Shown here: positions 1-64,000 of the stretch, piece by piece
Layout of the letters: the number at the start of each line of letters is the position of its first letter
Numbering within the stretch: position 1 is the first letter of the stretch
NCBI GenBank assembly: GCA_963706575.1
Contig: CAVPNL010000015.1
Coordinates: forward strand, 64,001-128,000
Reading direction: 5' to 3'
Length of the DNA: 64,000 nt
From: an uncultured delta proteobacterium
GTDB lineage: Bacteria; Desulfobacterota; Desulfobacteria; Desulfobacterales; JAHEIW01
Notes under the pieces: generated by a model
Told to the model about the DNA's origin: nothing
What the model saw: the letters and a program-made list of their open reading frames with translations, nothing else
Databases searched by the model: none
Program-made: the position numbers and the translations under genes

Positions 1-96
1 TGACACCCGTCAGCAATGGCTTCGCCAAGTTGCGATTCACTCCCGCCTGATCATGTTGAGCAAATTGCCAAAAACGAAAAGTAGATCTGTCACCTT

Positions 97-480
97 TTAT
101 AAAAGCCTTGCCATGCAGGTTATCTCCACACGGCTCCCGTGAAATAGTCGCGGGGACTCCGTGGTTGTCCTTGCTGGGTAATGGCCGTGTTCGAAAAACT
201 TCTGGTAGGCGTCGTCCATTGTGTCGAAGTCCTCAAGGCTTGCGAGATGCACGTCAGTTCGCACAATGCGATCCATTTCAAGTCCAATCTCCTTCAACAT
301 GCTGCGAATGGCAGTCAACACAACGCGGGTTTCCGCTCCCACGTCTCCGAGCGCCGTTTTACCTTCAGGAAAATCAGCAGCCACCAAACCCGCAAAATGA
401 GCATAAGTGTCGTCCATTACAACTTGGCTAAAAGGGGCTGTCGACTCGGGAACGGCCATTGGTTGAATGTGACGAATCAT
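97..480 (-). CDS. RidA/YjgF/UK114 family protein (enamine/imine deaminase-like)
   Basis: 127 aa; APFSQVV, YPARTT and RVEITCMA motifs typical of the Rid family; AGGAGG RBS upstream. Confidence 0.85.
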   Translation of the reverse strand: MIRHIQPMAVPESTAPFSQVVMDDTYAHFAGLVAADFPEGKTALGDVGAETRVVLTAIRSMLKEIGLEMDRIVRTDVHLASLEDFDTMDDAYQKFFEHGHYPARTTTESPRLFHGSRVEITCMARLL

Positions 481-706
481 CTGTCCTCCTTTATTAAAAA
501 TTTTGGTAAATATTCGTTTTTTGGGGCAGAAACATAGAGTAGGTCACCTTGTTTGTCAAATAAGAAGAAAACAAAATTGCACTTTGAGTCTTGTGTGAAT
601 AATGGGAAAAGAGTATAGGAGAGCTAAAACTCGCTCTCATTTTCTTGACTGATTTGTCCACAATAATTTGAAAACCTACAGCTCTTTTATCACTTAAGAG
701 GTTCTT

Positions 707-1735
707 ATGATAGTTAGTCATTCGCGATTAAAGGATATTTATACAGCGTGTTTTACGAAAGCCGGAATTCCAAGGAGCGAATCGGACATATTAACTCGTT
801 GTTATATGAATGCCGACCTGCGTGGTGTCCATTCCCAAGGCATTTGCTTTCTTCCCACAACATGCCGATCGGTGCTTGAGGGTTCTATGGTTTCAGGCAC
901 ATCTTTGGAGACGGTAAATGAAGGCGCTTGTTTCGCACTGATGGATGGTAACAATGGATTGGGCCCTGTAATTGCGACAAGGGGAATGAATTTTGCTATT
1001 GAAAAGGCCCTCTCGCAGGGTCTGGGCTGTATCGTCATTCGTAACGCCAATGATCTCAGCATGCTGGCCAACTATACGATGCAGGCGATTGCGCACGATT
1101 GTATCGGCATTGCGATGACACAGGGCGCTGCAAAGGTTGCGCCATGGGGCGGCCGAGAACCATTTTTCTCGACCAATCCGATATCCATCGCCATACCGGC
1201 CAACAAAAAATATCCAATAGTTCTTGACATGGCGACCAGCGTTGTCGCCGCGGGCAAAATATCGCAAGCCGCTGACAACCGCGAAACGATTCCTGAAGGC
1301 TGGGCCATGGACGCCTCGGGTCAAACCACCACCGATCCCAATGAAGCGATAAAAGGAGCGCTGCTTTCACTGGGGGGCTATAAGGGATTTGGTTTGGCGA
1401 TTATGGTGGATGTATTAAGCGGGGTGCTTGCCGGCATGTCCATGACCCGTGACGCCAAAGCAAAGCGGCCCTGGAACGCGGGGCAGTTCTTTTTGGCCAT
1501 ACATGTTGAGAGTTTCGTGCCGAAGGATTCCTTCAAAGACGCCATTGATGAGTTCATTGTAGATATAAAATCCTGTCGGACCAGACCTGGATTTTCTGAG
1601 ATCAAAATGCCGGGCGAACGCGGATGTCAGGCGACGGAGAAAAGCCGGGACGCCGGTGTCGAGATCCCCGATTTTTTGTGGCAAGATGTTATTGAATTGA
1701 CCGACGAGCTGAACGTGGCCATTCAATCTATTTAA
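707..1735 (+). CDS. Ldh_2 family oxidoreductase (malate/L-lactate/ureidoglycolate dehydrogenase-like)
   Basis: 342 aa; ADLRG, DGNNGLG, TNPISIAIP, LDMATS, GGYKGFGL and MPGE motifs. Confidence 0.85.
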   Translation: MIVSHSRLKDIYTACFTKAGIPRSESDILTRCYMNADLRGVHSQGICFLPTTCRSVLEGSMVSGTSLETVNEGACFALMDGNNGLGPVIATRGMNFAIEKALSQGLGCIVIRNANDLSMLANYTMQAIAHDCIGIAMTQGAAKVAPWGGREPFFSTNPISIAIPANKKYPIVLDMATSVVAAGKISQAADNRETIPEGWAMDASGQTTTDPNEAIKGALLSLGGYKGFGLAIMVDVLSGVLAGMSMTRDAKAKRPWNAGQFFLAIHVESFVPKDSFKDAIDEFIVDIKSCRTRPGFSEIKMPGERGCQATEKSRDAGVEIPDFLWQDVIELTDELNVAIQSI

Positions 1736-1871
1736 CGAAGAGCTCCCTCGGAAAATTGACGAACGTTTCACAACCGTTATCTGTAACCCGTATCGGTTCG
1801 CTGCATTCGAAGCCAAACTCATCCAGCCAAATGCCGGGCATCAGATGGAGGGTCATATTGGGTTTCAAAAC
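1728..1871 (-). pseudogene. 3' relic of an M24-family hydrolase (ectoine hydrolase/creatinase-like C-terminus)
   Basis: Manual translation gives VLKPNMTLHLMPGIWLDEFGFECSEPIRVTDNGCETFVNFPRELFVK*; in-frame TAA TAG immediately upstream and no 5' part. Confidence 0.7.
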
Positions 1872-1934
1872 CTATTAGTTGATATTGATCATTAATAACC
1901 ACCTAAGTCACTAACCAAGCATAGGAGGAAAGAT

Positions 1935-3122
1935 ATGACTTTTAAAGGAGCCTTGTTTATGAGCCCGGAAAGGGTGATTTTCGGGTGTGGGGTGGTCGAT
2001 GATATCGGTACCTACGTAAAACAGCTCGGAGGAATAAAGCCCTTTATCGCCACCGATAAGATAATTTCCGCCATCGCCGCTTTCCAACATATCGAAAATT
2101 CTTTGAAAAAGGATAATATTGACTACCATCTGTATACGGATTGCGATGTCAATCCGACCGACATGCAAATTGAAAACGGATGTAAAATTTACAAAGAGGC
2201 AAAATGCGATGTCATCATTGGTGTGGGCGGCGGCAGCAACTTGGACACCGCCAAATCGATCGGAATAATTGCTACGAATTCCGGCTCAATTCGGGATAAT
2301 TTTGTTACAAGTTATGTAACCGATCCCTATGACACGCCCAATAAAAATGCAACACCACCCATGATTATGGTTCCAACAACCGCCGGAACGGGCAGTGAGG
2401 TAGGCGCCTGGACAGTAGTGACCAATACGGCTGAAAATTATAAAGGCTTTTGCGGCGGATGGATGTGCCTCCCCAAAATCGCTTTATTGGATCCGCTGAT
2501 GACCGTAAGCATGCCGCCGAAATTGACCGCATCAACCGGTTTCGATGCTTTGATCCATGGCATTGAAGCCTATTACCATCGCTATAAAATGCCGCAAACA
2601 GACCTGTATGCGATTTCGGCGATCAAACGAATTTTTAAATACCTGGGTCGAGCCATTGCCAACGGTCGTGATATAGAAGCAAGAGAGCAGATGCTTCTGG
2701 GGGCCATGGAAGCCGGTTTTGCCATGAACACCGGATGTGCTTTGATCCACTCCTCCGGCCTGCAATTAACCTCCAAATTCGGCCTCAGTCATGGTGAAAC
2801 CCTGGCCATCATGGCAGGTCCGGTGATGAGGTTCAATACCATGGCTTGTGTGGACCGGATGATCGATATTGCTAAAGCAATGGCAGAAAATGTTCGCGGA
2901 TTAGGCAAGCTCGACGCCGCCTATAAGGCTGCTGAAGCCGTTCAAAAATATGCTCAATCCATTGAAGTGCCGGTCCATTTGACCAAGGAGATTCATGATC
3001 CGTCCGTGATCCCACATATGGCCCAAAACGCCATATCCAACGACAACACGTATGGGAATCCGCGCATCCCCACCCTGGAACAATTGGAAGCGCTTTACAG
3101 GCAAGCGTATAGTGATCTTTGA
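1935..3122 (+). CDS. Iron-containing alcohol dehydrogenase (Fe-ADH family)
   Basis: 395 aa; GGGSNLDTAK, PTTAGTGSE, DALIHGIEAY and H...SHG metal-binding motifs. Confidence 0.9.
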   Translation: MTFKGALFMSPERVIFGCGVVDDIGTYVKQLGGIKPFIATDKIISAIAAFQHIENSLKKDNIDYHLYTDCDVNPTDMQIENGCKIYKEAKCDVIIGVGGGSNLDTAKSIGIIATNSGSIRDNFVTSYVTDPYDTPNKNATPPMIMVPTTAGTGSEVGAWTVVTNTAENYKGFCGGWMCLPKIALLDPLMTVSMPPKLTASTGFDALIHGIEAYYHRYKMPQTDLYAISAIKRIFKYLGRAIANGRDIEAREQMLLGAMEAGFAMNTGCALIHSSGLQLTSKFGLSHGETLAIMAGPVMRFNTMACVDRMIDIAKAMAENVRGLGKLDAAYKAAEAVQKYAQSIEVPVHLTKEIHDPSVIPHMAQNAISNDNTYGNPRIPTLEQLEALYRQAYSDL

Positions 3123-3382
3123 CATTCCCATAATTTCGATGAATGCTAAATTTCATTGATATACATATTATCCAAACGACAAGCTTATTGAATACAAAAT
3201 GGCATAACCACTTTTAAATTATATAATGCAATATGAAAAATAGATGAATGATGGGTTTCGGCTATAAGACTAAAATCGTACAGTATTTAACCTTCCATCT
3301 TCACATCTAAAATATTTTTAGATCCTTCAATTTCGGCACAGGCACGACATCCCGCATATAATGCAAGTCAAAGCCTTTTATA

Positions 3383-3727
3383 TTAGCAGGTACTACCATT
3401 CCAGCCAAACATAGAAGGTTGCATATCGATCAGGCGATGGTATTGACGATCCGGTACTACGCCCAGTTCCGTTTGCACGAACTCCGTTAGGGTTTTTACA
3501 AACTCCGCGGCCTGCTCCTGTGGAAAAGCGAACAGTTTTAACTGAATATATGCGGTTGGTTCCGTGCTGTCGTCGATCATCAGATGGGCACCGGGATTGA
3601 TGAGCACCATGATCGAACTTTTGGGTTTGTCCAGCATATTCGCCAGCAGATCGGTGGCTTTGTGCAGGAGCGCAGTGCAATGTTCGGGCGTGATGCTTTG
3701 ATTGGTATCTAATGTTAATATCGGCAA
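3383..3727 (-). CDS. MIF/phenylpyruvate tautomerase-like protein
   Basis: 114 aa with N-terminal Pro after a TTG start; KPKSSIMV and C-terminal GWNG; AGGAGG RBS. Confidence 0.8.
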   Translation of the reverse strand: MPILTLDTNQSITPEHCTALLHKATDLLANMLDKPKSSIMVLINPGAHLMIDDSTEPTAYIQLKLFAFPQEQAAEFVKTLTEFVQTELGVVPDRQYHRLIDMQPSMFGWNGSTC

Positions 3728-3793
3728 TTTGACACCTCCTTAGATCAAGATGACGGGGATGTCATCGGGTTGGTTACAATAGAACGGCCACTT

Positions 3794-4753
3794 CTAACCA
3801 ACCACTTTCAGCTTCGGTTGGATGGGCTGGGGGTCGTAGCCGCTGTCGGCGGTGATGCAAGACACCCCTTCAGCGGTTATCAGATCCCGCAACGTCTCCA
3901 TATGGGCGTCATCCGGGGGATTGATATGATGCAGTTTGTAATCCAGTCCAAGCGCAGTATATTTGGAGAGACCTAATTTGTGATACGGCAGAATTTCAAT
4001 GCCTAACGCACCGGGAAGATGGTCACGAACAAATTTGGCGGTGGCCTTGATGTTCTCTGTGCTGTCATTGATGGACGGTATGACCGGAATTCTGATCACC
4101 ATGGGAATATCAAGCGCTGCAATTTTTTTGGCATTTTCAAGAATTCTCTTATTGGCACCGCCCGTAATTGCTTTATGGGTTTTGTCATCCATGTGTTTGA
4201 TATCAAACAAGACAAAATCAGCCAGCCTGACGGTATCTTCTACAGCTTCCCAGCTAAAAAACCCGCAGGTTTCGATGGCAGCGTGAATCCCCAATTCCTG
4301 GCATCCTTCGATAACTGCTTTCAAGAAATCCGGCTGGGTTAAGGGTTCGCCGCCACTGAAGGTGACACCCCCGGAAGACTTTCGATAAAAAACCATATCT
4401 TTTTTTATGATCTGTATCAGCTGGGTCGCTGACAGTTCTTCCCCCAGCCAGGCACGGGCACCCGAATGACAGACCTCGATGCATTTGCCGCACTGGATAC
4501 ATATACCGCCTGAAAATGCGCCCTCTTTTGCAGGGATGGCAACGTCCTCAGGACATTCCCGGGCGCAGGCATGGCATTCGACACACCTCGAGGGGAAGAT
4601 CCCGATTTGCGGCAGACGATCCTGAGATTCGGGATTCGCGCACCAGGGACAATGCAACGGGCAGCCTTTTAAAAAGACCACTGTTCGGGTACCCGGTCCG
4701 TCCGACACCGACCAGCGCTGGATTTCTATGACTACATTTTTCACTTTAGACAA
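3794..4753 (-). CDS. Glycyl-radical enzyme activating enzyme (radical SAM with 2x[4Fe-4S] insert)
   Basis: DGPGTRTVVFLKGCPLHCPWCANPESQ; two CxxCxxCxxxC motifs; GGVTFSGGEP; directly downstream of the GRE gene. Confidence 0.95.
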   Translation of the reverse strand: MSKVKNVVIEIQRWSVSDGPGTRTVVFLKGCPLHCPWCANPESQDRLPQIGIFPSRCVECHACARECPEDVAIPAKEGAFSGGICIQCGKCIEVCHSGARAWLGEELSATQLIQIIKKDMVFYRKSSGGVTFSGGEPLTQPDFLKAVIEGCQELGIHAAIETCGFFSWEAVEDTVRLADFVLFDIKHMDDKTHKAITGGANKRILENAKKIAALDIPMVIRIPVIPSINDSTENIKATAKFVRDHLPGALGIEILPYHKLGLSKYTALGLDYKLHHINPPDDAHMETLRDLITAEGVSCITADSGYDPQPIQPKLKVVG

Positions 4754-4799
4754 TTAACTATAACCGATCTTAATCTGCCTCAGTGCGGATTAACACCAA

Positions 4800-4930
4800 A
4801 TGAGCTAAAATTAAAAATGATCTAAAATGCCTAAAATTACAGTCTCGCTGCGCTCCATCTACTATTATAAAAATGACAGAATTCCTCAATTTTAGGCATT
4901 TTAGCTCATTTTAGGCACTTTAGGCACTGC
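4800..4930. repeat. Short degenerate 9-10 bp tandem repeats in two inverted blocks (GCCTAAAAT / ATTTTAGGC)
   Basis: tgagctaaaa..tgatctaaaatgcctaaaat on the left; ttttaggcattttagctcattttaggcactttaggcact on the right. Confidence 0.7.
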
Positions 4931-4992
4931 TAACTTACCAGCACCTCTGGAACTTATTTCTCTGTCATCCAAAATAGACTATTAATTTGGAA

Positions 4993-7422
4993 TCAAAGAC
5001 TTTCATGCGTGGTGCGGCGAATAATCTCGTTTTGCACTTCCTTGGAAAGATCATTAAAAATGGCGCAATAGCCCGCGACACGGACCACCAAATCACGATA
5101 GTTATCCGGATTCTTTTGGGCATCCCGCAGGGTCTCCGGGCTGATGACGTTAAACTGGCAGTGATAGCCGCCGAGTTCAAAATAGGATCGAATCAGATTG
5201 GCCATGCCGGCCAGGCCACGATTGCCCTCGATGGCAGAAGGCAGCAGCTTGAGATTCAGCAGGGTTCCACCGGGATGTAATTCGTGGTTGACTTTTGCTT
5301 CGGAGCGCATGGCCGCAGTGGGTCCACTGGTATCGGTTCCCGGGTGAGGGGAGCAGCCTTCGGCCAGCGGATGGGTTGCTTTACGCCCGCAGGGAAGCGC
5401 ACCCACCACCGAACCGGTGGGAATATTATAGGTCAGCCCCATAATCGCGCTATGGAAGGGGTTGCCCAACGAATCTTTGTAGCGGCTCAGCCCTTTATCA
5501 TTATAGTCCGTCATTTCGACCTGGAGACGATCGACATAATCATCATCATTGCCGAACTTGGGAGAATTCTTGAGCAATTGCTGAATTTCTTCATGGCCGA
5601 CAAAATCGTCGTCCAGGGCCTTAACCAGCTGGTCCATGGTGATGTTCTTTTCCTCAAACACATTCTTTTTAATGGCCGCCAGGCCGTTGGCACAGTCGGC
5701 TGCGCCCACGACAATCCAACCCGGACCGACATTATAGCGGGCACCGCCGTTTACCAGGTCTTTGCCGCTTTCCATGCAGCCTTCGACCAGAAGAGAAAGA
5801 TAGGGACGATGAACCATTTTGCGATGCAGTTTGTGCTCAATCACGGTCGAAACCGCACAGTGTTTCATAATGTGGTCGACTTGCTCAAAAAAAGTTTCTT
5901 TAAGCTCTTCGAAAGAAGTAAACTCACGCGGGTCTCTGGTGGGCAAACCCATTTGTTTACCGGTGAGGCGGCTGCGGCCCTGATTGAGTGTCCATTCCAG
6001 GGCGGCTGCCATGTTGTAGCCACCCGCATCCGTCCACTCATAAACCTTGCGGTGATGGGGTACAACACAGCCGAGCAACGTCCACTCCCGGGCATCGTCG
6101 GGCCGCAATCCGGCATACATCATCATCTGGGTACCCACCTGATCATTGTGAAAGGCCGGGAAGCCGATACCTTTACGGGAGAGGCGGCAGCAGGCCAGTA
6201 AAAATTCTTGCGGCGTATCCGGTTGAATAATGACACTCAGGGAGGGTTGCGGCAGGGCAACCTGGGATGTGGCCTCGACAGCCATGAAACTGACATCATT
6301 TACGGCATCGCTGCCATCAATGTTGCGACCGCCGACACTCAGATTGGTAAAACCACTGTAGCCGGCATAATATCGACTGCCATTCTGGGGCAAGAGCCAG
6401 ATGAGTTCGGCAATTTTTATCCAGATGCAGTTAATAATTTCCTGTGCAAATTCTTTTTTTATACTGTCTGTTTCCAGATCGGCTTGAAAAAACGGATTCA
6501 TATACATGTCAAAGCGCCCGATATTGAAGGCCGGGCAGTTTTCGGAAAGAAAGCAACCCAGCATCACAAACCACAGCATTTGCCCGGCTTCCCAGAAGTT
6601 ACGTGGTGAATATTCCGGTACCCGGCGGCAGTTTGCCGCAATGGTTTCCAGTTCCTTTTTGCGCCCGGGATCCTGTTCTTTTTTGGCCATGTCCGCTGCA
6701 TACTCAGCATAGCGTTTTCCTAACGTAATAATCCCCTCACAGGCCTCGATGGCTGCTTTGTAGTAATCGATTTTATCAAGGTCTTCGTCATTGGTATATT
6801 TTAAGGTTTTCAGTTTTTCTTTGGCTTCATCACAGATAGCCCGAAATCCTTTCGGAAAAATGATATCCTGAAAATCGGGGGTAATTTCACCGACATGACT
6901 GCGCCATTTCATTTCGGTATCAAGAATATCCGTATCCACACCAATTTTGAGGGTGTCTTCAGGGAACCGTGCCAGGGCGTTCTCTTCAAGGGATTTTCCT
7001 TGCCAGTAAGGAATAATTTCTTCAACAAACAGGCGTTCTTGTTCCGGGTCTATATAATAGGGGTCGCGAGGTCTTGTTTGAACGGTGTCCAGCTCTTTGG
7101 CAAGCCACTTCCAAGAAATTTCAGGGACCAGGGCGCCCATTCGGCGTGCAGAGCCGTGGGTTCCCACGATTAATTCGTCGTCAAATATATTGAGAGTTAT
7201 GGTTTCACACGCCAAACGAAAGGCCTTGGCCAGGCGCACCGTCGTGGCTTGGCCTTCGGTTTCTTTGTAAGAGCGGGTAAACGCCAGGGCCCGCTCCATA
7301 CATATCGCCGGCTTTGAATCCAAATAGGCGTTTTTTAAACGCTGGGTTCTCGTTTCCTCCTTAAAAACACTCGACGATTCACTCGTATCATACGTTAAAT
7401 CAATGGCTTCCTGTGCTGGCAT
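4993..7422 (-). CDS. Glycyl radical enzyme (PFL2/CutC-related), substrate unknown
   Basis: ~809 aa from ATG 7422 (AGGAGG RBS); Gly loop RVAGY, Cys loop LLGCVVP, GRFD, YYAGY and PKFGNDD. Confidence 0.93.
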   Translation of the reverse strand: MPAQEAIDLTYDTSESSSVFKEETRTQRLKNAYLDSKPAICMERALAFTRSYKETEGQATTVRLAKAFRLACETITLNIFDDELIVGTHGSARRMGALVPEISWKWLAKELDTVQTRPRDPYYIDPEQERLFVEEIIPYWQGKSLEENALARFPEDTLKIGVDTDILDTEMKWRSHVGEITPDFQDIIFPKGFRAICDEAKEKLKTLKYTNDEDLDKIDYYKAAIEACEGIITLGKRYAEYAADMAKKEQDPGRKKELETIAANCRRVPEYSPRNFWEAGQMLWFVMLGCFLSENCPAFNIGRFDMYMNPFFQADLETDSIKKEFAQEIINCIWIKIAELIWLLPQNGSRYYAGYSGFTNLSVGGRNIDGSDAVNDVSFMAVEATSQVALPQPSLSVIIQPDTPQEFLLACCRLSRKGIGFPAFHNDQVGTQMMMYAGLRPDDAREWTLLGCVVPHHRKVYEWTDAGGYNMAAALEWTLNQGRSRLTGKQMGLPTRDPREFTSFEELKETFFEQVDHIMKHCAVSTVIEHKLHRKMVHRPYLSLLVEGCMESGKDLVNGGARYNVGPGWIVVGAADCANGLAAIKKNVFEEKNITMDQLVKALDDDFVGHEEIQQLLKNSPKFGNDDDYVDRLQVEMTDYNDKGLSRYKDSLGNPFHSAIMGLTYNIPTGSVVGALPCGRKATHPLAEGCSPHPGTDTSGPTAAMRSEAKVNHELHPGGTLLNLKLLPSAIEGNRGLAGMANLIRSYFELGGYHCQFNVISPETLRDAQKNPDNYRDLVVRVAGYCAIFNDLSKEVQNEIIRRTTHESL

Positions 7423-7460
7423 GGCTAACCTCCTTTGCATGAAGATTTTAGGCTTTTATA

Positions 7461-7492
7461 CTTGTATACAAGAATACAGGTTGGCCTGTCAA
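7461..7492 (-). promoter_or_regulatory. Putative sigma70 promoter of the GRE operon with an overlapping palindromic operator CTTGTATACAAG
   Basis: TTGACA at 7492-7487 on the minus strand; perfect 12 bp palindrome at 7461-7472 resembling GntR-family operators. Confidence 0.55.
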
Positions 7493-7536
7493 GCCATTTT
7501 TGTACAAATTCCGACGAAAGTGCCGAATTCCAAAAA

Positions 7537-7617
7537 CTATGGATCTAAATCATCATTGACCACCCAGGAATGGATGATATGTTCTTTATCGAGGCTTTAG
7601 ATTTCAATGCTGTCCAT
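7537..7617 (-). pseudogene. 5' relic of a class-III aminotransferase-like gene
   Basis: GAGGAG RBS, then MDSIEI*SLDKEHIIHSWVVNDDLDP*; resembles the N-terminus (D..H..HSW) of omega-amine/taurine-type aminotransferases; one internal TAA. Confidence 0.5.
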
Positions 7618-7690
7618 TTCATTTCTCCTCTGCAAATTGCTTTTATAGATTGCGATAATCGCGCATCTGCTGGTATATACGGGTATTGAA

Positions 7691-7943
7691 TAGAAGTGGT
7701 TTCAAAACCCCATCTAAGGCCCCATGGCTGCGTTGCCCCGCAAGCGGGATTCGCATCTAATTTTTTAGATTAGGGTGCAGCACAGGCCTCCGATAAATGC
7801 TCACATACCCAAAGTATGCTGAGAACAACGACTTTCCCGATCGGCCTGACGCCTTGATGCATACCTTAATTTGTTTAGATCAGACATGTAATCCCGCTTA
7901 GCGGGGCCCTTGAACCTGATCTGAGATTTTGAAACCACTTCTA
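7691..7943. mobile_element. MITE family A copy 1
   Basis: Perfect 17 bp terminal inverted repeat TAGAAGTGGTTTCAAAA...TTTTGAAACCACTTCTA; interior shared with copies at 9413, 25269 and 41188, plus extra CCCGC..GCGGG palindromes. Confidence 0.85.
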
Positions 7944-8002
7944 ACAAAAAGCCGGTCATATAACAATTTCATGGCATATCCAGCTGAACAAGAGGAGTTC
8001 AA

Positions 8003-9415
8003 ATGACGGATTGGGATGAAAAAACAGATATAATCGTTATCGGCAGCGGCTTGGCCGGGTTGGCTGCAGCCATCGAAGCCGCTCATGCCGGCGCTTCAGT
8101 TATCGTTTTTGAAAAAATGAAAGTGATCGGCGGCAACACCCGCATCAGCGACGGGGCCTTAGCGGCACCTGGCAACTACTTGCAAAAAAAGCTCGGGATA
8201 GAGGATTCGCCGGAATTGTTTTATGATGATATGCTACGCGCTGGTTTGAACCTGAATCATCCGCAACTCGTAAGAATCTTCGCTGAAAGAGCGGCAGAAA
8301 CCATAGAGTGGACCCGCAAAGAACTGGGCGTGAAATACATGGATCGATTGGACCGATTCGGCGGGCATTCTGTGGCCCGCAGCCTAACCACAAAGAGCCA
8401 TTTGGGAGTGGATATTATCAAAGCACAGACGGCTAAACTGAGTGAACTGGATGTCGAAATCCGCACCCGCTGCCTGCTGACGGGCTTCATCGTTGACAGT
8501 AAGGAAACAGCCATATGCGGCGTTAACATCCGGGTCGGTTACCATTTCCCAGATGAAAACAGCGGAACCGAAAAAAAAATTGGCGCCAATCGTGCCGTCA
8601 TTTTGGCCACAGGTGGATTCGGCAATGACCTGCCATTTTGCAGACTTCAGCGCCCGGGGTTAGATGAATCTATTCAATCAACCAACCAGCGGGGGGCGAC
8701 TGCAGAGGGAATGGTTGCGGCTTTAAGTGTGGGGGCCCTTCCCGTTCATCTTTCCTGGATTCAAATGGGACCATGGGGCTGCCCGGATGAAAAGGCATAC
8801 GGCAAAGGGGCCCGTTTTGCCTCCTACAGCGTGTACCCGGCGGGTATACTTATCGACCCGGCGACCGGTTGCCGGTTTGTCAATGAATGGGGGGATCGCC
8901 GCGAACGGTCCGAAGCCATGTTGCGCGCCGGTCAGGCCTGTATTGGAATTGTTGACAGCAATGGCGCGCAAAAGGATGCGGAGAGCCTCAAAGATTGCCT
9001 CAAAAATGGAAGGGTGAAAGGGTTCGAAAATTTGTCGGATCTGGCCGAAGCCTACGGGATTCCGTTCTCTGCCTTAAACCATACGCTCATTGATTATAAT
9101 AAAGCTATTTTGGAAGGCCAGCCGGACGCCTTCGGGAAGCCTCTTGGCCAGGATACCCCGCCATTGAAAAAGCCGCCATTTTACGCCATGAGGCTCTGGC
9201 CCAAACTGCATTACACACCGGGCGGCATCGGAATTAATTCGAAAGCTCAAGTGATCGACCTAAAGGGCCAACCGATCCGACGCCTATTTGCAGCCGGCGA
9301 AGTATGCGGCGGTATCCACGGCGCCAGTCGTTTGAGTAGTTGCGCCCTAACCGAATGCCTCATATTCGGGCGTATTGCCGGTCAGGAGGCCGCTTCCGTC
9401 AAGCCGCGGTCTTAG
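8003..9415 (+). CDS. Flavocytochrome c flavin subunit-like FAD oxidoreductase (no heme motifs or signal peptide)
   Basis: IGSGLAGLAAA, GGHSVAR, LATGGF, HYTPGG and AAGEVCGGIHGASRL motifs. Confidence 0.88.
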   Translation: MTDWDEKTDIIVIGSGLAGLAAAIEAAHAGASVIVFEKMKVIGGNTRISDGALAAPGNYLQKKLGIEDSPELFYDDMLRAGLNLNHPQLVRIFAERAAETIEWTRKELGVKYMDRLDRFGGHSVARSLTTKSHLGVDIIKAQTAKLSELDVEIRTRCLLTGFIVDSKETAICGVNIRVGYHFPDENSGTEKKIGANRAVILATGGFGNDLPFCRLQRPGLDESIQSTNQRGATAEGMVAALSVGALPVHLSWIQMGPWGCPDEKAYGKGARFASYSVYPAGILIDPATGCRFVNEWGDRRERSEAMLRAGQACIGIVDSNGAQKDAESLKDCLKNGRVKGFENLSDLAEAYGIPFSALNHTLIDYNKAILEGQPDAFGKPLGQDTPPLKKPPFYAMRLWPKLHYTPGGIGINSKAQVIDLKGQPIRRLFAAGEVCGGIHGASRLSSCALTECLIFGRIAGQEAASVKPRS

Positions 9416-9560
9416 AAGTGGTTTCAAAACCCCATCTAAGGCCCAATGGCTGCGTTGCAGTCCTTCGGTAAATGCTCACATACGCCATGTATGCTGCGCT
9501 TTCCCGATCGGCCTGACGCCTTGCCCTTGAACCTGATCTGAGGTTTTGAAACCACTTCTA
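9413..9560. mobile_element. MITE family A copy 2 (148 bp)
   Basis: Same TIRs as 7691-7943; its left end forms the TAG stop of the upstream gene. Confidence 0.85.
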
Positions 9561-9620
9561 GAGAAGTTTTTAAGGAAAGCAAAATGAATAATAACAGATT
9601 GTGGAGGTATTTGGGTCATT

Positions 9621-10271
9621 ATGAAAGATAAAGCTACAACAACGTGTTTATGCAGAAAAATGGAGTGCTGGCGTGGAGATGATGAGGGCATTCCATCCTA
9701 TTGTCAGGCCAACCATTATGTCGCCGAAATTGAGAAAGCCAGAGAAGTATATGCAGAACCGGAGGTGGTCGATATCTATACCGCCGCATGTGTTGTCGGC
9801 AAAAAAAACGACGGCTACCGACCGCGTATCGAAGAGGCGCTTGATTTCACCAGCGAAATGAAGTTTTCCAGAGTGGGATTCGCTGCCTGTGTGGCCTTTG
9901 GCAAGGAGCTGGAAGTGATTAGACGGCTGTTTGAGCAGGCCGGGATCGAGGTCTTTAGTGCCGGTTGCCAGATCGGCCGAAGCTCTGCCACAGATCGGGG
10001 ATTGCCGCATTTAGAAGCATATCCGGACAATTCAACATGCAATCCCATTGCCCAGGCTGATATTCTGAACAAAGCGCAAACCCAATTGAACTTCATTATC
10101 GGGTTGTGCATGGGGCATGATATTTTATTCACCCGCTACTCCAGAGCGCCGGTTTCCACGCTGATTGTCAAGGATCGGCTGATGGGGAACAATCCTGCTG
10201 CCGCCATCTACGGCTGGCATGCCCGTCGTTCTCTGTTCAAACTGAGTCGAAGTGATGATGAGATGGTATGA
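9621..10271 (+). CDS. DUF1847-like Cys-rich putative metal-binding protein
   Basis: CxCxxxxC N-terminus; CNPIAQA, GLCMGHD and KDRLMGNNP motifs. Confidence 0.8.
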   Translation: MKDKATTTCLCRKMECWRGDDEGIPSYCQANHYVAEIEKAREVYAEPEVVDIYTAACVVGKKNDGYRPRIEEALDFTSEMKFSRVGFAACVAFGKELEVIRRLFEQAGIEVFSAGCQIGRSSATDRGLPHLEAYPDNSTCNPIAQADILNKAQTQLNFIIGLCMGHDILFTRYSRAPVSTLIVKDRLMGNNPAAAIYGWHARRSLFKLSRSDDEMV

Positions 10272-10357
10272 CCGATCGGGGGGTTTTTCTGAGATAATTT
10301 TCACTTCCCGTCGAATGCATCTTAAATAAGCTATTTTATCCGTCCGCAATATTCTTT

Positions 10358-10375
10358 TGATTCATATCTGAATCA
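10358..10375. promoter_or_regulatory. Palindromic enhancer-like site TGATTCATATCTGAATCA
   Basis: Matches TGATKC-N6-GMATCA; ~75 bp upstream of a sigma54 promoter. Confidence 0.6.
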
Positions 10376-10449
10376 ACCATTCCATCCGTGTTGTTCAACT
10401 TACAAAATAACTATTTGAAATTAATTGACTTTATTTTCGCCCCTGTTGT

Positions 10450-10465
10450 TGGCTCAAATTTTGCT
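10450..10465 (+). promoter_or_regulatory. sigma54 (-24/-12) promoter
   Basis: TGGCTC-AAATT-TTGCT, 60 bp before the ATG at 10525. Confidence 0.7.
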
Positions 10466-10524
10466 CTATATTCTATATTTAGCAAACCAAATGGAAAAAC
10501 CTCAAATTCGGAGGAGGATCTTTT

Positions 10525-11259
10525 ATGATTTACAAAGCGAACAAAGGGCAAACCAGTTACGGCGAAGCCATCGGCATCATTCTGATGGAAAGCTTCATGC
10601 CTTTCCCGCCGGGCTGCCCCGGAAACGCCACAACCTTTTCTTTTCCGGTCAGATATGCCAATGTCAAAGGCGCCAATATGGAAAAATTGGTCTATCAGGG
10701 CGATCCCGAGCTGCTAAAGCCCTTCATCGATGCCGGTTGGGATCTGGTTAACGAAGGGGTCAAAGCGATTACCGGAAATTGCGGATTTATGGTTCTCTAC
10801 CATGAGGTGATGGCCAAGGAATTTCCGGTCCCGGTTTTTATGTCCAGTTTATTGCAGTTGCCGTTTATCTCCCGCATGCTGAAGCCCGGTGAAAAGATTG
10901 GCATCATCACAGCCAGTGGCAAAACCTTAACAGAAAAACATTTGCAGATTGCCACCAATGGCGCTAATATCCCCCTCGCCATCGCCGGCATGGAGGATCA
11001 AAAGCATTTTTATGATGCGATTCATGCCGAAGTCGGGGAACTCGATTTCGACGGGGTTGAAGCGGAAGTCGTTCAGGTGACCCGGAACCTGGTTGAAAAG
11101 GAAGAAAATATTAAAGCGATTTTATTTGAATGTACCGATCTTCCCCCATATGCGGCTGCGACTCAGGAAGCGGTCGGATTGCCTGTTTTCGATTTTTCGA
11201 CCATGATTAATTATGTACATTCGGGCCTTGTCCGCAAAAGATTTGAGGGCTTCTGTTAA
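10525..11259 (+). CDS. Aspartate/glutamate/hydantoin racemase superfamily protein
   Basis: 244 aa; GNCGF and ECTDLPPY two-Cys motifs; PVFMSSLLQ. Confidence 0.8.
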   Translation: MIYKANKGQTSYGEAIGIILMESFMPFPPGCPGNATTFSFPVRYANVKGANMEKLVYQGDPELLKPFIDAGWDLVNEGVKAITGNCGFMVLYHEVMAKEFPVPVFMSSLLQLPFISRMLKPGEKIGIITASGKTLTEKHLQIATNGANIPLAIAGMEDQKHFYDAIHAEVGELDFDGVEAEVVQVTRNLVEKEENIKAILFECTDLPPYAAATQEAVGLPVFDFSTMINYVHSGLVRKRFEGFC

Positions 11260-11325
11260 ACTGATAAAAAAATATCATGCCTTTGTGGTCTTTATAAAAG
11301 CGAACCTTAAAGAGGAGGAGTATCC

Positions 11326-12792
11326 ATGTCTGAAAAAGTTTATCAAAAAAAAGCGTTTATCGGGGGTGAATGGGTCGAATCGGAAAGTGGTGAACGATTC
11401 GAGGTCAATTATCCGGGCGATGGCAGTGTCATCGGTACGGCACCGGCCTGCACCCGTAAAGATGCCCAGAAAGCGATAGATGCGGCCATCGAAGGGCAGA
11501 AAGCCCTGGCAAAACTTTCGCTGGTAAAACGCATCGAACTGCTGCACAAGGCGACGGAGCTCGCGAAAAAAAGAGATGAAGAATCATCCCGTCTCACCTG
11601 TCTGGAATCCGGAAAGCCCATCCAGCAGGCCATCTGGGAGGGAAGCACCATCGATGGCTATAGCTGGAGTAATTTCCACGTTGCGGCTGCCAATATAAAA
11701 TCGCACCGCGGCATGACCCTGCCCAATGTCACCGAAGATTCCAACAATAAACGCTTAATCCATATTTACGAACCGGTGGGCGTGGTGGTGAACATTTCAA
11801 CCTTCAGCTATCCCTCTGAAATGCCCAATTGTACGATTCCCTATGCCCTGGCAGCGGGCAATGCCGTTATTGTGAAACCGTCATCCGGATCACCTTTCAG
11901 CAGCATTCTTATCGCCGAGGTCTTGGAGGAGGCCGGTTTTCCGCCCGGCAGCATTAATGTGTTGACCGGTGCCGGTGAAGAAGTCGGAGCGGAATTGGCC
12001 GCCAATTCGGGCACCCAGGCAATCGGCCTTTTTGGCCAGGAGCAAACCGGCGAAAAAGTGGCCCGGAATGCGGCCATGAAAAAACTGTTGTTTGCCATCG
12101 TGTCGAACAATCCGCTGATCGTCATGGATGATGCCAACATCGAAGCGGCCGTGGAAGCCGCCATCGGCGGGTGCTATGCTCATAACGGGCAGTCGCCGAT
12201 ATCCACCCGACGAATATTGCTTCACAAAGATGTGCACCAGGGTTTTATAAGCCGCTTTGTGGAAAGAACCCAGGCCCTCAACCTGTCAGACCCGTTGGAT
12301 GAAAAGGCAGACGTCGGGCCGGTCCACAACAGCAAAGTGCTTGAAGTCGCACTTAGCCATCTGGAAGATGCTCGCAAAAAAGGCGCTAAATTTTTAACCG
12401 GCGGCAACAACCCCAAAGGGCTTTATATAGAGCCTACCATAATCGATGAGGCCACCGGCGACATGCTCGTCACCCAGGAAGCCACACCGGGTCCGATAGC
12501 GCCGATCATGACGTTTGAAAATATCGATCAGGCCGTCGAGCTGGCCAATTCAACACGCTTTGGGTTTCAGATCGGCGCGTTTACCAGTGGTCTGGCAAAT
12601 GCCTATTATCTGGCTGAGAACATTCAAGCCGGTAGCGTGTATATCAACGAAGCGACCAATTGCTGGGATGAAATGGCGCCCTTCGGCGGTGTCAAGAAAA
12701 GCGGCATCGGCAGAATGCTGTCGGATTGGACATTCAATGAATTAAGCCAGATCAAAATGATTTTATTTGATCTCGGCAAAGTAAAAAAATAA
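11326..12792 (+). CDS. Aldehyde dehydrogenase superfamily protein lacking canonical catalytic residues
   Basis: ESGKP, EPVGVV, ALAAGNAVIVKPS and PFGGVKKSGIGR retained; GQxC reads GQSP and ELGGK reads AIVSN. Confidence 0.85.
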   Translation: MSEKVYQKKAFIGGEWVESESGERFEVNYPGDGSVIGTAPACTRKDAQKAIDAAIEGQKALAKLSLVKRIELLHKATELAKKRDEESSRLTCLESGKPIQQAIWEGSTIDGYSWSNFHVAAANIKSHRGMTLPNVTEDSNNKRLIHIYEPVGVVVNISTFSYPSEMPNCTIPYALAAGNAVIVKPSSGSPFSSILIAEVLEEAGFPPGSINVLTGAGEEVGAELAANSGTQAIGLFGQEQTGEKVARNAAMKKLLFAIVSNNPLIVMDDANIEAAVEAAIGGCYAHNGQSPISTRRILLHKDVHQGFISRFVERTQALNLSDPLDEKADVGPVHNSKVLEVALSHLEDARKKGAKFLTGGNNPKGLYIEPTIIDEATGDMLVTQEATPGPIAPIMTFENIDQAVELANSTRFGFQIGAFTSGLANAYYLAENIQAGSVYINEATNCWDEMAPFGGVKKSGIGRMLSDWTFNELSQIKMILFDLGKVKK

Positions 12793-12802
12793 GGAGACAT
12801 CC

Positions 12803-14782
12803 ATGGGTTATATGCGTGGTGGAACCATTTTAAGGATAGATCTGGGGACAGGCTCGATTGTAAGAGAACCGACCGCCGATTACACAAAACAGTGGTTCGG
12901 CGGACGGGGGCTGAATTCCAGAATCCTTTATACGGAAACCGGCCCGGCAGTCAAACCGCTGGAACCGGAAAATGTGCTGATGTTCAGCCTCGGCCCTTTT
13001 ACCGGAACCATGGTGCCCGGCTCCGGCCGGGTCGAAGTGGCCGCAAAATCACCGGTCATCGGCATCCAAGGCATGGGCAACATGGGCGGCTACTGGGGGC
13101 CGGAGCTAAAATATGCGGGTTATGACAGCATCATTCTAAAAGGCAAAGCAGCCAAGCCGGTCTACATTGCCATCCATAATGACGAAGTCGAGATAAAAGA
13201 CGCCGCGCATCTCTGGGGAATGGACACCTACCGGACCCAGGACGCCATTCGGCAGGAAATGGGCGATCCCGAGATCGAAGTGGTTTGTATCGGGCCGGCC
13301 GGCGAAAATATGATCGGCTATGCCTCCATCCAGAACCGCATGGGAAATGCCGCCGGGCGAACCGGTATGGGTACCGTCATGGGATCTAAAGACCTCAAGG
13401 CCATTGCCGTGCGCGGCACCAAGGGCGTGGCCATCGCGGAGCCCGACAGATTTTTTGAATTGTGCCTGGAGGCCCTGCAGATTCAAAAGCCCCAGCTGGG
13501 AATGGCCAAAACCATCGATCTGGCCGACAACGATCCCCCATCGTGGGGGCTGACACTGGGAAACTACGAAGCCACCGAATGGGAAAAGCAAAAAGAATTA
13601 AAAGACGGACACAAGCCCTTTTGGGAAAACCACAAAAACCGCCAGGGAGAAGGCATCACCGGATGCTTCAACTGCCAGGTCCGCTGCATGGATTACTACG
13701 AGCTTCCCGAATGGGGCCCTCTGGTCGCCAGCTGCAACCTGTATGCCTCGACCACATGGGTATTAAAGGATCCGGACATGAAATCCTGGTATGCGTTTGT
13801 TTCAAAATGCCAGCGCCAGGGCATTGATTCCACCTCGGCTTCACGCATGATTGCCTGGGCCATGGAACTTTATGAACAGGGCAAAATCACTCAAAAAGAT
13901 ACAGACGGAATCGCGCTCAACTGGGGAAACAAAGAAGCCATTGGTCTGATGCTCGACAAAATCGTCAAAAAAGAAGGTTTTGGCGAGGTGTTGGCCAGCA
14001 ATCCGGCCGAGGCCGCCAAAAAGATTGGTGATGACGTTGAAGAAGCCTTACAGATAAAGGGTCTGCCCCTGGGGGGCACCAACGTCATGAATTTCCGGGC
14101 GCGGACCATCGGCGCGGTGGTCAATCCCAGAGGCGGTGATGAATATCGCGCCCGGGTCGGTGCCTTCGACAATCTCGGCAGCGGTAAGAATACCGGAATG
14201 ACCGGAATGTCCAGCCCCGACAGCTGGGAAGCCAAAACCGCCATGTCCATCATCGATGCGGCCCTGGCGAAAAAGAAAGAGGCCGGGGAAGAGCCGATAA
14301 TCGGCCAGTTCGATTACGAGGGCCGCGGGGCGCTGGCCGCCTTGGGCCAAAAGATTTCGACAGTCAGTGATACGCTGGGACAGTGCAAATGGAATACCAT
14401 TTTTCTGAATGTGGGCATTAGCATGGAGTTTCAGGCCAACGCCCTTTCGGCGGGAACGGGACGGGAGACAGGCATCGAAGAGCTCCTGGAAGCCGCATCA
14501 CGCATCTCCTGCCAGGAAAGAGCTTATGCCGTGCGCGAGGGGATGACGAAAGATCAGGACACCCTGCCTAAAAAATTGATCAATTATTCGATGGCGGGAA
14601 CCTATCCGGATGACCAGGTCACGCCGGAGGGCCTAGAAAAAATGAAAGACGAATATTATCAAGCAATGGGCTGGGATGTTAAAACCGGTATTCCAACGCT
14701 CGATACCCTGCGTGCGCTCAATCTGGAAGATGTGGCATCTGATTTGATCAAACAGGGTAAACTTAAAGATGAAATAAAGTAG
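12803..14782 (+). CDS. Aldehyde:ferredoxin oxidoreductase (tungsten AOR/WOR family), divergent
   Basis: GGRG, KSP, GG..GPELKYAGYD, IGPAGEN, AAGRTGMG and CFNCQVRC; no EYET motif. Confidence 0.88.
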   Translation: MGYMRGGTILRIDLGTGSIVREPTADYTKQWFGGRGLNSRILYTETGPAVKPLEPENVLMFSLGPFTGTMVPGSGRVEVAAKSPVIGIQGMGNMGGYWGPELKYAGYDSIILKGKAAKPVYIAIHNDEVEIKDAAHLWGMDTYRTQDAIRQEMGDPEIEVVCIGPAGENMIGYASIQNRMGNAAGRTGMGTVMGSKDLKAIAVRGTKGVAIAEPDRFFELCLEALQIQKPQLGMAKTIDLADNDPPSWGLTLGNYEATEWEKQKELKDGHKPFWENHKNRQGEGITGCFNCQVRCMDYYELPEWGPLVASCNLYASTTWVLKDPDMKSWYAFVSKCQRQGIDSTSASRMIAWAMELYEQGKITQKDTDGIALNWGNKEAIGLMLDKIVKKEGFGEVLASNPAEAAKKIGDDVEEALQIKGLPLGGTNVMNFRARTIGAVVNPRGGDEYRARVGAFDNLGSGKNTGMTGMSSPDSWEAKTAMSIIDAALAKKKEAGEEPIIGQFDYEGRGALAALGQKISTVSDTLGQCKWNTIFLNVGISMEFQANALSAGTGRETGIEELLEAASRISCQERAYAVREGMTKDQDTLPKKLINYSMAGTYPDDQVTPEGLEKMKDEYYQAMGWDVKTGIPTLDTLRALNLEDVASDLIKQGKLKDEIK

Positions 14783-14804
14783 AACCTAATATGGAGGCTG
14801 GTAA

Positions 14805-15335
14805 ATGAGCAACGTTATCATTATTCATCCCGAAAAGTGCAGTGGCTGCCAGATGTGTGAGGTCAGCTGCTCTCTCAGAAATATGAAGGAATGCAATCCG
14901 GAACGATCGCGCATCCGCGCCATCAAGTCCGAAGAAAATGGCCAGCTCCAGTTTATCCCGTCCACCTGTATGCAGTGTGAAACGGCGATGTGTGAATTGG
15001 TCTGTCCGGTGAATGCCATCAGCAGAGATCCGCAAACGGGCGCCCGGATTATTAGCGAAAAAAAATGTATTGGCTGCAGTTCCTGCAGTTACGCCTGCCC
15101 CTTCGGTGCCTGTTTCGTCGACCGCAGCCTGGGCAAATCCATTGTTTGCAATCAGTGTGACGGCGATCCCACCTGTGTTAAAGTGTGTCCGTCCGGTGCG
15201 CTTGAATATGTGAATGCCGACCAGGTGAACATCAGCCTCAAGCGGGCGGCTGCCCGGCGTATTATGAATGCCCAGGAGATCATTCGAGAATCGCCCGGAC
15301 CGCTGAACGTCAAACCGGATCAGGACCTGTGCTAG
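14805..15335 (+). CDS. 4x[4Fe-4S] electron-transfer subunit (AorA/DmsB-like)
   Basis: CSGCQMCEVSC, CMQC....CELVCP, CIGCSSCSYACPFG and CNQC.....CVKVCP. Confidence 0.9.
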   Translation: MSNVIIIHPEKCSGCQMCEVSCSLRNMKECNPERSRIRAIKSEENGQLQFIPSTCMQCETAMCELVCPVNAISRDPQTGARIISEKKCIGCSSCSYACPFGACFVDRSLGKSIVCNQCDGDPTCVKVCPSGALEYVNADQVNISLKRAAARRIMNAQEIIRESPGPLNVKPDQDLC

Positions 15336-15496
15336 TGTAGTGGCCTACAAATAAGTTACAAAATGATTGTCACTCCCGCGCAGGCGGGAGTCCAGTTCAA
15401 AGACGCCTGGATTCCCGCCTGCGCGGGAATGACGGATGGGCAACACGCCTCGATACTTAATAATATTTTAGACACTATTTCCGGGACACAACATTA
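15333..15496. mobile_element. MITE family B copy 1 with internal CCCGCGCAGGCGGGA palindromes
   Basis: Ends TAGTGTAGTGGCC / GGACACAACATTA; inverted copies at 34275-34583 and 39221-39384; left end is the TAG stop of the Fe-S gene. Confidence 0.8.
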
Positions 15497-15547
15497 GGCA
15501 GTTCCATCTGCAAGAATTGAACGCCATCGAAATCTGTAAAAGAGGAG

Positions 15548-17219
15548 GTGGATATGGTTTGGCAGGGCGATACCTATGATGAAATATGCCGTAATTTCAG
15601 ATGGGAGTTTCCGGAATATTTCAATATCGGCGTGGATATTTGCGATAAATGGGCCGACGACAAATTCCGTTTAGCACTGATATACCTTGATGAGGATGAA
15701 CGCGAGCACAAAATTACCTACTGGGAATTAAAAAACGCCTCAAATCGACTGGCAAATGCATTGCGAGAATACGGTGTCGCCCGCGAGGACCGCATCGGGA
15801 TATTAATGGCGCCCGCGCCGGAGACCTTAATTTCCCATATTGCCGTTTACAAATTGGGCGCCATCCTGGTACCCATGATCCAGCTTTTTGGGCCTCTGGC
15901 GATCGAGTATCGCCTTAAAAACAGCGGGGCCAAAAGCGTTATTACGGATAAAAAAAATCTGGCGAAAATTTTAGAAATTAAAGATCGCCTTCCCGACCTG
16001 AAACTTATCATCGCGGTCGATGCCCAGGGAGAGACGGATGTCTTGGACTTTGGGGAGACATTAGCCCGTGGCAGCCGGTATTTCACACCGGTGGAAACAA
16101 AACCGGATGACCCGGCCTTAATTATTTACACCTCAGGGACCACGGGCCCTCCCAAAGGCGCACTTCACGGTCATCGCCTGATGATTGCCGAGGCCACCAA
16201 TACGGGGTTCTCGCTTGACCTTTTTCCCCAAAAAGGAGATCTGCTGTGGACCCATTGCGATTGGGCCTATATCGCGGGATCCTTTACCGCTCTTTACCCG
16301 ACAATGCATTACGGGCAAGCCATCGTTGAGTATGCCAAAACCGGGAGATTTGATTCCGAAAAGGCTTTTTCCATTATCTCCAAATATGGCGTCACGGTGA
16401 TATTTGCGATCGCCACGGCGTTCCGGATGATGATGCATGCGGTCAAGAATCCGAAAGAGCGTTACGATCTGGATGAATTGAGATCCATCACCGTGGGCGG
16501 CGAGACCATGGGAAAGGATCTCTACGAATGGGGCCAGAGGGCGCTGGGGGTTGAATTCAACGAAAATTACGGTATGACCGAATGCGATTTCATGGTTTCC
16601 AATTGTTCCAAAATCATGAAGGTTTACCCGGGTTCGATGGGCCGCGCGATTCCCGGACATATCGTTGAAGTCATCGATGAGCAGGGTAACGTCCAGGAAG
16701 CCGGCGAGTATGGTGAGTTTGCGATCAAACAACCTGATCCCAGCATATTTCATCGGGTACTGGGGCGATCCGGAAGCCACCCAAAAACGATTTATCGGCG
16801 AATGGTTTCGCACCGGTGATTACGGCACCAAAGATGAAAACGGCTATTTCTGGTTTACCGGCCGCAGGGATTACGTCATCGAAAGCGGCGGTTATCGAAT
16901 CGGACCTGGCGAGGTCGAAGATGCACTGGTCAAGCACGATGCCGTGAAACTGGTCGCCGTGATCGGTGTTCCGGATGAGATCAGAGGTGAAATTGTCAAG
17001 GCGTTCATTGTGCCCGAGCAGGGTGTGACGGCGGATAAAGCACTGGAAGATCGCCTCAAACAGCATGTCAAAGGCCAATTGGAGGCACACGCCTATCCGC
17101 GGGAGATAGAATTCCTCGAGGAGATGCCGATGACGGACACCGGCAAGATTATGAAAAATGAGCTGCTCAAAATGGATCAAAAAAGCCGCACCAAAATAAA
17201 AGCGGATAAAGAAAAATAA
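15548..17219 (+). CDS. Acyl-CoA synthetase (AMP-forming); one frameshift near 16748, probably a sequencing error
   Basis: YTSGTTGPPKG and YGMTE in the first frame; RTGD, GRRD, GYRIGPGEVE and TGKI in the next frame; removing one T restores PSIFIGYWG. Confidence 0.85.
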
Positions 17220-17233
17220 TAAGGAGGCCGGCG

Positions 17234-18067
17234 GTGGGGACACAATTAATACAAAACTGGGTTGAAGATCGTATCGGGTGGATCGCGCTCAACAACACCC
17301 GCAGAAAGAATGCCCTTCACAATACGATGTATGAATCGATTCTTTCTTTACTCGACGCCTATGAAAAAGATGAGCAAGTCCGGACCATTGTGCTCAAGGG
17401 CAACGAGGGTAATTTTTCTGCGGGCTACGATCTGTCGCAGGGTTTGCCGGACCCGTACCGTGATTTTGTTAAAGATCTCTCCAGCGCTTCGGCAAAACGG
17501 CTCTGGTATTGCAAAAAACCCACCATTTCAATGGTCGAAGGCTACTGTGTGGGGGGCGGTTTTGAATTGGCGATGGGGGCGGACCTGGTCTATGCCGCCG
17601 AGGATGCCGCGCTTGGCGAGCCGGAAATCGATTTCTTTTTTACGCCGGATTACAATAGCATCCCCTGTCTGACGCTGGCCAGAAAAGCCAAGGAAATGAT
17701 ACTGCTGGGCAGCGTTATCAGCGGCAGCGAAGCGGCTGCCGTCGGACTGGTAAATAAAGCCTTCCCGCAGCAACAGCTGGAAGCGGAAGTAATCAAAATC
17801 TGTCATCGCATTGCCAGCCTGCCTTCAGAGACCGTAGAAGTGGCCAAAGTCGGCTTAAACGGCGCTTTAGACGCACAGGGTTTTAAAAACGCCATCGATT
17901 ATGGTGAGGAAATTGCGATATACAACGGGCTGCTGAGTAAAACCAATCCGAAATGCGAGTTGTTTTACAGGACCGCTAAAGAAAAGGGAATTAAAGAAGC
18001 CATAAAGCTGGTAAGGGATTACACGCAATCCGGTCAGATGGGCGAAGCGGGCTGGAAAAAAGATTAG
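17234..18067 (+). CDS. Enoyl-CoA hydratase/isomerase (crotonase) family protein
   Basis: KNAL, FSAGYDL, KPTISMVEGYCVGGGFELAM and EPE. Confidence 0.88.
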   Translation: MGTQLIQNWVEDRIGWIALNNTRRKNALHNTMYESILSLLDAYEKDEQVRTIVLKGNEGNFSAGYDLSQGLPDPYRDFVKDLSSASAKRLWYCKKPTISMVEGYCVGGGFELAMGADLVYAAEDAALGEPEIDFFFTPDYNSIPCLTLARKAKEMILLGSVISGSEAAAVGLVNKAFPQQQLEAEVIKICHRIASLPSETVEVAKVGLNGALDAQGFKNAIDYGEEIAIYNGLLSKTNPKCELFYRTAKEKGIKEAIKLVRDYTQSGQMGEAGWKKD

Positions 18068-18210
18068 AACCCACCTCAAAAATGTCTTTTGGCCCAATAT
18101 CTTTGTTGGTGCCTCGCTTTAATTCCTCGACATACAACAGTATGCCTGCGGTTTAAAGCTCGGCCCCGCCGCAATCTTGAACCAAAATCCTATTTTTGAG
18201 ATGGGTTCTA
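18065..18210. mobile_element. MITE family C (146 bp)
   Basis: TIR TAGAACCCACCTCAAAAAT / ATTTTTGAGATGGGTTCTA; left end forms the TAG stop of the crotonase gene. Confidence 0.75.
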
Positions 18211-18249
18211 TTAGAATTTAATGGTTGCACCTGATGAGGAAAATGCGGC

Positions 18250-19299
18250 GTGATAACTGACTTTTTAGCGTTTGCGGAAGGCCCCCTGCTGTGGCTTGTC
18301 TTTGCCCTTTTCGGCGCGGGGCTGTTTTTGAGAACGGTTTTTTTTGTGCTCAGCATCATCCGTCGTCGCCCGTCTTTAGACCGGCATCCAGCCTTCAACG
18401 CACGTCCATTCCTTATCCTGCGCCTGTTGCTTCCGTTTCACAATGCCGTCCTGAAAAAACCATTTTATAGCCTGCTGCGTTATGGTTTTCACGTCTGTCT
18501 TTTTGTGGTTCCCATCTGGCTTGCCGGCCATATCAGCCTGTGGGAGGAGTCCCGCTTCGAATGGTACTGGACGCCGCTACCCGATGACTGGGCAGATACG
18601 ATGACATTGATCGTGTTGGCAACCTGCAGTTATTTTCTAGTGCGAAGAGTCATTTTAGGCATCATCCGCAAGAGCGGATCTATTGTAGATTACCTGTTTA
18701 TCATCCTGACGGCCCTGCCCTTTTTAACCGGCTATTTCTACACCCATGGCAGTTTAGACCATATCCCTTTTTTCGAAACCTACATGTGGTATTTTCATGT
18801 ATTGAGCGCTGAGGCCATGCTGCTGATGATCGTTTTTCTCTTCTTGCGAACCCGCTTGACCGCCGAAAGATGCATCGGATGCGCCGCATGTGAAATCAAT
18901 TGCCCCACCGGAACGCTGGAAACGAAAGATAGCCTGCGCCAGCGGGTGTTCACCTATTCGCATTATCAATGCATTTGCTGCGGAACCTGTGTGGGAGTCT
19001 GTCCCGAGAGTGCAGCCGAATTAAGGCACGAAGTCAATTTCGCTCATATTTATCGAATTTTCGCGAAACGCCCGATCCGGGCCGTCGAGCTGGCCCTCTG
19101 TGACAGCTGTGGTATGCCGATTGGGCCGCTGCCGCAAATGCAAAAACTGCAGGAAGTGGTGGCCGCCAGTGATGCTGAAGTCGAAACCCTGAATTGCTGC
19201 GACCGTTGTAAAAAAACAACCTTCCAAAAGAGTCATCTGTTCCCCGATGCCTGGCAGCTGCCGGCTGGCGGTCAGGAAGAAAACAACCGGCCAGCCTAA
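18250..19299 (+). CDS. NarI/TmcC/HmcE-like membrane cytochrome b domain fused to ferredoxin-type [4Fe-4S] domains
   Basis: About five hydrophobic helices with GPL.W, FH..L, AGH and HVLS.E; then CIGCAACEINCP, CICCGTCVGVCP and CDSC...CDRC. Confidence 0.7.
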   Translation: MITDFLAFAEGPLLWLVFALFGAGLFLRTVFFVLSIIRRRPSLDRHPAFNARPFLILRLLLPFHNAVLKKPFYSLLRYGFHVCLFVVPIWLAGHISLWEESRFEWYWTPLPDDWADTMTLIVLATCSYFLVRRVILGIIRKSGSIVDYLFIILTALPFLTGYFYTHGSLDHIPFFETYMWYFHVLSAEAMLLMIVFLFLRTRLTAERCIGCAACEINCPTGTLETKDSLRQRVFTYSHYQCICCGTCVGVCPESAAELRHEVNFAHIYRIFAKRPIRAVELALCDSCGMPIGPLPQMQKLQEVVAASDAEVETLNCCDRCKKTTFQKSHLFPDAWQLPAGGQEENNRPA

Positions 19300-19307
19300 T
19301 GATTAAC

Positions 19308-19376
19308 GTGGGAGCGGCTTCCAGCCGCGAAATCAACTGTCGCGGCTGGAAGCCGCTCCCACATTCAATACCGCTT
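19308..19376. repeat. REP-like doublet GTGGGAGCGGCTTCCAGCCGCGA...TCGCGGCTGGAAGCCGCTCCCAC plus flank
   Basis: Perfect inverted pair; related copy at 22236-22304; single arms near 29581 and 40717. Confidence 0.8.
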
Positions 19377-19629
19377 GTTCTTTCTGGATAATCAGATTTT
19401 GCTTTTCTTTCGTGTTTTGATCTCTTCGTGTTTTCGTGAATAATTTTTTGGACAGCCATTTGCGGAAAGGCAAATAATCATTTTGACCCTTATGGGCTAA
19501 TAGTTGGTTGGTTGACTTTTGTTAAGAGGTTGTTTATCTTCGTAATCGAGCCCGCTTTGTCCGGGATTGCATAAAAAGGCCTGATTTATAGGTCATAGCC
19601 GCCTGGCTGATTACGAATGCGTATAACTT

Positions 19630-20280
19630 ATGAAAATATCCCTTCAAGAATTTGCCTATAATAAATGCCAGGAACTGATTGGATCGGGCGAATTATCTCC
19701 CGGTCAGCTTTACAGTGAATCGGCGATGTCCAAGCAATTGGGAATTTCGAGAACCCCCCTCCGAACTGCCTTGCAGCAACTTGAAAGAGACGGGTTAATC
19801 ATCCGACTGCCGCAGCGGGGCTTTTACGTCTATCAATTTGAAGAAAAAGATATCGAGGAGCTTTTTGCCATCCGAAAAGCGATAGAAGGTTATGCCGTTG
19901 AACACATTGCCAAGAAAAAAGGAGAGATTGATCTAGAACCGGCAATGATACATTTGAAGGCCCAGGAGGAAGCGCGGCAATCCGATGATTATTCGATCTT
20001 TATCCGGGAAGACAGGAAATTTCACGAAAATCTGGTCAACGCCCTCGATAACAAGCGCCTGGTGATGATATACTCCGACATGCGACAGTCAATTGAACTC
20101 ATCGGCCTGAAGCGGTTCAAAATGAACAGTCAGCGTAATCAATCCATCGCCGAGCATAAAACCATCATCGAGGCCATTGAAGACGGCGACCCCCTGGCCG
20201 CCCGGGAAGCCGTTTATAATCACCTGGATATGGCCATGGTTTCATTGAAGAAGTATCTGAAATCAATCGACCAGCTTTGA
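19630..20280 (+). CDS. GntR family transcriptional regulator (FCD domain)
   Basis: LGISRTPLRTAL HTH; DRKFH and EH..IIEAI. Confidence 0.92.
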   Translation: MKISLQEFAYNKCQELIGSGELSPGQLYSESAMSKQLGISRTPLRTALQQLERDGLIIRLPQRGFYVYQFEEKDIEELFAIRKAIEGYAVEHIAKKKGEIDLEPAMIHLKAQEEARQSDDYSIFIREDRKFHENLVNALDNKRLVMIYSDMRQSIELIGLKRFKMNSQRNQSIAEHKTIIEAIEDGDPLAAREAVYNHLDMAMVSLKKYLKSIDQL

Positions 20281-20289
20281 AACCACTTC

Positions 20290-22188
20290 TTAGAGGCACT
20301 CGTCTAAACCCAGACTTCTTAATTTTTCATCGGTGGGGATACCATCCTCCCCCCATCCGCGGACGCCATAGTACTCCGCCAGCATGGCATCCAGGTTGGG
20401 CAGGTTCTCTCCCGCCGGACCCGCACCCCTTGTGGTCGTCAGAAACCGTTCCGGCAGCGTATCATCTTTAGCGCGGATTCCCCGGCGCACGGAAATCATG
20501 CGCTGTAAATTAAAAATGCGCTCACCCATCTGATAAAACTCATCCAGGTCCACATCCCAGCCGGTGGCAATATTGAGGAAATCCAGATAGGAGGGTGGCT
20601 GCAGCGGCGGGCGCCCAAAACAGTCGGTGCTGTTGGTGAACAGGCACAACGTGAGCGAATTCAGCAGGCAGATGAAATCCTGTGCTTTGGCCGTCAGTTT
20701 GCCCTGCCCTTCCACCTGATAAGGGCTCAGCCGTTCGGTGGCCACCCAGCGGGAGATATCCGCCCCGTCCAGGTCTTCTTTGACGCTGTAATCGTAGTAG
20801 ATCGAGGTAAATCCGGACATGTGGCTGGCCCCGAAGGTAGATGTGGCATTCTCAAGGGCAGCGCCATTGTAAGCCCGGGGGTCATGAGCGGCAATCTCGA
20901 GCCCCTTGCCCTGCATGGCAAAGCGCTCGGCGCCGGGGCCTAAGGTTTCCGCCGCCTGGCGGGTCCCCTCCGCCAGGATGTCGGCCAATCGACCCTCTCG
21001 AAAGGTGATCTTTTTGATCATTGCCAGCATGGCCTCGGCATTGCCCCAGCTCAAATCGAGACCTTCCATCAGATCAGCATTGATGAGGCCGGCCTCAGCG
21101 CATTCGATGGCAAAGGCCAAAGTTGCCCCCAGCGAAATGGAATCAATGCCGTACTGGTTGCAGTAATCATAGGCCATATGAACGGCATCATAATCGGCTA
21201 TCAGACATTGGGTCCCGATAGGGCACAGCGCTTCCCAGACCGTATGCCGTTTTCCCTGGGCATTCAGTCTGGATTCCACGCAACTGGTGCGGCAGCCAAA
21301 ACAAAAATCATATTTGGCGCTTTCCGACAAAACATCGACAATGGTGTCATCGACTTCTTTGAACTCACCGGAGGCCCAGTTCTGAATGGGAGCCCTGCCC
21401 ATCTCCCAGAGGCTGTCCCACAGCTCTCTGCCTTTTGTTTTGCGGACCGCATTGGTGATTTTTACCTTGGGAAAATAGTTTTCAACACTGGCCTTTAATG
21501 CTTTGTTATCAGCCACCTTGGCCGCACCGGCGCTGCGGACGGCAATCCCTTTGAGCTTCTTATATCCCATCAGGGCGCCGAAGCCGCAGCGCGCAGCCGC
21601 CCTGCCCCTTTTGCCGTCATTCATCACACAGGCAAATTTAACCAGGTTCTCGCCGGCCTGACCGATGGCGGCCGTACTGACTTTATTGCCTTCCAATTCT
21701 TTGAGGGCATCCTCGAATTCATAGCAGTCCATGCCCCAGAACGTTTCTGCGTCCCTCAACTCAACACGATCTGCATCGATGAACAGGTACTTCGGGGAAT
21801 TGGCCCGACCCCGCACGACGACACCGTGATATCCGGCCGATCGCAGCCGAAAGGCCCAGTGCCCGCCGGAATGCGCCTCGCCATAGATGCCGGTCAAAGG
21901 CGACAATCCCGCCACAATGTGGCGGCCGCCGTAGGGAACCGCGCCGGTCAAGGGGCCGGTCATGAAGATCAACGGATTGTCGCTGGACAGGGCAGCGGTT
22001 TCAGCGCTGGTCTCCTGCCAGATGATTTTGGCCGCCAGCCCGGCGCCTCCCAGGTATTTGCGCGCCACATCGGCTTTGACGTAAACCGTCTCTATGGTAT
22101 CGGCGCTCAAATCAACCAGAATCAGGCGTGGTGAAAACCCAGCATCCGGCCGGGGTGCATAAATTTGTTCTTGTGTTTTTGCTGCCAT
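20290..22188 (-). CDS. Aldehyde:ferredoxin oxidoreductase (AOR/WOR family), divergent
   Basis: YLGGAGL, SPLTG, IGQAGEN, AAARCGFG, CFGCRTSC, YGIDSIS and HDPR. Confidence 0.88.
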   Translation of the reverse strand: MAAKTQEQIYAPRPDAGFSPRLILVDLSADTIETVYVKADVARKYLGGAGLAAKIIWQETSAETAALSSDNPLIFMTGPLTGAVPYGGRHIVAGLSPLTGIYGEAHSGGHWAFRLRSAGYHGVVVRGRANSPKYLFIDADRVELRDAETFWGMDCYEFEDALKELEGNKVSTAAIGQAGENLVKFACVMNDGKRGRAAARCGFGALMGYKKLKGIAVRSAGAAKVADNKALKASVENYFPKVKITNAVRKTKGRELWDSLWEMGRAPIQNWASGEFKEVDDTIVDVLSESAKYDFCFGCRTSCVESRLNAQGKRHTVWEALCPIGTQCLIADYDAVHMAYDYCNQYGIDSISLGATLAFAIECAEAGLINADLMEGLDLSWGNAEAMLAMIKKITFREGRLADILAEGTRQAAETLGPGAERFAMQGKGLEIAAHDPRAYNGAALENATSTFGASHMSGFTSIYYDYSVKEDLDGADISRWVATERLSPYQVEGQGKLTAKAQDFICLLNSLTLCLFTNSTDCFGRPPLQPPSYLDFLNIATGWDVDLDEFYQMGERIFNLQRMISVRRGIRAKDDTLPERFLTTTRGAGPAGENLPNLDAMLAEYYGVRGWGEDGIPTDEKLRSLGLDECL

Positions 22189-22235
22189 TTGAATTCCTCC
22201 GATTGGAAAGATTATAAATAATGCAAGGGGGTCTT

Positions 22236-22377
22236 AAGCGGTATTGAATGTTGGAGCAGCTTTCAGTCGCGAAATCAATTATTGCGGTTGGAAGCCGCTC
22301 CCATAGGAAGTTTATCTATTGAGTAGGGCCGGCCTCTGTGCCGGCCAAGAAAAGGCAGCCACAGAGGGCTGCCCTAC
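22236..22377. repeat. Two adjacent REP-like doublets (GTGG type 22250-22304; GTAG...CTAC type 22323-22377)
   Basis: Imperfect palindromes; the second resembles 32750-32804. Confidence 0.7.
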
Positions 22378-22409
22378 TTCTGGCTTCTGGCCGGCAGCCA
22401 GCAAGATAA

Positions 22410-23429
22410 CTAGGTCGTCAACCATCTCACCGTTGGATTTTCTTTATACTTGTCAACCAAATAGCTGAAGAACTGGGCCATCCCTCCGGCATAAAAGATC
22501 ATGATCACAATCAGCATCAGGCCATAAATGAGCAAATTGATCCCCGGCAGATAGTCAAAATTGGATCGGAGCATCTCGGTAAACCAGATTAATGGAAAGG
22601 CGACCGCAAATCCGCCCCACAGGCTGCCCCGGCCTCCGATATAGACGATCACCAGAAATTCAACGGTTTTGGCGGTGTGAAGGAACTCGGGGGTCAGAAT
22701 ACCGATGAAGTGGGCGTAGAAGGCCCCGACCCAGCCGGCAAGCGCACAGGAGACGGTGAAATTCATGATGCGATAGCGCGTGGGATTGATGCCCGAGGTC
22801 TTGGCAGCGTCCATATTCTGACCAATGGCCTTGAAGGCCAGACCAATGTGGGAGCGGGCAATTCTTTTCAGAATAAACCATGTCACAAGCGCCACTCCGA
22901 TCACCGGATACCAGTAGTAAAGGTTGGGAGCTTCCGTTCCGAAAAAGTAGGCCGTACGCAAACCCAGCATGCCGCGGGTCAGCCAGACCAGCTTGATGGC
23001 CAGACCCATCATGCCAATCCCGATGAACCAGGTCAGGCAGATGGCAAACATCCCCCGCATACGCAGGCTGATGGCACCGGTAATAAATCCCAACAACCCC
23101 GCCGTAAAGGCACCGCAAAGCATGGTCACCGGAAGTGGAATGCCCCATTTGTTTGCCACAATAGCAGAGGTATAGGCGCCTAAACCGACAAAGGCGGCAA
23201 ATCCAAAATTGACAACCGCAATGTAGCCGGAACTGAAATCAAAGGCCATCGCCCCGGTTCCCATGATGGCCGCCAGGATGAACCAGCGGATCAAATAATC
23301 CTGGTTAAAGGGCGGAAAAAGCGGAACGATCATCAGGATCAAAAACCCAATCGCCCCCAGGGGGGTCAGACAAAGATAGTCTAAATATTTAGCGATTCCC
23401 TGCTTCTGGACATCATATTCATTGGCCAT
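22410..23429 (-). CDS. Branched-chain amino acid type ABC permease (LivM-like)
   Basis: Hydrophobic; NFGFAAFVGLGAY, SHIGLAFKAI and IGGRGS. Confidence 0.9.
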   Translation of the reverse strand: MANEYDVQKQGIAKYLDYLCLTPLGAIGFLILMIVPLFPPFNQDYLIRWFILAAIMGTGAMAFDFSSGYIAVVNFGFAAFVGLGAYTSAIVANKWGIPLPVTMLCGAFTAGLLGFITGAISLRMRGMFAICLTWFIGIGMMGLAIKLVWLTRGMLGLRTAYFFGTEAPNLYYWYPVIGVALVTWFILKRIARSHIGLAFKAIGQNMDAAKTSGINPTRYRIMNFTVSCALAGWVGAFYAHFIGILTPEFLHTAKTVEFLVIVYIGGRGSLWGGFAVAFPLIWFTEMLRSNFDYLPGINLLIYGLMLIVIMIFYAGGMAQFFSYLVDKYKENPTVRWLTT

Positions 23430-23447
23430 AACAACAACTCCCTCTTC

Positions 23448-24524
23448 TTATTCATCCCATACAGTTCTGACTTTCGTTGCAAAGATTCCAGACGGCTTAA
23501 AAATGAGAATAAGCGAAATCAGCAGCACCGGTATCACAGCTTCCCAGCCTTCACCCATATAGCTTCGCGTGATGACCTGAAAAAGCGCAATCATGAAGCC
23601 TCCCGGAATCGCGCCGGCCACATTACCAAATCCCACCAGAATGATGATAAACCAGGAATTGTATAACGGCATGACGCCGACGGTTGGATAGGAGGGAAAC
23701 ATAAACAGCAGACTGGCACCGGCCAGACCGGCCAGGCCGCAACTCAAGGCAAACGTCACAACATGAACGGTATCAACCGAAATACCCACCATGCGGGCGC
23801 CGTCCTCGTCCTGGGATACCGCCCGAATGGTTTTACCGGTGGTCGAGAACATCATGAAAATATAGAATCCAATCATGGTCAGGATCGCGATGAAGAAGGC
23901 ACAGATCCTGTCTATCGACATATAGACACCAAAGATCGGCACTGAGGGAAAATCCCAGTAGGCCAGGATCCCTTTAAAGTCAGCCCCGAAGGCTAATTGA
24001 TGCGTATTCTGAAAAATAATGGAGATACCAAGGGTGATCAAAAAGCAGTTCAATAACCATCCCTCGCGATTGCGCATCCGCAACTGTTTGAACACCAGCC
24101 GCTCGGTTAAAATCCCCAGGAAGGCACACATCAACGTCCCTGCCAGGATAGCGATCATGGGGCCCACATAAGCCACAAAGGATTCCGGGTGCTCGAGCGT
24201 GTAGTTGCTGATCGGCAGAAACACGAAATAGGCGGTCAACGAACCGGCCATGAAATATTCGCCATGGGCAAAGCCGGCAATGTTCATCACGCTGAAGAGC
24301 AATGCCAGGCCAATGGCCATCAGGGCCCACATCCCGCCGGTGATCACCGTATTCACCAGGATATAGGGCCCCTTGTGGATCGTGGCCACAATGGCGACTA
24401 AAATGGTCAGGCAGATGGTCATGCCCCCTGCCGAGAATAACCATCGTATTGCCTTTTGAGCAAACGTATCTTCAATGGTTTGATCAATTTTATCGATTGC
24501 CGATTCGGTTGAAGGATTTACCAT
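23448..24524 (-). CDS. Branched-chain amino acid type ABC permease (LivH-like)
   Basis: ALMAIGLALLF, FAHGE and GKTIRAVSQD. Confidence 0.9.
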   Translation of the reverse strand: MVNPSTESAIDKIDQTIEDTFAQKAIRWLFSAGGMTICLTILVAIVATIHKGPYILVNTVITGGMWALMAIGLALLFSVMNIAGFAHGEYFMAGSLTAYFVFLPISNYTLEHPESFVAYVGPMIAILAGTLMCAFLGILTERLVFKQLRMRNREGWLLNCFLITLGISIIFQNTHQLAFGADFKGILAYWDFPSVPIFGVYMSIDRICAFFIAILTMIGFYIFMMFSTTGKTIRAVSQDEDGARMVGISVDTVHVVTFALSCGLAGLAGASLLFMFPSYPTVGVMPLYNSWFIIILVGFGNVAGAIPGGFMIALFQVITRSYMGEGWEAVIPVLLISLILIFKPSGIFATKVRTVWDE

Positions 24525-24541
24525 CAGCTGCTCCCCCTCGT

Positions 24542-25249
24542 TTAATGTCCCAGATAGATCTTTCTGACATGATCGTCGTCGGCCAGATCTGCGCTCTTGC
24601 CTTGCAATATAATTTTGCCCTTTTCAAGGATGTAGGCGCGCGACGTGGTCTTTAGCGTTTTGCCGACATTTTGCTCCACCAGAAAAATCGTGGTACCGCG
24701 TTTATTCAGCGTTCGCAGGGCCTTAAAGACTTCGTTGGTCAGCATGGGCGCCAGACCCAAAGACGGCTCATCGACTAACATCAGGCGCGGGCTGGACATG
24801 ATGCCCCGGCCAATGGCCATCATCTTGCGCTCGCCGCCGCTCAGGGTGCCGGCAAACTGAGCCTCCCTTTCATGAAGCCGCGGAAAAAGCTCATATACAA
24901 ATTCCAAATTTTTCGCTTGCTTGGCGGGGTCTTTGAGCGTGAAGGCCCCCATTTCCAAATTCTCTTTAACAGTCATGTTCACAAAGAGGTTCAGTTCCTC
25001 GGAAATAAAGGCGATGCCCTTGCGGCAGACCAGATGGCCCTCCAGCCCGCCGATGGGATTCCCTTCATAGAGTATTTCACCCCCCTGGGGCTCGACCAGC
25101 CCTGCAATGGTTTTGAGGGTCGTCGATTTTCCGGCCCCGTTCGGTCCGATCAGGGCCACAAACTCTCCCTCATCGACAAAAAAAGAAACGTCCCAGAGCA
25201 CCTGCAAAAAGCCATAGCCTGAATCAAGACTCTTGATTTCTAATAACAC
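24542..25249 (-). CDS. ABC ATPase (LivF-like)
   Basis: GPNGAGKST, LSGGE and DEPSLGLAP. Confidence 0.93.
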   Translation of the reverse strand: MLLEIKSLDSGYGFLQVLWDVSFFVDEGEFVALIGPNGAGKSTTLKTIAGLVEPQGGEILYEGNPIGGLEGHLVCRKGIAFISEELNLFVNMTVKENLEMGAFTLKDPAKQAKNLEFVYELFPRLHEREAQFAGTLSGGERKMMAIGRGIMSSPRLMLVDEPSLGLAPMLTNEVFKALRTLNKRGTTIFLVEQNVGKTLKTTSRAYILEKGKIILQGKSADLADDDHVRKIYLGH

Positions 25250-25268
25250 TTTTCTCCTCCACTGGTTT

Positions 25269-25417
25269 TAGAAGCGGTTTCAAAACCCCATCTAAGGCCC
25301 AATGGCTGCGTTGCAGACCTCCGATAAATGCTCACATACCCCCCATGTATGCTGCGCTTTCTCGATCGGCCTGCGCCTTGCCCTTGAACCTGATCTGAGA
25401 TTTTGAAACCACTTCTA
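25269..25417. mobile_element. MITE family A copy 3
   Basis: Near-identical to 9413-9560; its right end supplies the TAG stop of the minus-strand ATPase. Confidence 0.85.
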
Positions 25418-26149
25418 GTCTTCCTCCTCAACCCCGAGATAGGCTTCAACCACCTTTGGATCCTGGGAGACCTCTTTTGTCGGGCCTTCGGCAATCTTGT
25501 TGCCAAAACTGATCACCGCCAACGTTTCGCACAATCCCATGATCACTTGCATGATGTGCTCCACCATCAGGATGGTGATGCCCTTATCGCGTATCTTCAG
25601 AATGATTTTCATCAAGGGCTCCAGCTCGCGCTCCGTCAGCCCGCTGGCCAGCTCATCCAGCAGCATCACTTTGGGTTGGCTCGCCAGCGCCCGTGCCAGG
25701 TCCAGCCTTTTTAACTGGACGGTATTCAACTGCTCGGATATCGTATCTTCAGGCAACCCAAACTCGACAAAGTTGAGCTGCTCGCGGGCATGGTTGACCG
25801 GATCCTTCAGCCTGGGAGTATTCCCAAAAACCGCGGCCACCATCACGTTATCAAGAACCGATAATTTGGGGAACGGCCGGGGGATCTGGAAGGTTCGGGA
25901 CAGACCCTTGTGGCACATCTCTTCAGGTGAGCAGTTTGTGGTTTCCTGGCCCAAAAAATGAACCGTGCCGGAAGTTGCGTTATTCAGCCCGGCAATGGCG
26001 TTTAGCAGGGTGGTTTTACCGGCGCCGTTGGGTCCGATAAGTCCCATGATCTCACCCTCTTTAACGCTCATGGAGACCTGATTGACCGCGACGAGTCCTC
26101 CAAATCGTTTCGTCAGATTCTCTGTATTGATGACAGAATTATTCTTCAT
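25415..26149 (-). CDS. ABC ATPase (LivG-like)
   Basis: FGGLVAV, GPNGAGKTT, RTFQ, LLDE and EAYLG. Confidence 0.93.
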   Translation of the reverse strand: MKNNSVINTENLTKRFGGLVAVNQVSMSVKEGEIMGLIGPNGAGKTTLLNAIAGLNNATSGTVHFLGQETTNCSPEEMCHKGLSRTFQIPRPFPKLSVLDNVMVAAVFGNTPRLKDPVNHAREQLNFVEFGLPEDTISEQLNTVQLKRLDLARALASQPKVMLLDELASGLTERELEPLMKIILKIRDKGITILMVEHIMQVIMGLCETLAVISFGNKIAEGPTKEVSQDPKVVEAYLGVEEED

Positions 26150-26179
26150 GGTTTATCACCGGAATTCATACAGAAAGAG

Positions 26180-26220
26180 TAGAGGGAGGGGCCACGGACA
26201 TAACCGGGGCCCACTCCCTA
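26180..26220 (-). terminator. Intergenic GC-rich stem-loop after the substrate-binding protein gene
   Basis: agggaggggccacgg...ccggggcccactccct imperfect hairpin. Confidence 0.45.
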
Positions 26221-26239
26221 TGTTTGACACGCGAAACCA

Positions 26240-27481
26240 CTATTTGAGTTCAAATTCTTTCATTTTGACCGATTCCGGAAAGACCGCAAACTGCTTTCCG
26301 CTTTTGAATTGAACCACCGGCATGAACCAGTGCTCTGCATCGGTCTGGGGATCCGGATAGGTCTCCGCTGTGTACCGGTATTCTTTCATGATCACTCCAC
26401 CGTCAGCCCAGCCGTAAGTCAGCTTGCCGGTCATCACCTCGTCCTTTATGACCTGCAGGATCGTCTTGCTGGTCAGCTCCCCGTGCTTTTCAATGGCCCT
26501 CTCGGCTATCTTAACAAACATCCCGGCCGCATCGTAAGCGAGGCCACATGCCGAGGGAGTAGGATCAAAACCAAAGTTTTTCTTAATTTTCTTTCTCAGT
26601 GGCTCCGATTTTTCTGTCCAGATCACATTCAAGTCCATGAACCCATCGGATGCCCTGCCGGTGAGCTTGTACCATTCCCCAATCCAGGTCAGGCCGTCCG
26701 CGACAAAAACGCCCTTCAAGCCCACCTCTCTAATCTGCTTGACATAGGCTGAGATAGAGGCTGCTGCCGTGTTGGTGGTCATGACGAGCGGGACGCCCAT
26801 ATCTTTATACCGAGAGATGAGGGGATAAAAATCGGTTTGACCGATCTGGACATAGTCCTCCGCGACAACCTCCCAGCCATATTTCTTGAGGTTATCTTTT
26901 GCTGCGATGATCCAGTCACGTCCCCAATCCGTCTCCTCAGCAGACAAGGCCACTCTCTTGTCTTTAAGCTTCCATTGATTTGTTTTAATCAAATGTTCGA
27001 AGAACTGGTAATATAACACGGTGGACATGGCCGGATATGACCAGAATTTGAGGTGGTATCCCGGAACCTCTTTGATTTTCTCAGTTAGAGGTAAGGCAGC
27101 GGCACCGGTAGTAATATGTGGAATACCATACTTAACCTCCAAATCCGCGCAGGCAATGGCAACTGAGCTGTGCCAGCCGCCAACAACCGCCTGCATGCCC
27201 TTCCTCTCCACGGCCTCGGTGAATGCATTGGCGCCTTTGGCAGGATCACTCTGGCTATCGACCATAATGTGCTCTATCTTGTAGTCGCCAATCTTCCAGC
27301 CAATCTCCTCCATTTTCTGTTTTGTACCAGCCAACTGATTAGCCCCTGACTGAGCGGCCGGACCGGTATATGGACCCATAGTACCCAGTTTGAAAACCTT
27401 TTCCGCGCCAGCATTCATGGCTGCAAACGAAAGCAGAAAAGTTGCAGCGATAAAGATTGATATAAAGCGTTTCTTGCGCAT
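26240..27481 (-). CDS. ABC substrate-binding protein (LivJ/PBP1 type)
   Basis: Signal peptide MRKKRFISIFIAATFLLSFAAMNAGA from ATG 27481; GPYTGP and DSQSDP. Confidence 0.9.
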   Translation of the reverse strand: MRKKRFISIFIAATFLLSFAAMNAGAEKVFKLGTMGPYTGPAAQSGANQLAGTKQKMEEIGWKIGDYKIEHIMVDSQSDPAKGANAFTEAVERKGMQAVVGGWHSSVAIACADLEVKYGIPHITTGAAALPLTEKIKEVPGYHLKFWSYPAMSTVLYYQFFEHLIKTNQWKLKDKRVALSAEETDWGRDWIIAAKDNLKKYGWEVVAEDYVQIGQTDFYPLISRYKDMGVPLVMTTNTAAASISAYVKQIREVGLKGVFVADGLTWIGEWYKLTGRASDGFMDLNVIWTEKSEPLRKKIKKNFGFDPTPSACGLAYDAAGMFVKIAERAIEKHGELTSKTILQVIKDEVMTGKLTYGWADGGVIMKEYRYTAETYPDPQTDAEHWFMPVVQFKSGKQFAVFPESVKMKEFELK

Positions 27482-27638
27482 CGTGAATCCTCCTTTTCTG
27501 ATATATCGGTTAATGAAATCGATACTGGGCATCCAGCCACCCCTATTCAAACAGCGATTGAGGGGTGAGGCTGCCAAGCACATTTCTATCCCAATTCAAG
27601 ATCGATAACTATTGTGTGTATCACCTCCTTTGCATCTT

Positions 27639-29060
27639 TCATTCTGCTTTGCGTTGTCTTACATATTCAGCAAGCTTCTTTTCAATCTCTGAATCTATGT
27701 CAGGTTGTACATATTCTGCAAGTCTTTTTTCAAGCAGTGCCGTTGCAGATTCTTTCAGGGTTTTTTTGCCGGCATTATGCCAGGACTCGTAATCCGTGCG
27801 GCTCATTAAGGCGGGCAGGTAAAATTCGGATCGACAGTGCTCGAAGGTCCGATCGTGGGTCAGATATTCACCACCGACGCCGACTTCTTTGATGGCGGGC
27901 AAGTCGATGCGCTCGTCGGTCACATCGAGGGGTTTCAACATCCTGCGCAACATCCCGCATAATTCTTCATCCGCCAGAAATTTTTCGTAACTCATGGCAA
28001 TATAAGACCCCAGAATACCGCAGGCGTGTAAAATGAAATTCGCGCCACTCATAATGGTTTGGGAAAGCGCCAGGGTGGACTCAATACCAGCCTGCATATC
28101 CGGGAAGTGGCCGTCGGTAAGGCCACCGCTGCCCCGGCTGGGCAGACCGTAAAATTGTGCCATCTGCATGGTCGCATTTTGAATCATGGATAGTTCGGGC
28201 GCCCCGATGGCAAGCCCGCCAGTTCTCATCTCGGTTATCGTTGAGGTCGTCCCGTAAATAACCGGCGACCCGGGATTCACCAGCTGCGCCAGAATGATAC
28301 CGGCGAGAACTTCCGCATTCTGAACCGCCAAAAGACCGGGCAGGGTCACCGGTCCGGTGGCGCCGGCTTGCATCAAAAGCGCCACCATGCTGACCTGACC
28401 GTGGCGCGCATATTCGATCAGGGCACCCGCCATTTCAGCGGAATATTGCAGGGGAGAAAGTGAACTGATGATGCCCATAATAACGGGCCGGTCTTGAATT
28501 TTGTCTTTGCCGCCCCAAACGATTGCGGCCATTTCAATCGAATCGATCGCCGCCTGGCGGGATACCGAGCTTCCCAGACAGGGTTTGTCACATAAAACAA
28601 AATTAGAATAAACCTGATCCAGATGCGCGGTCTCGGCCGGTCGATCCGAGGGCTCTACCATCAGGCAGCCGTTCATATCGACGTATTTGGAAGTCTGCAC
28701 CAGCTTGCAGAAATTGTCATAATCTTCCATGACGGCTTCTCTTTGCTCGCCGTCTTTGGTGACCATAAAAGGGCTGCCGTAACCGGGGGCCAGGACCAGG
28801 TGTTGCCCCCCGATGGTAACGCTTTTTGCAGGATTGCGCCCTTCGATCTGAAATTCGGCAGGTGCTGAATTCAGTGCTTTGTCAACCAGGCCTTCGTCGA
28901 TAAACACGACATTGCCATCAACACGCGCGCCGGCGCCACTGAATATTTCCAGTGCTTCGGGCTCATGGAAGGCGACGCCGACATCCTTAAAAATTTCCAG
29001 GGTCGCATGATGGATCTTGTCGAAGTCTTCCTTGCTTAGCAGGTGCATCCGTTCATACAT
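27639..29060 (-). CDS. Non-pyrrolysine MttB-superfamily corrinoid methyltransferase (MtgB-like)
   Basis: ~473 aa; APGYGSP, SLSPL, GATGPVTL.G, GAPE, LPSRGSGGLTD (Leu at the Pyl-equivalent site) and GGEYL..HT; no internal stop. Confidence 0.9.
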   Translation of the reverse strand: MYERMHLLSKEDFDKIHHATLEIFKDVGVAFHEPEALEIFSGAGARVDGNVVFIDEGLVDKALNSAPAEFQIEGRNPAKSVTIGGQHLVLAPGYGSPFMVTKDGEQREAVMEDYDNFCKLVQTSKYVDMNGCLMVEPSDRPAETAHLDQVYSNFVLCDKPCLGSSVSRQAAIDSIEMAAIVWGGKDKIQDRPVIMGIISSLSPLQYSAEMAGALIEYARHGQVSMVALLMQAGATGPVTLPGLLAVQNAEVLAGIILAQLVNPGSPVIYGTTSTITEMRTGGLAIGAPELSMIQNATMQMAQFYGLPSRGSGGLTDGHFPDMQAGIESTLALSQTIMSGANFILHACGILGSYIAMSYEKFLADEELCGMLRRMLKPLDVTDERIDLPAIKEVGVGGEYLTHDRTFEHCRSEFYLPALMSRTDYESWHNAGKKTLKESATALLEKRLAEYVQPDIDSEIEKKLAEYVRQRKAE

Positions 29061-29179
29061 AGTAGTACCCCCTATCACTATTGGGATAATCTTTTCAAGT
29101 AAATTATAAATTTTATTGTCAGCTAACTATTTGAATGCAAATTATTTTCCAAATTCGAATCTACAAACAAATTTTAATT

Positions 29180-29195
29180 TGCAAGAAAGGCGCCA
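29180..29195 (-). promoter_or_regulatory. sigma54 (-24/-12) promoter for the MttB-like/ABC/AOR operon
   Basis: Minus strand TGGCGC-CTTTC-TTGCA. Confidence 0.75.
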
Positions 29196-29323
29196 GCTTT
29201 AATACTTTTATTCAATTTAATGTTATTGGGGGCTTCCATTTGTCAAAACGGTTTTCATCAAATTAAATCAAATTATATCATTAAGTTAAAAGAGAATCGC
29301 TTCGATGTCGCAACCTGGATAGG

Positions 29324-29506
29324 TGATTGGCATTGAATCACGAAAGGTCATTTATTTATTCGTATGATTCAAAAATGCATCACTATCAATCGGCTAGTTC
29401 AAAACGGATATGACACAAGAGCTCGTCATTAATGATTGTTTCTATCCAAAATGAGGACATTATAACGACTTGAAAACCCTAAACTGTGTGATTCAAAAAT
29501 GTATCA
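29324..29506. promoter_or_regulatory. Enhancer-like palindromes
   Basis: TGATTCAAAAATGCATCA 29365-29382, TGATTCAAAAATGTATCA 29489-29506 and a weaker TGATTGGCATTGAATCA 29324-29340. Confidence 0.6.
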
Positions 29507-29781
29507 TATTTTTAAAAGCCATCTTATTAAAAGTAGATCACAATCACAATTCCCGCACTGAGGACAACGCCGTTTCAACAGTGGGAGCGACATCTTGTCG
29601 CGATATGCGAAAAGCGCAGTCTCGGAGGCTGGATGAGCCTTTAGCCGTTAAAACTTTCCGCCCAATCATTTGACCTGCGGCGCACAAACTGTTACCCAGA
29701 ATATCAAGCACCCCATCATCGCTTGCGATCCCGATCACAAACCCAAATGAACGTTTCCAATATTTACTCAATGAGGATCCC

Positions 29782-31521
29782 ATGGCACAAAAAATAACCC
29801 ACGCCCATATCTTTGCCTCGACCAGCAACGGTGTCATCGCCACCGATGCCAACGGGGACATTGTTTTAATCAACCAGCAGGCGGCAACCATCCTGAAATT
29901 GGATGAAAAAGGTGCCATCGGCTCCCATATCCAGACCGTTTTACCGATGACGGGCCGTCTGGTTACAAAATGCCTGGAAAGTGGCGAGTCTCAATTAGGG
30001 CGCCACATTGTCGGTAAAAAAGTGAGTTTGGTGGTCAGCGTCACGCCCATCCTGGAAGATCAACGTATACTGGGAGCAATGGCTAATTTTCAAAAAATGC
30101 AGGACTTCGAGGACTCTGCCCAGCAGTTGGAATCGTATCGTCGATTGAATGTCCAGCTGGAAGCCATTTTTAAATCTTCCTCGGACGGAATCTGGTTGTG
30201 TGACGGCAACGGAAAAATAATCAAAATTAATGGGGCTTCTGAAAAGATCAACGCTATTAAGGCCAAAGACGTTGTCGGAAAAAATGTGCGTGAAATTGTG
30301 GAAGAAGGTCTGATGGATCGATCGGCAACGCTGGAGGTACTGGAGACCGAACGGCAGGTCAGCCTGCTGCAATACCTCAAAAAGACGAATAAATATTTGC
30401 TGGTTACGGGAACACCGGTATTCGATGAAGACGGGCGCATTTCGCTGGTGGTCGTCAATGAACGCGACATGACCCATCTGAATGTAATGAAAGAAAAGCT
30501 GGATCAAACCCGCATGGAAACGGAAAGATTCAAAGACGAACTGGTCGAGTTAAACCTCCTGGAATTGAAGGAACAGGAAATTATTGCCGAAAGCGAAGAG
30601 ATGCGGCAGGTGTTGAGGGTTGCGGTTAAACTTGCCAAAATGGAGGCCTCGAATATTCTGATTTTGGGTGAAACCGGCACCGGCAAGGGACTTTTGGCGA
30701 AATTCATCCATCAATACAGCCGTCGGCAAAAGAAACCGTTTATCCAGATCAACTGTGCGGCGCTACCTGAGACCCTGTTGGAAGCCGAGCTTTTCGGCTA
30801 CGAAAAAGGGGCCTTTACCGGTGCCCGGGAGCACGGCAAAATCGGCCTTTTTGAACTGGCCCATGAAGGCACCCTTTTTTTAGATGAGATCGGCGACCTG
30901 CCCCTCTCGGTTCAGGCCAAGCTTTTAAAATACCTGGATGACCATGAAATTATGCGCCTGGGCGGCATCAAACCCAAACAGGTTGACTGTACCATCATCG
31001 CGGCCACCAACCGCAACCTCGAAGCCCGCAGCCGGCAACGCAAATTTCGTCAGGATTTGTTTTTCCGGTTAAATACATTTGTAATGCAGATTCCCCCGCT
31101 TAAAGAAAGGCCGGATGACATTTTCGAACTGGTAAATCATTTATTGGCGAAGTATAACCAGCAATACGCACTGCGGCGCCGCATTTCCCCCGGTGCTATG
31201 GAGCAGATAAAATCATATTCGTTTCCCGGCAATGTCCGCGAACTGAAAAACATCATTAAGATGGCGGTCATGATGAGCGAAGCGGATTCATTGGATGACT
31301 ATATTTTGAGAAATTTAAAAACATCCGTTTTTGAACATACCGATTACGCTCAGAAACCCGGCGGCCAGATGAGTTTAATCGAAGAAACGGGCGCTTTTGA
31401 AAAAAGATTATTGCAAAACGCCATGACGGACTTTAAAACGACTCGAGAGATGGCCCGCTTTCTGGGGATAAATCAATCGACCGTCGTCCGCAAAATGAAG
31501 AAACACGATCTTGCTTGGTGA
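29782..31521 (+). CDS. sigma54-dependent transcriptional activator (two PAS domains, AAA+, HTH)
   Basis: GETGTGKG, NCAA, ELFGYEKGAFTGA, FLDEIG, PGNVREL and C-terminal LGINQSTVVRK. Confidence 0.95.
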   Translation: MAQKITHAHIFASTSNGVIATDANGDIVLINQQAATILKLDEKGAIGSHIQTVLPMTGRLVTKCLESGESQLGRHIVGKKVSLVVSVTPILEDQRILGAMANFQKMQDFEDSAQQLESYRRLNVQLEAIFKSSSDGIWLCDGNGKIIKINGASEKINAIKAKDVVGKNVREIVEEGLMDRSATLEVLETERQVSLLQYLKKTNKYLLVTGTPVFDEDGRISLVVVNERDMTHLNVMKEKLDQTRMETERFKDELVELNLLELKEQEIIAESEEMRQVLRVAVKLAKMEASNILILGETGTGKGLLAKFIHQYSRRQKKPFIQINCAALPETLLEAELFGYEKGAFTGAREHGKIGLFELAHEGTLFLDEIGDLPLSVQAKLLKYLDDHEIMRLGGIKPKQVDCTIIAATNRNLEARSRQRKFRQDLFFRLNTFVMQIPPLKERPDDIFELVNHLLAKYNQQYALRRRISPGAMEQIKSYSFPGNVRELKNIIKMAVMMSEADSLDDYILRNLKTSVFEHTDYAQKPGGQMSLIEETGAFEKRLLQNAMTDFKTTREMARFLGINQSTVVRKMKKHDLAW

Positions 31522-31532
31522 AAGGAAGGATT

Positions 31533-32689
31533 ATGATTATGCGGCTTGATGAAATTGAATTAACGCAAAAGCTGGTTCAAACACCCAGCCTTTCGGGATC
31601 AGAAGGCGCGGTTGCAGATCTAGTCGAGGATGCCATGAATGCACTTGGCTTCCGCAGTGTATTCCGGGATGCGTTGGGCAATGTGGTGGGTGTAGTGGGT
31701 CCTGAAGCGGAAACAACTGCATTGCTATTCGATGCCCACATGGATGTTGTGCCGCCTGCAGGTGAGTGGCGGACGGATCCCTTTGGCGGGGAGATTATTG
31801 ACGGTCGTCTCTACGGTCGGGGTTCGACGGACATGAAGGGCGCGCTTGCGGCCGCCATTTGTGGCGTTGCTACTGCAGCAAAATCCGGCAGCCTCGTTCG
31901 TCAGGTGGCAGTGAGTGCAACAGTTTTGGAGGAAACCCTGGAATGCGTGGCGCTTGGCGCCGTTGTTGAAAACCTGAGGCCCGCACAGGTCGTGATCTGT
32001 GAGCCTTCGAATTTAACGATTAAATTGGGGCAAAAGGGTCGGGCCGAAATTTTGCTGACTGTCAAAGGAATACCCGCCCATGCGGCCTTTCCCGCTCGCG
32101 GCAAAAATCCGATTCTTCTTGCCGCAAAAGGCGTTGGATGCACTGGAGAAAATCGAATTGCCGGAAGATCCTTTTATGGGGGAAGCCATCCTTGTGGCAA
32201 CGGACATCATCAGTGATCCGTATCCATCGATCTCACTTATCCCCCCCCGGGTGGCAGTCCGTTTCGACCGGCGCACCCTACCGGGGGAAACTGAAGAAAT
32301 CATTCTCAATCAAATCCTTAACGCACTCAAAAGCGTTGATGAAAATGCCTTTTCTCTTTCGGTAACCCGGGATACGGTCCAGACGTACACGGGAAAGGTT
32401 ATCGAGGCTCCGCGTCTATTCGCGGCCTGGAAAGTAGAAAGGGACATCCCCCTGGTCAAAGCGGCGCAGGCCGGCGTAATTGCAGCAGGGCTGGAACCCC
32501 AGTTCGGTTTTTGGGGATTCTGCACGAACGGCTCAGAAACTGCCGGAAAAAGAAAGATCCCCACGATCGGGCTGGGGCCCGGCCTAGAGGATGATGCGCA
32601 CATTACCGATGAGTCCATCAGTGTTGAGGCATTGAGGCAAGCGAAAATCGCATATGAACATCTAGATGCTGAACCTTGCCACCGACTAA
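31533..32689 (+). CDS. M20/M25/M40 metallohydrolase (YgeY/ArgE/DapE-like); apparent frameshifts near 32125 and possibly 32665
   Basis: DAHMDVV, GRGSTDMKG, EE, CEPS and HAA.P; continues in the next frame with TNGS, GLGPG and AH..DE. Confidence 0.8.
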
Positions 32690-32694
32690 AAATG

Positions 32695-32835
32695 GTTTCA
32701 GGTGTCAGGTGTCAGTATAAAGATGACAGAAGACAGAGAAAAGATAGAAGTAGGGTCGGCCTCCGTGCCGACTTCAGATCGGCGGGCACCGAGACCCGCC
32801 CTACCAGTCAATGCTGACACCTGAACACTGACACC
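32695..32835. repeat. Inverted 7 bp tandem repeats (GGTGTCA / TGACACC) enclosing a GTAG...CTAC REP-like doublet (32750-32804)
   Basis: tttcaggtgtcaggtgtcag ... ctgacacctgaacactgacacc. Confidence 0.7.
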
Positions 32836-32907
32836 CGCCTGCGCGGCCGTAGCCGCTTCGGCGCGGCGAAGGCCCGAAACCTTAAATAAAGAAAGGGTTG
32901 TAGACCC

Positions 32908-34092
32908 ATGGATCACGTCCTCTGGTGTAATCGGCATCCGCTGGTATTACCGGATATCGTCAAAGGTGAAGGCTGCTACCTGTATGACCTTCAGGGCCGC
33001 AAATATCTCGATTTGGAATCGGGGATCTGGTGCCTGCCGCTCGGCCACTGCCACCCCCAAATTAATGATGCCATCCTGGCACAGGCCGGTATACTCGCGC
33101 ATTCCGGGTACTGCTACGCAAATCCAATTATGGAACAGGCATCCAGCACCGTATTGGACATTTTAAATATGCCGGATGGCAAGTGCGTATTTCTGAGCTC
33201 GGGGAGTGAGGCGGTGGAATTCGGGGTCCAGGCGCTGCAAAAAATTACGGACAAGCCGCTGATCCTCACCCTTTCCGACTCTTTTCTGGGGTCCTATGGC
33301 TCGGCCGGAAACAAGCGCAAGGATGAATGGTATCTATTTGATTGGCAGGAATGTTCGATTTGCAATTCTTCAGAAAAATGTAACCCGGAATGTCGCTATT
33401 TTTCAGAAATTCCGTTTAGTCGCATCGGGGGATTCGTATTTGAGCCCGGCAGTTCGTCGGGTCTTGTCAGGTTTCCGCCAAAATCATTCATCCAGAATAT
33501 CGTAAAATTTATCCGTCAGCATGATGGTTTCATACAGATCAATGAAATAACAACCGGGCTCGGGCGAACCGGCAAATGGTTCGGGTTTCAGCATTATGAC
33601 ATCAATCCCGATATTGCTTCCATGGGCAAGGGCCTGGGCAACGGTTATCCGGTAAGCGCCATCGCGATGACGCCGGAAATCATCGAACATTTGAGCAACA
33701 AGTCATTCTATTACTACCAATCTCATCAGAACGATCCGCTCGGATGTGCGGTCGCAAAAGCCGTTATCGAAATCCTGCATGAAGAAAAAATAATTGAAAA
33801 AAGTAAAGCGGTTGCAGACTATTTTCTTAACGAGCTGCAGCAATTAAAACAAAAATATTCAATCATTCAGGAAATCAGAGGCCGGGGGCTGATGTTCGCC
33901 ATTGAGTTTGAAGACACGCTGGCAGATGATTTATTATCTGATCTTTACGTGCAATGTATTCAGCGGGGGTTTATTCTGGCAAAGCGCCCGGGATTGAATG
34001 TATTTCGCCTGGATCCCCCCTTAATTATCCAGAAAGAAGATATCGATCAATTTCTGGAAACATTTGATCAACTTTTGGATGAATTAGGCTGA
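32908..34092 (+). CDS. Class-III PLP-dependent aminotransferase family protein
   Basis: KGEGCYLYD..G..YLD, LGHCHP, SGSEAVE, NEITTGLGRTG, GKGLGNG and RGRGLM. Confidence 0.88.
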   Translation: MDHVLWCNRHPLVLPDIVKGEGCYLYDLQGRKYLDLESGIWCLPLGHCHPQINDAILAQAGILAHSGYCYANPIMEQASSTVLDILNMPDGKCVFLSSGSEAVEFGVQALQKITDKPLILTLSDSFLGSYGSAGNKRKDEWYLFDWQECSICNSSEKCNPECRYFSEIPFSRIGGFVFEPGSSSGLVRFPPKSFIQNIVKFIRQHDGFIQINEITTGLGRTGKWFGFQHYDINPDIASMGKGLGNGYPVSAIAMTPEIIEHLSNKSFYYYQSHQNDPLGCAVAKAVIEILHEEKIIEKSKAVADYFLNELQQLKQKYSIIQEIRGRGLMFAIEFEDTLADDLLSDLYVQCIQRGFILAKRPGLNVFRLDPPLIIQKEDIDQFLETFDQLLDELG

Positions 34093-34274
34093 TGATGGGT
34101 CGCCGATGAGGCTTTTTCATGCATGAGATCGCATCGATTGCCGGTAAATCAGCCGGAATCATATCGCTTGCGGCATAAGTTCCTTTGTCAACCTGTTTGC
34201 CATTGAAAAGTGGATTTTCTCCATGGCCGTGTATCCGGTGTCAATGATTTTTCTAATCGGCATTGTGACGGTTT

Positions 34275-34583
34275 TTGTGTTGTGGACCAAGAGCTGCGGA
34301 TACTGAGGCGTGTTGCCCATCCGTCATTCCCGCGCAGCAGACTGTGTCATAATTCAAAAAATCGGTTGATTCTTGCCCGTCATGCCGGACTGATCCGGCA
34401 TCCAGTAGCATAACATACTGAAAGAAAGATGATTCGGGTCAAGCCCGGAATGACAAATCAGCAGGAATTGTCGCTTTGTCAATTGCGACACAGTCTGGCA
34501 GGCGGGAATCCAGGCGTCTTTGAACTGGACTCCCGCCTGCGCGGGAGTGACGTTTTGTAACTTATTTGTAGGACACTACATTA
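34275..34583. mobile_element. MITE family B copy 2, interrupted by a nested element
   Basis: Matches 39221-39384 on both sides of the insert; its right end overlaps the TAA stop of the minus-strand MttB-like gene. Confidence 0.75.
34338..34497. mobile_element. Nested 160 bp MITE with IS1182-like ends and a 4 bp target duplication
   Basis: CAGACTGTGTCATAATT ... AATTGCGACACAGTCTG, flanked by GCAG (34334-34337 and 34498-34501). Confidence 0.8.
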
Positions 34584-36065
34584 AGCATCAATGCCCTTTT
34601 CTTTTTCATAGGCAGCGACAATCTCTTTCATGCGATCGGCAGCGCCTTCGGGCAACGCCCTGGGCTCGTGATTAGACAGCAGTTCTGTCGCTTTTTCCCT
34701 GGCGCGTTCATACAAGCTCTGGCGGCCTGCGCCGACCCACTGCTCATAACCCGTGCGGCAGAAAAGACCGGCTTCAGACATATCGCGCATATGATTGAAC
34801 GTATGGTCATGCTGCAAATAATTGCCACCGGGCCCCACCTGATCGATAACATCAAGAGCCAGCGTCTCCTCGTTTATCTGGATGCCTTCGATCATCTTGC
34901 GAATGTAACGAAACATTTCATGGTCAATCACCATTTTGCCATAGTCAAAGGTGAGTATGGAGTTGATGCTGCCGCCGCCCATAATGATGTTTGCACCGGC
35001 GAGGGCTAAAAACAGGGCGTTCAGGGTACCTTCAAGAATCGCCTGGGCATCGACGATCTTGCTGTCGTTATACCCGGCCCCCCCAGCCCAGTATGGCAAT
35101 CGATAGTATTGGGCTAACTGGGCGCTGGCCGCGTTGATTAGGCCCGTCTCAGGGGCGCCGAGGGCACCGAGACCGGTTTTGAGGTCCATCATCACGCTGG
35201 TCTGTGAATAGGTGTAAGGCGCCCCCTTGTTGGCCAACTGGTTCAGCACCAGCAGGCTGAGAATCTCGGCGTTGGATTGCACCAGCGTCCCGGCCAGCGT
35301 CACCGGTGAGGTTCCCCCGGCCATCGTCATGGAAATACCGACCACATTAACGCCCTGGCGGGCAGCCGCAATGGTGATATCAGAGCAAGTCGCCAGGATG
35401 AACAGGGGCGAGCTGACCGTTAAATTCATCGTAATGCAGGGCCGATCGTTGAACGTATCAAGGCTACCGCAGCACTCGGCAGCCATCTGAACAATACGGT
35501 TGAATTTTTCGACACTGCCGGCACAGCCCATAATATGCTTGGAGGTGTTAGCCAGCATGGCTTCAAAGTTATGCAGCTGGATGCTTTCAGTCGGGCAATC
35601 GGTCGGCAGTCCCGCCCGCTCGAAAACCATCACTTCGTCCAGCGCATCACATAACCTGGCGACATCGGCGCTGTCCTGCTTTACAAACGGCCGCGTATCA
35701 CCGCTTTTCAGATCGACCACACTGGGAACCACGCCGACGTTTGTGAAACTATAACGATTGGGTTCGGCCACAAAGTCATCTTCAGGCGTTCGGCCATAAA
35801 ACGTAATGGTGCTCGGAGCGGATTGAATGCTGTCCTCAACCAGGTGGGCCGGAATTTTTACCAGGGCATATCCATCACTTTTCTGCACCGCGGCACCGCC
35901 GGATTCGAATAATTCGGCTGCCAGCCGGCTTTCGACTTTGACGCCCGTTCTTTTGAGTACCTGCAGCGTGGCATAATGCAGTGAGTCAAGCTCATCATTG
36001 GATAACAGTTTTAATCCACTGGATGCCATTGAATCAAACCCGGCTTTGGTTCCATATTTGGCCAT
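34581..36065 (-). CDS. Second non-pyrrolysine MttB-superfamily methyltransferase
   Basis: 494 aa; NTSKH, SSPL, GGTSPVTLAG, GAPETG, YYRLPYWAGGAGYNDSKIVDAQA and GPGGNYL..HT; no in-frame TAG. Confidence 0.9.
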   Translation of the reverse strand: MAKYGTKAGFDSMASSGLKLLSNDELDSLHYATLQVLKRTGVKVESRLAAELFESGGAAVQKSDGYALVKIPAHLVEDSIQSAPSTITFYGRTPEDDFVAEPNRYSFTNVGVVPSVVDLKSGDTRPFVKQDSADVARLCDALDEVMVFERAGLPTDCPTESIQLHNFEAMLANTSKHIMGCAGSVEKFNRIVQMAAECCGSLDTFNDRPCITMNLTVSSPLFILATCSDITIAAARQGVNVVGISMTMAGGTSPVTLAGTLVQSNAEILSLLVLNQLANKGAPYTYSQTSVMMDLKTGLGALGAPETGLINAASAQLAQYYRLPYWAGGAGYNDSKIVDAQAILEGTLNALFLALAGANIIMGGGSINSILTFDYGKMVIDHEMFRYIRKMIEGIQINEETLALDVIDQVGPGGNYLQHDHTFNHMRDMSEAGLFCRTGYEQWVGAGRQSLYERAREKATELLSNHEPRALPEGAADRMKEIVAAYEKEKGIDA

Positions 36066-36179
36066 GGTGATTTTCCTTTCTTTAAGGTTTGCTCCCGTTT
36101 AACCATCACCGGGAGCAAAAATCAATCCAAAGTCTGAAAAGAAATATATGTAATTAATACAGATAGCTAATATAAATTT

Positions 36180-36328
36180 ACGGATCTATAACCAATAAAA
36201 AGGATTAATAATAATTAATTGTAATTTCTATGGGTTATAGGACATTGAGATGCCTACTGGGAAAATTCCAAATTCTTTAGTTTTTAAAGCGTTACGAAAA
36301 TTTAGTCTTCTTTTGGGTTATAGTTCCG
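36180..36328. mobile_element. Degenerate IS-end pair related to the 38664-38950 element
   Basis: ACGGATCTATAACCAATAAAAAGG on the left; CTTTTGGGTTATAGTTCCG on the right. Confidence 0.55.
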
Positions 36329-36530
36329 AAATATTATAACCGATTTAATTTCAAGCGGCGCGAAATTTGAGTTTTATGTTGGAATTAAAGCATCCTTATA
36401 CAAGGCAACCTAAAATAATCACCTGTATGTATACCCATCAAACTGCTGCTTCCCCCAAGAGGATACGCACATAAAAAACGAGGCACTTCTTTTATGATAT
36501 TGATTATTTTTTCTTGACAAGATGGTGTAG

Positions 36531-36557
36531 TGATATAGTGATGTCATCACTATATCA
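36531..36557. promoter_or_regulatory. Perfect 13 bp-arm palindrome, probable operator upstream of the FadR-type regulator
   Basis: TGATATAGTGATG-T-CATCACTATATCA, downstream of TTGACA at 36514. Confidence 0.6.
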
Positions 36558-36602
36558 TTCATAAGCTAAATAGTAACCATAAGACTCACGGAGGGGAGCA
36601 CA

Positions 36603-37307
36603 ATGTTTAAAACAATGGAAAGACCACGAAAAATTTACTGCGATGTTGCGCTACAAATTGAAGACGCTATTGTTTCTGGAGAACTCCGCGAGGACGAAAT
36701 ACTTCCCAGCGAACGAAGTCTTGCCATAACATTTGGAATAAGCCAGAGGACACTTAGGGAAGCGCTGCGAATACTAGAGGAGAAGGGGCTTGTTGAAACC
36801 AAACAAACCGGTAACATGGTTAAGTTGCCGACCACAGATAAAATTAGTCAGAGTTTGGATCTATTAATCAGGTTGAATAAAGTTTCCGCGGCTCATCTTC
36901 TCGAATTACGTGATCACCTTGACCCAGGCATAGCAAAAAAAGCCGCTCAGCGTGCTAGCGCAGAGGACATAAAGAAACTAGAACAATATCTTTCAGATAT
37001 AGAACGAAACCTAAATAGCCCGGAATTTGATTGGGATCTGATGTTAGAGAATGACCGAAAAATGCACATCTGTATAGCCGAAATAACTGGGAATCAACTT
37101 TATGTTTGGCTAACAACAACTCTTATTGATCAGTTTTATAATTATATCAATAGTTGGAAGAATGAAGATATGGTAACCGCAAGTGAAAACTTTCAGTCTC
37201 TCTCTCGGATAGTAGACGCATTAAGAAGTCGAGACCCCAAGGCGGCATTATTAGAGGCTAAAAAACATGTTAAAATAGGTAAGAAGCATATAAAAGTTGT
37301 TGCCTGA
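36603..37307 (+). CDS. GntR/FadR family regulator
   Basis: LPSERSLA..FGISQRTLREALRILE; FCD-type C-terminus. Confidence 0.9.
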   Translation: MFKTMERPRKIYCDVALQIEDAIVSGELREDEILPSERSLAITFGISQRTLREALRILEEKGLVETKQTGNMVKLPTTDKISQSLDLLIRLNKVSAAHLLELRDHLDPGIAKKAAQRASAEDIKKLEQYLSDIERNLNSPEFDWDLMLENDRKMHICIAEITGNQLYVWLTTTLIDQFYNYINSWKNEDMVTASENFQSLSRIVDALRSRDPKAALLEAKKHVKIGKKHIKVVA

Positions 37308-37397
37308 TAGGACTACAAAGAATTCGTATGTGTTTTGGAGGATGTTACTTAAAATATAATAATGTAGCCCTAATAAATTAAAAGAAAGGAGATTGCA

Positions 37398-38492
37398 ATG
37401 ATTGACAAAAGAAGAATTGCAGTTCTGGGTGGAGGGCATGGCGCTCACGCGATGGCCGCCGATTTTGTATCGCGAGGATTCAAAGTAAACATGTATGAGA
37501 TGCCTGAGTTTAAAGATAATATTAAGCAGCTATTTGAAACAAAAACGATTGAAGCAGAAGGAAGTATAAAGGGTAAGTATGCTATAGAAAAAATAACATC
37601 AGATATTGAAGAAGCAATTGAAGGTGTAGGATATATTACCGTCGTTACGCCTGCTTTTGCCCATAAAGGGTATGCCAACCTACTTAAGGGGAAAGTTAGC
37701 AAAGAACAGATAATAGTACTTTATCCAGGGGCATTTGGCGGGCTAATATTCAAGAATATATTTGGAGAAAATGAATGTCCGATAATCGCTGAAACAAATA
37801 CTCTGCCCTATGATACGCGATTGAGTGGCCCCTGCAAGGTGATCATACATGGTTTCAATGATACAAATATTGCATTTATGCCGGGAGAGAAGGGACCGGA
37901 ATTGCTTGATGAATTACGGAAGCTTCATCCCTTCGTTAGGGCGTATAATGATATAATGGAGGCAGGCTTGAGTAATATAAATCCGACTGTTCATGCAGGC
38001 CTCTGCCTTTTTAGTATAAATGATATTGAGAATTGGCCCAAAAGACCATTCTTTTTATATGAGCATGGTGTGACTAGGTCTTCAGCAAAATTTGATCTCG
38101 TTCTTGAGAATGAACGAAAAATGATTGGGGAAAAATTTGGATATAAACTTACGGCTCTTAATGATCTTTTAGGCTTAAGGGAAGGATACGCTTGGCAAGA
38201 CCTGTATCAAGGCATTCATGGTAATATTTCTTTAACTCCGATTAGTGGACCTCATGATATATTTAATCGATATTTTACGGAAGATGTGCCATATGGTTTT
38301 GTTCCGTGGAGTTACTTGGGGAGGTTGGTTGGTGTTGAAACAAAATATATGGATATAGTAGTCAATATTTACAATATAATCCATGACAAGGATTGGTGGA
38401 AAGAAGGGTGGAATATTAGTGATCTCGGTCTGGAGGGAATGAATGTTCCACAGATAAAGAATTATTTGACTACAGGCAAGAAAAACATTTAA
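37398..38492 (+). CDS. NAD/NADP-dependent opine (octopine/nopaline) dehydrogenase family protein
   Basis: AVLGGGHGAHA.A, ETNTLPY, N.NP.VH and RYFTEDVPYG. Confidence 0.9.
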   Translation: MIDKRRIAVLGGGHGAHAMAADFVSRGFKVNMYEMPEFKDNIKQLFETKTIEAEGSIKGKYAIEKITSDIEEAIEGVGYITVVTPAFAHKGYANLLKGKVSKEQIIVLYPGAFGGLIFKNIFGENECPIIAETNTLPYDTRLSGPCKVIIHGFNDTNIAFMPGEKGPELLDELRKLHPFVRAYNDIMEAGLSNINPTVHAGLCLFSINDIENWPKRPFFLYEHGVTRSSAKFDLVLENERKMIGEKFGYKLTALNDLLGLREGYAWQDLYQGIHGNISLTPISGPHDIFNRYFTEDVPYGFVPWSYLGRLVGVETKYMDIVVNIYNIIHDKDWWKEGWNISDLGLEGMNVPQIKNYLTTGKKNI

Positions 38493-38506
38493 GGAAAGGA
38501 GGAAAT

Positions 38507-38663
38507 ATGAATACGTCTAAAATGAAAGGAATCGCTATTTTATTGGTTTTTGCCGTTTGTATGATCGTGGTGCCCGTAATCAGCCAGGCAGCTGAGGCGA
38601 AATATAAGATAAAATTAGGTTCTCATCACCCAGATAGTCATGCAGCTATTCAAACATTAAAAA
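38507..38663 (+). pseudogene. 5' fragment of a TRAP DctP-like substrate-binding protein, truncated at an IS end
   Basis: Signal peptide then KYKIKLGSHHPDSH; the ORF runs into the inverted repeat at 38664 and no remainder follows. Confidence 0.65.
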
Positions 38664-38950
38664 ACGGAATTATAACCCATAAAAAGGCTGCTTTTTAGTC
38701 AAACAGGTTCAAGGCACAAAATACCGCCATTTAATGATCTTCGTAACTGTCTACCGGAAGCACGAGATAGAAGTGATTTAAACTTTATTATAACCGACAT
38801 TGGTTTCATGACCAGTTTGAGGTCACCTTTGCAAATTTTGCTCTGAGTGATCGATGTTCATAATATCTCCTCCTTTTTTTGAGGAGATATTACCAAACTA
38901 GTTTGTCACATCAGGACAATTTGCAGCCTTTTTCTGGGTTATAGTTCCGT
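38664..38950 (-). mobile_element. Internally deleted IS (287 bp) with 28 bp terminal inverted repeats
   Basis: ACGGAATTATAACCCATAAAAAGGCTGC vs reverse complement ACGGAACTATAACCCAGAAAAAGGCTGC (26/28); RBS and start inside a 12 bp hairpin (38861-38892). Confidence 0.75.
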
Positions 38951-38977
38951 AAATTTAAGGCTCAACCCGTTTTTTGT

Positions 38978-39117
38978 TGATGCTAAATTGCATCAATAAA
39001 AAATTAAGTGTTTGAAAATAATTAGTTTTTTTATTTGTTATCCTTGATGCTATATGGCATCAAAAAATCTATCAGTATCTCAGAGAGTTATTTTTATTGC
39101 GATGCGAGTTTGCATCA
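38978..39117. promoter_or_regulatory. Three enhancer-like palindromes
   Basis: TGATGCTAAATTGCATCA 38978-38995, TGATGCTATATGGCATCA 39045-39062 and CGATGCGAGTTTGCATCA 39100-39117. Confidence 0.7.
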
Positions 39118-39191
39118 AAGCTACTGTGGCCCTTTTCCCTAAACAAACGTAACTATTTATAATTACATAAAATTTTTTATTAACCCATCAT

Positions 39192-39207
39192 TGGCATGCA
39201 TTTTGTT
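39192..39207 (+). promoter_or_regulatory. Putative sigma54 promoter (variant -12)
   Basis: TGGCAT-GCATT-TTGTT downstream of the three palindromes; -12 has GT rather than GC. Confidence 0.55.
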
Positions 39208-39220
39208 AATTAATTTATGA

Positions 39221-39384
39221 TAGTGCTGTGTCCCAGAAATATTGTCTAAAATATTACTAGGTACTGAGACGTGTTACCCATCCGTCATTCCCGCGCAGGC
39301 GGGAATCCAGGCGTCTTTGAACTGGACTCCCGCTTGGGCGGGAGTGATGATCATTTTGTAACTTATTTGTAGGACACAACACTA
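39221..39384. mobile_element. MITE family B copy 3
   Basis: TIR TAGTGCTGTGTCC / GGACACAACACTA; inverted copy of 15333-15496. Confidence 0.8.
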
Positions 39385-39437
39385 GTGGCAAAATTTAAAT
39401 TCTCTTTCCCCCTAATAAACGATTGATAGACTTATAA

Positions 39438-40745
39438 GTGATGAATCAGCAAGGCTCTCGTAAACGCTGGCGGCATTTGGTCATTGGCAACAGTGCGGCA
39501 GCCCTGAACGCGGTTAAAGCCATACGCGAAAACAATTCCACTGACCACATCACATTGGTTTCGGCCGAGAGTCATTATGCCTATTCACCGGTTCTGCTAC
39601 CCTACTATGTTTCCAAAAAAATCAAAAGATCAGCCCTGTTTCTGGCGGATGAAAGCTTTTATCAACAAAATGGGGTTGAGCTGATCCTTGGCAATCCGGC
39701 CACCCGGGTCGATCCGAAAAACCGGCAAGTGGCCCTCGCCAATGACGATGTTTTGGAATACGACAATTTGCTGATTGCAACGGGATCTTCTCCCAAACCG
39801 CTGGGCATACCGGGCGAAGAACTGGCGGGCGTATTCACCTTAAAAACCGTTGACGATGCCGATAAACTGGTCAAGGCCGCCGCTGGGATGGCGGACATTG
39901 TCATCATCGGGGGAGGTTTGATCGGTTTGCAGGCGGCAAACGCCTTATACGCGGCGGGCCGCAATATCAGGATTGTTATCGGCTCCAGACAACCGCTTTC
40001 GCGCAACGTGGACCCTTCCTGTGCTGAAAATGTCTGCCAGGGTATCCGCGAATGCGGGATGTCCATTTTATTTGAAACCCACGCCGTCTCCATTGGAAAA
40101 GCAAAAAACAAATTGAACGTCGAGTTGAGTTCAAATAATACACTCGAGGCCGACGCCGTTATTATCGGAAAGGGCGTCAGCGCCAATACGCAGCTCGTTG
40201 CCGAAAGTGAAATTGAAGTCAACTACGGCATCCTCGTTGATGAAACCATGCGCACCAATGTGCCGAATGTTTTTGCCGCCGGCGATGTCGCCGAGGGGTT
40301 AAATTTAATTACCGGGCAAAGACAGGTGATTGCCACCTGGCCGAATGCCTGTTCACAGGGCCGAACCGCCGGGATCAACATGGCGGGCGGTGTGGACAAA
40401 AACGAGGGCCTCAGCAGCAACATCTGCGGTTTTTTAGGAAGTACGGTTGCATCGGTGGGAATTACGAATCCTGAAAATGGTGATTTTGAAGAGGTGGTCT
40501 TCCAAGATCCGGCCAAAGGGCGGTATCGAAAACTGGTCTGGAATAAAAACGACGAACTGGTGGGTGCCGTCTTAATGGGCAAGGTCGCAGATATCGGGGT
40601 TATCACTAGCCTAATCAGGAACCGGGTCAAGGTCCCCAGAGAAAAGCGGGATCAAATGGCTCGATCGACCATAAAATATGGGGATTACTTCTCACAAAAG
40701 ACTGGTCGCTTGAATATCGCGGCAAGATGCCGCTCCCACAATTGA
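39438..40745 (+). CDS. FAD/NAD(P)-dependent oxidoreductase (AorC/NirB-N-like)
   Basis: IGNSAAA, YSPVLL, LLIATGS, GGGLIG and TNVPNVFAAGDVAE. Confidence 0.85.
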   Translation: MMNQQGSRKRWRHLVIGNSAAALNAVKAIRENNSTDHITLVSAESHYAYSPVLLPYYVSKKIKRSALFLADESFYQQNGVELILGNPATRVDPKNRQVALANDDVLEYDNLLIATGSSPKPLGIPGEELAGVFTLKTVDDADKLVKAAAGMADIVIIGGGLIGLQAANALYAAGRNIRIVIGSRQPLSRNVDPSCAENVCQGIRECGMSILFETHAVSIGKAKNKLNVELSSNNTLEADAVIIGKGVSANTQLVAESEIEVNYGILVDETMRTNVPNVFAAGDVAEGLNLITGQRQVIATWPNACSQGRTAGINMAGGVDKNEGLSSNICGFLGSTVASVGITNPENGDFEEVVFQDPAKGRYRKLVWNKNDELVGAVLMGKVADIGVITSLIRNRVKVPREKRDQMARSTIKYGDYFSQKTGRLNIAARCRSHN

Positions 40746-40835
40746 CAAGGCGATGTGTGGATCCCGCTAAACGGGAGAATAATTGCCGTGATCTACCATC
40801 TTTGAGATGGGTCTAATAAAAATGGGAAGTTTGAG

Positions 40836-41084
40836 ATGATCTCGATAACGGTTAAAATCCACCACGGCTTCAAAAAATTATTGCCGGCCGGTATGAAGAC
40901 GGGCGACCCTTTTGATATTTCCCTTGAGGACAATACGGCCGTCGGGGATTTGCTGCGGGACAAAATCAAACTTCCAGTGGATATGCCAAAATTAATTTTA
41001 ATAAATGGCCTGCACAGCAAAGAAAAGCAAGCTCTGAAAGATGGAGATAAAGTCAGTTTATTCATGCCGATGGCGGGGGGCTGA
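40836..41084 (+). CDS. MoaD/ThiS family sulfur carrier
   Basis: 82 aa; LING...LKDGD.V; C-terminal GG. Confidence 0.9.
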   Translation: MISITVKIHHGFKKLLPAGMKTGDPFDISLEDNTAVGDLLRDKIKLPVDMPKLILINGLHSKEKQALKDGDKVSLFMPMAGG

Positions 41085-41187
41085 GTGCAGATTTGTTCTC
41101 GGAACAACACCAGTCAGCTGTAGGCACGAATCGTAATAATCTCAACCTCGTATTAATTTTCATGCATATTTTAGAGTTAATTTTAGA

Positions 41188-41449
41188 TAGAAGTGGTTTC
41201 AAAACCTCAGATCAGGTTTCCCGCTTTAACGCGGGATTGCACATCTTTTTAAGCAAATTAAGGTGTGCATCAAGGCAAGGCGTCACGCGAATTGAAAGTC
41301 GTGTGTCCGAGCGTACACGTTAGTACGTGAGTATTTTAATTCGTGGGACAACGCAGCCATTGGACCTTTTGAGCCCCTTAACTAATCTTTCAATTAGATG
41401 CGAAATCCCGCTTCATTAAGCGGGGAGATGGGGTTTTGAAGCCGCTTCT
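41188..41449. mobile_element. MITE family A copy 4 (inverted, divergent)
   Basis: TAGAAGTGGTTTCAAAACCTCAGATCAGG ... GATGGGGTTTTGAAGCCGCTTCT. Confidence 0.75.
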
Positions 41450-41468
41450 TAAAGAAAGGAGTGTAACT

Positions 41469-41948
41469 ATGTCCAAGGCCCTTATCGTCAATCTGGATAA
41501 ATGCACGGGCTGCAGATATTGCGAATTGGCCTGCTCGTTCGCACATCACGGGGAATACAATCCCGCCAAATCCAATATTCAGGTCAGTGTTTTTACCGAA
41601 GATGCCTTCTATGTCCCCATGGTCTGTACCCAGTGCGACCGACCCTTCTGTGGTGAAGTTTGTCCAACCGGAGCCATCTCTGCCGATGAAGTCAACGGCG
41701 CTTATGTTGTCCTGGTGGATCCGGAAAAGTGTGTCGGGTGCAAGATGTGCACCATGGCCTGTCCGTTTGGCGCGATTACCTACCAGAGTTCGGGGAAGGT
41801 ACAAAAATGTGATTTGTGCGGCGGCAAACCCGAATGTGTGGCGTTTTGCGTCCCCAATGCGCTGGAATTTAAGGACCCGGAATTAACAAATGTCCGTAAA
41901 TCCAGGGCATACGCCAAAAAAATCTACCATCAGAAGGAGGAAGACTAA
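41469..41948 (+). CDS. 4x[4Fe-4S] subunit (AorA-like)
   Basis: CTGCRYCELAC, CTQC....CGEVCP, CVGCKMCTMACPFG and KCDLC. Confidence 0.92.
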   Translation: MSKALIVNLDKCTGCRYCELACSFAHHGEYNPAKSNIQVSVFTEDAFYVPMVCTQCDRPFCGEVCPTGAISADEVNGAYVVLVDPEKCVGCKMCTMACPFGAITYQSSGKVQKCDLCGGKPECVAFCVPNALEFKDPELTNVRKSRAYAKKIYHQKEED

Positions 41949-43789
41949 TGAATGCATGGGTGGGTAAGATTTTAAGAGTCAATTTAACGAAGGGGGCTAC
42001 ATCGGTTGAGGAACTAAACGAGGAATTTGCCCGTGATTATATCGGCGGACGGGGCTTGGGTGTCAAATACCTTTACGATGAGATCGATCCCAAAGTCGAT
42101 CCGTTGGATCCCGGTAATAAGCTCATCATGGTGACCGGCCCAATGACCGGCACGGGTGCCCTGGCGGGTGGCCGCTATACCGCTGTCACGAAATCCCCTT
42201 TAACCGGAGCGATAGCCAATTCGAATTCAGGAGGATATTTTGGTGCTGAATTGAAATATGCGGGTTACGACATGATCATATTGGAGGGCAAGGCCAAAAC
42301 GCCGGTTTATCTGTGGATCGAAAATGACAGCATCGAAATTCGCAAGGCCAAGCATCTCTGGGGCATGGAAACGCAGCAGACAACCGAAACAATTCTATCC
42401 GAAACGGATGTGGAAGCCAAAGTGGCCTGTATCGGACCGGCGGGTGAAAATCTGGTTAAATTTGCATGCATTATGAACGATAACGGCAGGGCCGCCGGAC
42501 GATCGGGTGTCGGAGCTGTGATGGGATCCAAGAATCTCAAAGCCGTGGCGGTCAGAGGGACCCAGGGCGTTACGGTGGCCGACCCTGAAGGTTTCAGAGC
42601 CGCCGTATTGGATGCCATCAAAGAGTTTCATGATCCGTATATGTCAGAAGTTCTGGCACAGTACGGCACTTCGGATGTGGTCGAGTTTTCAAACGAGGTT
42701 GGTCTGCTTCCCACCCGCAATTATCAGACCGGCGTATTTGAGGGGGCATCGAAGATCGGCGGTACGGTGATTGCGAAATACAATCTCAGAGGTGCCGCCA
42801 AAACCAAGGCCTGCTTCGGGTGCCCCCTGGCCTGCGGCCGGGTGACCCGTGTCGCGGATGGAGAATTTAAAGGCGCGGGCGAAGGGCCGGAATATGAAAC
42901 ATTGGGCGCCTTCGGCTCTGCCTGCGGGGTCGACAACCCCGAAGCCGTCATCAAAGCCAATTATATTTGCAACCGCATGGGCATGGATACAATTTCGACC
43001 GGTGTTACGATTGCCTGCGCTATGGAACTTTTTGAAAAGGGTTATTTACCTGAGAAAAAGGTGGGGCGCAAACTGGCTTTCGGTGATGGCCAGGCGGTGG
43101 TTGAATTAGTCGAAAAGGCCGCCCGGCGGGAGGGTTTTGGCAATGAGATCGCCGAAGGATCCTATCGGCTGGCAACAAAGTATGGCCATCCCGAGTTATC
43201 CATGTCCGCCAAGAAGCTGGAATTTCCCAGTTATGACCCCAGAGGCGGGCAGGGTTTTGCCCTGGCATATGCGACCTCAAACCGGGGCGGGTGTCACATC
43301 CGCAACGAAGTTCATTGTGTCGAATTTTTTGGCATCTCGCTGATGGGTATTGTCAAAACAGGTGATAATTTAGATCGCTTTAGCACCAAAGGCAAACCGG
43401 CGGTTGCCAAAAAGATTCAGGATTTTTATACGATGATCGACTCATCCGGAATCTGCAATTTTATCATCATTGGTTCACCGGATGCCAATGTCTTTATCAA
43501 TCTCATGGAAAAAGGGACAGGCTTAGATTTCGGCGGATTGAACGGTTTTCTGAAAACGGGCGAACGGATCTATAATATCGAAAGGCTTTTTAATCTCAAG
43601 GCCGGCCTGACGGCTAAAGATGACACCTTACCGAAGCGTATGTTAACAGAACCGATGCCCGAAGGTCCCGGCAAAGGCGAGGTGGTTCATTTAAGTGAGA
43701 TGCTGCCGGAGTATTACAAGCTTCGGGGGTGGACCGTAAAGGGGGTCCCCTCTGCAAAGAAGCTGGCGGAACTCGGAATCGCTACTTAA
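41948..43789 (+). CDS. aor: Tungsten aldehyde:ferredoxin oxidoreductase, canonical (AorB-like)
   Basis: KSPLTG, AAGRSGVG, CFGCPLAC, EGPEYET, GMDTIS, YDPRG and TSNRGGCH. Confidence 0.93.
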   Translation: MNAWVGKILRVNLTKGATSVEELNEEFARDYIGGRGLGVKYLYDEIDPKVDPLDPGNKLIMVTGPMTGTGALAGGRYTAVTKSPLTGAIANSNSGGYFGAELKYAGYDMIILEGKAKTPVYLWIENDSIEIRKAKHLWGMETQQTTETILSETDVEAKVACIGPAGENLVKFACIMNDNGRAAGRSGVGAVMGSKNLKAVAVRGTQGVTVADPEGFRAAVLDAIKEFHDPYMSEVLAQYGTSDVVEFSNEVGLLPTRNYQTGVFEGASKIGGTVIAKYNLRGAAKTKACFGCPLACGRVTRVADGEFKGAGEGPEYETLGAFGSACGVDNPEAVIKANYICNRMGMDTISTGVTIACAMELFEKGYLPEKKVGRKLAFGDGQAVVELVEKAARREGFGNEIAEGSYRLATKYGHPELSMSAKKLEFPSYDPRGGQGFALAYATSNRGGCHIRNEVHCVEFFGISLMGIVKTGDNLDRFSTKGKPAVAKKIQDFYTMIDSSGICNFIIIGSPDANVFINLMEKGTGLDFGGLNGFLKTGERIYNIERLFNLKAGLTAKDDTLPKRMLTEPMPEGPGKGEVVHLSEMLPEYYKLRGWTVKGVPSAKKLAELGIAT

Positions 43790-44041
43790 ACTGAGAACGG
43801 CGAATCACGAAGACGGCATCCGCTGCAATCCCGCCGAAGATAAGGATTTAACTTACAAAGCGTCGACATAGAGGAAAACTGAAAGAAAGGAGGTGAAAAA
43901 GGACTCGCGATCGAGGGGACAGGTATTCAGGGATACTTTCAAATGGATAAATACTGACTTTAGGGGACCGCTGACCGATTATTCATTTGATTGTAAATTC
44001 TATACTTTCAATAAGAAACACCTAAAAAGGAGTACAAACCG

Positions 44042-45280
44042 ATGAAAACTAAACGTTTTTTTATAATTGCTGGTTTAATGGTTTCAATTTTATTCAGCCT
44101 CCAGGCAATGGCGGCGGAACCGATTAAAGTGGGCGCACCCAATCCGCTTACTGGGGCCTACGCTTCTGACGGCAATGTGATGTTGAACGCGACGGAAATG
44201 GCCGTGGCCGATATTAATGCCAAGGGCGGGCTATTGGGGCGAAAACTCGAAGTTGTCTCTTTTGATGTCGAAGATATGCTGCCTGAAAAACTGATTTCGG
44301 CTGCAGAAGTCCTGGTCGTAAAGGAAAAAGTTGATATGGTCGTCACCGCCTGCAATGCCATGGGTCCGGACGTACAGGCTTTTGGCAAGTACGATGTCCC
44401 TTACATCAACAATAATGCCTCCACTGTTGCCACGGGAATGGTGAAAGATGATCCCGCTACCTATTTTAATGTCTTCCAGGCCGGTGATAACGAGCCGGCT
44501 TATGTTTCAAAAACCATCGAAACATTCATGGGCTTTGGTTACAAACTGCCCAACAAGAAGATGGCCGTGGTTTACAGTGAATACGATTGGGATAAAAAGA
44601 TCGCAGGGGCCTTAAAAGAACAGGCCAAGCAATACGGTCTCGATCTGGTCATATATGAACAGACGCCCGCCGCCACCAATGCCTGGGGCCCCATCCTGAC
44701 AAAAATTCGGGCCCATGACCCCGCTCTGGTATTTTTGAGCATCTACGCCCCTGAAAGCATTGCCGCTTTTGCAGATCAATACCTGCAAAACCCGACGAAT
44801 TCTCTGGTGGACCTGGGCTATGCCGTCTCCATCCCCTCATTTATGGAGATTGCCAGCAAATACGCCGATGGGTTTACCGGCTATGCGGCCCTGGCAATTC
44901 CACCCGAAATGACGGCAGAAGGTCAGGCCCTGGAAGCCAGATACAAAAAAATGTTTAAAACCGATTCCATGCCATTCAGCGTTGTACCCTGTGTATATGA
45001 CGGCGTAATGGCCTGGGCGGCAGCGGTTGAAAAGGTCGGTGATGTAAAAGATTACAAAGCCGTATCGGTCACCATGAAGACCAATCGCTATAAAGGCATC
45101 GGCGGGGTATACGACTTTAATAATCCGCGCCAGGCTGCCAGAGCTGGGGACGATCTGTTACCGGTCAATCTTTTTCAAGCCCAAAACGGCAAACTCGTGC
45201 TGCGCAACCTGGGTAGTAAGACAATATCGCCATATCAGCTGCCGCCTTGGTTAAAAGAACCGTGGCCAAAGGCTCAGTAA
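44042..45280 (+). CDS. ABC substrate-binding protein (LivJ/PBP1 type)
   Basis: Signal peptide; PLTGAYA.DG and DINAKGGLLGR. Confidence 0.9.
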   Translation: MKTKRFFIIAGLMVSILFSLQAMAAEPIKVGAPNPLTGAYASDGNVMLNATEMAVADINAKGGLLGRKLEVVSFDVEDMLPEKLISAAEVLVVKEKVDMVVTACNAMGPDVQAFGKYDVPYINNNASTVATGMVKDDPATYFNVFQAGDNEPAYVSKTIETFMGFGYKLPNKKMAVVYSEYDWDKKIAGALKEQAKQYGLDLVIYEQTPAATNAWGPILTKIRAHDPALVFLSIYAPESIAAFADQYLQNPTNSLVDLGYAVSIPSFMEIASKYADGFTGYAALAIPPEMTAEGQALEARYKKMFKTDSMPFSVVPCVYDGVMAWAAAVEKVGDVKDYKAVSVTMKTNRYKGIGGVYDFNNPRQAARAGDDLLPVNLFQAQNGKLVLRNLGSKTISPYQLPPWLKEPWPKAQ

Positions 45281-46044
45281 TGGCAAGCAGCGCGAATTTT
45301 AATCCCAAAGATGGACAGATGGGGGCGCAAGCCCCCATCCTTCAAGTCCGGAATCTCTCCAAGGCCTTTGGGGCCATGATGGCCGTCAACAATTTAAGCT
45401 TTGAGATTCCCGCCGGCGAAGTATTTGGTATTGCCGGACCCAATGGCGCCGGAAAAACGACGGTCTTCAACCTGATCACCGGGTTTTTACAGGGGACCGG
45501 CGAAGTGCGCTTCGAAGATAAAAATGTGACGAATCTCAAACCGTATCAGATTTGTCACCGGGGAATCGCACGGACGCTTCAAATTCCGCAGGTCTTCACA
45601 ACCCTTGATGTGTTTAACAATGTCAGATTTGGCGCCCATTTCGGCAACAAACGGCTAACGGATGGGAATGAAGCGGAAATTATCCACCGGGCCTTAGATT
45701 TCGTTGGATTGCAGGATGACAAAACAGCAATCGCCGAGAATATGGACCTGTTTCATAAGAAGCTGATTATGATCGCAGCGGCGCTTGCGACCCAGCCACG
45801 CTTATTGTTACTCGATGAGCCCATCGGCGGTCTGAGCCCGACGGAGATCGATCCGCTCATGGAACTCATCCGCAAGATCAACCAGGAATTGAACATCACC
45901 GTCATTATTATCGAGCATTTAATGAAGGTGCTTAAAAAGCTGTCGCATCGCCTGATGATCCTGCACTACGGGGAAGAGATTCGAACCGGACCCCCGGCGG
46001 AAGTCATGGAAGATGAAAAAGTAAAAGAAGTTTATCTGGGTTAG
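45280..46044 (+). CDS. ABC ATPase (LivG-like)
   Basis: GPNGAGKTT, LLDEP, IEH and EVYLG. Confidence 0.92.
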   Translation: MASSANFNPKDGQMGAQAPILQVRNLSKAFGAMMAVNNLSFEIPAGEVFGIAGPNGAGKTTVFNLITGFLQGTGEVRFEDKNVTNLKPYQICHRGIARTLQIPQVFTTLDVFNNVRFGAHFGNKRLTDGNEAEIIHRALDFVGLQDDKTAIAENMDLFHKKLIMIAAALATQPRLLLLDEPIGGLSPTEIDPLMELIRKINQELNITVIIIEHLMKVLKKLSHRLMILHYGEEIRTGPPAEVMEDEKVKEVYLG

Positions 46045-46054
46045 GAGAACCGTT

Positions 46055-46759
46055 TTGCTCGAATTAAAGCACATCAATACCTATTACGGCCAATTTCATG
46101 CCATCAGAGACGTTTCCTTTAAAATTAATCAAGGCGATTTATTCCTGGTTGTGGGGCCCAACGGGCATGGAAAGAGCACTTTGCTGAAAACGATATGCGG
46201 CTTGCTGCGGACGGCTTCAGGTCAAATCGTTTTTAACTCGACCGAAATTACCCGATTGGCGACGGATCAAATCGTGGCGATGGGCCTGGTTTATGTGGCC
46301 GAGGAACGCCATCTCTTTCCCCAGATGACCGTTCTCGACAACTTGAAGCTCGGTGCCTATAACATGCAGGCCCGGGCCAAAGAACGCGAAACCCTCGAAT
46401 ACGTCTTTCATTTATTTCCGCGTTTAAGCGAATTTCAAAATAGATATGCAGCAACCCTGAGTGGTGGTGAAGCAAGGATGTTAACCCTGGGCCGGGGCAT
46501 CATGTCCTGTGCCAAGCTGTTGGCGATCGATGAGCCGTCCTTTGGGTTAGCCCCCATTCTCAGAAATGACGTATTTGATAAGATCAATGAGATCAATTCC
46601 AATGGGTTGACCGTTCTTCTGGTAGAGCAAAACGTTAATCAGGTAGTGGACTTCGCTGACAGAATCTGCCTGATCGAAGACGGATGTATCGTCTTCGACG
46701 GCCCCAGAGAAGAAGCCCTGCTGAACGAACATGTTAAAAATGTATTTCTAGGTGGATAA
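46055..46759 (+). CDS. ABC ATPase (LivF-like)
   Basis: GPNGHGKST, LSGGE and DEPSFGLAP. Confidence 0.92.
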   Translation: MLELKHINTYYGQFHAIRDVSFKINQGDLFLVVGPNGHGKSTLLKTICGLLRTASGQIVFNSTEITRLATDQIVAMGLVYVAEERHLFPQMTVLDNLKLGAYNMQARAKERETLEYVFHLFPRLSEFQNRYAATLSGGEARMLTLGRGIMSCAKLLAIDEPSFGLAPILRNDVFDKINEINSNGLTVLLVEQNVNQVVDFADRICLIEDGCIVFDGPREEALLNEHVKNVFLGG

Positions 46760-46764
46760 TATAA

Positions 46765-47646
46765 ATGAATATTTGGGTTCAACAGATCATTCAAGTGATT
46801 ATTAGTGGGATTGTGACGGCTTCGGCATATGCAATTATGGGTATCGGATTATCGGTCATCTATGGCATATCACGCGTATTTAATTTTGCATACGGGTCGT
46901 TTTTTACCTGGGGGGCCTATTTTGCCTGGTTTTTATTCGCCACATTTTCGTGGATGAATTATCCGCTGGTTTTTTTGATTGTGGTGCCCGGTATGTTTTT
47001 TCTAGGAATGGGTACCGAACGCGTCGTGGTCCGGTCCCTGCGCTGGCGCAAAAACTGGCAGGTGACTACCATGATGGTTACGCTGGGGCTGGCTTTTTTT
47101 ATGGACAATCTGGCGATGGTCGTTTTCGGCGGATTTGCCAAACCGCTGCCCCCTCTTTTTCGCGGCGCCATAAACCCTTTTGGTTTCACCTTAAGCGTGC
47201 AGGATTTGGCCATGCTGATTATCGCCATATTGGTGATCGTCGTCTTTGGCTTATTTCTGTCCAGAACCCGGGTGGGAAGATGCATGCAAGCCATCTCTCA
47301 GGATATGACCGGAGCCGAAATCGTCGGAATTCCGATAAAAAAAATATTCAGCTACACCTTCGGATTATCAACCGCGCTGGTGGGAACCGGTGGCATTCTG
47401 CTGGCACCGAGGTATTTCATTACCCCCCACGGCGGCTGGGCACCTTTTTTTCGGGTTTTTGTTATCGTTGCTTTCGGCGGCCTGGGTAGCATTCGGGGAA
47501 CCCTCTATGCGGCATTTATCCTGGCTATTTTTGAGTCCTTTATTTCCTGGGGGCTGGGCGCCACCTGGGTAATGCCTTTCTGGTTTTTGGTCTTCTTGGG
47601 GGTGCTGGCATTTCGACCTTCAGGATTAATGGGAACGTGGGGTTAA
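46765..47646 (+). CDS. ABC permease (LivH-like)
   Basis: GLSVIYG...FNFAYG, GGLGS and RPSGL. Confidence 0.9.
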   Translation: MNIWVQQIIQVIISGIVTASAYAIMGIGLSVIYGISRVFNFAYGSFFTWGAYFAWFLFATFSWMNYPLVFLIVVPGMFFLGMGTERVVVRSLRWRKNWQVTTMMVTLGLAFFMDNLAMVVFGGFAKPLPPLFRGAINPFGFTLSVQDLAMLIIAILVIVVFGLFLSRTRVGRCMQAISQDMTGAEIVGIPIKKIFSYTFGLSTALVGTGGILLAPRYFITPHGGWAPFFRVFVIVAFGGLGSIRGTLYAAFILAIFESFISWGLGATWVMPFWFLVFLGVLAFRPSGLMGTWG

Positions 47647-47651
47647 GGGGA

Positions 47652-48665
47652 ATGATGAAAATACAAATGCGACAAGAACTGGTCGTCTTTTTGGCCATGT
47701 ACCTCATTTTGCTTTTTTTGCCTGTGTTTCTATACAAGGATGCATATGTCATTGGGATTCTCATCACCTGTATGATCTGGGGGGCGATGGCATCGGTTTG
47801 GAATTTTACCATGGGGTATGCCGGTATCTTCACCTTCGGTCAGTTTGGTTTTTTCGTTGTGGCCGCGTATACCTCCGGCATGGTGACCAAATACCTGGGA
47901 ATATCTCCCTGGCTGGGCATTTTGATAGGTGGATTGATGGCCGCGCTGGTGGGTGTCCTCATCGGCCTGCCGTGTATGAAATTAAAAGGAGCCTACATCG
48001 CTTTAATTACCTTTGCACTGCACCTGGTTGTGGCGCCGATGATAAAAGTGGCCGACCCGCTGGGCACCGGCGGCAGCACCGGCCTGATGTCCATTCCAAG
48101 TTTAAATCTGGGCGCATATACGTTTTCGCGTACCGATCTTATTCCGTGGTATTATACCGCTCTGGTAATATCCTTTTTGGTCCTTTTTGTTGTTTATAAA
48201 ATCATTTTTTCCTCGGTTGGTTTAGGATTTATCGGTCTGCGTGATTCCGAGGACTTTGCCAAAACCCTGGGGATAAATGAATATAAGTACAAACTGCTGG
48301 TATTTGGCCTTTCGGCTTTTTTAACCGGAATCATGGGAGGGTTTTATGCGCATTATGCCGGCATCATATCTCCCCGATTGTTGGGTCTTGATATCTTTCT
48401 TTTGGTGATGCTCATGCTGATTATCGGGGGCATGGGGATATTTCCAGGCGCCTTTTTAGGCGGGTTTATTATTCTTTTCTTAAATGAGTTTTTACGTCCG
48501 TTGGCGGCCTATCGTTTCCTGATTTTTGGTGCGATTGTGATTGTGGCAATTAAACTGATGCCGGAAGGGATTCTGGGCCATCTCAACATTTTCAAGAACC
48601 GAATGGGAAAGCGTTTGCTGGGCAGACCTGCTGAAGCGGAATCGACCAGAGGCCAAAATGTTTAA
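47652..48665 (+). CDS. ABC permease (LivM-like)
   Basis: WNFTMGYAG, LKGAY.AL.T, GG.G and PEGI. Confidence 0.9.
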   Translation: MMKIQMRQELVVFLAMYLILLFLPVFLYKDAYVIGILITCMIWGAMASVWNFTMGYAGIFTFGQFGFFVVAAYTSGMVTKYLGISPWLGILIGGLMAALVGVLIGLPCMKLKGAYIALITFALHLVVAPMIKVADPLGTGGSTGLMSIPSLNLGAYTFSRTDLIPWYYTALVISFLVLFVVYKIIFSSVGLGFIGLRDSEDFAKTLGINEYKYKLLVFGLSAFLTGIMGGFYAHYAGIISPRLLGLDIFLLVMLMLIIGGMGIFPGAFLGGFIILFLNEFLRPLAAYRFLIFGAIVIVAIKLMPEGILGHLNIFKNRMGKRLLGRPAEAESTRGQNV

Positions 48666-48794
48666 ACGATGGCGCCCTACCCTCCGCCTCTGGTGATGGC
48701 GAACAGGAGTTTAGGACCAGGGTGAATCATGGCGCAAAGAAAAGTTTAAGCAGTATTTCAACCTTTAAAACATTTGCAGAACAGGAGAAAATTT

Positions 48795-50057
48795 ATGAGC
48801 TCTAAAGCAAAGAATGAAATTTTAAGTGAACAGCGAAACCGATTTATATCTGAAGGCGTGGCCAGTGTAACGCCCCTGTATGTCGAATCCGCCAAAGGGG
48901 CGATTATCAAGGATGTCGACGGCAGAGAATACATCGATTTCGCGGGTGGCATTGCGGTCATGAACATCGGGCACAGTCATCCCAAGGTGGTCGCGGCCAT
49001 AAAGGATCAGGCCGAAAAATTCACGCATACCTGCTTTATGGTCAATCCATATGAATCGCCGGTAGCGCTGGCAGAAAAGCTCTGTCTGCTGACGCCGGGC
49101 GATTTTGCCAAAAAGGCGATTTTCCTGAACTGTGGTGCCGAAGCAGTTGAAAATGCGGTTAAGATTGCCCGTTATTATACCAAAAGACCCGCCATTATCG
49201 TTTTTGAAAACGCCTATCACGGCCGCACCCTTCTGACCATGACGATGACGAGCAAAGTCAAGCCCTATAAATTCGGATTTGGCCCCTTTGCACCCGAGGT
49301 GTACCGCATGCCTTTCGGCGATGAAGTGGGACCCGAAAAACTCCATGATTTTTTTGTTAAACATGTCAATCCTGAAGCGGTGGCAGCTGTTGTTGCTGAA
49401 CCGGTTCAGGGTGAAGGGGGCTTCATTGCGCCACCGCCCGGCTATTTTCAGGAGTTAGCCAAGATCTGCAAAGACAATGGCATTCTTTTCGTGGCGGATG
49501 AAATTCAGAGCGGTATGGGGCGTACCGGAAAAATGTGGGCCATTGAGCACTGGGATGTCGAGCCGGACCTGATTACGGTCGCAAAAAGCCTGGCTGCCGG
49601 CATGCCGCTGGCTGCCGTCATCGGCAAACAGGAGATCATGGACGCCGTCCATCCCTGGGGGTTGGGCGGAACTTACGGCGGAAACCCGGTGGCATGTCGT
49701 GCCGCACTGGCGGTGCTGGAAGTTTTCGAGGAAGAAGGCCTGGTTGAAAAGGCAGCGGTGCTGGGGCAAAAACTGAAAGCGCGCTTTGAAAAGTGGCAGG
49801 AGCAATTCGCGATAATCGGAGAAATCAGAGGCCTGGGTGCCATGCTGGGTCTGGAGTTGATCAAGGGCGACAATCAGCAACCCGCCGCGGATGAAGCCAA
49901 ACAACTGGTGAATTTCTGCTATGAAAAAGGGCTGGTGATCCTGGCCTGCGGCAGCTACGGTAACATTATTCGGATTCTGGCACCGTTTGTGATTACGGAT
50001 GAACAATTGGAGCAGGGTCTTGCCATTATGGAGGAAGGGCTTTCGGCCCTCTCGTAA
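48795..50057 (+). CDS. gabT: 4-aminobutyrate/5-aminovalerate aminotransferase-like class-III enzyme
   Basis: DFAGGIAV, GAEAVENAVKIAR, YHGRT, EPVQGEGG, DEIQSG.GRTG, AKS and GGTYGGNP. Confidence 0.88.
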   Translation: MSSKAKNEILSEQRNRFISEGVASVTPLYVESAKGAIIKDVDGREYIDFAGGIAVMNIGHSHPKVVAAIKDQAEKFTHTCFMVNPYESPVALAEKLCLLTPGDFAKKAIFLNCGAEAVENAVKIARYYTKRPAIIVFENAYHGRTLLTMTMTSKVKPYKFGFGPFAPEVYRMPFGDEVGPEKLHDFFVKHVNPEAVAAVVAEPVQGEGGFIAPPPGYFQELAKICKDNGILFVADEIQSGMGRTGKMWAIEHWDVEPDLITVAKSLAAGMPLAAVIGKQEIMDAVHPWGLGGTYGGNPVACRAALAVLEVFEEEGLVEKAAVLGQKLKARFEKWQEQFAIIGEIRGLGAMLGLELIKGDNQQPAADEAKQLVNFCYEKGLVILACGSYGNIIRILAPFVITDEQLEQGLAIMEEGLSALS

Positions 50058-50084
50058 CCAACAAATAAGAGGAGGAATGATATC

Positions 50085-50390
50085 TTGGCAAACTTTGCTG
50101 AGATCAAACAGAATCTGGATCCGTCTTTTCATTATATTATTTTCGAAAAGACCGTAAACCCGGCTGACGGACCGGATTTCAGCGAGATCAGCGCTTTTAT
50201 CATGCGCTATCAGAAGGCCGTGATCGAACAGGAGGTGCATCGCGATCCAACCGGAAAGCATCTTTTGCTCGTTGTTAAATTAAACGCGGATGAAGTGGAT
50301 GAGATTTCACAGGAAATCCTAAATCTTACGTTCGCGGAGGATATCACGGTTTATGTTTACGGCCGACGCCCAAGCATTGAAACCGCTTGA
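50085..50390 (+). CDS. Hypothetical protein immediately upstream of mtbB
   Basis: 101 aa ORF filling the gap between gabT and mtbB; AGGAGG upstream; no recognised motif. Confidence 0.6.
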   Translation: MANFAEIKQNLDPSFHYIIFEKTVNPADGPDFSEISAFIMRYQKAVIEQEVHRDPTGKHLLLVVKLNADEVDEISQEILNLTFAEDITVYVYGRRPSIETA

Positions 50391-50429
50391 AGTAAAAAAC
50401 AATAAATCAAACGACTAAGGGAGGACATC

Positions 50430-51816
50430 ATGGGAAAAATTTTTACCCGTTACGGTGACGGGACGCCCACTGAAATGAGCGAAAGTGAGCTCAGGGCGGA
50501 TCTGGAGGCCGGCACCGCGGACGCAGCGGATCGCGGCAAAATACCGCCGTTATCCGAAGATGAGCTAAACCATCTATTCGATATTTTTAGCTCCCCCTAT
50601 AAATTTATCAGCGTGGAGCCCGGGCAGGAAATCGTTTTGACCTATGATGGCGCTCACGTGAAAATGCGGCGCCACGGAATCAATGTCGAGCGAATTCAGG
50701 GCCTGCAGATTTATGAAAAGATCATGGGTGCCGACACATTGGAACTCTGTCATGTTGACTATAGTTTCAAACCCATCAAGCCCATGATTACCTTTGAACA
50801 GCCGGTCATGGAACAGGCCCTTTTGGTCACCCATGCACCGATGTTTTACGGCGCCATGCCCAATCTTGGCCTTTACTCCCAGCCGGACGGTCCCTTCCCA
50901 AATCCGTCCGAGCTGATGCCGGCCGGAAAAATCGAAGAGGCCCAGGAGTCCCATGAGAAATCCGTCGAAGCAGCGGTCAAAGATATCGTTTTTATCGGCT
51001 GCTGCATGATTGAATGCGGGGCCGACGGGATTAACATCGACTCGACGGGCGCGGCCGGCGATGCCGATTTTCTGGCGGCGCTGTTGGCCACCCAGCAGCT
51101 TGAAGGAAAAATACCCGGACACCTGCATTGAGATCGGTATGGCCGGTGAATTTATTCTGGGGATGCATGCCGGCTTGGAATTTGAAGGCACCCGGCTGGC
51201 CGGCCTTTACCCCCACGATCAGGTAAAGCTGGTCGAAAAAGCCGGTGGAACGATCTATGGCCCGGTGGTCAACACCAATACCACCCAGTCCACCCCCTGG
51301 AATGTCGCCCGGGTGGTTACGTTCACCAAGGCGGTTGGCGAAGTCGCCAAAATCCCCATTCATGCCAATATGGGCATGGGTGTCGGTGCCGTCCCCACCT
51401 GCGATCATCCCCCCATCGATACCGTCTCCAGGGCTTCCAAGGCCATGGTCGAAATTTGCCGATTGGACGGGTTGTAGGTGGGCGTCGGCGATCCCTTCGC
51501 CATGGCGCTTGCTCACGCACACGCTTCGGGCATGGGCGGAATGCGGACCTCCGGAGATCTGGTCGCCCGCATGCAAATGACCCGCGGCATGAAAATTCAA
51601 GAAGCCAAAGAGTATGTCGCCAATAAACTAAATTTATCGATTCCCGAAATAACCGACCCGGTCATTATGACCGAGGTCAGACAGGACCTGAAGCTGGGTT
51701 GCATGTCGCCCCAGGCCGGTGATGCTCACGGAATCGAGGCCAAGTTCCGAATTGCCGAGGTTCTGGGTATCGAGATCAATTGTGTCAACAAATTTAAAAA
51801 CAAAGTTGCGTTTTAA
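50430..51816 (+). CDS. mtbB: Pyrrolysine-containing dimethylamine:corrinoid methyltransferase family protein (in-frame TAG at 51475; +1 frameshift near 51100, likely an error)
   Basis: Three track ORFs join into ~461 aa with MtbB motifs DYSFKP.KP, YGAMPNLGLY..PDGP, GAAGD.D, GMAGE, MGMGVG and RASKAMVE..DGL-TAG-VGVGDP, matching methanogen DGI-O-IGVGDP. Confidence 0.93.
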
Positions 51817-51848
51817 TTATAAACCGCATCCTTAGAGGAGACAGGTTC

Positions 51849-52503
51849 ATGTTAGATGAAAAGATCATTGAAGAAGCAATGCAACTGATTATTCAACAGA
51901 ACAAGGAAGCGGCAGCCAAACTGGCCCAAAAGGTCATATCTGAAGGCGTCTCTCCCATTGAATTATTGAACGAAGGATTTATTCCCGGGATCAATAAGGT
52001 TGGCGATTTGTTCGGGCGCGGCGAGCTGTTTCTGCCGGAATTGATTAAAGCGGCCGATACCATGAAAACGGTTACCGATATCGTCAACGAAGCGATCGCA
52101 GATGGCCCGGACAAACCGGAGGCCCAGGCGAAGGTTGTTATCGCCACGGTCAAAGGTGATGTTCACGATATCGGCAAAGCGATCGTGGTCTCATTGATGC
52201 GAGCCAACGGATTTACCGTTTATGATCTGGGGCGCGATGTCGAAACGGATAAGATCATCGAAGAAGCGCAAAAAGGTGGATGCAGACATCATCGGCACCA
52301 GCGCCCTGCTGACGACCACCATGCCCAAGCAGAAAGAGCTTGAAGAAGCGCTCAAAAGCGCCGGCTTGAGGGATCGTTTTAAAACGGTGGTCGGCGGTGC
52401 CCCGGTGACCCCTCGCTGGGCGGCCCGGATCGGTGCCGATGCCTATGCCGAAGATGCTCAGGACGGTGTTTTGAAAGTAAAAGAGCTCCTCGCACAGTCG
52501 TAG
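51849..52503 (+). CDS. mtbC: Cognate corrinoid protein (MtbC-like; +1 frameshift in the A-run near 52272)
   Basis: FLPEL, GDVHDIGK B12 motif and DLGRDV; next frame SALLTTTM, VGGAPV and IGADAYAE. Confidence 0.88.
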
Positions 52504-52545
52504 GCGGCTACCGACTTTAAATCCTTGTTGACATTTATCGGATTC

Positions 52546-52582
52546 CATTGTCGGCGTGCCCATTACTGATGCGCCGACAATG
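52546..52582. other. Intergenic stem-loop between mtbC and aor
   Basis: CATTGTCGGCG ... CGCCGACAATG, 11 bp perfect stem with no U-tract. Confidence 0.5.
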
Positions 52583-52594
52583 ACAGGGGGAAAC

Positions 52595-54361
52595 ATGCAC
52601 GGATTTTACAACCGAATATTAAAAATCGATTTAAGTCAGAAGAATTTTTCAATCGAAGCCCTCGGCGATGAAATCCCGCAAAGCCTGCTGGGCGGCAAAG
52701 GATTGTGTTCGCATCTTTTATTCAATCTCAATCCTCCGGGAGTCGATCCATTATCCCCGGAAAACTGTTTGATATTTGCCACCGGACCCAGCGCGGGAAG
52801 CACCATCTGGGGGTCGTGCCGCTACGGGGTGTTTACCAAGTCGCCCCAGACCGGGTTTTATTCGGAATCTTATTCCGGTGGAACGGTACCAGAGGCCATC
52901 GACAGCACCGGCTTTGATGCCATTGTCATTCAGGGAAAATGTGCCGACCGCACCGTCCTGGCGATTCACCCGGATGGTGTTGATTTCCATGATGCCGGCG
53001 ATATCTGGGGAATGGAAACATACGCCGCCGAAGATGCCGTAATGGAACGTTTCGGCAAATCCGATGATCGTTATCGGCGAAAAGGCGCGGTGGTGATCGG
53101 ACCCGCCGGTGAAAAGCTGGTCTGCTTTGCAGTGATTGAAAACAACTATTGGCGTTCGGCGGGAAGAACCGGCGTCGGCACGGTCATGGGCGCCAAACAG
53201 ATCAAAGGCATTTTGTTTCAGGGCGATCAGAAACGCTCGCTTTATGATGAAAAAGCGGTGCGCGAATTTTCAAAGAATCTGTCGGCAGAAGCCAAAGACA
53301 GCCCGGCCACCAATGCCTATAAATCGCTGGGAACGCCTATGATGGTTAAACTGATAAACACCGCCGGTGCGTTTCCGACGCGTTACTGGTCGGAAGGCGT
53401 ATATCAAGATTGGGAAAAGATCAGCGCCGATGCCTTGAATGAAAGATGCGACGTCAAGCCGCATGCCTGTCTCAAGTGTTTTATGGCCTGCGGGCGCATG
53501 AGCACCATCAAGGAGGGTCGTCATAGCGGTCTTAAGATCGAGGGCCCGGAGTATGAAACCATTTATGCCTTCGGGGGACTGTGCCTGATCGACAGCATCG
53601 AGGAAATCGCATATCTCAATGATGTTTGCGATCGCTTAGGCGTCGATACGATCACGGCCGGCAATTTATGTGCCTTTACGATTGAAGCCGCCCGGCAGGG
53701 CCGCATCGATTATAAAATCGATTACGGAGAGGTGGACTCCATTGCGGAATTACTTCATAAAATCGCCTTTAGAGAAGACATTGGTGATATACTGGCCGGC
53801 GGAATCAAGCAGGCGGCGAAACAATGGCAACTGGAAGACATAGCGGTTCACGTCAAGGGTCTGGAGCCGGCGGGATATGATCCGCGCGCGCTCAAAGGAA
53901 TGGGTCTCAGCTACGCCACCTCGGATCGCGGCGCGTGTCATTTAAGAGCGACGTTTTATAAACCGGAAATCAGTGGTATGATCCCGCCGGAGCAAATTGA
54001 AGGCAAAGCCGAGCTTTTTTTGGACTTTGAGGATCGCTTAACCCTTTTCGATACGATGATTCTTTGCCGGTTTTATCGTGACTTTTACGACTGGGATCAG
54101 CTGGCAAAGATGATTTACGCGGTGACCGGCATCGATGAAGGCAAAGAAGGGCTGCAGCAAAGGGCCCGACAAATTGCCGACCTCATCCGGCGTTTCAACT
54201 TGCGGGAAGGATTAAAGCCCGAAGATGACCGGCTGCCGAAGGTCTTTCACCGCAAACTGGAAAATTCCGGGCAGGTCATTACGGAAGAAGAGCTCGAAAC
54301 CATGCTGCAGGATTATTACCGGCTGCATGGCTGGGATCAAAACGGTATCCCTGCCAGCTGA
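52595..54361 (+). CDS. aor: Tungsten aldehyde:ferredoxin oxidoreductase family protein
   Basis: KSPQTG, IGPAGE, AGRTGVG, CLKCFMAC, EGPEYET, YDPR and TSDRGACHLR. Confidence 0.92.
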   Translation: MHGFYNRILKIDLSQKNFSIEALGDEIPQSLLGGKGLCSHLLFNLNPPGVDPLSPENCLIFATGPSAGSTIWGSCRYGVFTKSPQTGFYSESYSGGTVPEAIDSTGFDAIVIQGKCADRTVLAIHPDGVDFHDAGDIWGMETYAAEDAVMERFGKSDDRYRRKGAVVIGPAGEKLVCFAVIENNYWRSAGRTGVGTVMGAKQIKGILFQGDQKRSLYDEKAVREFSKNLSAEAKDSPATNAYKSLGTPMMVKLINTAGAFPTRYWSEGVYQDWEKISADALNERCDVKPHACLKCFMACGRMSTIKEGRHSGLKIEGPEYETIYAFGGLCLIDSIEEIAYLNDVCDRLGVDTITAGNLCAFTIEAARQGRIDYKIDYGEVDSIAELLHKIAFREDIGDILAGGIKQAAKQWQLEDIAVHVKGLEPAGYDPRALKGMGLSYATSDRGACHLRATFYKPEISGMIPPEQIEGKAELFLDFEDRLTLFDTMILCRFYRDFYDWDQLAKMIYAVTGIDEGKEGLQQRARQIADLIRRFNLREGLKPEDDRLPKVFHRKLENSGQVITEEELETMLQDYYRLHGWDQNGIPAS

Positions 54362-54431
54362 AATCATCGCAAGAATTAAAAACTGCTTCGGATCAATGAC
54401 CAATTGCAATGTCGTCACCATTTGATTCTGC

Positions 54432-54505
54432 GGGGGGTGGATCGCAATGTGATCGTGTGGACTCTAAATCCACATAGGCGGGTGCAACTCCCGTACTCCC
54501 CGCCA
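54432..54505 (+). tRNA. pylT: tRNA-Pyl (anticodon CUA)
   Basis: Acceptor GGGGGGT/ACTCCCC, G discriminator and encoded CCA; D stem GATC/GATC; 6 bp anticodon stem TGTGGA/TCCACA with loop CT-CTA-AA; 3 nt variable loop; T arm GCGGG-TGCAACT-CCCGT; directly upstream of pylSc. Confidence 0.96.
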
Positions 54506-54557
54506 TTCAATTTTTATCAGGGTATAAATCCCTTATTCGGATCAAAAGAGGGTCTTG

Positions 54558-55400
54558 ATGGTTACATGGACAGAAACGCAACTGAGGCGCTTGCAGGAAC
54601 TGGATGTATCCGAGTCCGATTTGAATCAACACTTCGAAAATACTGATGACCGGGAAAACGCTTTTCAAGAGATCGAAAAAAAGCAAGCGCAAGAATTGCG
54701 CCAACGGCTGAAAACGTTTCGCGAAGTCGATTTCAGACCCGGACTGTGCAGGCTGGAAGCCAGATTGGCCGACACATTGATCAAACAGGGCTTCGTCCAG
54801 GTCACCACGCCGATCATGATGTCGAAAGGCCTGTTGCAAAAGATGTCTATCGATGCCAAACACCCGCTGAATTCACAGATATACTGGCTTGATAAGAATA
54901 AGTGTTTGCGCCCCATGCTGGCACCCCATCTGTATTATGTTCTGGTAGATTTGCTGCGCCTGTGGGACAAACCGGTCAAAATTTTTGAGGTCGGTCCCTG
55001 TTTTCGCAAGGAATCTCACGGTGCCCAGCATTCCAGTGAATTCACCATGCTCAATTTGGTCGAAATGGGGCTGCCCGCCGATCAACGCAAAGATAGGATA
55101 AAAGAGCTGGGGGCCCTGGTTTCAGAAGCAGCAGGCATTAGCGAATACCACTTTGAGAAGATAACCTCCGAAATTTATGGCGATACTATCGATATTGTGG
55201 CCGGAGAGGATCAGGTAGAGGTCGGTTCGGCTGCCATGGGTCCGCACCCGCTGGATCGTCCCTGGAAAATAACGGATACCTGGGTCGGAATCGGCTTTGG
55301 GCTTGAAAGGCTGCTGATGGTTGCACAAAACAGCAACAGTTTAGCAAAAATGGGCCGTAGCCTCACCTATTTAGACGGCATCCGGTTAAATATTCAATGA
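54558..55400 (+). CDS. pylSc: Pyrrolysyl-tRNA synthetase catalytic subunit
   Basis: TW..TQ..RL.EL, GFVQVTTP, LRPMLAP, FEVGPCFRKES.G..H..EFTMLNLVE, YGDT.D and GFGLERL. Confidence 0.96.
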   Translation: MVTWTETQLRRLQELDVSESDLNQHFENTDDRENAFQEIEKKQAQELRQRLKTFREVDFRPGLCRLEARLADTLIKQGFVQVTTPIMMSKGLLQKMSIDAKHPLNSQIYWLDKNKCLRPMLAPHLYYVLVDLLRLWDKPVKIFEVGPCFRKESHGAQHSSEFTMLNLVEMGLPADQRKDRIKELGALVSEAAGISEYHFEKITSEIYGDTIDIVAGEDQVEVGSAAMGPHPLDRPWKITDTWVGIGFGLERLLMVAQNSNSLAKMGRSLTYLDGIRLNIQ

Positions 55401-56524
55401 GACCTAAAGTGAACGTTAAGAACAACGGGCAACATTTTGAAGCCCTCCTCGTTAAATTAAAAGCGGAAGAAAATCTTTCAAAAGCCGAGATCAGGTTTCT
55501 GCTCAACCTTGACGATGGCGATAAGATCGATGCGCTTTTTCAAGAAGCCCGTGACAGACGCCAAAAGTATTTCGGCAACAAAGTCTTCATGTATGGATTC
55601 ATTTACGCCAGCACCTATTGCCGCAATGATTGCAGCTTTTGTCTTTTTCGCCGGTCGAATTCGCAAACGAAACGATACCGGAAATCAAAACAGGAAATTG
55701 TTGCAGCCGCCTTACGCCTGGCGGATTCCGGCGTTCATTTGATCGACCTGACCATGGGTGAAGATCCCGCCATTTTAAACGGCGGTGGGGCCGGTTTTGA
55801 ACAACTGGTTGATCTGGTCAGCACATTGCAAAAAGAGACGGGTCTTCCGATAATGGTTTCTCCTGGGGTGGTCCCCACACATGCCTTGCAACAATTGGCC
55901 GCAGCAGGTGCGGTCTGGTATGCCTGTTACCAGGAAACCCACAGCAATTCACTGTTTAACAAACTGCGGCCCGGCCAGGACTATCACAACCGCATGCAGA
56001 GCAAAGTTGACGCACACCATCTCGGTTTACTGGTCGAGGAAGGGCTGCTCTGCGGGGTCGGTGAAACCACAGATCATATAGCCCGATCGATCGACGCCAT
56101 GAAAAAATTGAGAGCGGATCAGGTGCGGGTGATGAACTTTGTGCCGCAGCCGGGTACGCCGATGGCAGGACAAGCGCCGCCGGATCCGCTGAGAGAGACA
56201 TTGATTGCTGCCGTCATGCGCCTCGTTTTTCCAGATAAGCTGATTCCGGCTTCATTGGACGTGGAAGGGATTGCCGGGTTAAAGCGCCGTTTGAATTCAG
56301 GTACAAATGTGGTCACATCCATCGTGCCCCCCGGTGAAGGTCTGGTTGGGGTGGCCCAGCATTCGTTGAATATTGAAGAAGGCGGACGTACAGCGGCGTC
56401 TGTGAAAAACGTGCTGAAGCGCCTCGGGCTGGAACCGGCCACCCGCCAAGAATACCAGAACTGGGTCCGTCGCCGCCAACAGGCCATCGCCAACAGCAGA
56501 AACAGCAGGGAGGTCGCGTGTTAG
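55397..56524 (+). CDS. pylB: Methylornithine synthase (radical SAM)
   Basis: FMYGFIY.STYCRNDCSFC, GVHLIDLTMGED, CYQETH, RVMNFVPQ.GTP and IPASLDVEG. Confidence 0.96.
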   Translation: MRPKVNVKNNGQHFEALLVKLKAEENLSKAEIRFLLNLDDGDKIDALFQEARDRRQKYFGNKVFMYGFIYASTYCRNDCSFCLFRRSNSQTKRYRKSKQEIVAAALRLADSGVHLIDLTMGEDPAILNGGGAGFEQLVDLVSTLQKETGLPIMVSPGVVPTHALQQLAAAGAVWYACYQETHSNSLFNKLRPGQDYHNRMQSKVDAHHLGLLVEEGLLCGVGETTDHIARSIDAMKKLRADQVRVMNFVPQPGTPMAGQAPPDPLRETLIAAVMRLVFPDKLIPASLDVEGIAGLKRRLNSGTNVVTSIVPPGEGLVGVAQHSLNIEEGGRTAASVKNVLKRLGLEPATRQEYQNWVRRRQQAIANSRNSREVAC

Positions 56525-57675
56525 TCGCCGTTGCCGGCGGAAATCTTCAGGGCGTAGAAACGGCGTACCTATCGCAAAAGGCGGGCTGGGACGTTCTCGT
56601 AATGGATCGCAAACCGATGGTACCGGCAACGGGGCTATGCGATACTTTTGTTCAGCTGGATATGACCTCAGAAAAAGATTTAGCGCAGGCCCTAAGTGGT
56701 GTTGATTTGGTCATTCCCGCGCTGGAGAACGATGCTGCCCTGGCCTGTTTAGGCCGGGTGACCCGCAACAATGGGATTCCATTTGCTTTTGATCCTGCCG
56801 CTTTTGCCATATCCTCCTCCAAAATACAATCTGAGCAGCTCTTTAAGCAAACCGGTGTCCCGACTCCCGCCCGTTGGCCAAAATGCAAATTCCCGGTCGT
56901 CGCCAAACCTGACCGGGGAAGCGGCAGCCAGGGCGTAACGGTATTTAATAATATTACCGATCTGCAGAACACCCTAAAACCACCAAACCCGCAATGGCTG
57001 ATACAGGAATTTATCCACGGGCCATCGTATTCTTTAGAAGTCATCGGATCGCCGGGTCACTATACCGTGCCCCAGGTCACCGATTTAGCAATCGATGCGC
57101 AATACGACTGCAAGCGTGTGACCGCACCATCAAGCCTGGCGGGTGAGCTGATCTTAAAATTTGAAGCGCTCTCGCTGGCGCTGGCGGATGCCTTAAACCT
57201 GAACGGCATAATGGATGTGGAAGTCATTTTGTCTGAAGATGAACTAAAGGTGATTGAAATTGATGCGCGCTTACCCAGCCAAACACCGACAACGGTTTAC
57301 TGGTCGACGGGTTTGAATATGGTCCAGTTATTGGGAGACTTTTTTTTAAACCGACAGACTCGCATTCAGCCGAATTCGACTAATGAATATGGCGTGATCT
57401 ATGAACACGTGAGGGTGGCATCAAATCATCTTGAAATTGCCGGCGAACACATCATGTCCGGAACGGATGCCCTTCACGTATACCCGGATTTTTTTGGCGC
57501 AGACGAGGCCATAACGAATTATGCTACGGGCCGCGACGATTGGGTCGCCACATTGATTGTTGTTGAAAAAAATGTGGAAGCCGCCTGGGACAAACGCAAT
57601 CAAATCATTGCGGATATTAAAAAAAGGTTTAAGCTGGAAATTTATCTGGATTCAGTCACGCAAGAAAAAACTTAG
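56518..57675 (+). CDS. pylC: 3-methylornithine--L-lysine ligase (ATP-grasp)
   Basis: GG.LQG.E..YL..KAG, GPSYSLEV, YDCKRV, GIMDVE, EIDARLPSQTP and GEHIM. Confidence 0.95.
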   Translation: MLVAVAGGNLQGVETAYLSQKAGWDVLVMDRKPMVPATGLCDTFVQLDMTSEKDLAQALSGVDLVIPALENDAALACLGRVTRNNGIPFAFDPAAFAISSSKIQSEQLFKQTGVPTPARWPKCKFPVVAKPDRGSGSQGVTVFNNITDLQNTLKPPNPQWLIQEFIHGPSYSLEVIGSPGHYTVPQVTDLAIDAQYDCKRVTAPSSLAGELILKFEALSLALADALNLNGIMDVEVILSEDELKVIEIDARLPSQTPTTVYWSTGLNMVQLLGDFFLNRQTRIQPNSTNEYGVIYEHVRVASNHLEIAGEHIMSGTDALHVYPDFFGADEAITNYATGRDDWVATLIVVEKNVEAAWDKRNQIIADIKKRFKLEIYLDSVTQEKT

Positions 57676-57685
57676 GAGACCACCT

Positions 57686-58537
57686 GTGACCCGACTGATA
57701 AGCGCTGACATCAGCGATATCGCCGCCAATTTGCAAAATTATGACAGGGAATTGGTGGCCAGAACGGGTTATTCCCTGAGCGGTATTGCCTGTCGTGCCG
57801 CTGAAATCGATGAAGCGCAGATCAAGAATTTACTGCCCGAAATTCGGGTGGGAGTCATACCGATCTCCAGCGGCGAAGGGATCATCGGCGGTTTCGGCGA
57901 TGCCGTTTTGAACATTCTTTTCCACATGGGTGCTAACGCCTTTGTAACCCGGACGACGGATGTCGCCGGAATTGTCGAATCCTATGAGAAAAAAGCAGAT
58001 ATGATAATGCTGGCCGATGATGAGCGCTTTGTGGCATTGCATATTCGAAGTCGCTCAATCGCTGACAATGCGGTTTGCACCGGCAACGCCTTTGCAACCG
58101 GATTGCGATTGATGGCCGGCAGCCTGAAAGGGCAAAAGGTGCTGGTCATCGGCTGTGGTCGGGTGGGGCGCAGCGTAACGGAGGCTTTGATCCTTATGGG
58201 TGCCCGGGTTTCAGTTTACGATGTTAAGATTGAACCGTTAAAGGAATGGGTCAAAACGGTAGATCAAACAGCTGATTCGAAGATTCAGATAGTCCAAAAA
58301 TTGGACTCCGCCTTGCAGCGTCACCAATTTATCATCGATGCTTCGCCGGCCCGCAACATTATCCATGCGCATCATATTACACCGGATACATATGTTAGCG
58401 CGCCCGGGGTTCCGTGCGGATTGGACGCCGAAGCAAAAGAGAGATTATCCAGTCGATTTTTGCACGATCCGCTTCAGCTAGGCGTCGCAACGATGCTGGT
58501 CAGTGCGGCCAAAGGCCACTGCGAGCGGCAACAATAA
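57686..58537 (+). CDS. pylD: 3-methylornithyl-N6-L-lysine dehydrogenase
   Basis: GTG start (TRL..D); G.GIIGGF, DVAG, ADD.RF, GCGRVG, APGVP.G and HDPLQLGVA.M. Confidence 0.93.
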   Translation: MTRLISADISDIAANLQNYDRELVARTGYSLSGIACRAAEIDEAQIKNLLPEIRVGVIPISSGEGIIGGFGDAVLNILFHMGANAFVTRTTDVAGIVESYEKKADMIMLADDERFVALHIRSRSIADNAVCTGNAFATGLRLMAGSLKGQKVLVIGCGRVGRSVTEALILMGARVSVYDVKIEPLKEWVKTVDQTADSKIQIVQKLDSALQRHQFIIDASPARNIIHAHHITPDTYVSAPGVPCGLDAEAKERLSSRFLHDPLQLGVATMLVSAAKGHCERQQ

Positions 58538-58560
58538 CAAAGAGATTCTCATCTATTTTT

Positions 58561-58923
58561 ATGCAAAATTCAGGTAAAAAAGCCGCGAAACGATTCTATC
58601 GCAAGCGCGTCGATCTTTTTCGGCTCATTGATAAAATAAAATTGTGGCCGTCGCGCAAAGGTATTTTGCATGGCATCCGGACCATTCAAAAGATAGGGGA
58701 CCAGGCCCAGATTACCACGCATTGTAACAAAACATTTCTGGCAAACGATTCCCGCAACAGCCGGGCCGCTCGCTGGTTAAGAAATAAATGGTTTAAGGAT
58801 GTCTGCCCGATCTGCCGGATTCCGGATTGGAAGCTGGAAAAATATTCATCAACCCAGTTCAAGCGCCATTACGGATCGGCTCTGCTGTCGGAGGATGAGT
58901 TGGATAAAAAAAACGGCGATTAA
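58561..58923 (+). CDS. pylSn: Pyrrolysyl-tRNA synthetase N-terminal (tRNA-binding) subunit
   Basis: KIKLWPSRKGILHGI, THC, SRNSRAARWLRNKW and C..CRIP.WKL.KY. Confidence 0.95.
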   Translation: MQNSGKKAAKRFYRKRVDLFRLIDKIKLWPSRKGILHGIRTIQKIGDQAQITTHCNKTFLANDSRNSRAARWLRNKWFKDVCPICRIPDWKLEKYSSTQFKRHYGSALLSEDELDKKNGD

Positions 58924-59176
58924 ATGGTCACAGTTTCAGAGGGCAAAGGTCAGATGGCAGATGATATGCATTGACCAAGATTCGATCTTTCATTTTTCAA
59001 ATATTGTTGACTGCAATTGAGGCTCACCTATGATTAATCGAAATAATCTGCAATTTTGAGGATTTTAACTATTTGGAATTAGCAAGGATATATGTAATAA
59101 ATTGCAGTTTTCTCTACATAGCAGCTATCCACAAAATTAGAAAATTGTAGATAGTGTTTGTTAATCTAATGACAGA

Positions 59177-60457
59177 TTAAAACTTCCAGATCAGATTGAC
59201 GGCAAAAAAGTGAATTGCGTTGGTGTCGTAGTCACCCTTGAGGGGACCCTGGAGGGGCCCGCCTTCCTGGTCGATTTCGGCCTCTCCGGCGTCCAGGTAC
59301 TCATAAGCCACTCCCACGGTCACATCCTCGTTCCAGTCGTATTGAATTCCTGTGCCGATGCGGATCTGCCTGTCCAGGGGCAAATCGGGTGTGCGGGTGT
59401 CCTCATCGGTGGGAGAGGTATCGTAGGCGACGCCCACCGACCACAGCCAGCTATCGGCAAACCGGTACTGGGTGCCCAGGGCGAAGTGCCAGGTGTCGTC
59501 ATAATCCAGATCCTTTGTGAAAGTCGTAGCGGTTGTAGAGCGCAGCGTCAGGTCTTGCTTGCCAAATTCACTCCATTGCTGCCAGCCGATGTTGCCCATG
59601 ACGGCCCAGCGCGGGTTCAGCTGGTGGTAACCGCTCAGCATCACCGCCTGCGGAATGGTCATGTCGATGTCCACCTTGCTGCCGGCAACCCCGGATGCGT
59701 TGAGCAGACCCTGCAGAACTGGGCCGATGTTTTTCAGGGAGGCTGCATCCTTGAATTCCAGATCCACTTCGGAGCGATAGGTAAGGCCGAAACGCGTGCC
59801 GTCTCGCGGTGTCAGCATTAGACCCAAATTGAAGCCGTACCCCACATCGTCGCTGTCAAGCTTAAGCTCACCGTCCGCAAATCCCGGATCCGTCACCTGG
59901 TTGTTGACGGCCGCTTTCTGGTCGAGGGTGGCGTAGAGCACGCTGAATCCCGCCCCGACTGACAGCCAGTTGTTGACCCGGTAACCTGCGCCCGGGTTGA
60001 GGCCGAAGGTCAGCAACTCTGCTTTGGTGGTGTAGTAACGGCCGGCCCAGTCATCGCCGTAATCGACCCCCAGGCCGAAGTAAGAACCTGCGCTGATCCC
60101 GAGCCTGAAATCGTCGGTGACACGATGCACGTAGTGCAGCCCGCCGCTGGGGACAAATCCCCCGGCATTGCCGCCGTCACCGCCGCCGAACCCGGACAAA
60201 TCGGTGTCAAATTTGGCATTGACATAAAGTCCCTGCACAGCCGACAGCATCTGGGAACGGTCCAGGCGCGTCATGCCGGCCGGATTGGCGCCGGCTGTTG
60301 ACGCATCAACGGCCAGGGCTGCCCGCCCGGCACCGGCCGTGCCCAGATCCGGCGTTCCGCCTTCGTAGAGCCAAACGCCACCACCCCAGGCCGCAGAAAT
60401 AAGCAAAAAGACACTTAATAGTCCCAACATCGCGCAGTGATATAATCGTGTAATCAT
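59177..60457 (-). CDS. OmpP1/FadL family outer-membrane transporter
   Basis: Signal peptide; AG.AA.A.DAST...NPAGM; C-terminal aromatic Phe. Confidence 0.9.
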   Translation of the reverse strand: MITRLYHCAMLGLLSVFLLISAAWGGGVWLYEGGTPDLGTAGAGRAALAVDASTAGANPAGMTRLDRSQMLSAVQGLYVNAKFDTDLSGFGGGDGGNAGGFVPSGGLHYVHRVTDDFRLGISAGSYFGLGVDYGDDWAGRYYTTKAELLTFGLNPGAGYRVNNWLSVGAGFSVLYATLDQKAAVNNQVTDPGFADGELKLDSDDVGYGFNLGLMLTPRDGTRFGLTYRSEVDLEFKDAASLKNIGPVLQGLLNASGVAGSKVDIDMTIPQAVMLSGYHQLNPRWAVMGNIGWQQWSEFGKQDLTLRSTTATTFTKDLDYDDTWHFALGTQYRFADSWLWSVGVAYDTSPTDEDTRTPDLPLDRQIRIGTGIQYDWNEDVTVGVAYEYLDAGEAEIDQEGGPLQGPLKGDYDTNAIHFFAVNLIWKF

Positions 60458-60529
60458 GTTGTTTCCTAAAAAATCATTCTTATGGATGGGCATCGAGTTG
60501 TAACTTTTTTTAATAGCAGAAAAGTCTAT

Positions 60530-62206
60530 TCAGGGCAAAACCTCTGTCAGCACGCTGCCCACCGACCCGGAAGGGGGTTTAATGCCGAGATAGGCCGCAA
60601 GTGTCGCGGCGATATCGGTCGGGGCCACCCGCCGCCCGATGATTTGAGCCGGTACGCCGTTGCCCGCAAAAAAGATCGGCACATAGGTGTCGTACGCCCA
60701 GGGGGAACCATGGATCGCCGCAATCGATCCGATGCCCATCTTCTCGGCCTCCTCGGTGGAGTGCAGGAACCAGTATTGTTCCGGCACCATGTGGATGTTG
60801 CCGGAGCGCGTCGGATGAAAGCTGCGGCGGATCTGGTTCTGGACCGGTGACTCGGTGATGCGACCGGCCAAAAGATCGCCGCGGGTCATGGCGTAGGCGA
60901 TGCCGGGGATCTTCATCAATTCGTCGGCGACAAAACGCTCCACATCGGCCAGATCCAGTCCGGCCGAAGAGATGGCCTCCAGGTTCAGGTAGAGATACGG
61001 GTGGCTGTGGCCGGAGATCAGATCATCCCGACCGAATTTTTTCTGCAGGGCTTCTGTCAGAGGCCCTTCGGTCTTGAACCAGTCAAACGCAAACCGACCG
61101 GTGGAAAGCCCCAGGGTGGCCATGTATTCCGGCGCCTCGGGCGCTCCGTGGTCGGCGCTGAGCACAATCAGGGTGTTGCCCAGGCCCACCTTCTCATCGA
61201 CGAACCGAAAGAGCTCCGCCAGGGTCCGGTCCAGGCGCAGGATATTGTCTTCGGTCTCCAGGCTGGACGGCCCGAACAGGTGCCCGATGTAGTCGGTGGA
61301 AGAAAAACTGATCTGGAGGTAGTCCGGCGCGCCGGTATCGTTTTGACCCAGCTTTTCGTTTTCGATCAGGGCCTTGGCGAAATCGAGCGTAAGCATGTCG
61401 CCAACCGGTGTCAGGGTAAGAAACAGGTAGAAATATTTGGTATCGCCGCCCAACGGGTGGGGAAAAGTGCGGCCCAGAGGCTTGAGGTCGGCTTCGTAAG
61501 GCCGGTCGTCCATCTGGCCGTGAACGTAGGTGGCGCGATCGTTCAGCAATTCCCAGGATTTTCCCTTGAACGCATCAGCCGGTTTGGCGGCGTTCCACTG
61601 TTTCACCCATGCCGGATAGTCATCGTAGTAATAGGTGCTGGTCACGAAATTGCCGCTGCTCTTGGAAAACCAGAACGCCTTGCCGGCGTGCCCGCCCGGC
61701 AGGATAGCGCCCCGGTCTTTAACCGAAACACTGAACACCCGCGAGCGGCCGCCGTTATGGACCACCAGCTCATCTCCAAAGGTGGAGGCCGCCAGGTTGC
61801 GCGGAGAAACCCCCTCGTGGGCTTTGGGCTCTCGCCCAATGATGTGGTGGCGGTCGTCCTCGGTGTTGTAGACGAACGCACCGGTTTTTTGATCAATCCA
61901 ATCGTTGGCGACGATGCCGTGCCGGGAGGGATCTGCGCCGGTCGCCAGGGTCGCGTGGCCCACGGCGGTTTCGGTATTGGCGTGCTGGTAGTGGGCATCG
62001 ATATACCAGGTGCCCTCTTCCATCAGATAACGGAATCCTCCGTCGGTGAGACGATCGGCATAACGAGCGGGCAGGTCGCCGCGCAGTTGATCCACGGTGA
62101 TCTGCAGCACCAGACGGGGAGTTGAAGAAGCTGCAAGCATTGGCGCTGCAGCTACCAATACCGCCAGCGCTGCAATCAGCAGCGCGCTGCTTTTTACAAT
62201 TTTCAT
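60530..62206 (-). CDS. Alkaline phosphatase/nucleotide pyrophosphatase family protein (PafA-like)
   Basis: ITVDQLR, TETAVGHAT (Thr nucleophile), SVKDRGAILPGGH, DYIGH, SADHG and HGSP..YD. Confidence 0.9.
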   Translation of the reverse strand: MKIVKSSALLIAALAVLVAAAPMLAASSTPRLVLQITVDQLRGDLPARYADRLTDGGFRYLMEEGTWYIDAHYQHANTETAVGHATLATGADPSRHGIVANDWIDQKTGAFVYNTEDDRHHIIGREPKAHEGVSPRNLAASTFGDELVVHNGGRSRVFSVSVKDRGAILPGGHAGKAFWFSKSSGNFVTSTYYYDDYPAWVKQWNAAKPADAFKGKSWELLNDRATYVHGQMDDRPYEADLKPLGRTFPHPLGGDTKYFYLFLTLTPVGDMLTLDFAKALIENEKLGQNDTGAPDYLQISFSSTDYIGHLFGPSSLETEDNILRLDRTLAELFRFVDEKVGLGNTLIVLSADHGAPEAPEYMATLGLSTGRFAFDWFKTEGPLTEALQKKFGRDDLISGHSHPYLYLNLEAISSAGLDLADVERFVADELMKIPGIAYAMTRGDLLAGRITESPVQNQIRRSFHPTRSGNIHMVPEQYWFLHSTEEAEKMGIGSIAAIHGSPWAYDTYVPIFFAGNGVPAQIIGRRVAPTDIAATLAAYLGIKPPSGSVGSVLTEVLP

Positions 62207-62305
62207 GGTTACACCTCCCGGGCAGCCCGGCTCGGTGACGACGCCGGGCTTGCCGGTAAAGCAATGGATGATTTACCAAGATTTCCCGCAACGTTGACGC
62301 AAAGG

Positions 62306-63883
62306 TTATTGCGCCCCGGCCGGTTTTTGCATCATTTCCATGACCTGATCAAGACTGAAGCTGGCCGCCTTCATACGGGGCGGATAGTCCTTGAATGTCA
62401 TCAGAAAGTTTCCGACGTATGCCTGCGCTGGAACCAGCAGGAAGGCGCGATCAATCATCCAGTCAAAATAGGTGTTGGAAGTCATCTCAGCTCTTTCGTA
62501 TGGGTCACGCCGCAGGTTTTCAATCAAAGGCACGCGCAGCGGCACGAAAGGCTCCATCCATACTCGGAAGGTCCCGACAGTCTTCTGCTCCATGAAGATG
62601 AGTTTCCAGTCTTCATAGCGCAATGCCGTCAGGTCGCCGTCATCAGAGAAATAGAAAATTTCCTTGCGCGGACTGGATACATTGTCCGGGTTCTTCAGAT
62701 GCTCAGTGATGTCATAGCCATCCAGGTGCACCTTGTAGTCGCGCCCGAGCGCTTTTGAATGATAGCCATCGAGCAAATCCTGCTTGATGTCCTTCTTGCC
62801 GGCAGCGGCAACAAAGGTTGGCAGCCAGTCCATGTGATGAACAACACCGTTACTGACTGAGCCGGGCTTGACGACGCCTGGCCAGCGAACAGCAGCCGGT
62901 ACGCGCCAGCCGCCTTCCCAGTTGGTGTTTTTCTCGCCGCGAAAAGGTGTTGCGGCTGCGTCTGGCCAGGTGTTGTAGTGAGGACCGTTGTCGGTCGAAT
63001 AATGAACAATCGTGTTATCGGCAATACCCAGGTCATCGAGCAATTTCAGGAATTTTCCGATATGCATGTCATGCTCGACCATGCCGTCCGCATACTCGTC
63101 CTGACCGCTGATGCCGCGCAGTTCCTTTTTGACATGGGTGCGGAAGTGCATGCGGGTGCCACTCCACCAGACAAACCATGGCGTGCCTGTCTCGTGCTGA
63201 CGCCGGATAAAATCAATGGCGGCATCCGAGGTTACATCATCGACGGTTTCCATGCGCTTTTTCGTCAGCGGACCGGTATCTTCGATTTTCTGTTTACCGC
63301 CGTCCTGGGCCCACGAATGGATAACGCCGCGCGGACCGAATTTCTTCTTGAGCTCGGGATTCTTGAAATAGTCCTCATTTTCCGGCTCTTCTTCTGCGTT
63401 CAGGTGATAAAGGTTGCCAAAAAACTCATCGAAACCGTGATTGGTCGGCAAGTGTTCATCGCGATCACCCAGGTGATTTTTACCAAACTGGCCGGTTGCA
63501 TAGCCTTGATCCTTCAGAAGGACCGCGATCGTGGGGTCAAGGGTATTGATACCCTCTTTCGCCCCGGGCAGACCGACTTTTGACAGGCCGCTGCGGAAGA
63601 CGCTCTGGCCGAGGATAAAGCTGGAACGCCCCGCCGTGCATGATTGCTCGCCGTAGTAATCGGTGAAAAGGATGCCTTCCTTGGCTATGCGATCGATATT
63701 GGGGGTTTTGTAACCAACCAGGCCCCGGGTGTAGGCGCTGATGTTGGACTGACCGATGTCATCACCCCAGATGACGAGGATGTTGGGTTTGTCCGCGGCC
63801 ATCGCCGCACTGCTGAAAGAGGCAATCAAAAGCAGGCAGATTGCGATAGATGCGAAAAAGTAACACCTTTTTCTCCATTTCAT
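62306..63883 (-). CDS. Arylsulfatase (formylglycine-dependent)
   Basis: Signal peptide; KPNILVIWGDD, SCTAGR (CxxxR), GKNHLG and TDNG. Confidence 0.93.
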   Translation of the reverse strand: MKWRKRCYFFASIAICLLLIASFSSAAMAADKPNILVIWGDDIGQSNISAYTRGLVGYKTPNIDRIAKEGILFTDYYGEQSCTAGRSSFILGQSVFRSGLSKVGLPGAKEGINTLDPTIAVLLKDQGYATGQFGKNHLGDRDEHLPTNHGFDEFFGNLYHLNAEEEPENEDYFKNPELKKKFGPRGVIHSWAQDGGKQKIEDTGPLTKKRMETVDDVTSDAAIDFIRRQHETGTPWFVWWSGTRMHFRTHVKKELRGISGQDEYADGMVEHDMHIGKFLKLLDDLGIADNTIVHYSTDNGPHYNTWPDAAATPFRGEKNTNWEGGWRVPAAVRWPGVVKPGSVSNGVVHHMDWLPTFVAAAGKKDIKQDLLDGYHSKALGRDYKVHLDGYDITEHLKNPDNVSSPRKEIFYFSDDGDLTALRYEDWKLIFMEQKTVGTFRVWMEPFVPLRVPLIENLRRDPYERAEMTSNTYFDWMIDRAFLLVPAQAYVGNFLMTFKDYPPRMKAASFSLDQVMEMMQKPAGAQ

Positions 63884-64000
63884 GGTTCACTCTCCTTTCG
63901 CCTGATGTTGAGTTCAATCGTGTTGACCCGGCTTTGACGGCTGCCCGGAGGAGCACCCGCACAACCGATCCGTCTCGCTTGGATTCCAGACCGAAAGCAC

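Follow-up and report, generated by a model that had tools for sequence, protein, structure and literature searches.

The choline TMA-lyase CutC is the only C-N 1,2-eliminase among the glycyl radical enzymes (GREs) (PMC13450708). According to a June 2026 review, every characterised GRE eliminase and isomerase keeps a CxE motif, whereas the GRE described here has CVV. The motif's glutamate is essential both in CutC (Glu491) and in HypD (Glu436). HypD abstracts hydrogen adjacent to nitrogen. In this enzyme the CxE Glu can change its role, other acids carrying the proton transfers (PMC7077986). In phenylacetate decarboxylase, no acidic residue has been identified. Asp216 of CutC, Gln193 of IslA and His160 of HypD represent one common substrate-contacting site (PMC8473560), while His209, Thr502 and Phe395 belong to the active-site region of CutC (PMC12451663). 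The hydroxyproline dehydratases HypD, HpyG and HpzG (NF043068; PDB 6VXC, 8ID1, 8IOF) are likewise GRE eliminases and have amino acids as their substrates.

A GRE family with valine at the CxE glutamate site

The window (the whole stretch of DNA that was analysed, 64,000 nucleotides) carries a GRE gene of what is designated here the GCVVP family, on the minus strand at 4993..7422. Its open frame is uninterrupted over 4993-7440 (815 residues, whose numbering is followed throughout), but translation probably begins at the ATG of 7420-7422, which AGGAGG precedes; the resulting length of 809 residues is that of the closest homologs. The PFL-like barrel (PF02901, 692 bits) and the Gly-radical domain (PF01228, 112 bits) are both matched, and Cys458 and Gly790 align with Cys489 and Gly821 of CutC. 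In the Cys loop (6058..6072, minus strand), codons 6072-6058 read G-C-V-V-P, with the catalytic Cys458 at 6067-6069 and Val460 (GTA) at 6061-6063, the site of CutC Glu491; the re-read codons agree with the original prediction in both motif and position. The Gly loop, RVAGY (residues 787-791; 5068..5082, minus strand), holds the radical-bearing Gly790. A radical SAM GRE activase with a CxxxCxxC motif and two auxiliary ferredoxin motifs is encoded at 3794..4753, also on the minus strand (TIGR02494, 349.5 bits against a cut-off of 174). Gene adjacency suggests that it is cognate to the GRE, and an activase was matched in 68 of the 75 other GCVVP loci. With barrel, Cys loop, Gly loop and activase gene all present, the window gene is, as judged from its sequence, an intact PFL-like GRE. 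The GRE and activase genes are separated by a palindromic repeat element (4798..4923), which recurs in many copies in the genome and is no part of the enzyme system.

The motif is clade-wide, as had been anticipated: GCVVP is kept in all 240 homologs listed, and across 76 loci four codons are used for Val460 (GTG 30, GTA 21, GTT 20, GTC 6). These data reject a one-base error of GTA for GAA. Only the odd residue would speak for a missequenced gene or an inactive product, a reading of negligible probability given the invariant Val and the retention of Cys, Gly and activase. The surprise of Val460 is tempered by the frequency with which Glu has been lost among unstudied GRE lineages (40 of 149). 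Eight further representatives seemed to share GCVVP, but only because insertions had been dropped from the alignment; in the raw sequences only P0122 has it.

A second Cys lies two residues before the catalytic one in 205 of the 240 homologs. It was rejected as a family feature, being absent from the window's branch. Together with recurring D-amino-acid-related genes, this Cys might be taken to indicate some other base-free radical chemistry, such as racemisation or epimerisation, thiyl-catalysed alkene isomerisation, or C-C addition or cleavage of the X-succinate synthase kind, in each of which the Glu would be dispensable. The residue is Leu, however, in the window protein and in 35 of the 240 homologs, no small subunit gene recurs at GCVVP loci, and the succinate synthases are distant in the fold search (27-28% identity), leaving such chemistry improbable.

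Placement of the family within the CutC radiation

The GCVVP homologs, from Desulfobacterota, Clostridia and Negativicutes, form one clade inside the CutC radiation. In a quick tree, 24 GCVVP rows and four CutC rows make up separate branches (SH-aLRT 100 each) nested in a 43-row group (98). HypD, glycerol dehydratase, HpfG and HpsG/IslA fall outside this group, in a tree that had no HpyG or HpzG rows. Branching inside the group is an open fork, with CutC as nearest sister one possibility only. The best NCBIfam model is that of CutC (TIGR04394), at 732.9 bits against a cut-off of 1050; P0110, P0022 and P0041 score 747-772 bits with it. The HypD model (NF043068) gives 630 bits against 1100, the sulfonate lyase and dehydratase models (IslA, HpsG, HpfG) 605 bits (NF048011) and 504 bits against 1000, and the decarboxylase models 375-435 bits. 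The description of the protein as an uncharacterised CutC-related GRE is upheld by its separate clade and by scores under every curated family cut-off, and a literature search found no title or abstract on the family.

By sequence, CutC is also the best solved relative, at about 40% identity, and the fold is shared (PDB 5FAU, 5A0U; Z 48.0, rmsd 2.1 Å, 786 aligned). In the fold search CutC is tied with the propanediol dehydratases (Z 48.0, 47.5, 47.3), while solved decarboxylases rank low. A decarboxylase, for example one acting on an N-methylated amino acid closed to PLP enzymes and releasing an amine and CO2, would have a precedent in phenylacetate decarboxylase, could bind its carboxylate by basic residues and would suit the methylamine methyltransferases nearby. 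This reading is nevertheless quite unlikely in view of the low fold ranking and of model scores far from the 733 bits of CutC.

As originally predicted, no microcompartment genes were found beside the GRE. The four PF00936 matches of the genome are all on contig C1, none being on the window's contig C15, and the same four proteins, used as tblastn queries, found no match in the window or in the 76 GCVVP loci (only 26 of which have 5 kb on both sides).

A remodelled active site

Besides Cys489 and Gly821, the family keeps Thr502 and Phe395 of CutC, an acid at the Asp216 site and an aromatic residue at that of Phe389. It differs by changes of Glu491 to Val, Asp216 to Glu, His209 to Lys, Val211 to Arg and Leu698 to Met, of Tyr208 to Met, Ser or Ile, of Tyr506 to Gly, Asn or Ser, and of Thr334 to Pro or Leu; every residue of the choline pocket (Tyr208, Asp216, Tyr506, Thr334, Leu698) is substituted. 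Some automatic annotations, including JGI labels on certain members, nonetheless denote a choline TMA-lyase, which the best matches to CutC and the BetI-like regulators and MttB genes near loci L003, L004 and L005 could be thought to support. A divergent enzyme of this function is highly improbable, considering the shortfall from the CutC cut-off, the low identity, the separate clade, the missing microcompartment and the replacement of Glu491 along with the pocket.

Across the 240 homologs, Glu occupies the Asp216 site, Lys that of His209, Thr that of Thr502 and Phe that of Phe395 (Phe364), and Lys178, Trp179, Arg180, Glu185, Thr470 and Met667-Gly668 are invariant. The first four of these lie in the beta-1 segment (6886..6909, minus strand), at the sites of CutC His209, Ala210, Val211 and Asp216. 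In the AlphaFold model the informative loops are not resolved; residues 177-183, 668-676 and 692-708 are modelled unreliably, with pLDDT below 50 at 177-179 and 181-183. Arg180 is without counterpart in the CxE-bearing sister lineages, but Lys178 and Glu185 do occur there and hence need not mark a carboxylate.

Two details of the original prediction were not sustained. The Asp following the invariant Thr (Thr470-Asp471; 6028..6033, minus strand) had been offered as a substitute base, but it is Asp in only 29 of the 240 homologs and Ser in 203, and Asp471 is rejected in this role. Likewise, YEWTDAGGY had been likened to YQWTSTGY of CutC, yet an ungapped alignment sets Gly474, not Tyr, at Tyr506. 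The Lys178-Trp179-Arg180...Glu185 strand, absent from that prediction, is a better clue than the Asp.

In its beta-1 Arg the family resembles the isethionate and DHPS sulfite-lyases IslA, IseG and HpsG (NF048011), where this residue serves an anionic substrate group. Those enzymes, however, use Arg-Gln-Arg together with CxE, whereas the GCVVP family has Glu for Gln and a beta-8 segment without Arg, and Arg180 is one residue off the site of IslA Arg189; Glu at the Gln193 site disfavours a sulfonate lyase. The amino-acid enzymes HypD, HpyG and HpzG keep CxE; in HypD, His160 occupies the Glu185 site, and Glu436 stands where the GCVVP family has Val. The glycerol and 1,2-propanediol dehydratases (PDB 1R8W, 5I2G, 9RCP), whose fold scores are level with those of CutC, similarly have CxE, His at the Glu185 site and a separate branch.

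Those fold scores, the altered role of the CxE Glu in HypD, and the enolase-superfamily gene, 2-hydroxyacid dehydrogenases and D-galactonate-type MFS found at some loci are all compatible with a dehydratase or ring-opening isomerase acting on a hydroxylated acid, in which Glu185 or another residue would stand in for the CxE Glu. We regard this as unlikely, since all six C-O eliminases and all three isomerases of the June 2026 review have CxE and the tree sets the GCVVP clade apart.

Genomic neighbourhoods

The Pro1 MIF-family tautomerase (3383..3727, minus strand; PF01187, E 1e-18) and the activase are co-oriented with the GRE, profile matches and strands agreeing with the original prediction. 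The tautomerase accompanies the Desulfobacterota branch only, in six of the 75 other loci (L001, L003 as a fragment, L004, L005, L006 and L011), where it may handle the product as proposed; RidA, proposed for the same role, was found in none of the 75. RidA-, Ldh_2- and Fe-ADH-family genes are indeed near (97-3122), with Ldh_2 and Fe-ADH on the strand opposite to the GRE, but at 0, 1 and 2 of the 75 other loci, respectively, and about 30% identity they are not conserved beside GCVVP GREs and are rejected as pathway partners.

Divergently transcribed on the plus strand are a flavocytochrome-c-type reductase with a DUF1847 gene (8003..10271), variable among relatives, and then an Asp/Glu-racemase-family protein (PRK07475), an aldehyde dehydrogenase (ALDH), an aldehyde:ferredoxin oxidoreductase (AOR) and a ferredoxin (10525..15335). 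This last group is a possible downstream module in Desulfobacterota: the racemase/ALDH/AOR module is also present in L003, L005 and L008, where, as in the window, ALDH and AOR adjoin the GRE. No solved relative of the racemase-family protein was found, and as a marker of GCVVP enzymes its family is unspecific (22 of 401 phylum genomes, against two of 401 for the GCVVP GRE). The idea that a second GRE paralog replaces the racemase was rejected, as L005 holds both paralogs and also a racemase of 76% identity that an antisense frame had masked.

Elsewhere the surroundings are sparser. Most Firmicutes loci consist of regulator, GRE and activase alone, and no pathway gene is common to the whole family. 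Regulators next to the GRE are of the GntR-FCD or XRE-cupin type. Carboxypeptidase-G2-like M20 genes occur in 13 of the 76 loci and Gate-domain (YjiH/YjiG-like) membrane pairs in seven to eight; other neighbours include racemases, a D-aminoacylase-like amidohydrolase, asparaginase, diaminopropionate ammonia-lyase and class III aminotransferases. In L005 and L011, MttB immediately follows the activase. Judged by sequence, such surroundings make amino acids and amines the candidate substrate class. The amine-catabolic surroundings noted originally are thus real, but they may be regional, because the window belongs to an extended region of methylamine catabolism, its contig having seven MttB-like matches, and they are wanting around most Firmicutes members.

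A candidate radical C-N lyase

The best explanation, which we favour tentatively and at somewhat short of an even chance, is that the enzyme acts as a radical C-N lyase. It would split ammonia or an amine from an amino compound that bears a carboxylate and probably derives from an amino acid, and the base that the protein lacks would come from this substrate. C-N cleavage, the original guess, keeps its place through the CutC radiation and the amino-acid and amine neighbours. By established GRE chemistry, the activase would set the radical on Gly790, from which it would pass to Cys458, whose thiyl radical would take a hydrogen from the substrate. By mapping onto CutC, Glu185 (Asp216 site), Phe364 (Phe395) and Thr470 (Thr502) may hold the leaving or migrating amine, while Lys178 and Arg180, next to the emptied Tyr208 site, could bind the carboxylate. 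With Val460 at the Glu491 site the protein offers no base there, and activation would fall to the substrate: either its carboxylate would deprotonate a hydroxyl, or an amino group would sit on the abstracted carbon. We found no precedent for base-free self-activation among GRE eliminases. The reaction would yield an aldehyde or oxo-acid, set free in its enol or enamine form. The tautomerase and ALDH/AOR would process this product in Desulfobacterota, where MttB-type methyltransferases could use a methylamine; in Firmicutes the product would go directly to central metabolism. The branches may differ in substrate.

A radical C-S lyase acting on an S-substituted amino acid (a thioether, sulfoxide or sulfone of the cysteine or methionine type) would explain Val for Glu in another way. 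Hydrogen would be taken beside the C-S carbon and a sulfur radical lost homolytically, a step that needs no base, and the resulting enamine would tautomerise into a 2-oxo acid. Such a reaction suits the stand-alone Firmicutes gene, is compatible with amino-acid binding by Glu185 and Arg180, and is in line with GNAT, M20 and SDH_alpha-domain genes in L050, L052 and L057 (the last domain presumably cysteine-desulfidase-like), nitrilase-family amidases in L030, L042 and L044, and TauE in L027. These neighbours, however, are few and from related loci, ALDH and AOR would be superfluous, PLP lyases already perform this chemistry, and the gene belongs to the CutC radiation rather than with HpsG/IslA. 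The C-S reading is accordingly unlikely.

Conclusions

A large, tightly conserved family near CutC with a fixed Val must differ in chemistry or substrate class, because the characterised GRE eliminases and isomerases of the 2026 review all depend on the CxE Glu. It is possible, though a little less so than C-N cleavage as such, that the GCVVP family represents a second class of C-N-cleaving GRE eliminase and the first without the CxE Glu, a carboxylate or amino group of the substrate taking its place. That a carnitine-type betaine directly loses a methylamine, its carboxymethyl arm occupying the vacated Glu491 space, is very unlikely. Members automatically labelled choline TMA-lyase may inflate cutC counts in metagenomes. 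Cultured hosts that are not pathogens, namely Desulforhopalus singaporensis (two tandem paralogs), Clostridium carboxidivorans, Sporomusa acidovorans and Peptoclostridium acidaminophilum, make the family directly testable. Were the family such a second class of C-N-cleaving eliminase, the sulfate reducers of sediments and the Clostridia and Negativicutes of digesters and the gut would have an anaerobic route for an amino-acid derivative that has so far gone unrecognised.

A glycyl radical enzyme set apart from the characterised families

The gene under study is an open frame of 815 residues on the minus strand (4993-7440) with Pfam PFL-like and Gly_radical domains; judging from an AGGAGG ahead of it, the ATG at 7422 is the likely start. 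Translation of the window bears out the Cys loop of the original prediction, Gly-Cys-Val-Val-Pro (6072-6058, minus strand), with the Cys at 6067-6069 and the Val in place of Glu encoded by GTA at 6061-6063. By every feature testable here the protein belongs to the glycyl radical enzymes (GREs), and Pfam identifies a radical SAM activase (3794-4753) and a MIF-family protein, the tautomerase (3383-3727), nearby. The host genome (5.67 Mb, 91.8% complete) has only one further GRE, on contig C3, while its microcompartment genes are located on C1 and the window belongs to C15. Near kin occur in Desulfobacterales MAGs (92-95%) and Desulforhopalus singaporensis (82%).

No NCBIfam GRE model reaches its cut-off with this protein: CutC scores highest at 733 bits (cut-off 1050), followed by PFL2-3 (668 against 678), HypD (630 against 1100) and HpsG (605 against 1000). 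In a quick IQ-TREE run (68 hand-picked rows, LG+G4, SH-aLRT support only), the 24 GCVVP rows form a single branch of their own (support 100). The branch divides into one part with the Desulfobacterota rows and another that is mostly Firmicutes. It lies inside a 43-row group (support 98), shared with CutC and several unstudied lineages that keep the glutamate two residues after the Cys (CxE), and apart from HypD, glycerol dehydratase, HpfG and HpsG/IslA; this group is an open fork, so no nearest sister is singled out. An AlphaFold model (pTM 0.87) finds CutC as its best fold match, tied with propanediol dehydratases. That the enzyme is simply a divergent CutC is very improbable given the separate branch and the unreached cut-off. 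It falls outside CutC, HypD and the sulfonate lyases as families, though it may work in a CutC-like manner.

Five comparison loci (L072, L074, L076, L080 and L090) encode GREs with GCVEPN, from unstudied CxE lineages next to CutC. In these, Lys stands at the His209 site and Glu at the Asp216 site; they score 754-946 bits on TIGR04394 and are candidate lyases of other amino alcohols.

GCVVP is a family trait

The motif, inspected in the listed homologs, is present in 240 of 240: the best 120 of 1,055 proteins (E <= 1e-100) and, from a Firmicutes-type query, the best 120 of 1,705 (E <= 1e-250; 7,996 candidates scored). Since CutC scores well below the latter threshold, the 1,705 are probably mostly GCVVP-family proteins. 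Among 96 loci, 76 have GCVVP, and their Val is written with all four codons (GTG 30, GTA 21, GTT 20, GTC 6). The motif is thus clade-wide, the point that the original prediction had asked to have checked, and there is next to no chance that an artefact lies behind it. Hosts among the matches listed include Clostridium carboxidivorans, C. drakei, C. scatologenes, C. magnum, Desulfosporosinus, Desulforamulus, Sedimentibacter, Tissierella, Alkaliphilus and Sporomusa acidovorans; Peptoclostridium acidaminophilum and Acetoanaerobium noterae are also hosts. Distribution within the phylum of the window is patchy: the profile matches in 7 of 401 genomes, with GCVVP only in the host genome and G354, and the enzyme occurs in 5 of 21 genomes of the same genus, many of them incomplete.

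Loss of the glutamate is not exceptional among GREs, because 40 of 149 representatives with an aligned Cys (from the best 150 at 50% identity) are without CxE and 109 keep it. CxV occurs in a single representative, itself of the GCVVP family; the 39 other lineages (within P0122-P0271) have Ser, Gln, Asp, His, Thr, Gly or others at the site.

Active site and proposed chemistry

With CutC numbering (in brackets) transferred from alignments with 5FAY and 5A0U, the residues invariant in the 240 listed homologs are Lys178 (His209), Trp179, Arg180 (Val211), Glu185 (Asp216), Phe364 (Phe395), Cys458, Val460 (Glu491) and Thr470 (Thr502), while Met667-Gly668 (Leu698-Ser699) and Gly790 are found in 239, the remaining one being a fragment. 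Lys178 and Glu185 are also present in CxE sister lineages. An extra Cys, two residues ahead of Cys458, is carried by 205 of the 240 but is Leu in the protein studied here. Where CutC has Tyr208, Tyr506 and Glu491, the GCVVP family instead has Ser (204), Met (26) or Ile (10) at 177, mostly Asn (140), Ser (66) or Gly (19) at 474, and Val; position 303 (Thr334) is Leu or Pro. Tyr506 is lost, and in the segment YEWTDAGGY Gly474 stands at its site. The Asp proposed there as a stand-in base is no family feature, since position 471 is Ser in 203 listed homologs and Asp in 29. A dehydratase or isomerase with a relocated base is an unlikely reading.

Myo-inositol dehydratase has no entry in section 5 of the June 2026 GRE review, which is therefore no complete census. 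That review has CxE kept by all C-O, C-N and C-S eliminases and isomerases, with CutC as the sole C-N eliminase and Glu491 essential (PMC13450708). Of two further papers, one places His209, Thr502 and Phe395 in the CutC active-site region and argues that the amine migrates, giving a carbinolamine that Asp216 and Glu491 stabilise (PMC12451663), and the other describes H abstraction next to nitrogen in HypD, with proton transfer by other acids (PMC7077986). Read against this literature, the residue pattern would retain an amine site at Glu185/Phe364/Thr470, leave extra room where the two CutC tyrosines stood, offer basic residues that could accept a substrate carboxylate, and leave the Cys loop without any protein base. 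The AlphaFold model cannot confirm this pocket, with pLDDT < 50 at residues 177-179 and 181-183. The most favoured reading, still tentative, is a radical C-N lyase whose substrate would be an amine that bears a carboxylate; activation would be substrate-assisted and the product an aldehyde or oxo-acid. Homolysis of a C-S bond in an S-substituted amino acid is a rather unlikely alternative; decarboxylation is improbable, and racemase, alkene isomerase or C-C chemistry equally so.

Genomic neighbourhood

With 5 kb on both sides in only 26 of the 76 GCVVP loci, and with many of the loci related to one another, all neighbour counts are lower bounds and non-independent. Of the co-oriented partners originally proposed, the activase holds (68 of 75 loci other than that of the window), and the tautomerase occurs in six, every one Desulfobacterota-type. 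The RidA, Ldh_2 and Fe-ADH genes noted nearby are not conserved, with matches in 0, 1 and 2 of 75 at about 30% identity. An Asp/Glu-racemase-family gene and an aldehyde dehydrogenase (ALDH) each occur in three other loci and an aldehyde:ferredoxin oxidoreductase (AOR) in four. In D. singaporensis, AOR, ALDH and racemase run divergently from the array GRE2-activase-tautomerase-GRE1-activase-MttB; its tandem GRE pair is shared by L006, and L011 reads tautomerase-GRE-activase-MttB-enolase-family.

In L005 (4000-6495) and L006 (2969-5389) a second GCVVP paralog type, with Tyr at 471 and Gln at 474, stands in tandem with that of the window, each with its own activase, which suggests two related substrates.

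Firmicutes loci usually show just the GRE-activase pair and a regulator (GntR-FCD 21/76, XRE-cupin 19/76). Recurring extras are a carboxypeptidase-G2-like M20 hydrolase (13/76) and a pair of Gate-domain membrane proteins, YjiH/YjiG-like by PRK10519 (in 8 and 7 loci). Diaminopropionate ammonia-lyase adjoins in a single lineage (L063, L071), L007 and G354 have MocR-type regulators, and amino-acid racemases, a PRK09061 amidohydrolase, asparaginase and class III aminotransferases occur sporadically. The shared theme is amino-acid and amine catabolism, without one single pathway.

A DUF1847 gene without assigned function (9621-10271) also stands next to the GRE in L001 and G407. In G354, whose GCVVP enzyme adjoins the MocR-type regulator, locus L154 (C1:1282499-1286224) has a PRK07475 racemase-family gene flanked on one side by an ectoine-hydrolase-like gene and on the other by an M20 amidohydrolase.

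The surrounding methylamine region and repeats

The amine-catabolic surroundings of the original prediction are upheld: C15 has seven MttB-like matches, pylS, pylD and a dimethylamine methyltransferase, and the window lies within a methylamine-catabolic region. The Dimeth_Pyl methyltransferase and pyrrolysine genes occupy 50430-58537 (pylS above cut-off, pylD, with radical SAM and ATP-grasp genes between). An MttB gene whose pyrrolysine position carries an in-frame stop, and which also has a frameshift near codon 300, lies outside the window (C15:58725-60195), about 9 kb from the GRE; L002 (11463-12935) has one with TAG there.

Nested inverted repeats at 4790-4930, between GRE and activase, resemble a REP- or MITE-type element, with 173 genomic blastn hits of which 95 cover >= 60%, and recur in the same gap in L002 and L003. 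A second dispersed palindromic family is at 7690-7950 and 9416-9565 (196 and 127 hits). An acyl-CoA synthetase gene (15548-17219), split by a frameshift near 16740-16807, is intact in L003 (549 aa).

Conclusions

Open PMC and bioRxiv text yielded no paper with the GCVVP motif or the P. acidaminophilum accession, and no listed title or abstract start there concerned the family. Passages of PMC11528403, PMC12814064 and PMC12507026 do not mention it; similarity-network supplements may already hold a GCVVP cluster without function. GCVVP marks a real, large and apparently unstudied GRE family with an altered catalytic loop.

Follow-up and report, generated by a model that had tools for sequence, protein, structure and literature searches.

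Does the pyrrolysine (Pyl)-containing methyltransferase MtbB encoded at this locus act on plain dimethylamine, or does it demethylate a larger N-methylated amino acid for the aminotransferase and the aldehyde:ferredoxin oxidoreductase (AOR) between which its gene lies? The stretch of 64,000 nucleotides analysed here, referred to as the window, belongs to a MAG of an uncultured bacterium (5.67 Mb in 25 contigs), a marine or estuarine member of the Desulfobacterales related to sediment sulfate reducers. Gene calls and profile searches bear out the order of a same-strand run that an earlier note had read from the letters: FAD oxidoreductase, ThiS/MoaD-like protein, Fe-S protein, AOR, LIV-type binding protein, two ATPases and two permeases (to 48665), followed by a class-III aminotransferase, a 101-aa ORF, mtbB, mtbC, a second AOR, and pylT-pylSc-pylB-pylC-pylD-pylSn. 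Two genomes of the same genus, G007 and G015, keep the complete arrangement from a sigma-54 activator gene to pylSn; G005 and G014 keep part of it. We regard this region as one regulated catabolic locus; a search for terminator or promoter signals separating or joining the operon genes found none above chance.

Table. Features of the locus in window coordinates; paired scores are match versus model cut-off.
Feature	Position	Strand	Evidence
Non-Pyl MttB-superfamily methyltransferase	27639..29078	-	PF06253 498.4 bits; no in-frame stop
PAS-domain sigma-54 enhancer-binding protein	29782..31521	+	Sigma54_activat 221 bits, PAS, HTH_50
M20 peptidase gene, two frames in assembly	31515..32817	+	Peptidase_M20 match
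Second class-III aminotransferase	32908..34092	+	PF00202 239.6 bits
Non-Pyl MttB-family methyltransferase	34581..36065	-	PF06253 314.7 bits; TIGR02369 535.3 vs 525
Three palindromes TGATGC-N6-GCATCA (starts 38978, 39045, 39100)	38978..39117	.	Presumed activator sites
Sigma-54-type -24/-12 element TTGGCATGCATTTTGTT	39191..39207	+	2-mismatch match to TGGCAC-N5-TTGCW
AorC-like FAD/NAD oxidoreductase subunit	39438..40745	+	Pyr_redox_2 193.4 bits
ThiS/MoaD-like small protein	40836..41084	+	PF02597 25.6 vs 22.5; orthologs 80-83% identical
AorA-like poly-ferredoxin subunit	41436..41948	+	Fer4 families; orthologs 94-97% identical
AorB-type aldehyde:ferredoxin oxidoreductase	41948..43789	+	AFOR_N, AFOR_C, full length
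LIV-type ABC transporter (binding protein 44042-45280; ATPases 45247-46044, 46055-46759; permeases 46765-47646, 47637-48665)	44042..48665	+	Peripla_BP_6, ABC_tran, BPD_transp_2
gabT, 4-aminobutyrate--2-oxoglutarate transaminase type	48774..50057	+	TIGR00700 570.7 vs 506.65
Conserved 101-aa ORF, function unknown	50085..50390	+	Without Pfam or NCBIfam family
mtbB, Pyl-type methyltransferase	50430..51816	+	PF09505 in two pieces
mtbC, corrinoid protein gene	51849..52503	+	B12-binding_2, B12-binding, over two frames
Second, stand-alone AOR (AOR2)	52556..54361	+	AFOR_N, AFOR_C; likely start ATG 52595
pylT, tRNA-Pyl, anticodon CTA (CUA)	54432..54505	+	ARAGORN
pylSc	54555..55400	+	TIGR02367 328.7 vs 178.15
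pylB	55397..56524	+	TIGR03910 485.9 vs 348.2
pylC	56518..57675	+	TIGR03909 427 vs 248.3
pylD	57686..58537	+	TIGR03911 252.9 vs 150.05; residues 45-316 of ORF 57557-58537
pylSn	58561..58923	+	TIGR03912 124.7 vs 51.15; residues 64-152 of ORF 58414-58923

The upstream end of the genus-conserved locus is formed by the first non-Pyl MttB gene, whose 95% identical copy in G005 adjoins the same activator. Judged by its sequence, this PAS-type sigma-54 protein, which has 85-90% identical, correspondingly placed orthologs in G007, G005, and G015, is likely the activator of the operon. It would bind the three palindromes, the sole such cluster in the 5.67-Mb genome and found at the same place in these three genomes, and thereby probably drive the sigma-54-type promoter. 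The earlier call of a sigma-54 element at 39192 stands in part: the element is an invariant block across four genomes within a diverged spacer and has the conserved palindromes 5' of it, but it is a two-mismatch match, and such matches are not above chance in the window (43 found versus 36.9 expected). Between activator and promoter, the second class-III aminotransferase is likewise kept upstream of the operon in G007, G005, and G015, while 87-90% identical orthologs of the second non-Pyl MttB, directly divergent from the operon, adjoin aorC there. This protein reads GAGYNDSK where Pyl-MttBs have G-O-G/A-DSK.

At the 3' end of the operon, the pyl cassette provides a complete bacterial set for reading the UAG of mtbB. 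Its identity is confirmed by the ARAGORN tRNA-Pyl and by five proteins that all score above NCBIfam equivalog cut-offs, with the start of pylD placed at the beginning of the model match and that of pylSn at the Met before it. Its co-orientation would fit a co-induction of the cassette with the catabolic genes, an idea for which a precedent exists (Prat et al, 2012, cited by PMC8318568).

Both methyltransferase genes are present as previously noted, with the in-frame TAG of mtbB (51475-51477) inside the family site DGL-O-VGVGD, but each is split by a 1-nt insertion. mtbB extends over the frames 50430-51131 (Pfam positions 5-234) and 51010-51816 (positions 228-463), and mtbC over 51849-52343 and 52222-52503. 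When 2074 bases are aligned with three orthologs from the genus, the extra bases, at about 51099 in mtbB and about 52268 (52268-52274) in mtbC, are the sole indels, and both genes are unbroken in G007, G015, G005, and G014. In public runs, the mtbB base is absent from all covering contigs of runs X1, X4, and X15, and the mtbC base from all those of X1, X2, X4, and X15; the RNA contigs examined belong to relatives and are no evidence for a single transcript. Both insertions are probably consensus errors of the assembly and, if not, very recent mutations. We consider it doubtful that mtbB and mtbC are truly inactivated in this strain, with the Pyl branch decaying and the GabT/AOR operon still in use. 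Such decay would fit two independent insertions in neighbouring genes, with Pyl-mttB as a third split gene, so that the Pyl pathway accounts for three of the roughly seven split genes seen in 84 kb. It would also fit the sequence context of the insertions, CAGCTTG for one and an A5 run for the other, neither of which is a long homopolymer. Moreover, the frameshifts may be real because the best-matching public run contains a fraction of only 0.46 of the words, and no run with the exact sequence was found. Against decay, every pyl gene has its full length, the genome has a further, unbroken mtbB on a different contig, and dN/dS (mtbB 0.07-0.08, mtbC 0.09-0.14) is as low as in neighbouring genes (0.06-0.10), with no more damage 3' of the shifts. 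Further, at least five more genes are split in 84 kb (acyl-CoA synthetase, M20 peptidase, Pyl-mttB, Glu/Leu/Phe/Val-type dehydrogenase, class-V aminotransferase). Unrelated nearby genes are also affected, and one of them is whole in G005: the first ORF of the M20 peptidase ends its match at profile position 104 of 206, while both halves share a single frame in G005. The few, long contigs also speak against decay and would fit a long-read consensus.

By sequence criteria, the aminotransferase preceding the 101-aa ORF is a bona fide GabT, as the earlier gabT-like call had it: it passes the GabT equivalog model, and the 13 top-scoring PDB entries, with 4atp first, all belong to the GabT/PuuE type or to related aminotransferases. 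The 101-aa ORF is 78-88% identical across four same-genus loci, and every Atlas match to it is below 0.9. The first AOR gene set encodes an AorCAB-type tungsten aldehyde oxidoreductase, whose AorB-type protein matches 9mqx_D (687.9 bits), 1aor (646.2 bits), and 8c0z_A (591 bits), and the sole PDB match of the AorC-like subunit at E<=1e-40 is 8c0z_E (168.7 bits). AOR2 matches 9mqx_D with 374.3 bits; its orthologs, 65-69% identical, adjoin GabT and/or MtbB in other lineages.

The position of mtbBC between GabT and a tungsten AOR suggests that the enzyme demethylates an N-methylated amino acid rather than plain dimethylamine. That MtbB converts an N-methyl omega-amino acid, e.g., 4-methylaminobutyrate, to a GabT substrate has, in our estimate, about an even chance of being correct. 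The imported compound would be an N-methylated omega-amino compound, with 4-(methylamino)butyrate, or one of its close homologues, as the best candidate; such a secondary amine is analogous to dimethylamine and would be the last intermediate when a betaine such as gamma-butyrobetaine is stripped. The non-Pyl MttB paralogues nearby and the Pyl-MttB may take off a betaine's earlier methyls. MtbB would load the N-methyl onto Co(I)-MtbC, from which it would reach tetrahydrofolate via partners whose genes lie in other parts of the genome, the remaining primary amine (GABA-type) would be transaminated by GabT, and the semialdehyde would be converted to the dicarboxylate by AOR2 and/or AorABC. As the earlier note had stated, the window lacks Pyl-mttB and mtmB; it does contain two non-Pyl MttB-family genes (Table). 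In the rest of the genome, where that note had proposed to look for Pyl-mttB and ramA, Pyl-mttB (two frames) and the corrinoid protein gene mttC lie on the same contig (contig positions 58740-60147), ending about 4 kb short of the window. Partner genes in other places are three of RACo/RamA type, one pterin-binding gene (same contig), and ten of URO-D type.

We scored GabT-like (at least 45% identity) and AOR2-like (at least 50%) genes within 10 kb of MtbB in 60 rows of the 61-row Desulfobacterales MtbB clade (SH-aLRT 99) and 47 rows outside it, counts that overstate independence because the rows are kin and derive from MAGs. GabT-like genes occur in 19 of the 60 in-clade rows versus 2 of the 47 others, and AOR2-like genes in 7/60 versus 0/47. 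For rows whose flanks reach 5 kb or more on each side, the GabT figures are 6/20 and 2/14; GabT was not seen beside MtbB in 41 of the 60 in-clade rows, or 14 of these 20. GabT and/or AOR2 adjoin MtbB in several Desulfobacterales lineages and two Spirochaetes in varying orders: GabT-MtbB-MtbC-AOR2, MttB-MtbB-GabT-MtbB, AOR2/GabT divergent from MtbB, and pyl-MtbB-GabT (Spirochaetes). The proposed gabT/liv/aor linkage therefore recurs for GabT and AOR2, but LIV and AorCAB are conserved beside MtbB within the genus only, apart from AorABC in one Dehalococcoidia locus; within the genus, the LIV transporter is present in G007 and G015 and absent from G005. Other MtbB loci have BCCT, TRAP, or Pot-like ABC transporters in its place. 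GabT identity, the recurrent GabT/AOR2 linkage, MtbB phylogeny, and the scarcity of Pyl-MtmB lend partial support to a larger N-methylated substrate, as first proposed; the genus-bound LIV/AorCAB linkage does not.

A possible, though on balance unlikely, alternative is an ordinary dimethylamine MtbB/MtbC that follows Pyl-MttB acting on trimethylamine, next to an independent GABA/omega-amino-acid operon of GabT, LIV, and AOR; mobile methylamine/pyl blocks or one shared amine-responsive sigma-54 activator would then account for the neighbours. The intact MtbB ortholog indeed passes the equivalog model for dimethylamine methyltransferase (TIGR02368, 503.6 vs 369.1), and many clade MtbBs adjoin Pyl-MttB as in the classical TMA-to-DMA route, with Pyl-MttB directly 5' of MtbB in loci L045, L062, and L101 and the Pyl-mttB/mttC pair on the contig studied here. 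Among the relatives, this GabT type turns up in 17 of the 19 that carry MtbB and also in 13 of the 42 that do not; as it is not specific to MtbB genomes, the adjacency could have arisen when a mobile block of Pyl and methyltransferase genes entered a GABA operon. GabT is also accompanied by AOR2 (G030, G054) or by a LIV-type ABC transporter (G004, G012, G053) at loci without MtbB; the main reading takes this to mean that mtbBC sits inside a GabT-AOR2 unit. In L050, GabT-MtbB-MtbC-AOR2 is enclosed by 2484-nt inverted repeats (99%) that carry mobile-element genes (integrase, IS91-type transposase). Chance insertion, however, leaves unexplained why the linkage recurs in different orders and lineages, why mtbBC occupies precisely the place between GabT and AOR2 in two different backgrounds (L049 and L050 have only these four genes in common), and why the four are the whole cargo between the inverted IS copies. 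Moreover, GabT of this type is single-copy in the 5.67-Mb genome at a threshold of at least 45% identity.

Two further observations weigh against plain dimethylamine as substrate. Pyl-MtmB is missing from most MtbB-bearing relatives: only 1 of 37 MtmB-family matches across 61 genomes of relatives bears a TAG, and G007 (97% complete, intact operon) has no MtmB-family match. Monomethylamine would accordingly be a dead end, yet a tolerable one for a methyl-group harvester. As the earlier note had suggested checking, MtbB phylogeny sets the window MtbB apart from named archaeal enzymes: in a quick-search tree with two archaeal fragments only (N-terminal 350 residues), these group (99) with a G005 copy located 8 kb from the sole Pyl-MtmB found, at path distances of 0.9-1.0 to that copy versus 1.8-1.9 to the window MtbB.

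The same coupling might instead serve a methylated diamine or polyamine (e.g., N-methylputrescine) or another N-methyl amine that is no amino-acid betaine derivative, which we judge improbable. Here, GABA would be formed from the diamine by the second aminotransferase with one of the AORs, and succinate from GABA by GabT with the other AOR. The genus-level locus does contain two class-III aminotransferases and two AORs, and a Pot-like ABC transporter (SBP_bac_8, TOBE_2 ATPase, BPD_transp_1) lies beside the methyltransferases in L062 and L047, with a TOBE_2 ATPase in L081. The second aminotransferase, however, reaches no NCBIfam equivalog cut-off, including that of the putrescine aminotransferase model, and the minimal L050 module has GabT and one AOR only. 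L101 (non-Pyl MttB, Pyl-MttB, Pyl-MtbB, BCCT transporter, GabT, MtbC) instead carries a transporter of the betaine, carnitine, and choline family and a TRAP system.

Pyl-MtbB in Desulfobacterales is already known, and PMC8318568 describes Pyl-type TMA and DMA methyltransferases in marine Deltaproteobacteria, a precedent that also favors an ordinary dimethylamine enzyme. Demethylation by E. limosum stops at 4-dimethylaminobutyrate, and the parts of PMC8604678 drawn on here describe no enzymes for the later steps. Against this background, the linkage of Pyl-MtbB with GabT/AOR2 looks new.

The run of genes that the earlier note had described, from an aldehyde oxidoreductase (AOR) set through to a complete pyrrolysine (Pyl) cassette at its end, was confirmed in content by Pfam, NCBIfam, and ARAGORN. 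The first AOR matches solved AORs along its whole length in a PDB sequence search, and the FAD protein has one PDB match, the E subunit of the Aromatoleum enzyme (8c0z, 168.7 bits). Thus, the genes from the FAD oxidoreductase to this AOR form an AorABC-type set (AorCAB). For this AOR and for the second, stand-alone enzyme (AOR2), a tungsten cofactor and an aldehyde substrate are assumed from family membership alone. The closest solved structures to GabT are GABA transaminases, the list being led by 4atp, 3q8n, 4ffc, and 1sf2. GabT of this type is present in a single copy in the genome holding the window (G000), where the next-best aminotransferase is 39.6% identical, and PylSc and PylB likewise occur once each. 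The 101-aa ORF belongs to no Pfam or NCBIfam family, and all its Atlas matches lie below 0.9.

Coordinates of features at the mtbB locus and at related loci (window positions unless a contig or locus is named; L004 and L005 are stretches of G000)
Feature	Position	Strand	Basis or remark
Glycyl-radical enzyme, activase, Fe-alcohol dehydrogenase, Ldh_2-family dehydrogenase	707-7440		
Acyl-CoA synthetase	15548-17219		split
Non-Pyl MttB-family gene	27639-29078		
M20 peptidase	31515-32817		split; one frame in G005
Non-Pyl MttB-family gene	34581-36065		
GntR/FCD regulator, opine-dehydrogenase-family gene, short binding-protein-like ORF	36603-38700		inserted between MttB gene and promoter
Candidate sigma-54 element	39192		TGGCAT-N5-TTGT
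Hairpin-rich intergenic element	39260-39350		between sigma-54-type promoter and aorC; G000 only
AorC-like FAD oxidoreductase	39438-40745	+	Pfam/NCBIfam
ThiS/MoaD-like gene	40836-41084	+	Pfam/NCBIfam
Hairpin-rich intergenic element	41187-41420		
Fe-S subunit	41436-41948	+	Fer4 families
AOR, full length	41948-43789	+	AFOR_N + AFOR_C; 9mqx_D 687.9 bits, 1aor 646.2, 8c0z_A 591
LIV-type ABC transporter, five genes	44042-48665	+	Pfam/NCBIfam
gabT, class-III aminotransferase	48774-50057	+	TIGR00700 570.7 (cut-off 506.65)
101-aa ORF	50085-50390	+	
Pyl codon (TAG) of mtbB	51475-51477		
AOR2, full length	52556-54361	+	AFOR_N + AFOR_C; preceded by mtbB, mtbC
tRNA-Pyl (CUA), pylT	54432-54505	+	sole tRNA in window (ARAGORN)
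pylSc, pylB, pylC, pylD, pylSn			3' of pylT; every protein above its NCBIfam equivalog cut-off
Glu/Leu/Phe/Val-type dehydrogenase	L005 (contig C15 44001-64000) 12662-13979		split
Pyl-mttB	L005 14716-16213		split
Class-V aminotransferase	L005 16517-17714		split
Second Pyl-mtbB	G000 contig C3 351712-353073 (L004 9695-11101)		intact
Inverted repeats, 2484 nt, 99%	L050 3194-5677 and 14590-17073		integrase and IS91-type transposase genes
MtbB homologue without stop codon	L070 2160-3542		CRLVGL-S-VGVGD

MtbB matches PF09505 in two pieces (positions 5-234 with 269.5 bits and 228-463 with 367.9 bits, of 463), and its intact ortholog in the same-genus genome G007 scores 503.6 against TIGR02368 (cut-off 369.1); a PDB sequence search returned no relative. 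The Pyl codon stands in the context CRLDGL-O-VGVGD, and the same TAG site recurs in 29 of the 30 listed relatives' ORFs, the exception (L029) being an ORF call that is off. Apart from this UAG, mtbB is not one open frame, as it carries a +1 shift near 51099, and mtbC is also split over two frames; both frameshifts had escaped the earlier note. Relative to three same-genus orthologs, exactly two internal indels occur in 2074 bases, namely an extra base near 51099 and another near 52268.

Contigs of three public DNA runs (X1, X2, X4) and one RNA run (X15) were compared with the mtbB-mtbC stretch. The base at 51099 is absent from all covering contigs of X1 (depth 3/3) and X4 (52.9/52.9) and from most of the depth of X15 (45.8/54.9), while the X2 contigs do not span this site. 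The extra base at 52268/52270 is absent throughout in X1, X2, and X4 and partly in X15. As the best run shares just 0.46 of words, the compared contigs stem from relatives and not from the source sample, and the X15 RNA contigs, from relatives at ~90% identity, are uninformative on expression in this strain and on a single transcript; the public contigs establish that the two insertions are unique to this record, which falls short of proving them errors. We regard assembly error as the likelier reading of the two 1-nt insertions, with some confidence, since dN/dS of mtbB (0.07-0.08) and mtbC (0.09-0.14) against orthologs resembles that of their neighbours (0.06-0.10), other genes nearby are split, and the assembly consists of 25 long contigs. 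No further damage was found in mtbB or mtbC. The additional split genes near the locus, encoding an acyl-CoA synthetase, an M20 peptidase, a Glu/Leu/Phe/Val-type dehydrogenase, a class-V aminotransferase, and Pyl-MttB, suggest that indels are unusually frequent in the assembly consensus. Programmed frameshifting was rejected, as the two sites have no common motif and the orthologs are in frame. A genome-wide proxy for frameshifts (same-strand ORF pairs overlapping in different frames; 53/Mb here versus 40/Mb at other loci) was dropped because it overlooked mtbB and mtbC yet picked up the ordinary pylC/pylD overlap.

The coupling of MtbB to GabT and AOR2 was surveyed by scoring the neighbours within 10 kb of every MtbB found (108 distinct rows), counting as GabT type those with at least 45% identity and as AOR2 type those with at least 50%. 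In a Desulfobacterales clade of 61 rows (support 99), GabT lies near MtbB in 19 of 60 rows, compared with 2 of 47 outside the clade, both from Spirochaetes; when both flanks had to span 5 kb or more, the figures were 6/20 inside and 2/14 outside. An AOR2-type gene accompanies MtbB in 7/60 clade rows versus 0/47 outside. The arrangements include GabT-MtbB-MtbC-AOR2 in two ‘Desulfobacterium’ MAGs, MttB-MtbB-GabT-MtbB, AOR2 and GabT divergent from MtbB, and, in Spirochaetes, pyl cassette-MtbB-GabT. One further locus (L101) combines non-Pyl MttB, Pyl-MttB, Pyl-MtbB, a BCCT transporter, GabT, and MtbC, and one Dehalococcoidia locus has AorA-AorB-AorC directly 5' of MtbB. Loci L049 and L050 have nothing in common beyond GabT, MtbB, MtbC, and AOR2. 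In L050, these four genes and a third IS91-type gene lie between inverted repeats that themselves carry integrase and IS91-type transposase genes, so that the segment looks like a composite transposon. Of the linkage of gabT, liv, and aor proposed earlier, the GabT/AOR part is kept well beyond the genus, whereas the LIV and AorCAB parts are not. On contig C4 of the same-genus genome G005 (L038/L039), an operon variant is found without a LIV transporter, mtbC, or a detectable pylB, and with AOR2 and pylSc separated by ~1.9 kb of other DNA. A literature search outside subscription journals found no paper describing a GabT/AOR link with MtbB.

GabT itself is not confined to MtbB genomes, as the type occurs in 17/19 MtbB-bearing relatives and in 13/42 without MtbB. 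Among six GabT loci examined, three related genomes (G004, G012, G053) have GabT with a LIV-type ABC transporter, while in G030 AOR2 comes after GabT, with a sigma-54 activator alongside, and in G054 GabT and AOR2 are divergent. From this gene context, we read GabT, AOR2, and the transporter as what may be a self-standing module for GABA-type amino acids, into which mtbB-mtbC would have been set. Such a module strengthens the view of GabT and AOR2 as partners; as GabT exists with AOR2 or a LIV transporter where MtbB is absent, it also leaves room for the rival view, in which the methyltransferase genes simply arrived as a mobile block.

Among public records, uncultured Desulfobacterales MAGs come closest. 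The Olavius delta-1 symbiont, from which Pyl-MttB/MtbB loci are reportedly known, is represented among the relatives by a contig with tandem MtbB copies. MtbB-family genes with one TAG were found in 19/61 related genomes searched, with up to 12 per genome, and the species collection yielded 577 confirmed relatives. In a quick tree search with archaea (348 columns, two archaeal rows), the window MtbB does not group with ordinary dimethylamine enzymes, since it falls outside the 17-row set (support 99) holding two archaeal N-terminal fragments named as MtbB by their sources (Methanohalophilus, Ca. Methanohalarchaeum) and lies at a larger path distance from them (1.8-1.9 versus 0.9-1.0 for a G005 copy). 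This set also includes a Thermincola copy and the same G005 copy, which is located 8 kb from the sole Pyl-MtmB among the 61 genomes; 36/37 MtmB-family matches there have no in-frame stop and are therefore non-Pyl MtmB homologues. The archaeal-like MtbBs (L007, L008, L023, L024, L033) share a ~7-residue insertion (...GDQGNSGVGIP...) after position ~80 that the window clade does not have. The L070 homologue has Ser at the pyrrolysine site and V for the D of DGL.

The earlier note had seen no methylamine partners in the window. This holds for the Pyl-type partners, the Pyl-mttB and a corrinoid gene lying ~4 kb before its start, but two non-Pyl MttB-family genes within the window were overlooked. 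Elsewhere, G000 has three RamA-type activases, one pterin-binding methyltransferase, ten URO-D-type genes, and three MtmB homologues that lack a TAG. Its MttB-family matches number 12, one with TAG, and of its 17 AOR-family genes the window has four (12803, 20290, 41948, 52556). The second mtbB of G000, on another contig, has no adjacent corrinoid gene and clusters in the tree with Aminicenantes and Eubacteriales copies. Its neighbours are an arylmalonate-decarboxylase/racemase-like gene, a creatinase-like M24 peptidase, and two 2-hydroxyacyl-CoA-dehydratase-like genes with an activator ATPase.

On the description of the locus as a sigma-54-type cluster, the observations point in two directions. 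The candidate element deviates from the consensus by two mismatches, with T instead of C at -12, and the window has no excess of 2-mismatch matches (43 versus 36.9 expected). On the other side, the block TTGGCATG(C/T)ATTTTGTT at this candidate promoter is invariant in four genomes amid a diverged spacer. Ahead of the block stand three copies of the palindrome TGATGC-N6-GCATCA, which keep their positions and form the sole such cluster in 5.67 Mb. Moreover, upstream in G007, G005, and G015, the genes for a sigma-54 activator of PAS type, a second aminotransferase, and the MttB at 34581 hold their places, so that the genus-conserved unit extends from ~27.6 kb to 58.9 kb. The MttB gene and aorC are immediate divergent neighbours in these three genomes, whereas GntR and opine-dehydrogenase-like genes intervene in G000; the orthologous spacers do not contain them. 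Scans for sigma-70 promoters and terminators over 39300-59200 yielded 23 and 27 sites versus 22.9 and 25.8 expected and are uninformative on transcript units. The two hairpin-rich elements reach metagenome contig depth bins of 74-750 versus ~5-40 nearby, and many contig joints and loose ends fall at them; they are probably dispersed REP-like repeats. TAG ends 935/4089 long ORFs in G000 (22.9%), including pylB, pylC, mtbC, and one transporter ATPase. Conditional expression of the pyl cassette would make sense, and Prat et al. in 2012, as cited in PMC8318568, reportedly provided a precedent with substrate-dependent genetic code expansion in Acetohalobium arabaticum.

For the window MtbB, the gene neighbourhood favours an N-methyl amine other than dimethylamine as the substrate. 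Because a transaminase requires a primary amine, and because a single methyltransferase is present in the minimal module, the simplest substrate would be an N-monomethyl omega-amino compound. One such compound, 4-methylaminobutyrate, is dimethylamine with a carboxypropyl chain in place of one methyl. Its demethylation would yield GABA, the substrate of GabT, and AOR2 would then oxidise succinate semialdehyde. Loci that add Pyl-MttB, non-Pyl MttB, and a BCCT transporter may strip betaines such as gamma-butyrobetaine stepwise. Tentatively, and as a possibility rather than a probability, we propose that one bacterial Pyl-MtbB clade comprises methyltransferases for N-methyl-omega-amino acids (e.g., 4-methylaminobutyrate) and not for dimethylamine. 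Together with non-Pyl MttB and Pyl-MttB, these would enable total anaerobic demethylation of betaines (e.g., gamma-butyrobetaine) to GABA, which GabT and a tungsten AOR would convert to succinate. Homologues one carbon longer or shorter, or methylated diamines, are equally possible substrates; Pot-like transporters at two MtbB loci (L062, L047) and the second aminotransferase and second AOR at the window locus favour diamines. The interpretation in the earlier note is partly supported. The window also encodes a glycyl-radical enzyme whose best model is choline TMA-lyase (732.9 bits, cut-off 1050), and in L081 and L047, too, MtbB-GabT has glycyl-radical enzyme or microcompartment genes nearby.

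To our knowledge, pyrrolysine has three proven uses, all on simple methylamines. If the proposed substrate assignment is true, it would be the first case of a pyrrolysine enzyme acting on anything but mono-, di-, or trimethylamine, and a fourth substrate kind would widen the known reason for keeping the 22nd amino acid. GabT-MtbB-MtbC-AOR2 would then be a portable four-gene module spreading the trait. According to the accessible text of PMC8604678, known corrinoid systems take a single methyl off betaines and the remainder is excreted; the locus points to a route completing betaine demethylation in sulfate-reducing sediments, which would fill a gap in the literature. Such a route would alter the amount of methylated nitrogen reaching methanogens and would provide direct candidate enzymes that destroy TMA precursors without producing TMA. 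As intact orthologs and a minimal four-gene module exist, the hypothesis is cheap to test.

Like MtbB/MtbC of Methanosarcinales, the window pair combines a full-length PF09505/TIGR02368 match, an in-frame UAG at DGL-O-(V/I)G, and an adjacent B12-binding corrinoid protein. In contrast, the window MtbB is part of its own bacterial clade, well apart from both named archaeal sequences, in most relatives no Pyl-MtmB partner was found, and mtbBC lies between GabT and an AOR and is frameshifted in this record. Pyl-MtbB in the Desulfobacterales group is already published (PMC8318568), and lineage and gene families of these marine deltaproteobacterial Pyl-MttB/MtbB loci are common to the window; the accessible part of that paper mentions neither an aminotransferase nor an aldehyde enzyme and thus describes no GabT/AOR coupling. 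MtgB, MtcB, MtpB, MtyB, and MthB of Eubacterium limosum and Desulfitobacterium perform corrinoid-dependent demethylation of larger N-methyl compounds, and two such paralogues are present here. E. limosum removes one methyl group and excretes the product, converting gamma-butyrobetaine to 4-dimethylaminobutyrate and no further, as far as the accessible text of PMC8604678 goes, whereas Pyl enzymes with GabT/AOR would take the breakdown to the carbon skeleton. As in AorABC of Aromatoleum aromaticum (8c0z), AorB-like, AorC-like FAD, and Fe-S subunits are encoded together with a MoaD-like gene; the best PDB match of the window AorB is, in contrast, 9mqx_D, and AOR2 is a divergent stand-alone paralogue. 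The GabT/GabD GABA shunt shares the GabT equivalog and a subsequent semialdehyde oxidation, but here a ferredoxin-type AOR would replace the NAD(P)-dependent semialdehyde dehydrogenase, as suggested by the adjacency of GabT and AOR2 in G030, G054, and the window. Finally, as is reported for Acetohalobium arabaticum, methylamine catabolic genes cluster with the pyl cassette in a bacterium where TAG still serves as a stop codon, while the window cassette differs in its position at the 3' end of a predicted sigma-54-type operon.

Follow-up and report, generated by a model that had tools for sequence, protein, structure and literature searches.

A short-loop, gabT-linked MtbB subgroup in an uncultured deltaproteobacterium and its relatives, with a substrate hypothesis

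The window analysed here, a 64,000-nt stretch of DNA from the genome (G000) of an uncultured deltaproteobacterium, carries a gene for an MtbB-family corrinoid methyltransferase belonging to a short-loop, gabT-linked subgroup. Sequence and gene context tentatively point away from dimethylamine and towards an N-methyl-omega-amino acid, for example 4-(methylamino)butyrate, as its substrate, a reading to which we assign a probability of about 0.4. The subgroup appears new and offers a testable substrate hypothesis; the recoding of the amber codon was already known, and the +1 frameshift that splits the gene is likely an artefact. It is the substrate that would matter, amber recoding and split annotation being ordinary.

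The initial annotation had read three ORFs as one mtbB gene, with one extra base near 51100 and an in-frame amber at the pyrrolysine (Pyl) site, about residue 349, and had proposed alignment to MtbB profiles. This alignment bore out the reconstruction. The ORFs (50430-51131, 51010-51477 and 51478-51816) match PF09505 colinearly at profile positions 5-234, 228-353 and 355-463, all three above the Pfam cut-off, and the span of 1387 nt equals 461 codons, a stop and one base; they are colinear pieces of one MtbB-family gene. With the TAG read through, pieces 2 and 3 cover TIGR02368 from 230 to 465 without net gap, which puts the amber, located in the string TTG-TAG-GTG-GGC-GTC-GGC-GAT-CCC at 51472-51495, on column 356. 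Pieces scored alone against this model reached 191.8 and 300.6, and L021, an intact relative sharing 93% identity with the first piece, reached 499.5 bits at a cut-off of 369.1. In the four closest relatives, 90-93% identical, the frame runs uninterrupted through 461 residues and has its amber likewise at 349. TAG occupies the aligned site in all 53 full-length homologues, a set whose construction permitted one TAG read-through and left its position free, and the amber position is therefore not due to chance. A search with the first 347 residues of a relative yielded 2711 homologues among 8000 scored candidates, and the closest named records were Desulfobacterales and unclassified Deltaproteobacteria MAGs; when the C-terminal piece served as query for annotated MtbB of full length, three matches resulted, none useful. 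An mtbB match was present in 16 of the 41 genomes searched. One full-length homologue of 463 aa (P0136), a single-member cluster 38% identical to L021, carries Trp at the Pyl column and no amber, and is possibly a Pyl-free MtbB.

Read-through of the TAG by tRNA-Pyl is inferred from the complete pylTScBCDSn set 2.6 kb downstream of mtbB (Table 1). An Rfam PYLIS_2 match begins at the amber, and as many of the base pairs of the model are non-standard here, its score may rest on coding conservation. TAG also terminates 513 of 2260 long ORFs of G000, so that this codon would be read in two ways.

On one strand the window presents, in this order, an aldehyde:ferredoxin oxidoreductase (AOR) module, a Liv-type importer, gabT, a 101-aa ORF, mtbB, mtbC, a further AOR gene and the pyl genes (Table 1). 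The GabT protein scores below the cut-offs of several narrower GabT models. Within the importer (44042..48665), the binding protein was assigned from profiles and the other subunits from translations; the locus is kept in L023 and L061 and absent in L022. Homologues of the 101-aa ORF with 28-33% identity lie near mtbC or pyl genes in four other loci (L024, L047, L048 and L131). Farther upstream, the window holds an amine-catabolism island (20290-38492) with a third AOR, a second Liv-type importer, two Pyl-free MttB homologues (27639-29078 and 34581-36065), another class III aminotransferase and an opine-dehydrogenase-like gene.

Table 1. Features of the window around the mtbB gene (positions are those of the 64,000-nt stretch).
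Feature	Position	Strand	Evidence or remark
Second AOR with Fe-S subunit, MoaD-like protein and flavin oxidoreductase	39438..43789	+	Kept in L022, L023, L061
Liv-type ABC importer (binding protein, two ATPases, two permeases), directly upstream of gabT	44042..48665	+	
gabT-type 4-aminobutyrate--2-oxoglutarate transaminase	48774..50057	+	TIGR00700 570.7 bits, cut-off 506.65
101-aa ORF without Pfam or NCBIfam match, kept in close relatives	50085..50390	+	
MtbB-family (PF09505/TIGR02368) corrinoid methyltransferase gene	50430..51816	+	461 codons without the extra base
Short loop plus helix that follow barrel strand 1 (residues 72-86; K78, R80, R81)	50643..50687	+	
Single extra base (frame break)	51099..51099	+	Absent in 7/7 aligned relatives and in the 13 public contigs listed over the site
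In-frame TAG, codon 349, pyrrolysine site of the family	51475..51477	+	TIGR02368 column 356
Rfam PYLIS_2 (RF02509) match, begins at amber	51475..51574	+	65.2 bits, gathering score 36
Cognate corrinoid protein (MtbC-like), B12-binding domains	51849..52503	+	
Aldehyde:ferredoxin oxidoreductase (AOR family)	52556..54361	+	PF01314 and PF02730
tRNA-Pyl (pylT), anticodon CTA	54432..54505	+	
pylSc, pylB, pylC, pylD, pylSn, all intact	54555..58923	+	TIGR02367, TIGR03910, TIGR03909, TIGR03911, TIGR03912 above cut-off

Comparison with related sequences indicates that the extra base in mtbB is very probably an assembly error. Position 51099 is the sole gap column in a DNA alignment with seven relatives. 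The public contigs that were compared represent related populations at no less than 88% identity, not the source reads of G000. In four DNA runs, all seven contigs listed over 51099 lack the extra base, and all eight listed over the break in mtbC lack the extra base of that gene, a count covering about 21% of run X1. Six contigs from three of four RNA-library runs also lack the base at 51099, the fourth run not covering the site; one of these runs holds contigs of either form at 51099/51100. RNA-library contigs of the four runs cover much of the cassette, at small shares of the stretch per run and with no silent control, a coverage that does not establish transcription. The mtbC-like gene has one extra base near 52268-52270, absent in relatives and public contigs, which is likely an assembly error as well.

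Alignment of 302 genes (339 kb) of G000 against 879 kb of the relative G007 revealed 18 frame breaks in 14 genes. Fourteen of the 18 were +1 in G000, that of mtbB included, or on average about one in every 24 kb, and they affected aroA, aroE, PBP1A and one of three gatA copies. Apparent nonsense changes numbered 15 in 110,498 codons; 12 were discarded because they lay near gaps or in poorly aligned stretches, leaving at most three clean candidates. Pairs of overlapping contigs within the bin, whose contamination is 6.4%, show up to about 75 single-base indels between them. Three near-identical gatA copies on contigs C6, C19 and C20, one of them broken, imply that the bin holds duplicated strain haplotypes; as two intact copies are present, we dropped the argument that an essential gene is broken. 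We infer that the overall pattern fits consensus error better than decay. Homopolymer slippage was rejected as the source, only one of 13 events lying within a run of four or more, and the reverse comparison (G000 ORFs against G007) was abandoned as a control because it mostly recovered the same events via shadow ORFs and is thus not independent.

The breaks could instead be real, making mtbB, mtbC and the Pyl-type mttB recent pseudogenes in this strain. Three methyltransferase-system genes of the island are each broken, more than expected from about one +1 break per 24 kb. Moreover, a both-alleles signature of mixed-strain consensus, in which two synonymous alleles stand side by side, fits CTG/TTG in mtbB and AAA/AAG in mtbC but was not significant over the survey (seen in 9 of the 13 single +1 events, where the null was 0.43-0.47) and was set aside. 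Nevertheless, decay appears improbable: apart from a single +1 base, each of the three genes matches intact relatives at 87-92% DNA identity, the breaks are almost all +1 across the genome and also hit aroA, aroE, PBP1A and one gatA copy, and every pyl gene as well as a second mtbB is intact. A programmed frameshift joining the first two ORFs, whose frames overlap at 51010-51131, is far less credible still, given that the extra base occurs in no relative and no public contig listed over the site and that unrelated genes show the same type of break. Elsewhere in the window (31515-32817), an M20 peptidase/deacylase gene lies in two overlapping ORFs, probably through another frame break.

The segment YDGAHVKMRRHGINV (residues 72-86) had been described in the initial annotation as shorter than the matching methanogen region. 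It is six residues shorter than in methanogen and long-loop MtbB: its numbering differs from that of TIGR02368 by +1 over residues 6-73 and by +7 from residue 88 onwards, placing the missing residues within 74-87, and a six-column gap appears against P0129, an MtbB whose cluster members are named Methanomethylophilaceae. This sequence, which stands for the methanogens here in place of a Methanosarcina protein, is about 45% identical to the window's enzyme and 46% identical to the intact relative. The window's MtbB lacks the long Gly/acid-rich segment after strand 1 and has K-x-R-R instead. Among the 53 full-length bacterial homologues, 36 have K-[IM]-R-R, 14 other short forms and three the long form; since the short loop is common to 50, it is not peculiar to the window's gene and marks a large bacterial subgroup. 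K78, R80 and R81 are found in 36/36 subgroup members and 0/3 long-loop ones, a circular figure because the subgroup was defined by the motif. The division into long and short loops is a distinction made in this analysis, not a published definition; a quick tree, used for describing groups only, separates the two with an SH-aLRT of 100.

An AlphaFold2 model of L021, built from a 53-row alignment (pLDDT 90.6, pTM 0.91), is a TIM barrel with strand 1 at residues 68-72 and Pyl in strand 8 at 347-350. Its best structural alignment is to the homocysteine-binding TIM-barrel domain of MetH (Z 19.5, rmsd 3.2, 252 residues), with BHMT and MtaA/UROD also among the closest folds; MttB and MtmB, which may still be related, are absent from the 50 fold matches listed. 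A PDB sequence search with the first mtbB piece found no solved MtbB (best E 0.43). As strand 1, after whose C-terminal end the segment comes, is adjacent to strand 8 in the barrel, the short loop is predicted to border the substrate pocket on the face carrying Pyl. That the loop alters this pocket, as initially suspected, would be a guess that fits the predicted fold and the gene neighbourhood.

Gene neighbourhoods were compared for 63 mtbB genes with flanking DNA from 49 fetched loci chosen against repeats; a gabT was scored as linked at 55% identity or more, at most 400 bp upstream and on the same strand. By this measure gabT lies directly upstream of 17 of the 38 K-[IM]-R-R genes, including 4/4 relatives of the window's own subtype, and even within 6.5 kb it accompanies 0/15 other short-loop genes and 0/10 long-loop genes, three of the latter having short flanks. 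Because the window's own protein served to fetch the loci, which include kin, these counts are not independent. An AOR of the window's type follows within 1.3 kb in 9/38 subgroup genes. The 21 subgroup genes that have no gabT directly upstream include six with less than 1 kb of upstream DNA. Five of the ten long-loop genes stand directly beside a Pyl-mttB, compared with 3/38 K-[IM]-R-R genes.

The gabT-mtbB pairing is not simply one inherited block, as linked gabTs are spread over several branches and mixed with unlinked ones (five changes, at least two forced by strong branches, in a fast tree without bootstrap). Nor does gabT depend on mtbB: it occurs in 24 of 41 genomes, 11 of which lack an mtbB match. 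Other cassettes add a pterin-binding methyltransferase, a Pyl-mttB or a Pyl-free mttB (L051, L112, L128 and L129), or a BCCT betaine-type transporter (L029 and L031). L031 is the cultured strain Desulforhopalus singaporensis DSM 12130; its cassette is intact, and the substrate idea is therefore directly testable. Outside the Desulfobacterales, an alphaproteobacterial MAG (Hyphomicrobiales, L027) combines a Pyl-mtbB of the K-I-R-R type with mtbC, gabT and a Liv-type importer in a single stretch. The genome G026 (L113-L115, L133-L139) yields 11 mtbB matches, short-loop and long-loop, whose surroundings vary and include beta-oxidation genes, arginase-family genes and a lysine 2,3-aminomutase-like gene with two ATP-grasp genes.

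G000 has a second, intact mtbB with its own amber and another short loop on contig C3 (351712-353073, minus strand; L108:11697-13088), and this copy likely acts on another substrate. It adjoins an M24 peptidase gene, an arylmalonate-decarboxylase-family gene and 2-hydroxyacyl-CoA dehydratase genes. On the contig of the window, 54 kb upstream of the window's mtbB, lies an mttB of the Pyl type (C15:58740-60147, minus strand) that has an in-frame TAG and is frame-broken once; in total the genome has ten MttB homologues with no internal stop and this one amber-bearing, broken copy. Its three MtmB homologues (C12:17256, C4:159929 and C13:86217) have no internal stop, leaving no Pyl-MtmB to finish methylamine. 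The genome further encodes dsrA, one CdhC-domain (acetyl-CoA synthase) gene, three RACo-type activases and three pterin-binding proteins.

In the proposed pathway, tRNA-Pyl would decode the mtbB TAG, and the substrate amine would add to the Pyl imine. For MttB and MtmB, such addition and the passing of the methyl to the corrinoid have been proposed, in the part of that report available to us (PMC9842639). A secondary amine R-NH-CH3 would, by analogy, react as dimethylamine does, and the primary amine it would leave is the type of compound that a transaminase requires. K78, R80 and R81 of the basic short loop could, from topology, bind the acid group of the substrate. The methyl group might pass from the adjoining corrinoid protein via a pterin-binding methyltransferase to tetrahydrofolate and into the Wood-Ljungdahl pathway, the genes for which lie elsewhere in the genome. 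Gene order suggests that GabT would act on the freed amine (GABA or a like compound) and that AOR would oxidise the aldehyde arising from this transamination, and the Pyl-free MttB and Pyl-MttB homologues upstream may supply the substrate from a betaine, e.g. gamma-butyrobetaine. In a wider form that we hold with slightly more reserve, bacterial MtbBs would be split between a long-loop enzyme for dimethylamine, like that of methanogens, and a widespread family with the short loop that employs pyrrolysine on larger N-methyl amino acids. In sediment sulfate reducers the gabT-mtbB-mtbC-AOR cassette would then complete an anaerobic route on which gamma-butyrobetaine, or a homologue of it, is demethylated step by step to yield GABA and succinate.

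The gene might instead encode an ordinary dimethylamine:corrinoid methyltransferase, with gabT and AOR as mere island neighbours or serving methylamine disposal by transamination to formaldehyde and then formate, a route that the absence of a Pyl-MtmB also fits. An intact relative passes the TIGR02368 equivalog cut-off, close homologues are named dimethylamine methyltransferases in databases, a Pyl-mttB lies on the same contig, and such genes are treated as dimethylamine enzymes in the accessible parts of PMC1976440 and PMC8318568. We nevertheless consider this somewhat less likely than an N-methyl-omega-amino acid substrate, because identity to methanogen MtbB is low and the loop differs, a separate long-loop group of the same lineage keeps the canonical mttB-mtbB order, and by its score the transaminase counts as a 4-aminobutyrate equivalog; names in databases denote the family and do not reflect assays.

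The enzyme could also demethylate sarcosine or another N-methyl amino acid of small size, gabT then serving a different branch. A basic loop suits any carboxylate, a dimethylglycine-dehydrogenase-like gene stands directly upstream of one subgroup member (L053), and M24 peptidase (creatinase-family) genes occur near other short-loop copies (L108 and L133), the second copy of G000 included. Together with the three subgroup genes directly behind a Pyl-mttB (L047, L048 and L114), the L053 neighbour points to sarcosine or dimethylamine. These neighbours are, however, single cases or belong to other loop subtypes, and gabT precedes the gene in all relatives of the window's own subtype, making a sarcosine-type substrate rather improbable here.

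If short-loop MtbBs do act on N-methyl amino acids, pyrrolysine chemistry would extend beyond methylamines, and there would be a reason why these bacteria keep several mtbB copies and no Pyl-MtmB. Inventories scoring every mtbB as sediment dimethylamine use would then overcount competition with methanogens. The enzyme would also offer a sink for partly demethylated betaine products, the gut fate of which was called unknown by the authors of PMC8604678. In the portion of that study available, MtyB of Eubacterium limosum, a Pyl-free MttB, converts gamma-butyrobetaine to 4-dimethylaminobutyrate and no further, and 4-methylaminobutyrate is named as the next product. A literature search mostly outside subscription journals, supplements excluded, found no published link between MtbB and gabT or between methylaminobutyrate and pyrrolysine. 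The word 'aminotransferase' occurs 0 times in the accessible text of PMC8318568, whose supplements list neighbouring genes and may bear on the MtbB-gabT link.

Pyl-MtbB has been in print for the Desulfobacterales since 2007, and with such proteins so long known in the lineage, the amber in the window's mtbB is ordinary. According to the available parts of the reports, the deltaproteobacterial Olavius delta-1 symbiont has six MtbB, two MttB and no MtmB together with pyl genes (PMC1976440), and a Pyl-containing dimethylamine methyltransferase occurs in most Deltaproteobacteria studied (PMC8318568). The systems of this symbiont and of marine Desulfobacterales resemble the one described here in lineage, in the split PylSn/PylSc and in having several mtbB copies; they differ in that, in the same parts of these reports, methylamine substrates were assumed and loop types not separated. 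MtyB/MtqC/MtqA, as far as described in the sections at hand (PMC8604678), shares the corrinoid-dependent N-demethylation of an omega-amino acid derivative and the delivery of the methyl group to tetrahydrofolate, whereas the window's enzyme would act two steps later, on a secondary amine. Methanogen MtbB/MtbC (PF09505, TIGR02368) is alike in the whole-length colinear match, the amber at column 356, the adjoining corrinoid gene and the nearby pyl genes. In contrast to it, the window's MtbB is six residues shorter and basic after strand 1, and its gene is flanked by gabT and AOR in a host with dsrA and an acetyl-CoA synthase gene. The same net conversion, 4-(methylamino)butyrate to GABA, would be achieved in the nicotine pathway of Arthrobacter by gamma-N-methylaminobutyrate oxidase, an aerobic flavoenzyme of an unrelated protein family that works without corrinoid or pyrrolysine.
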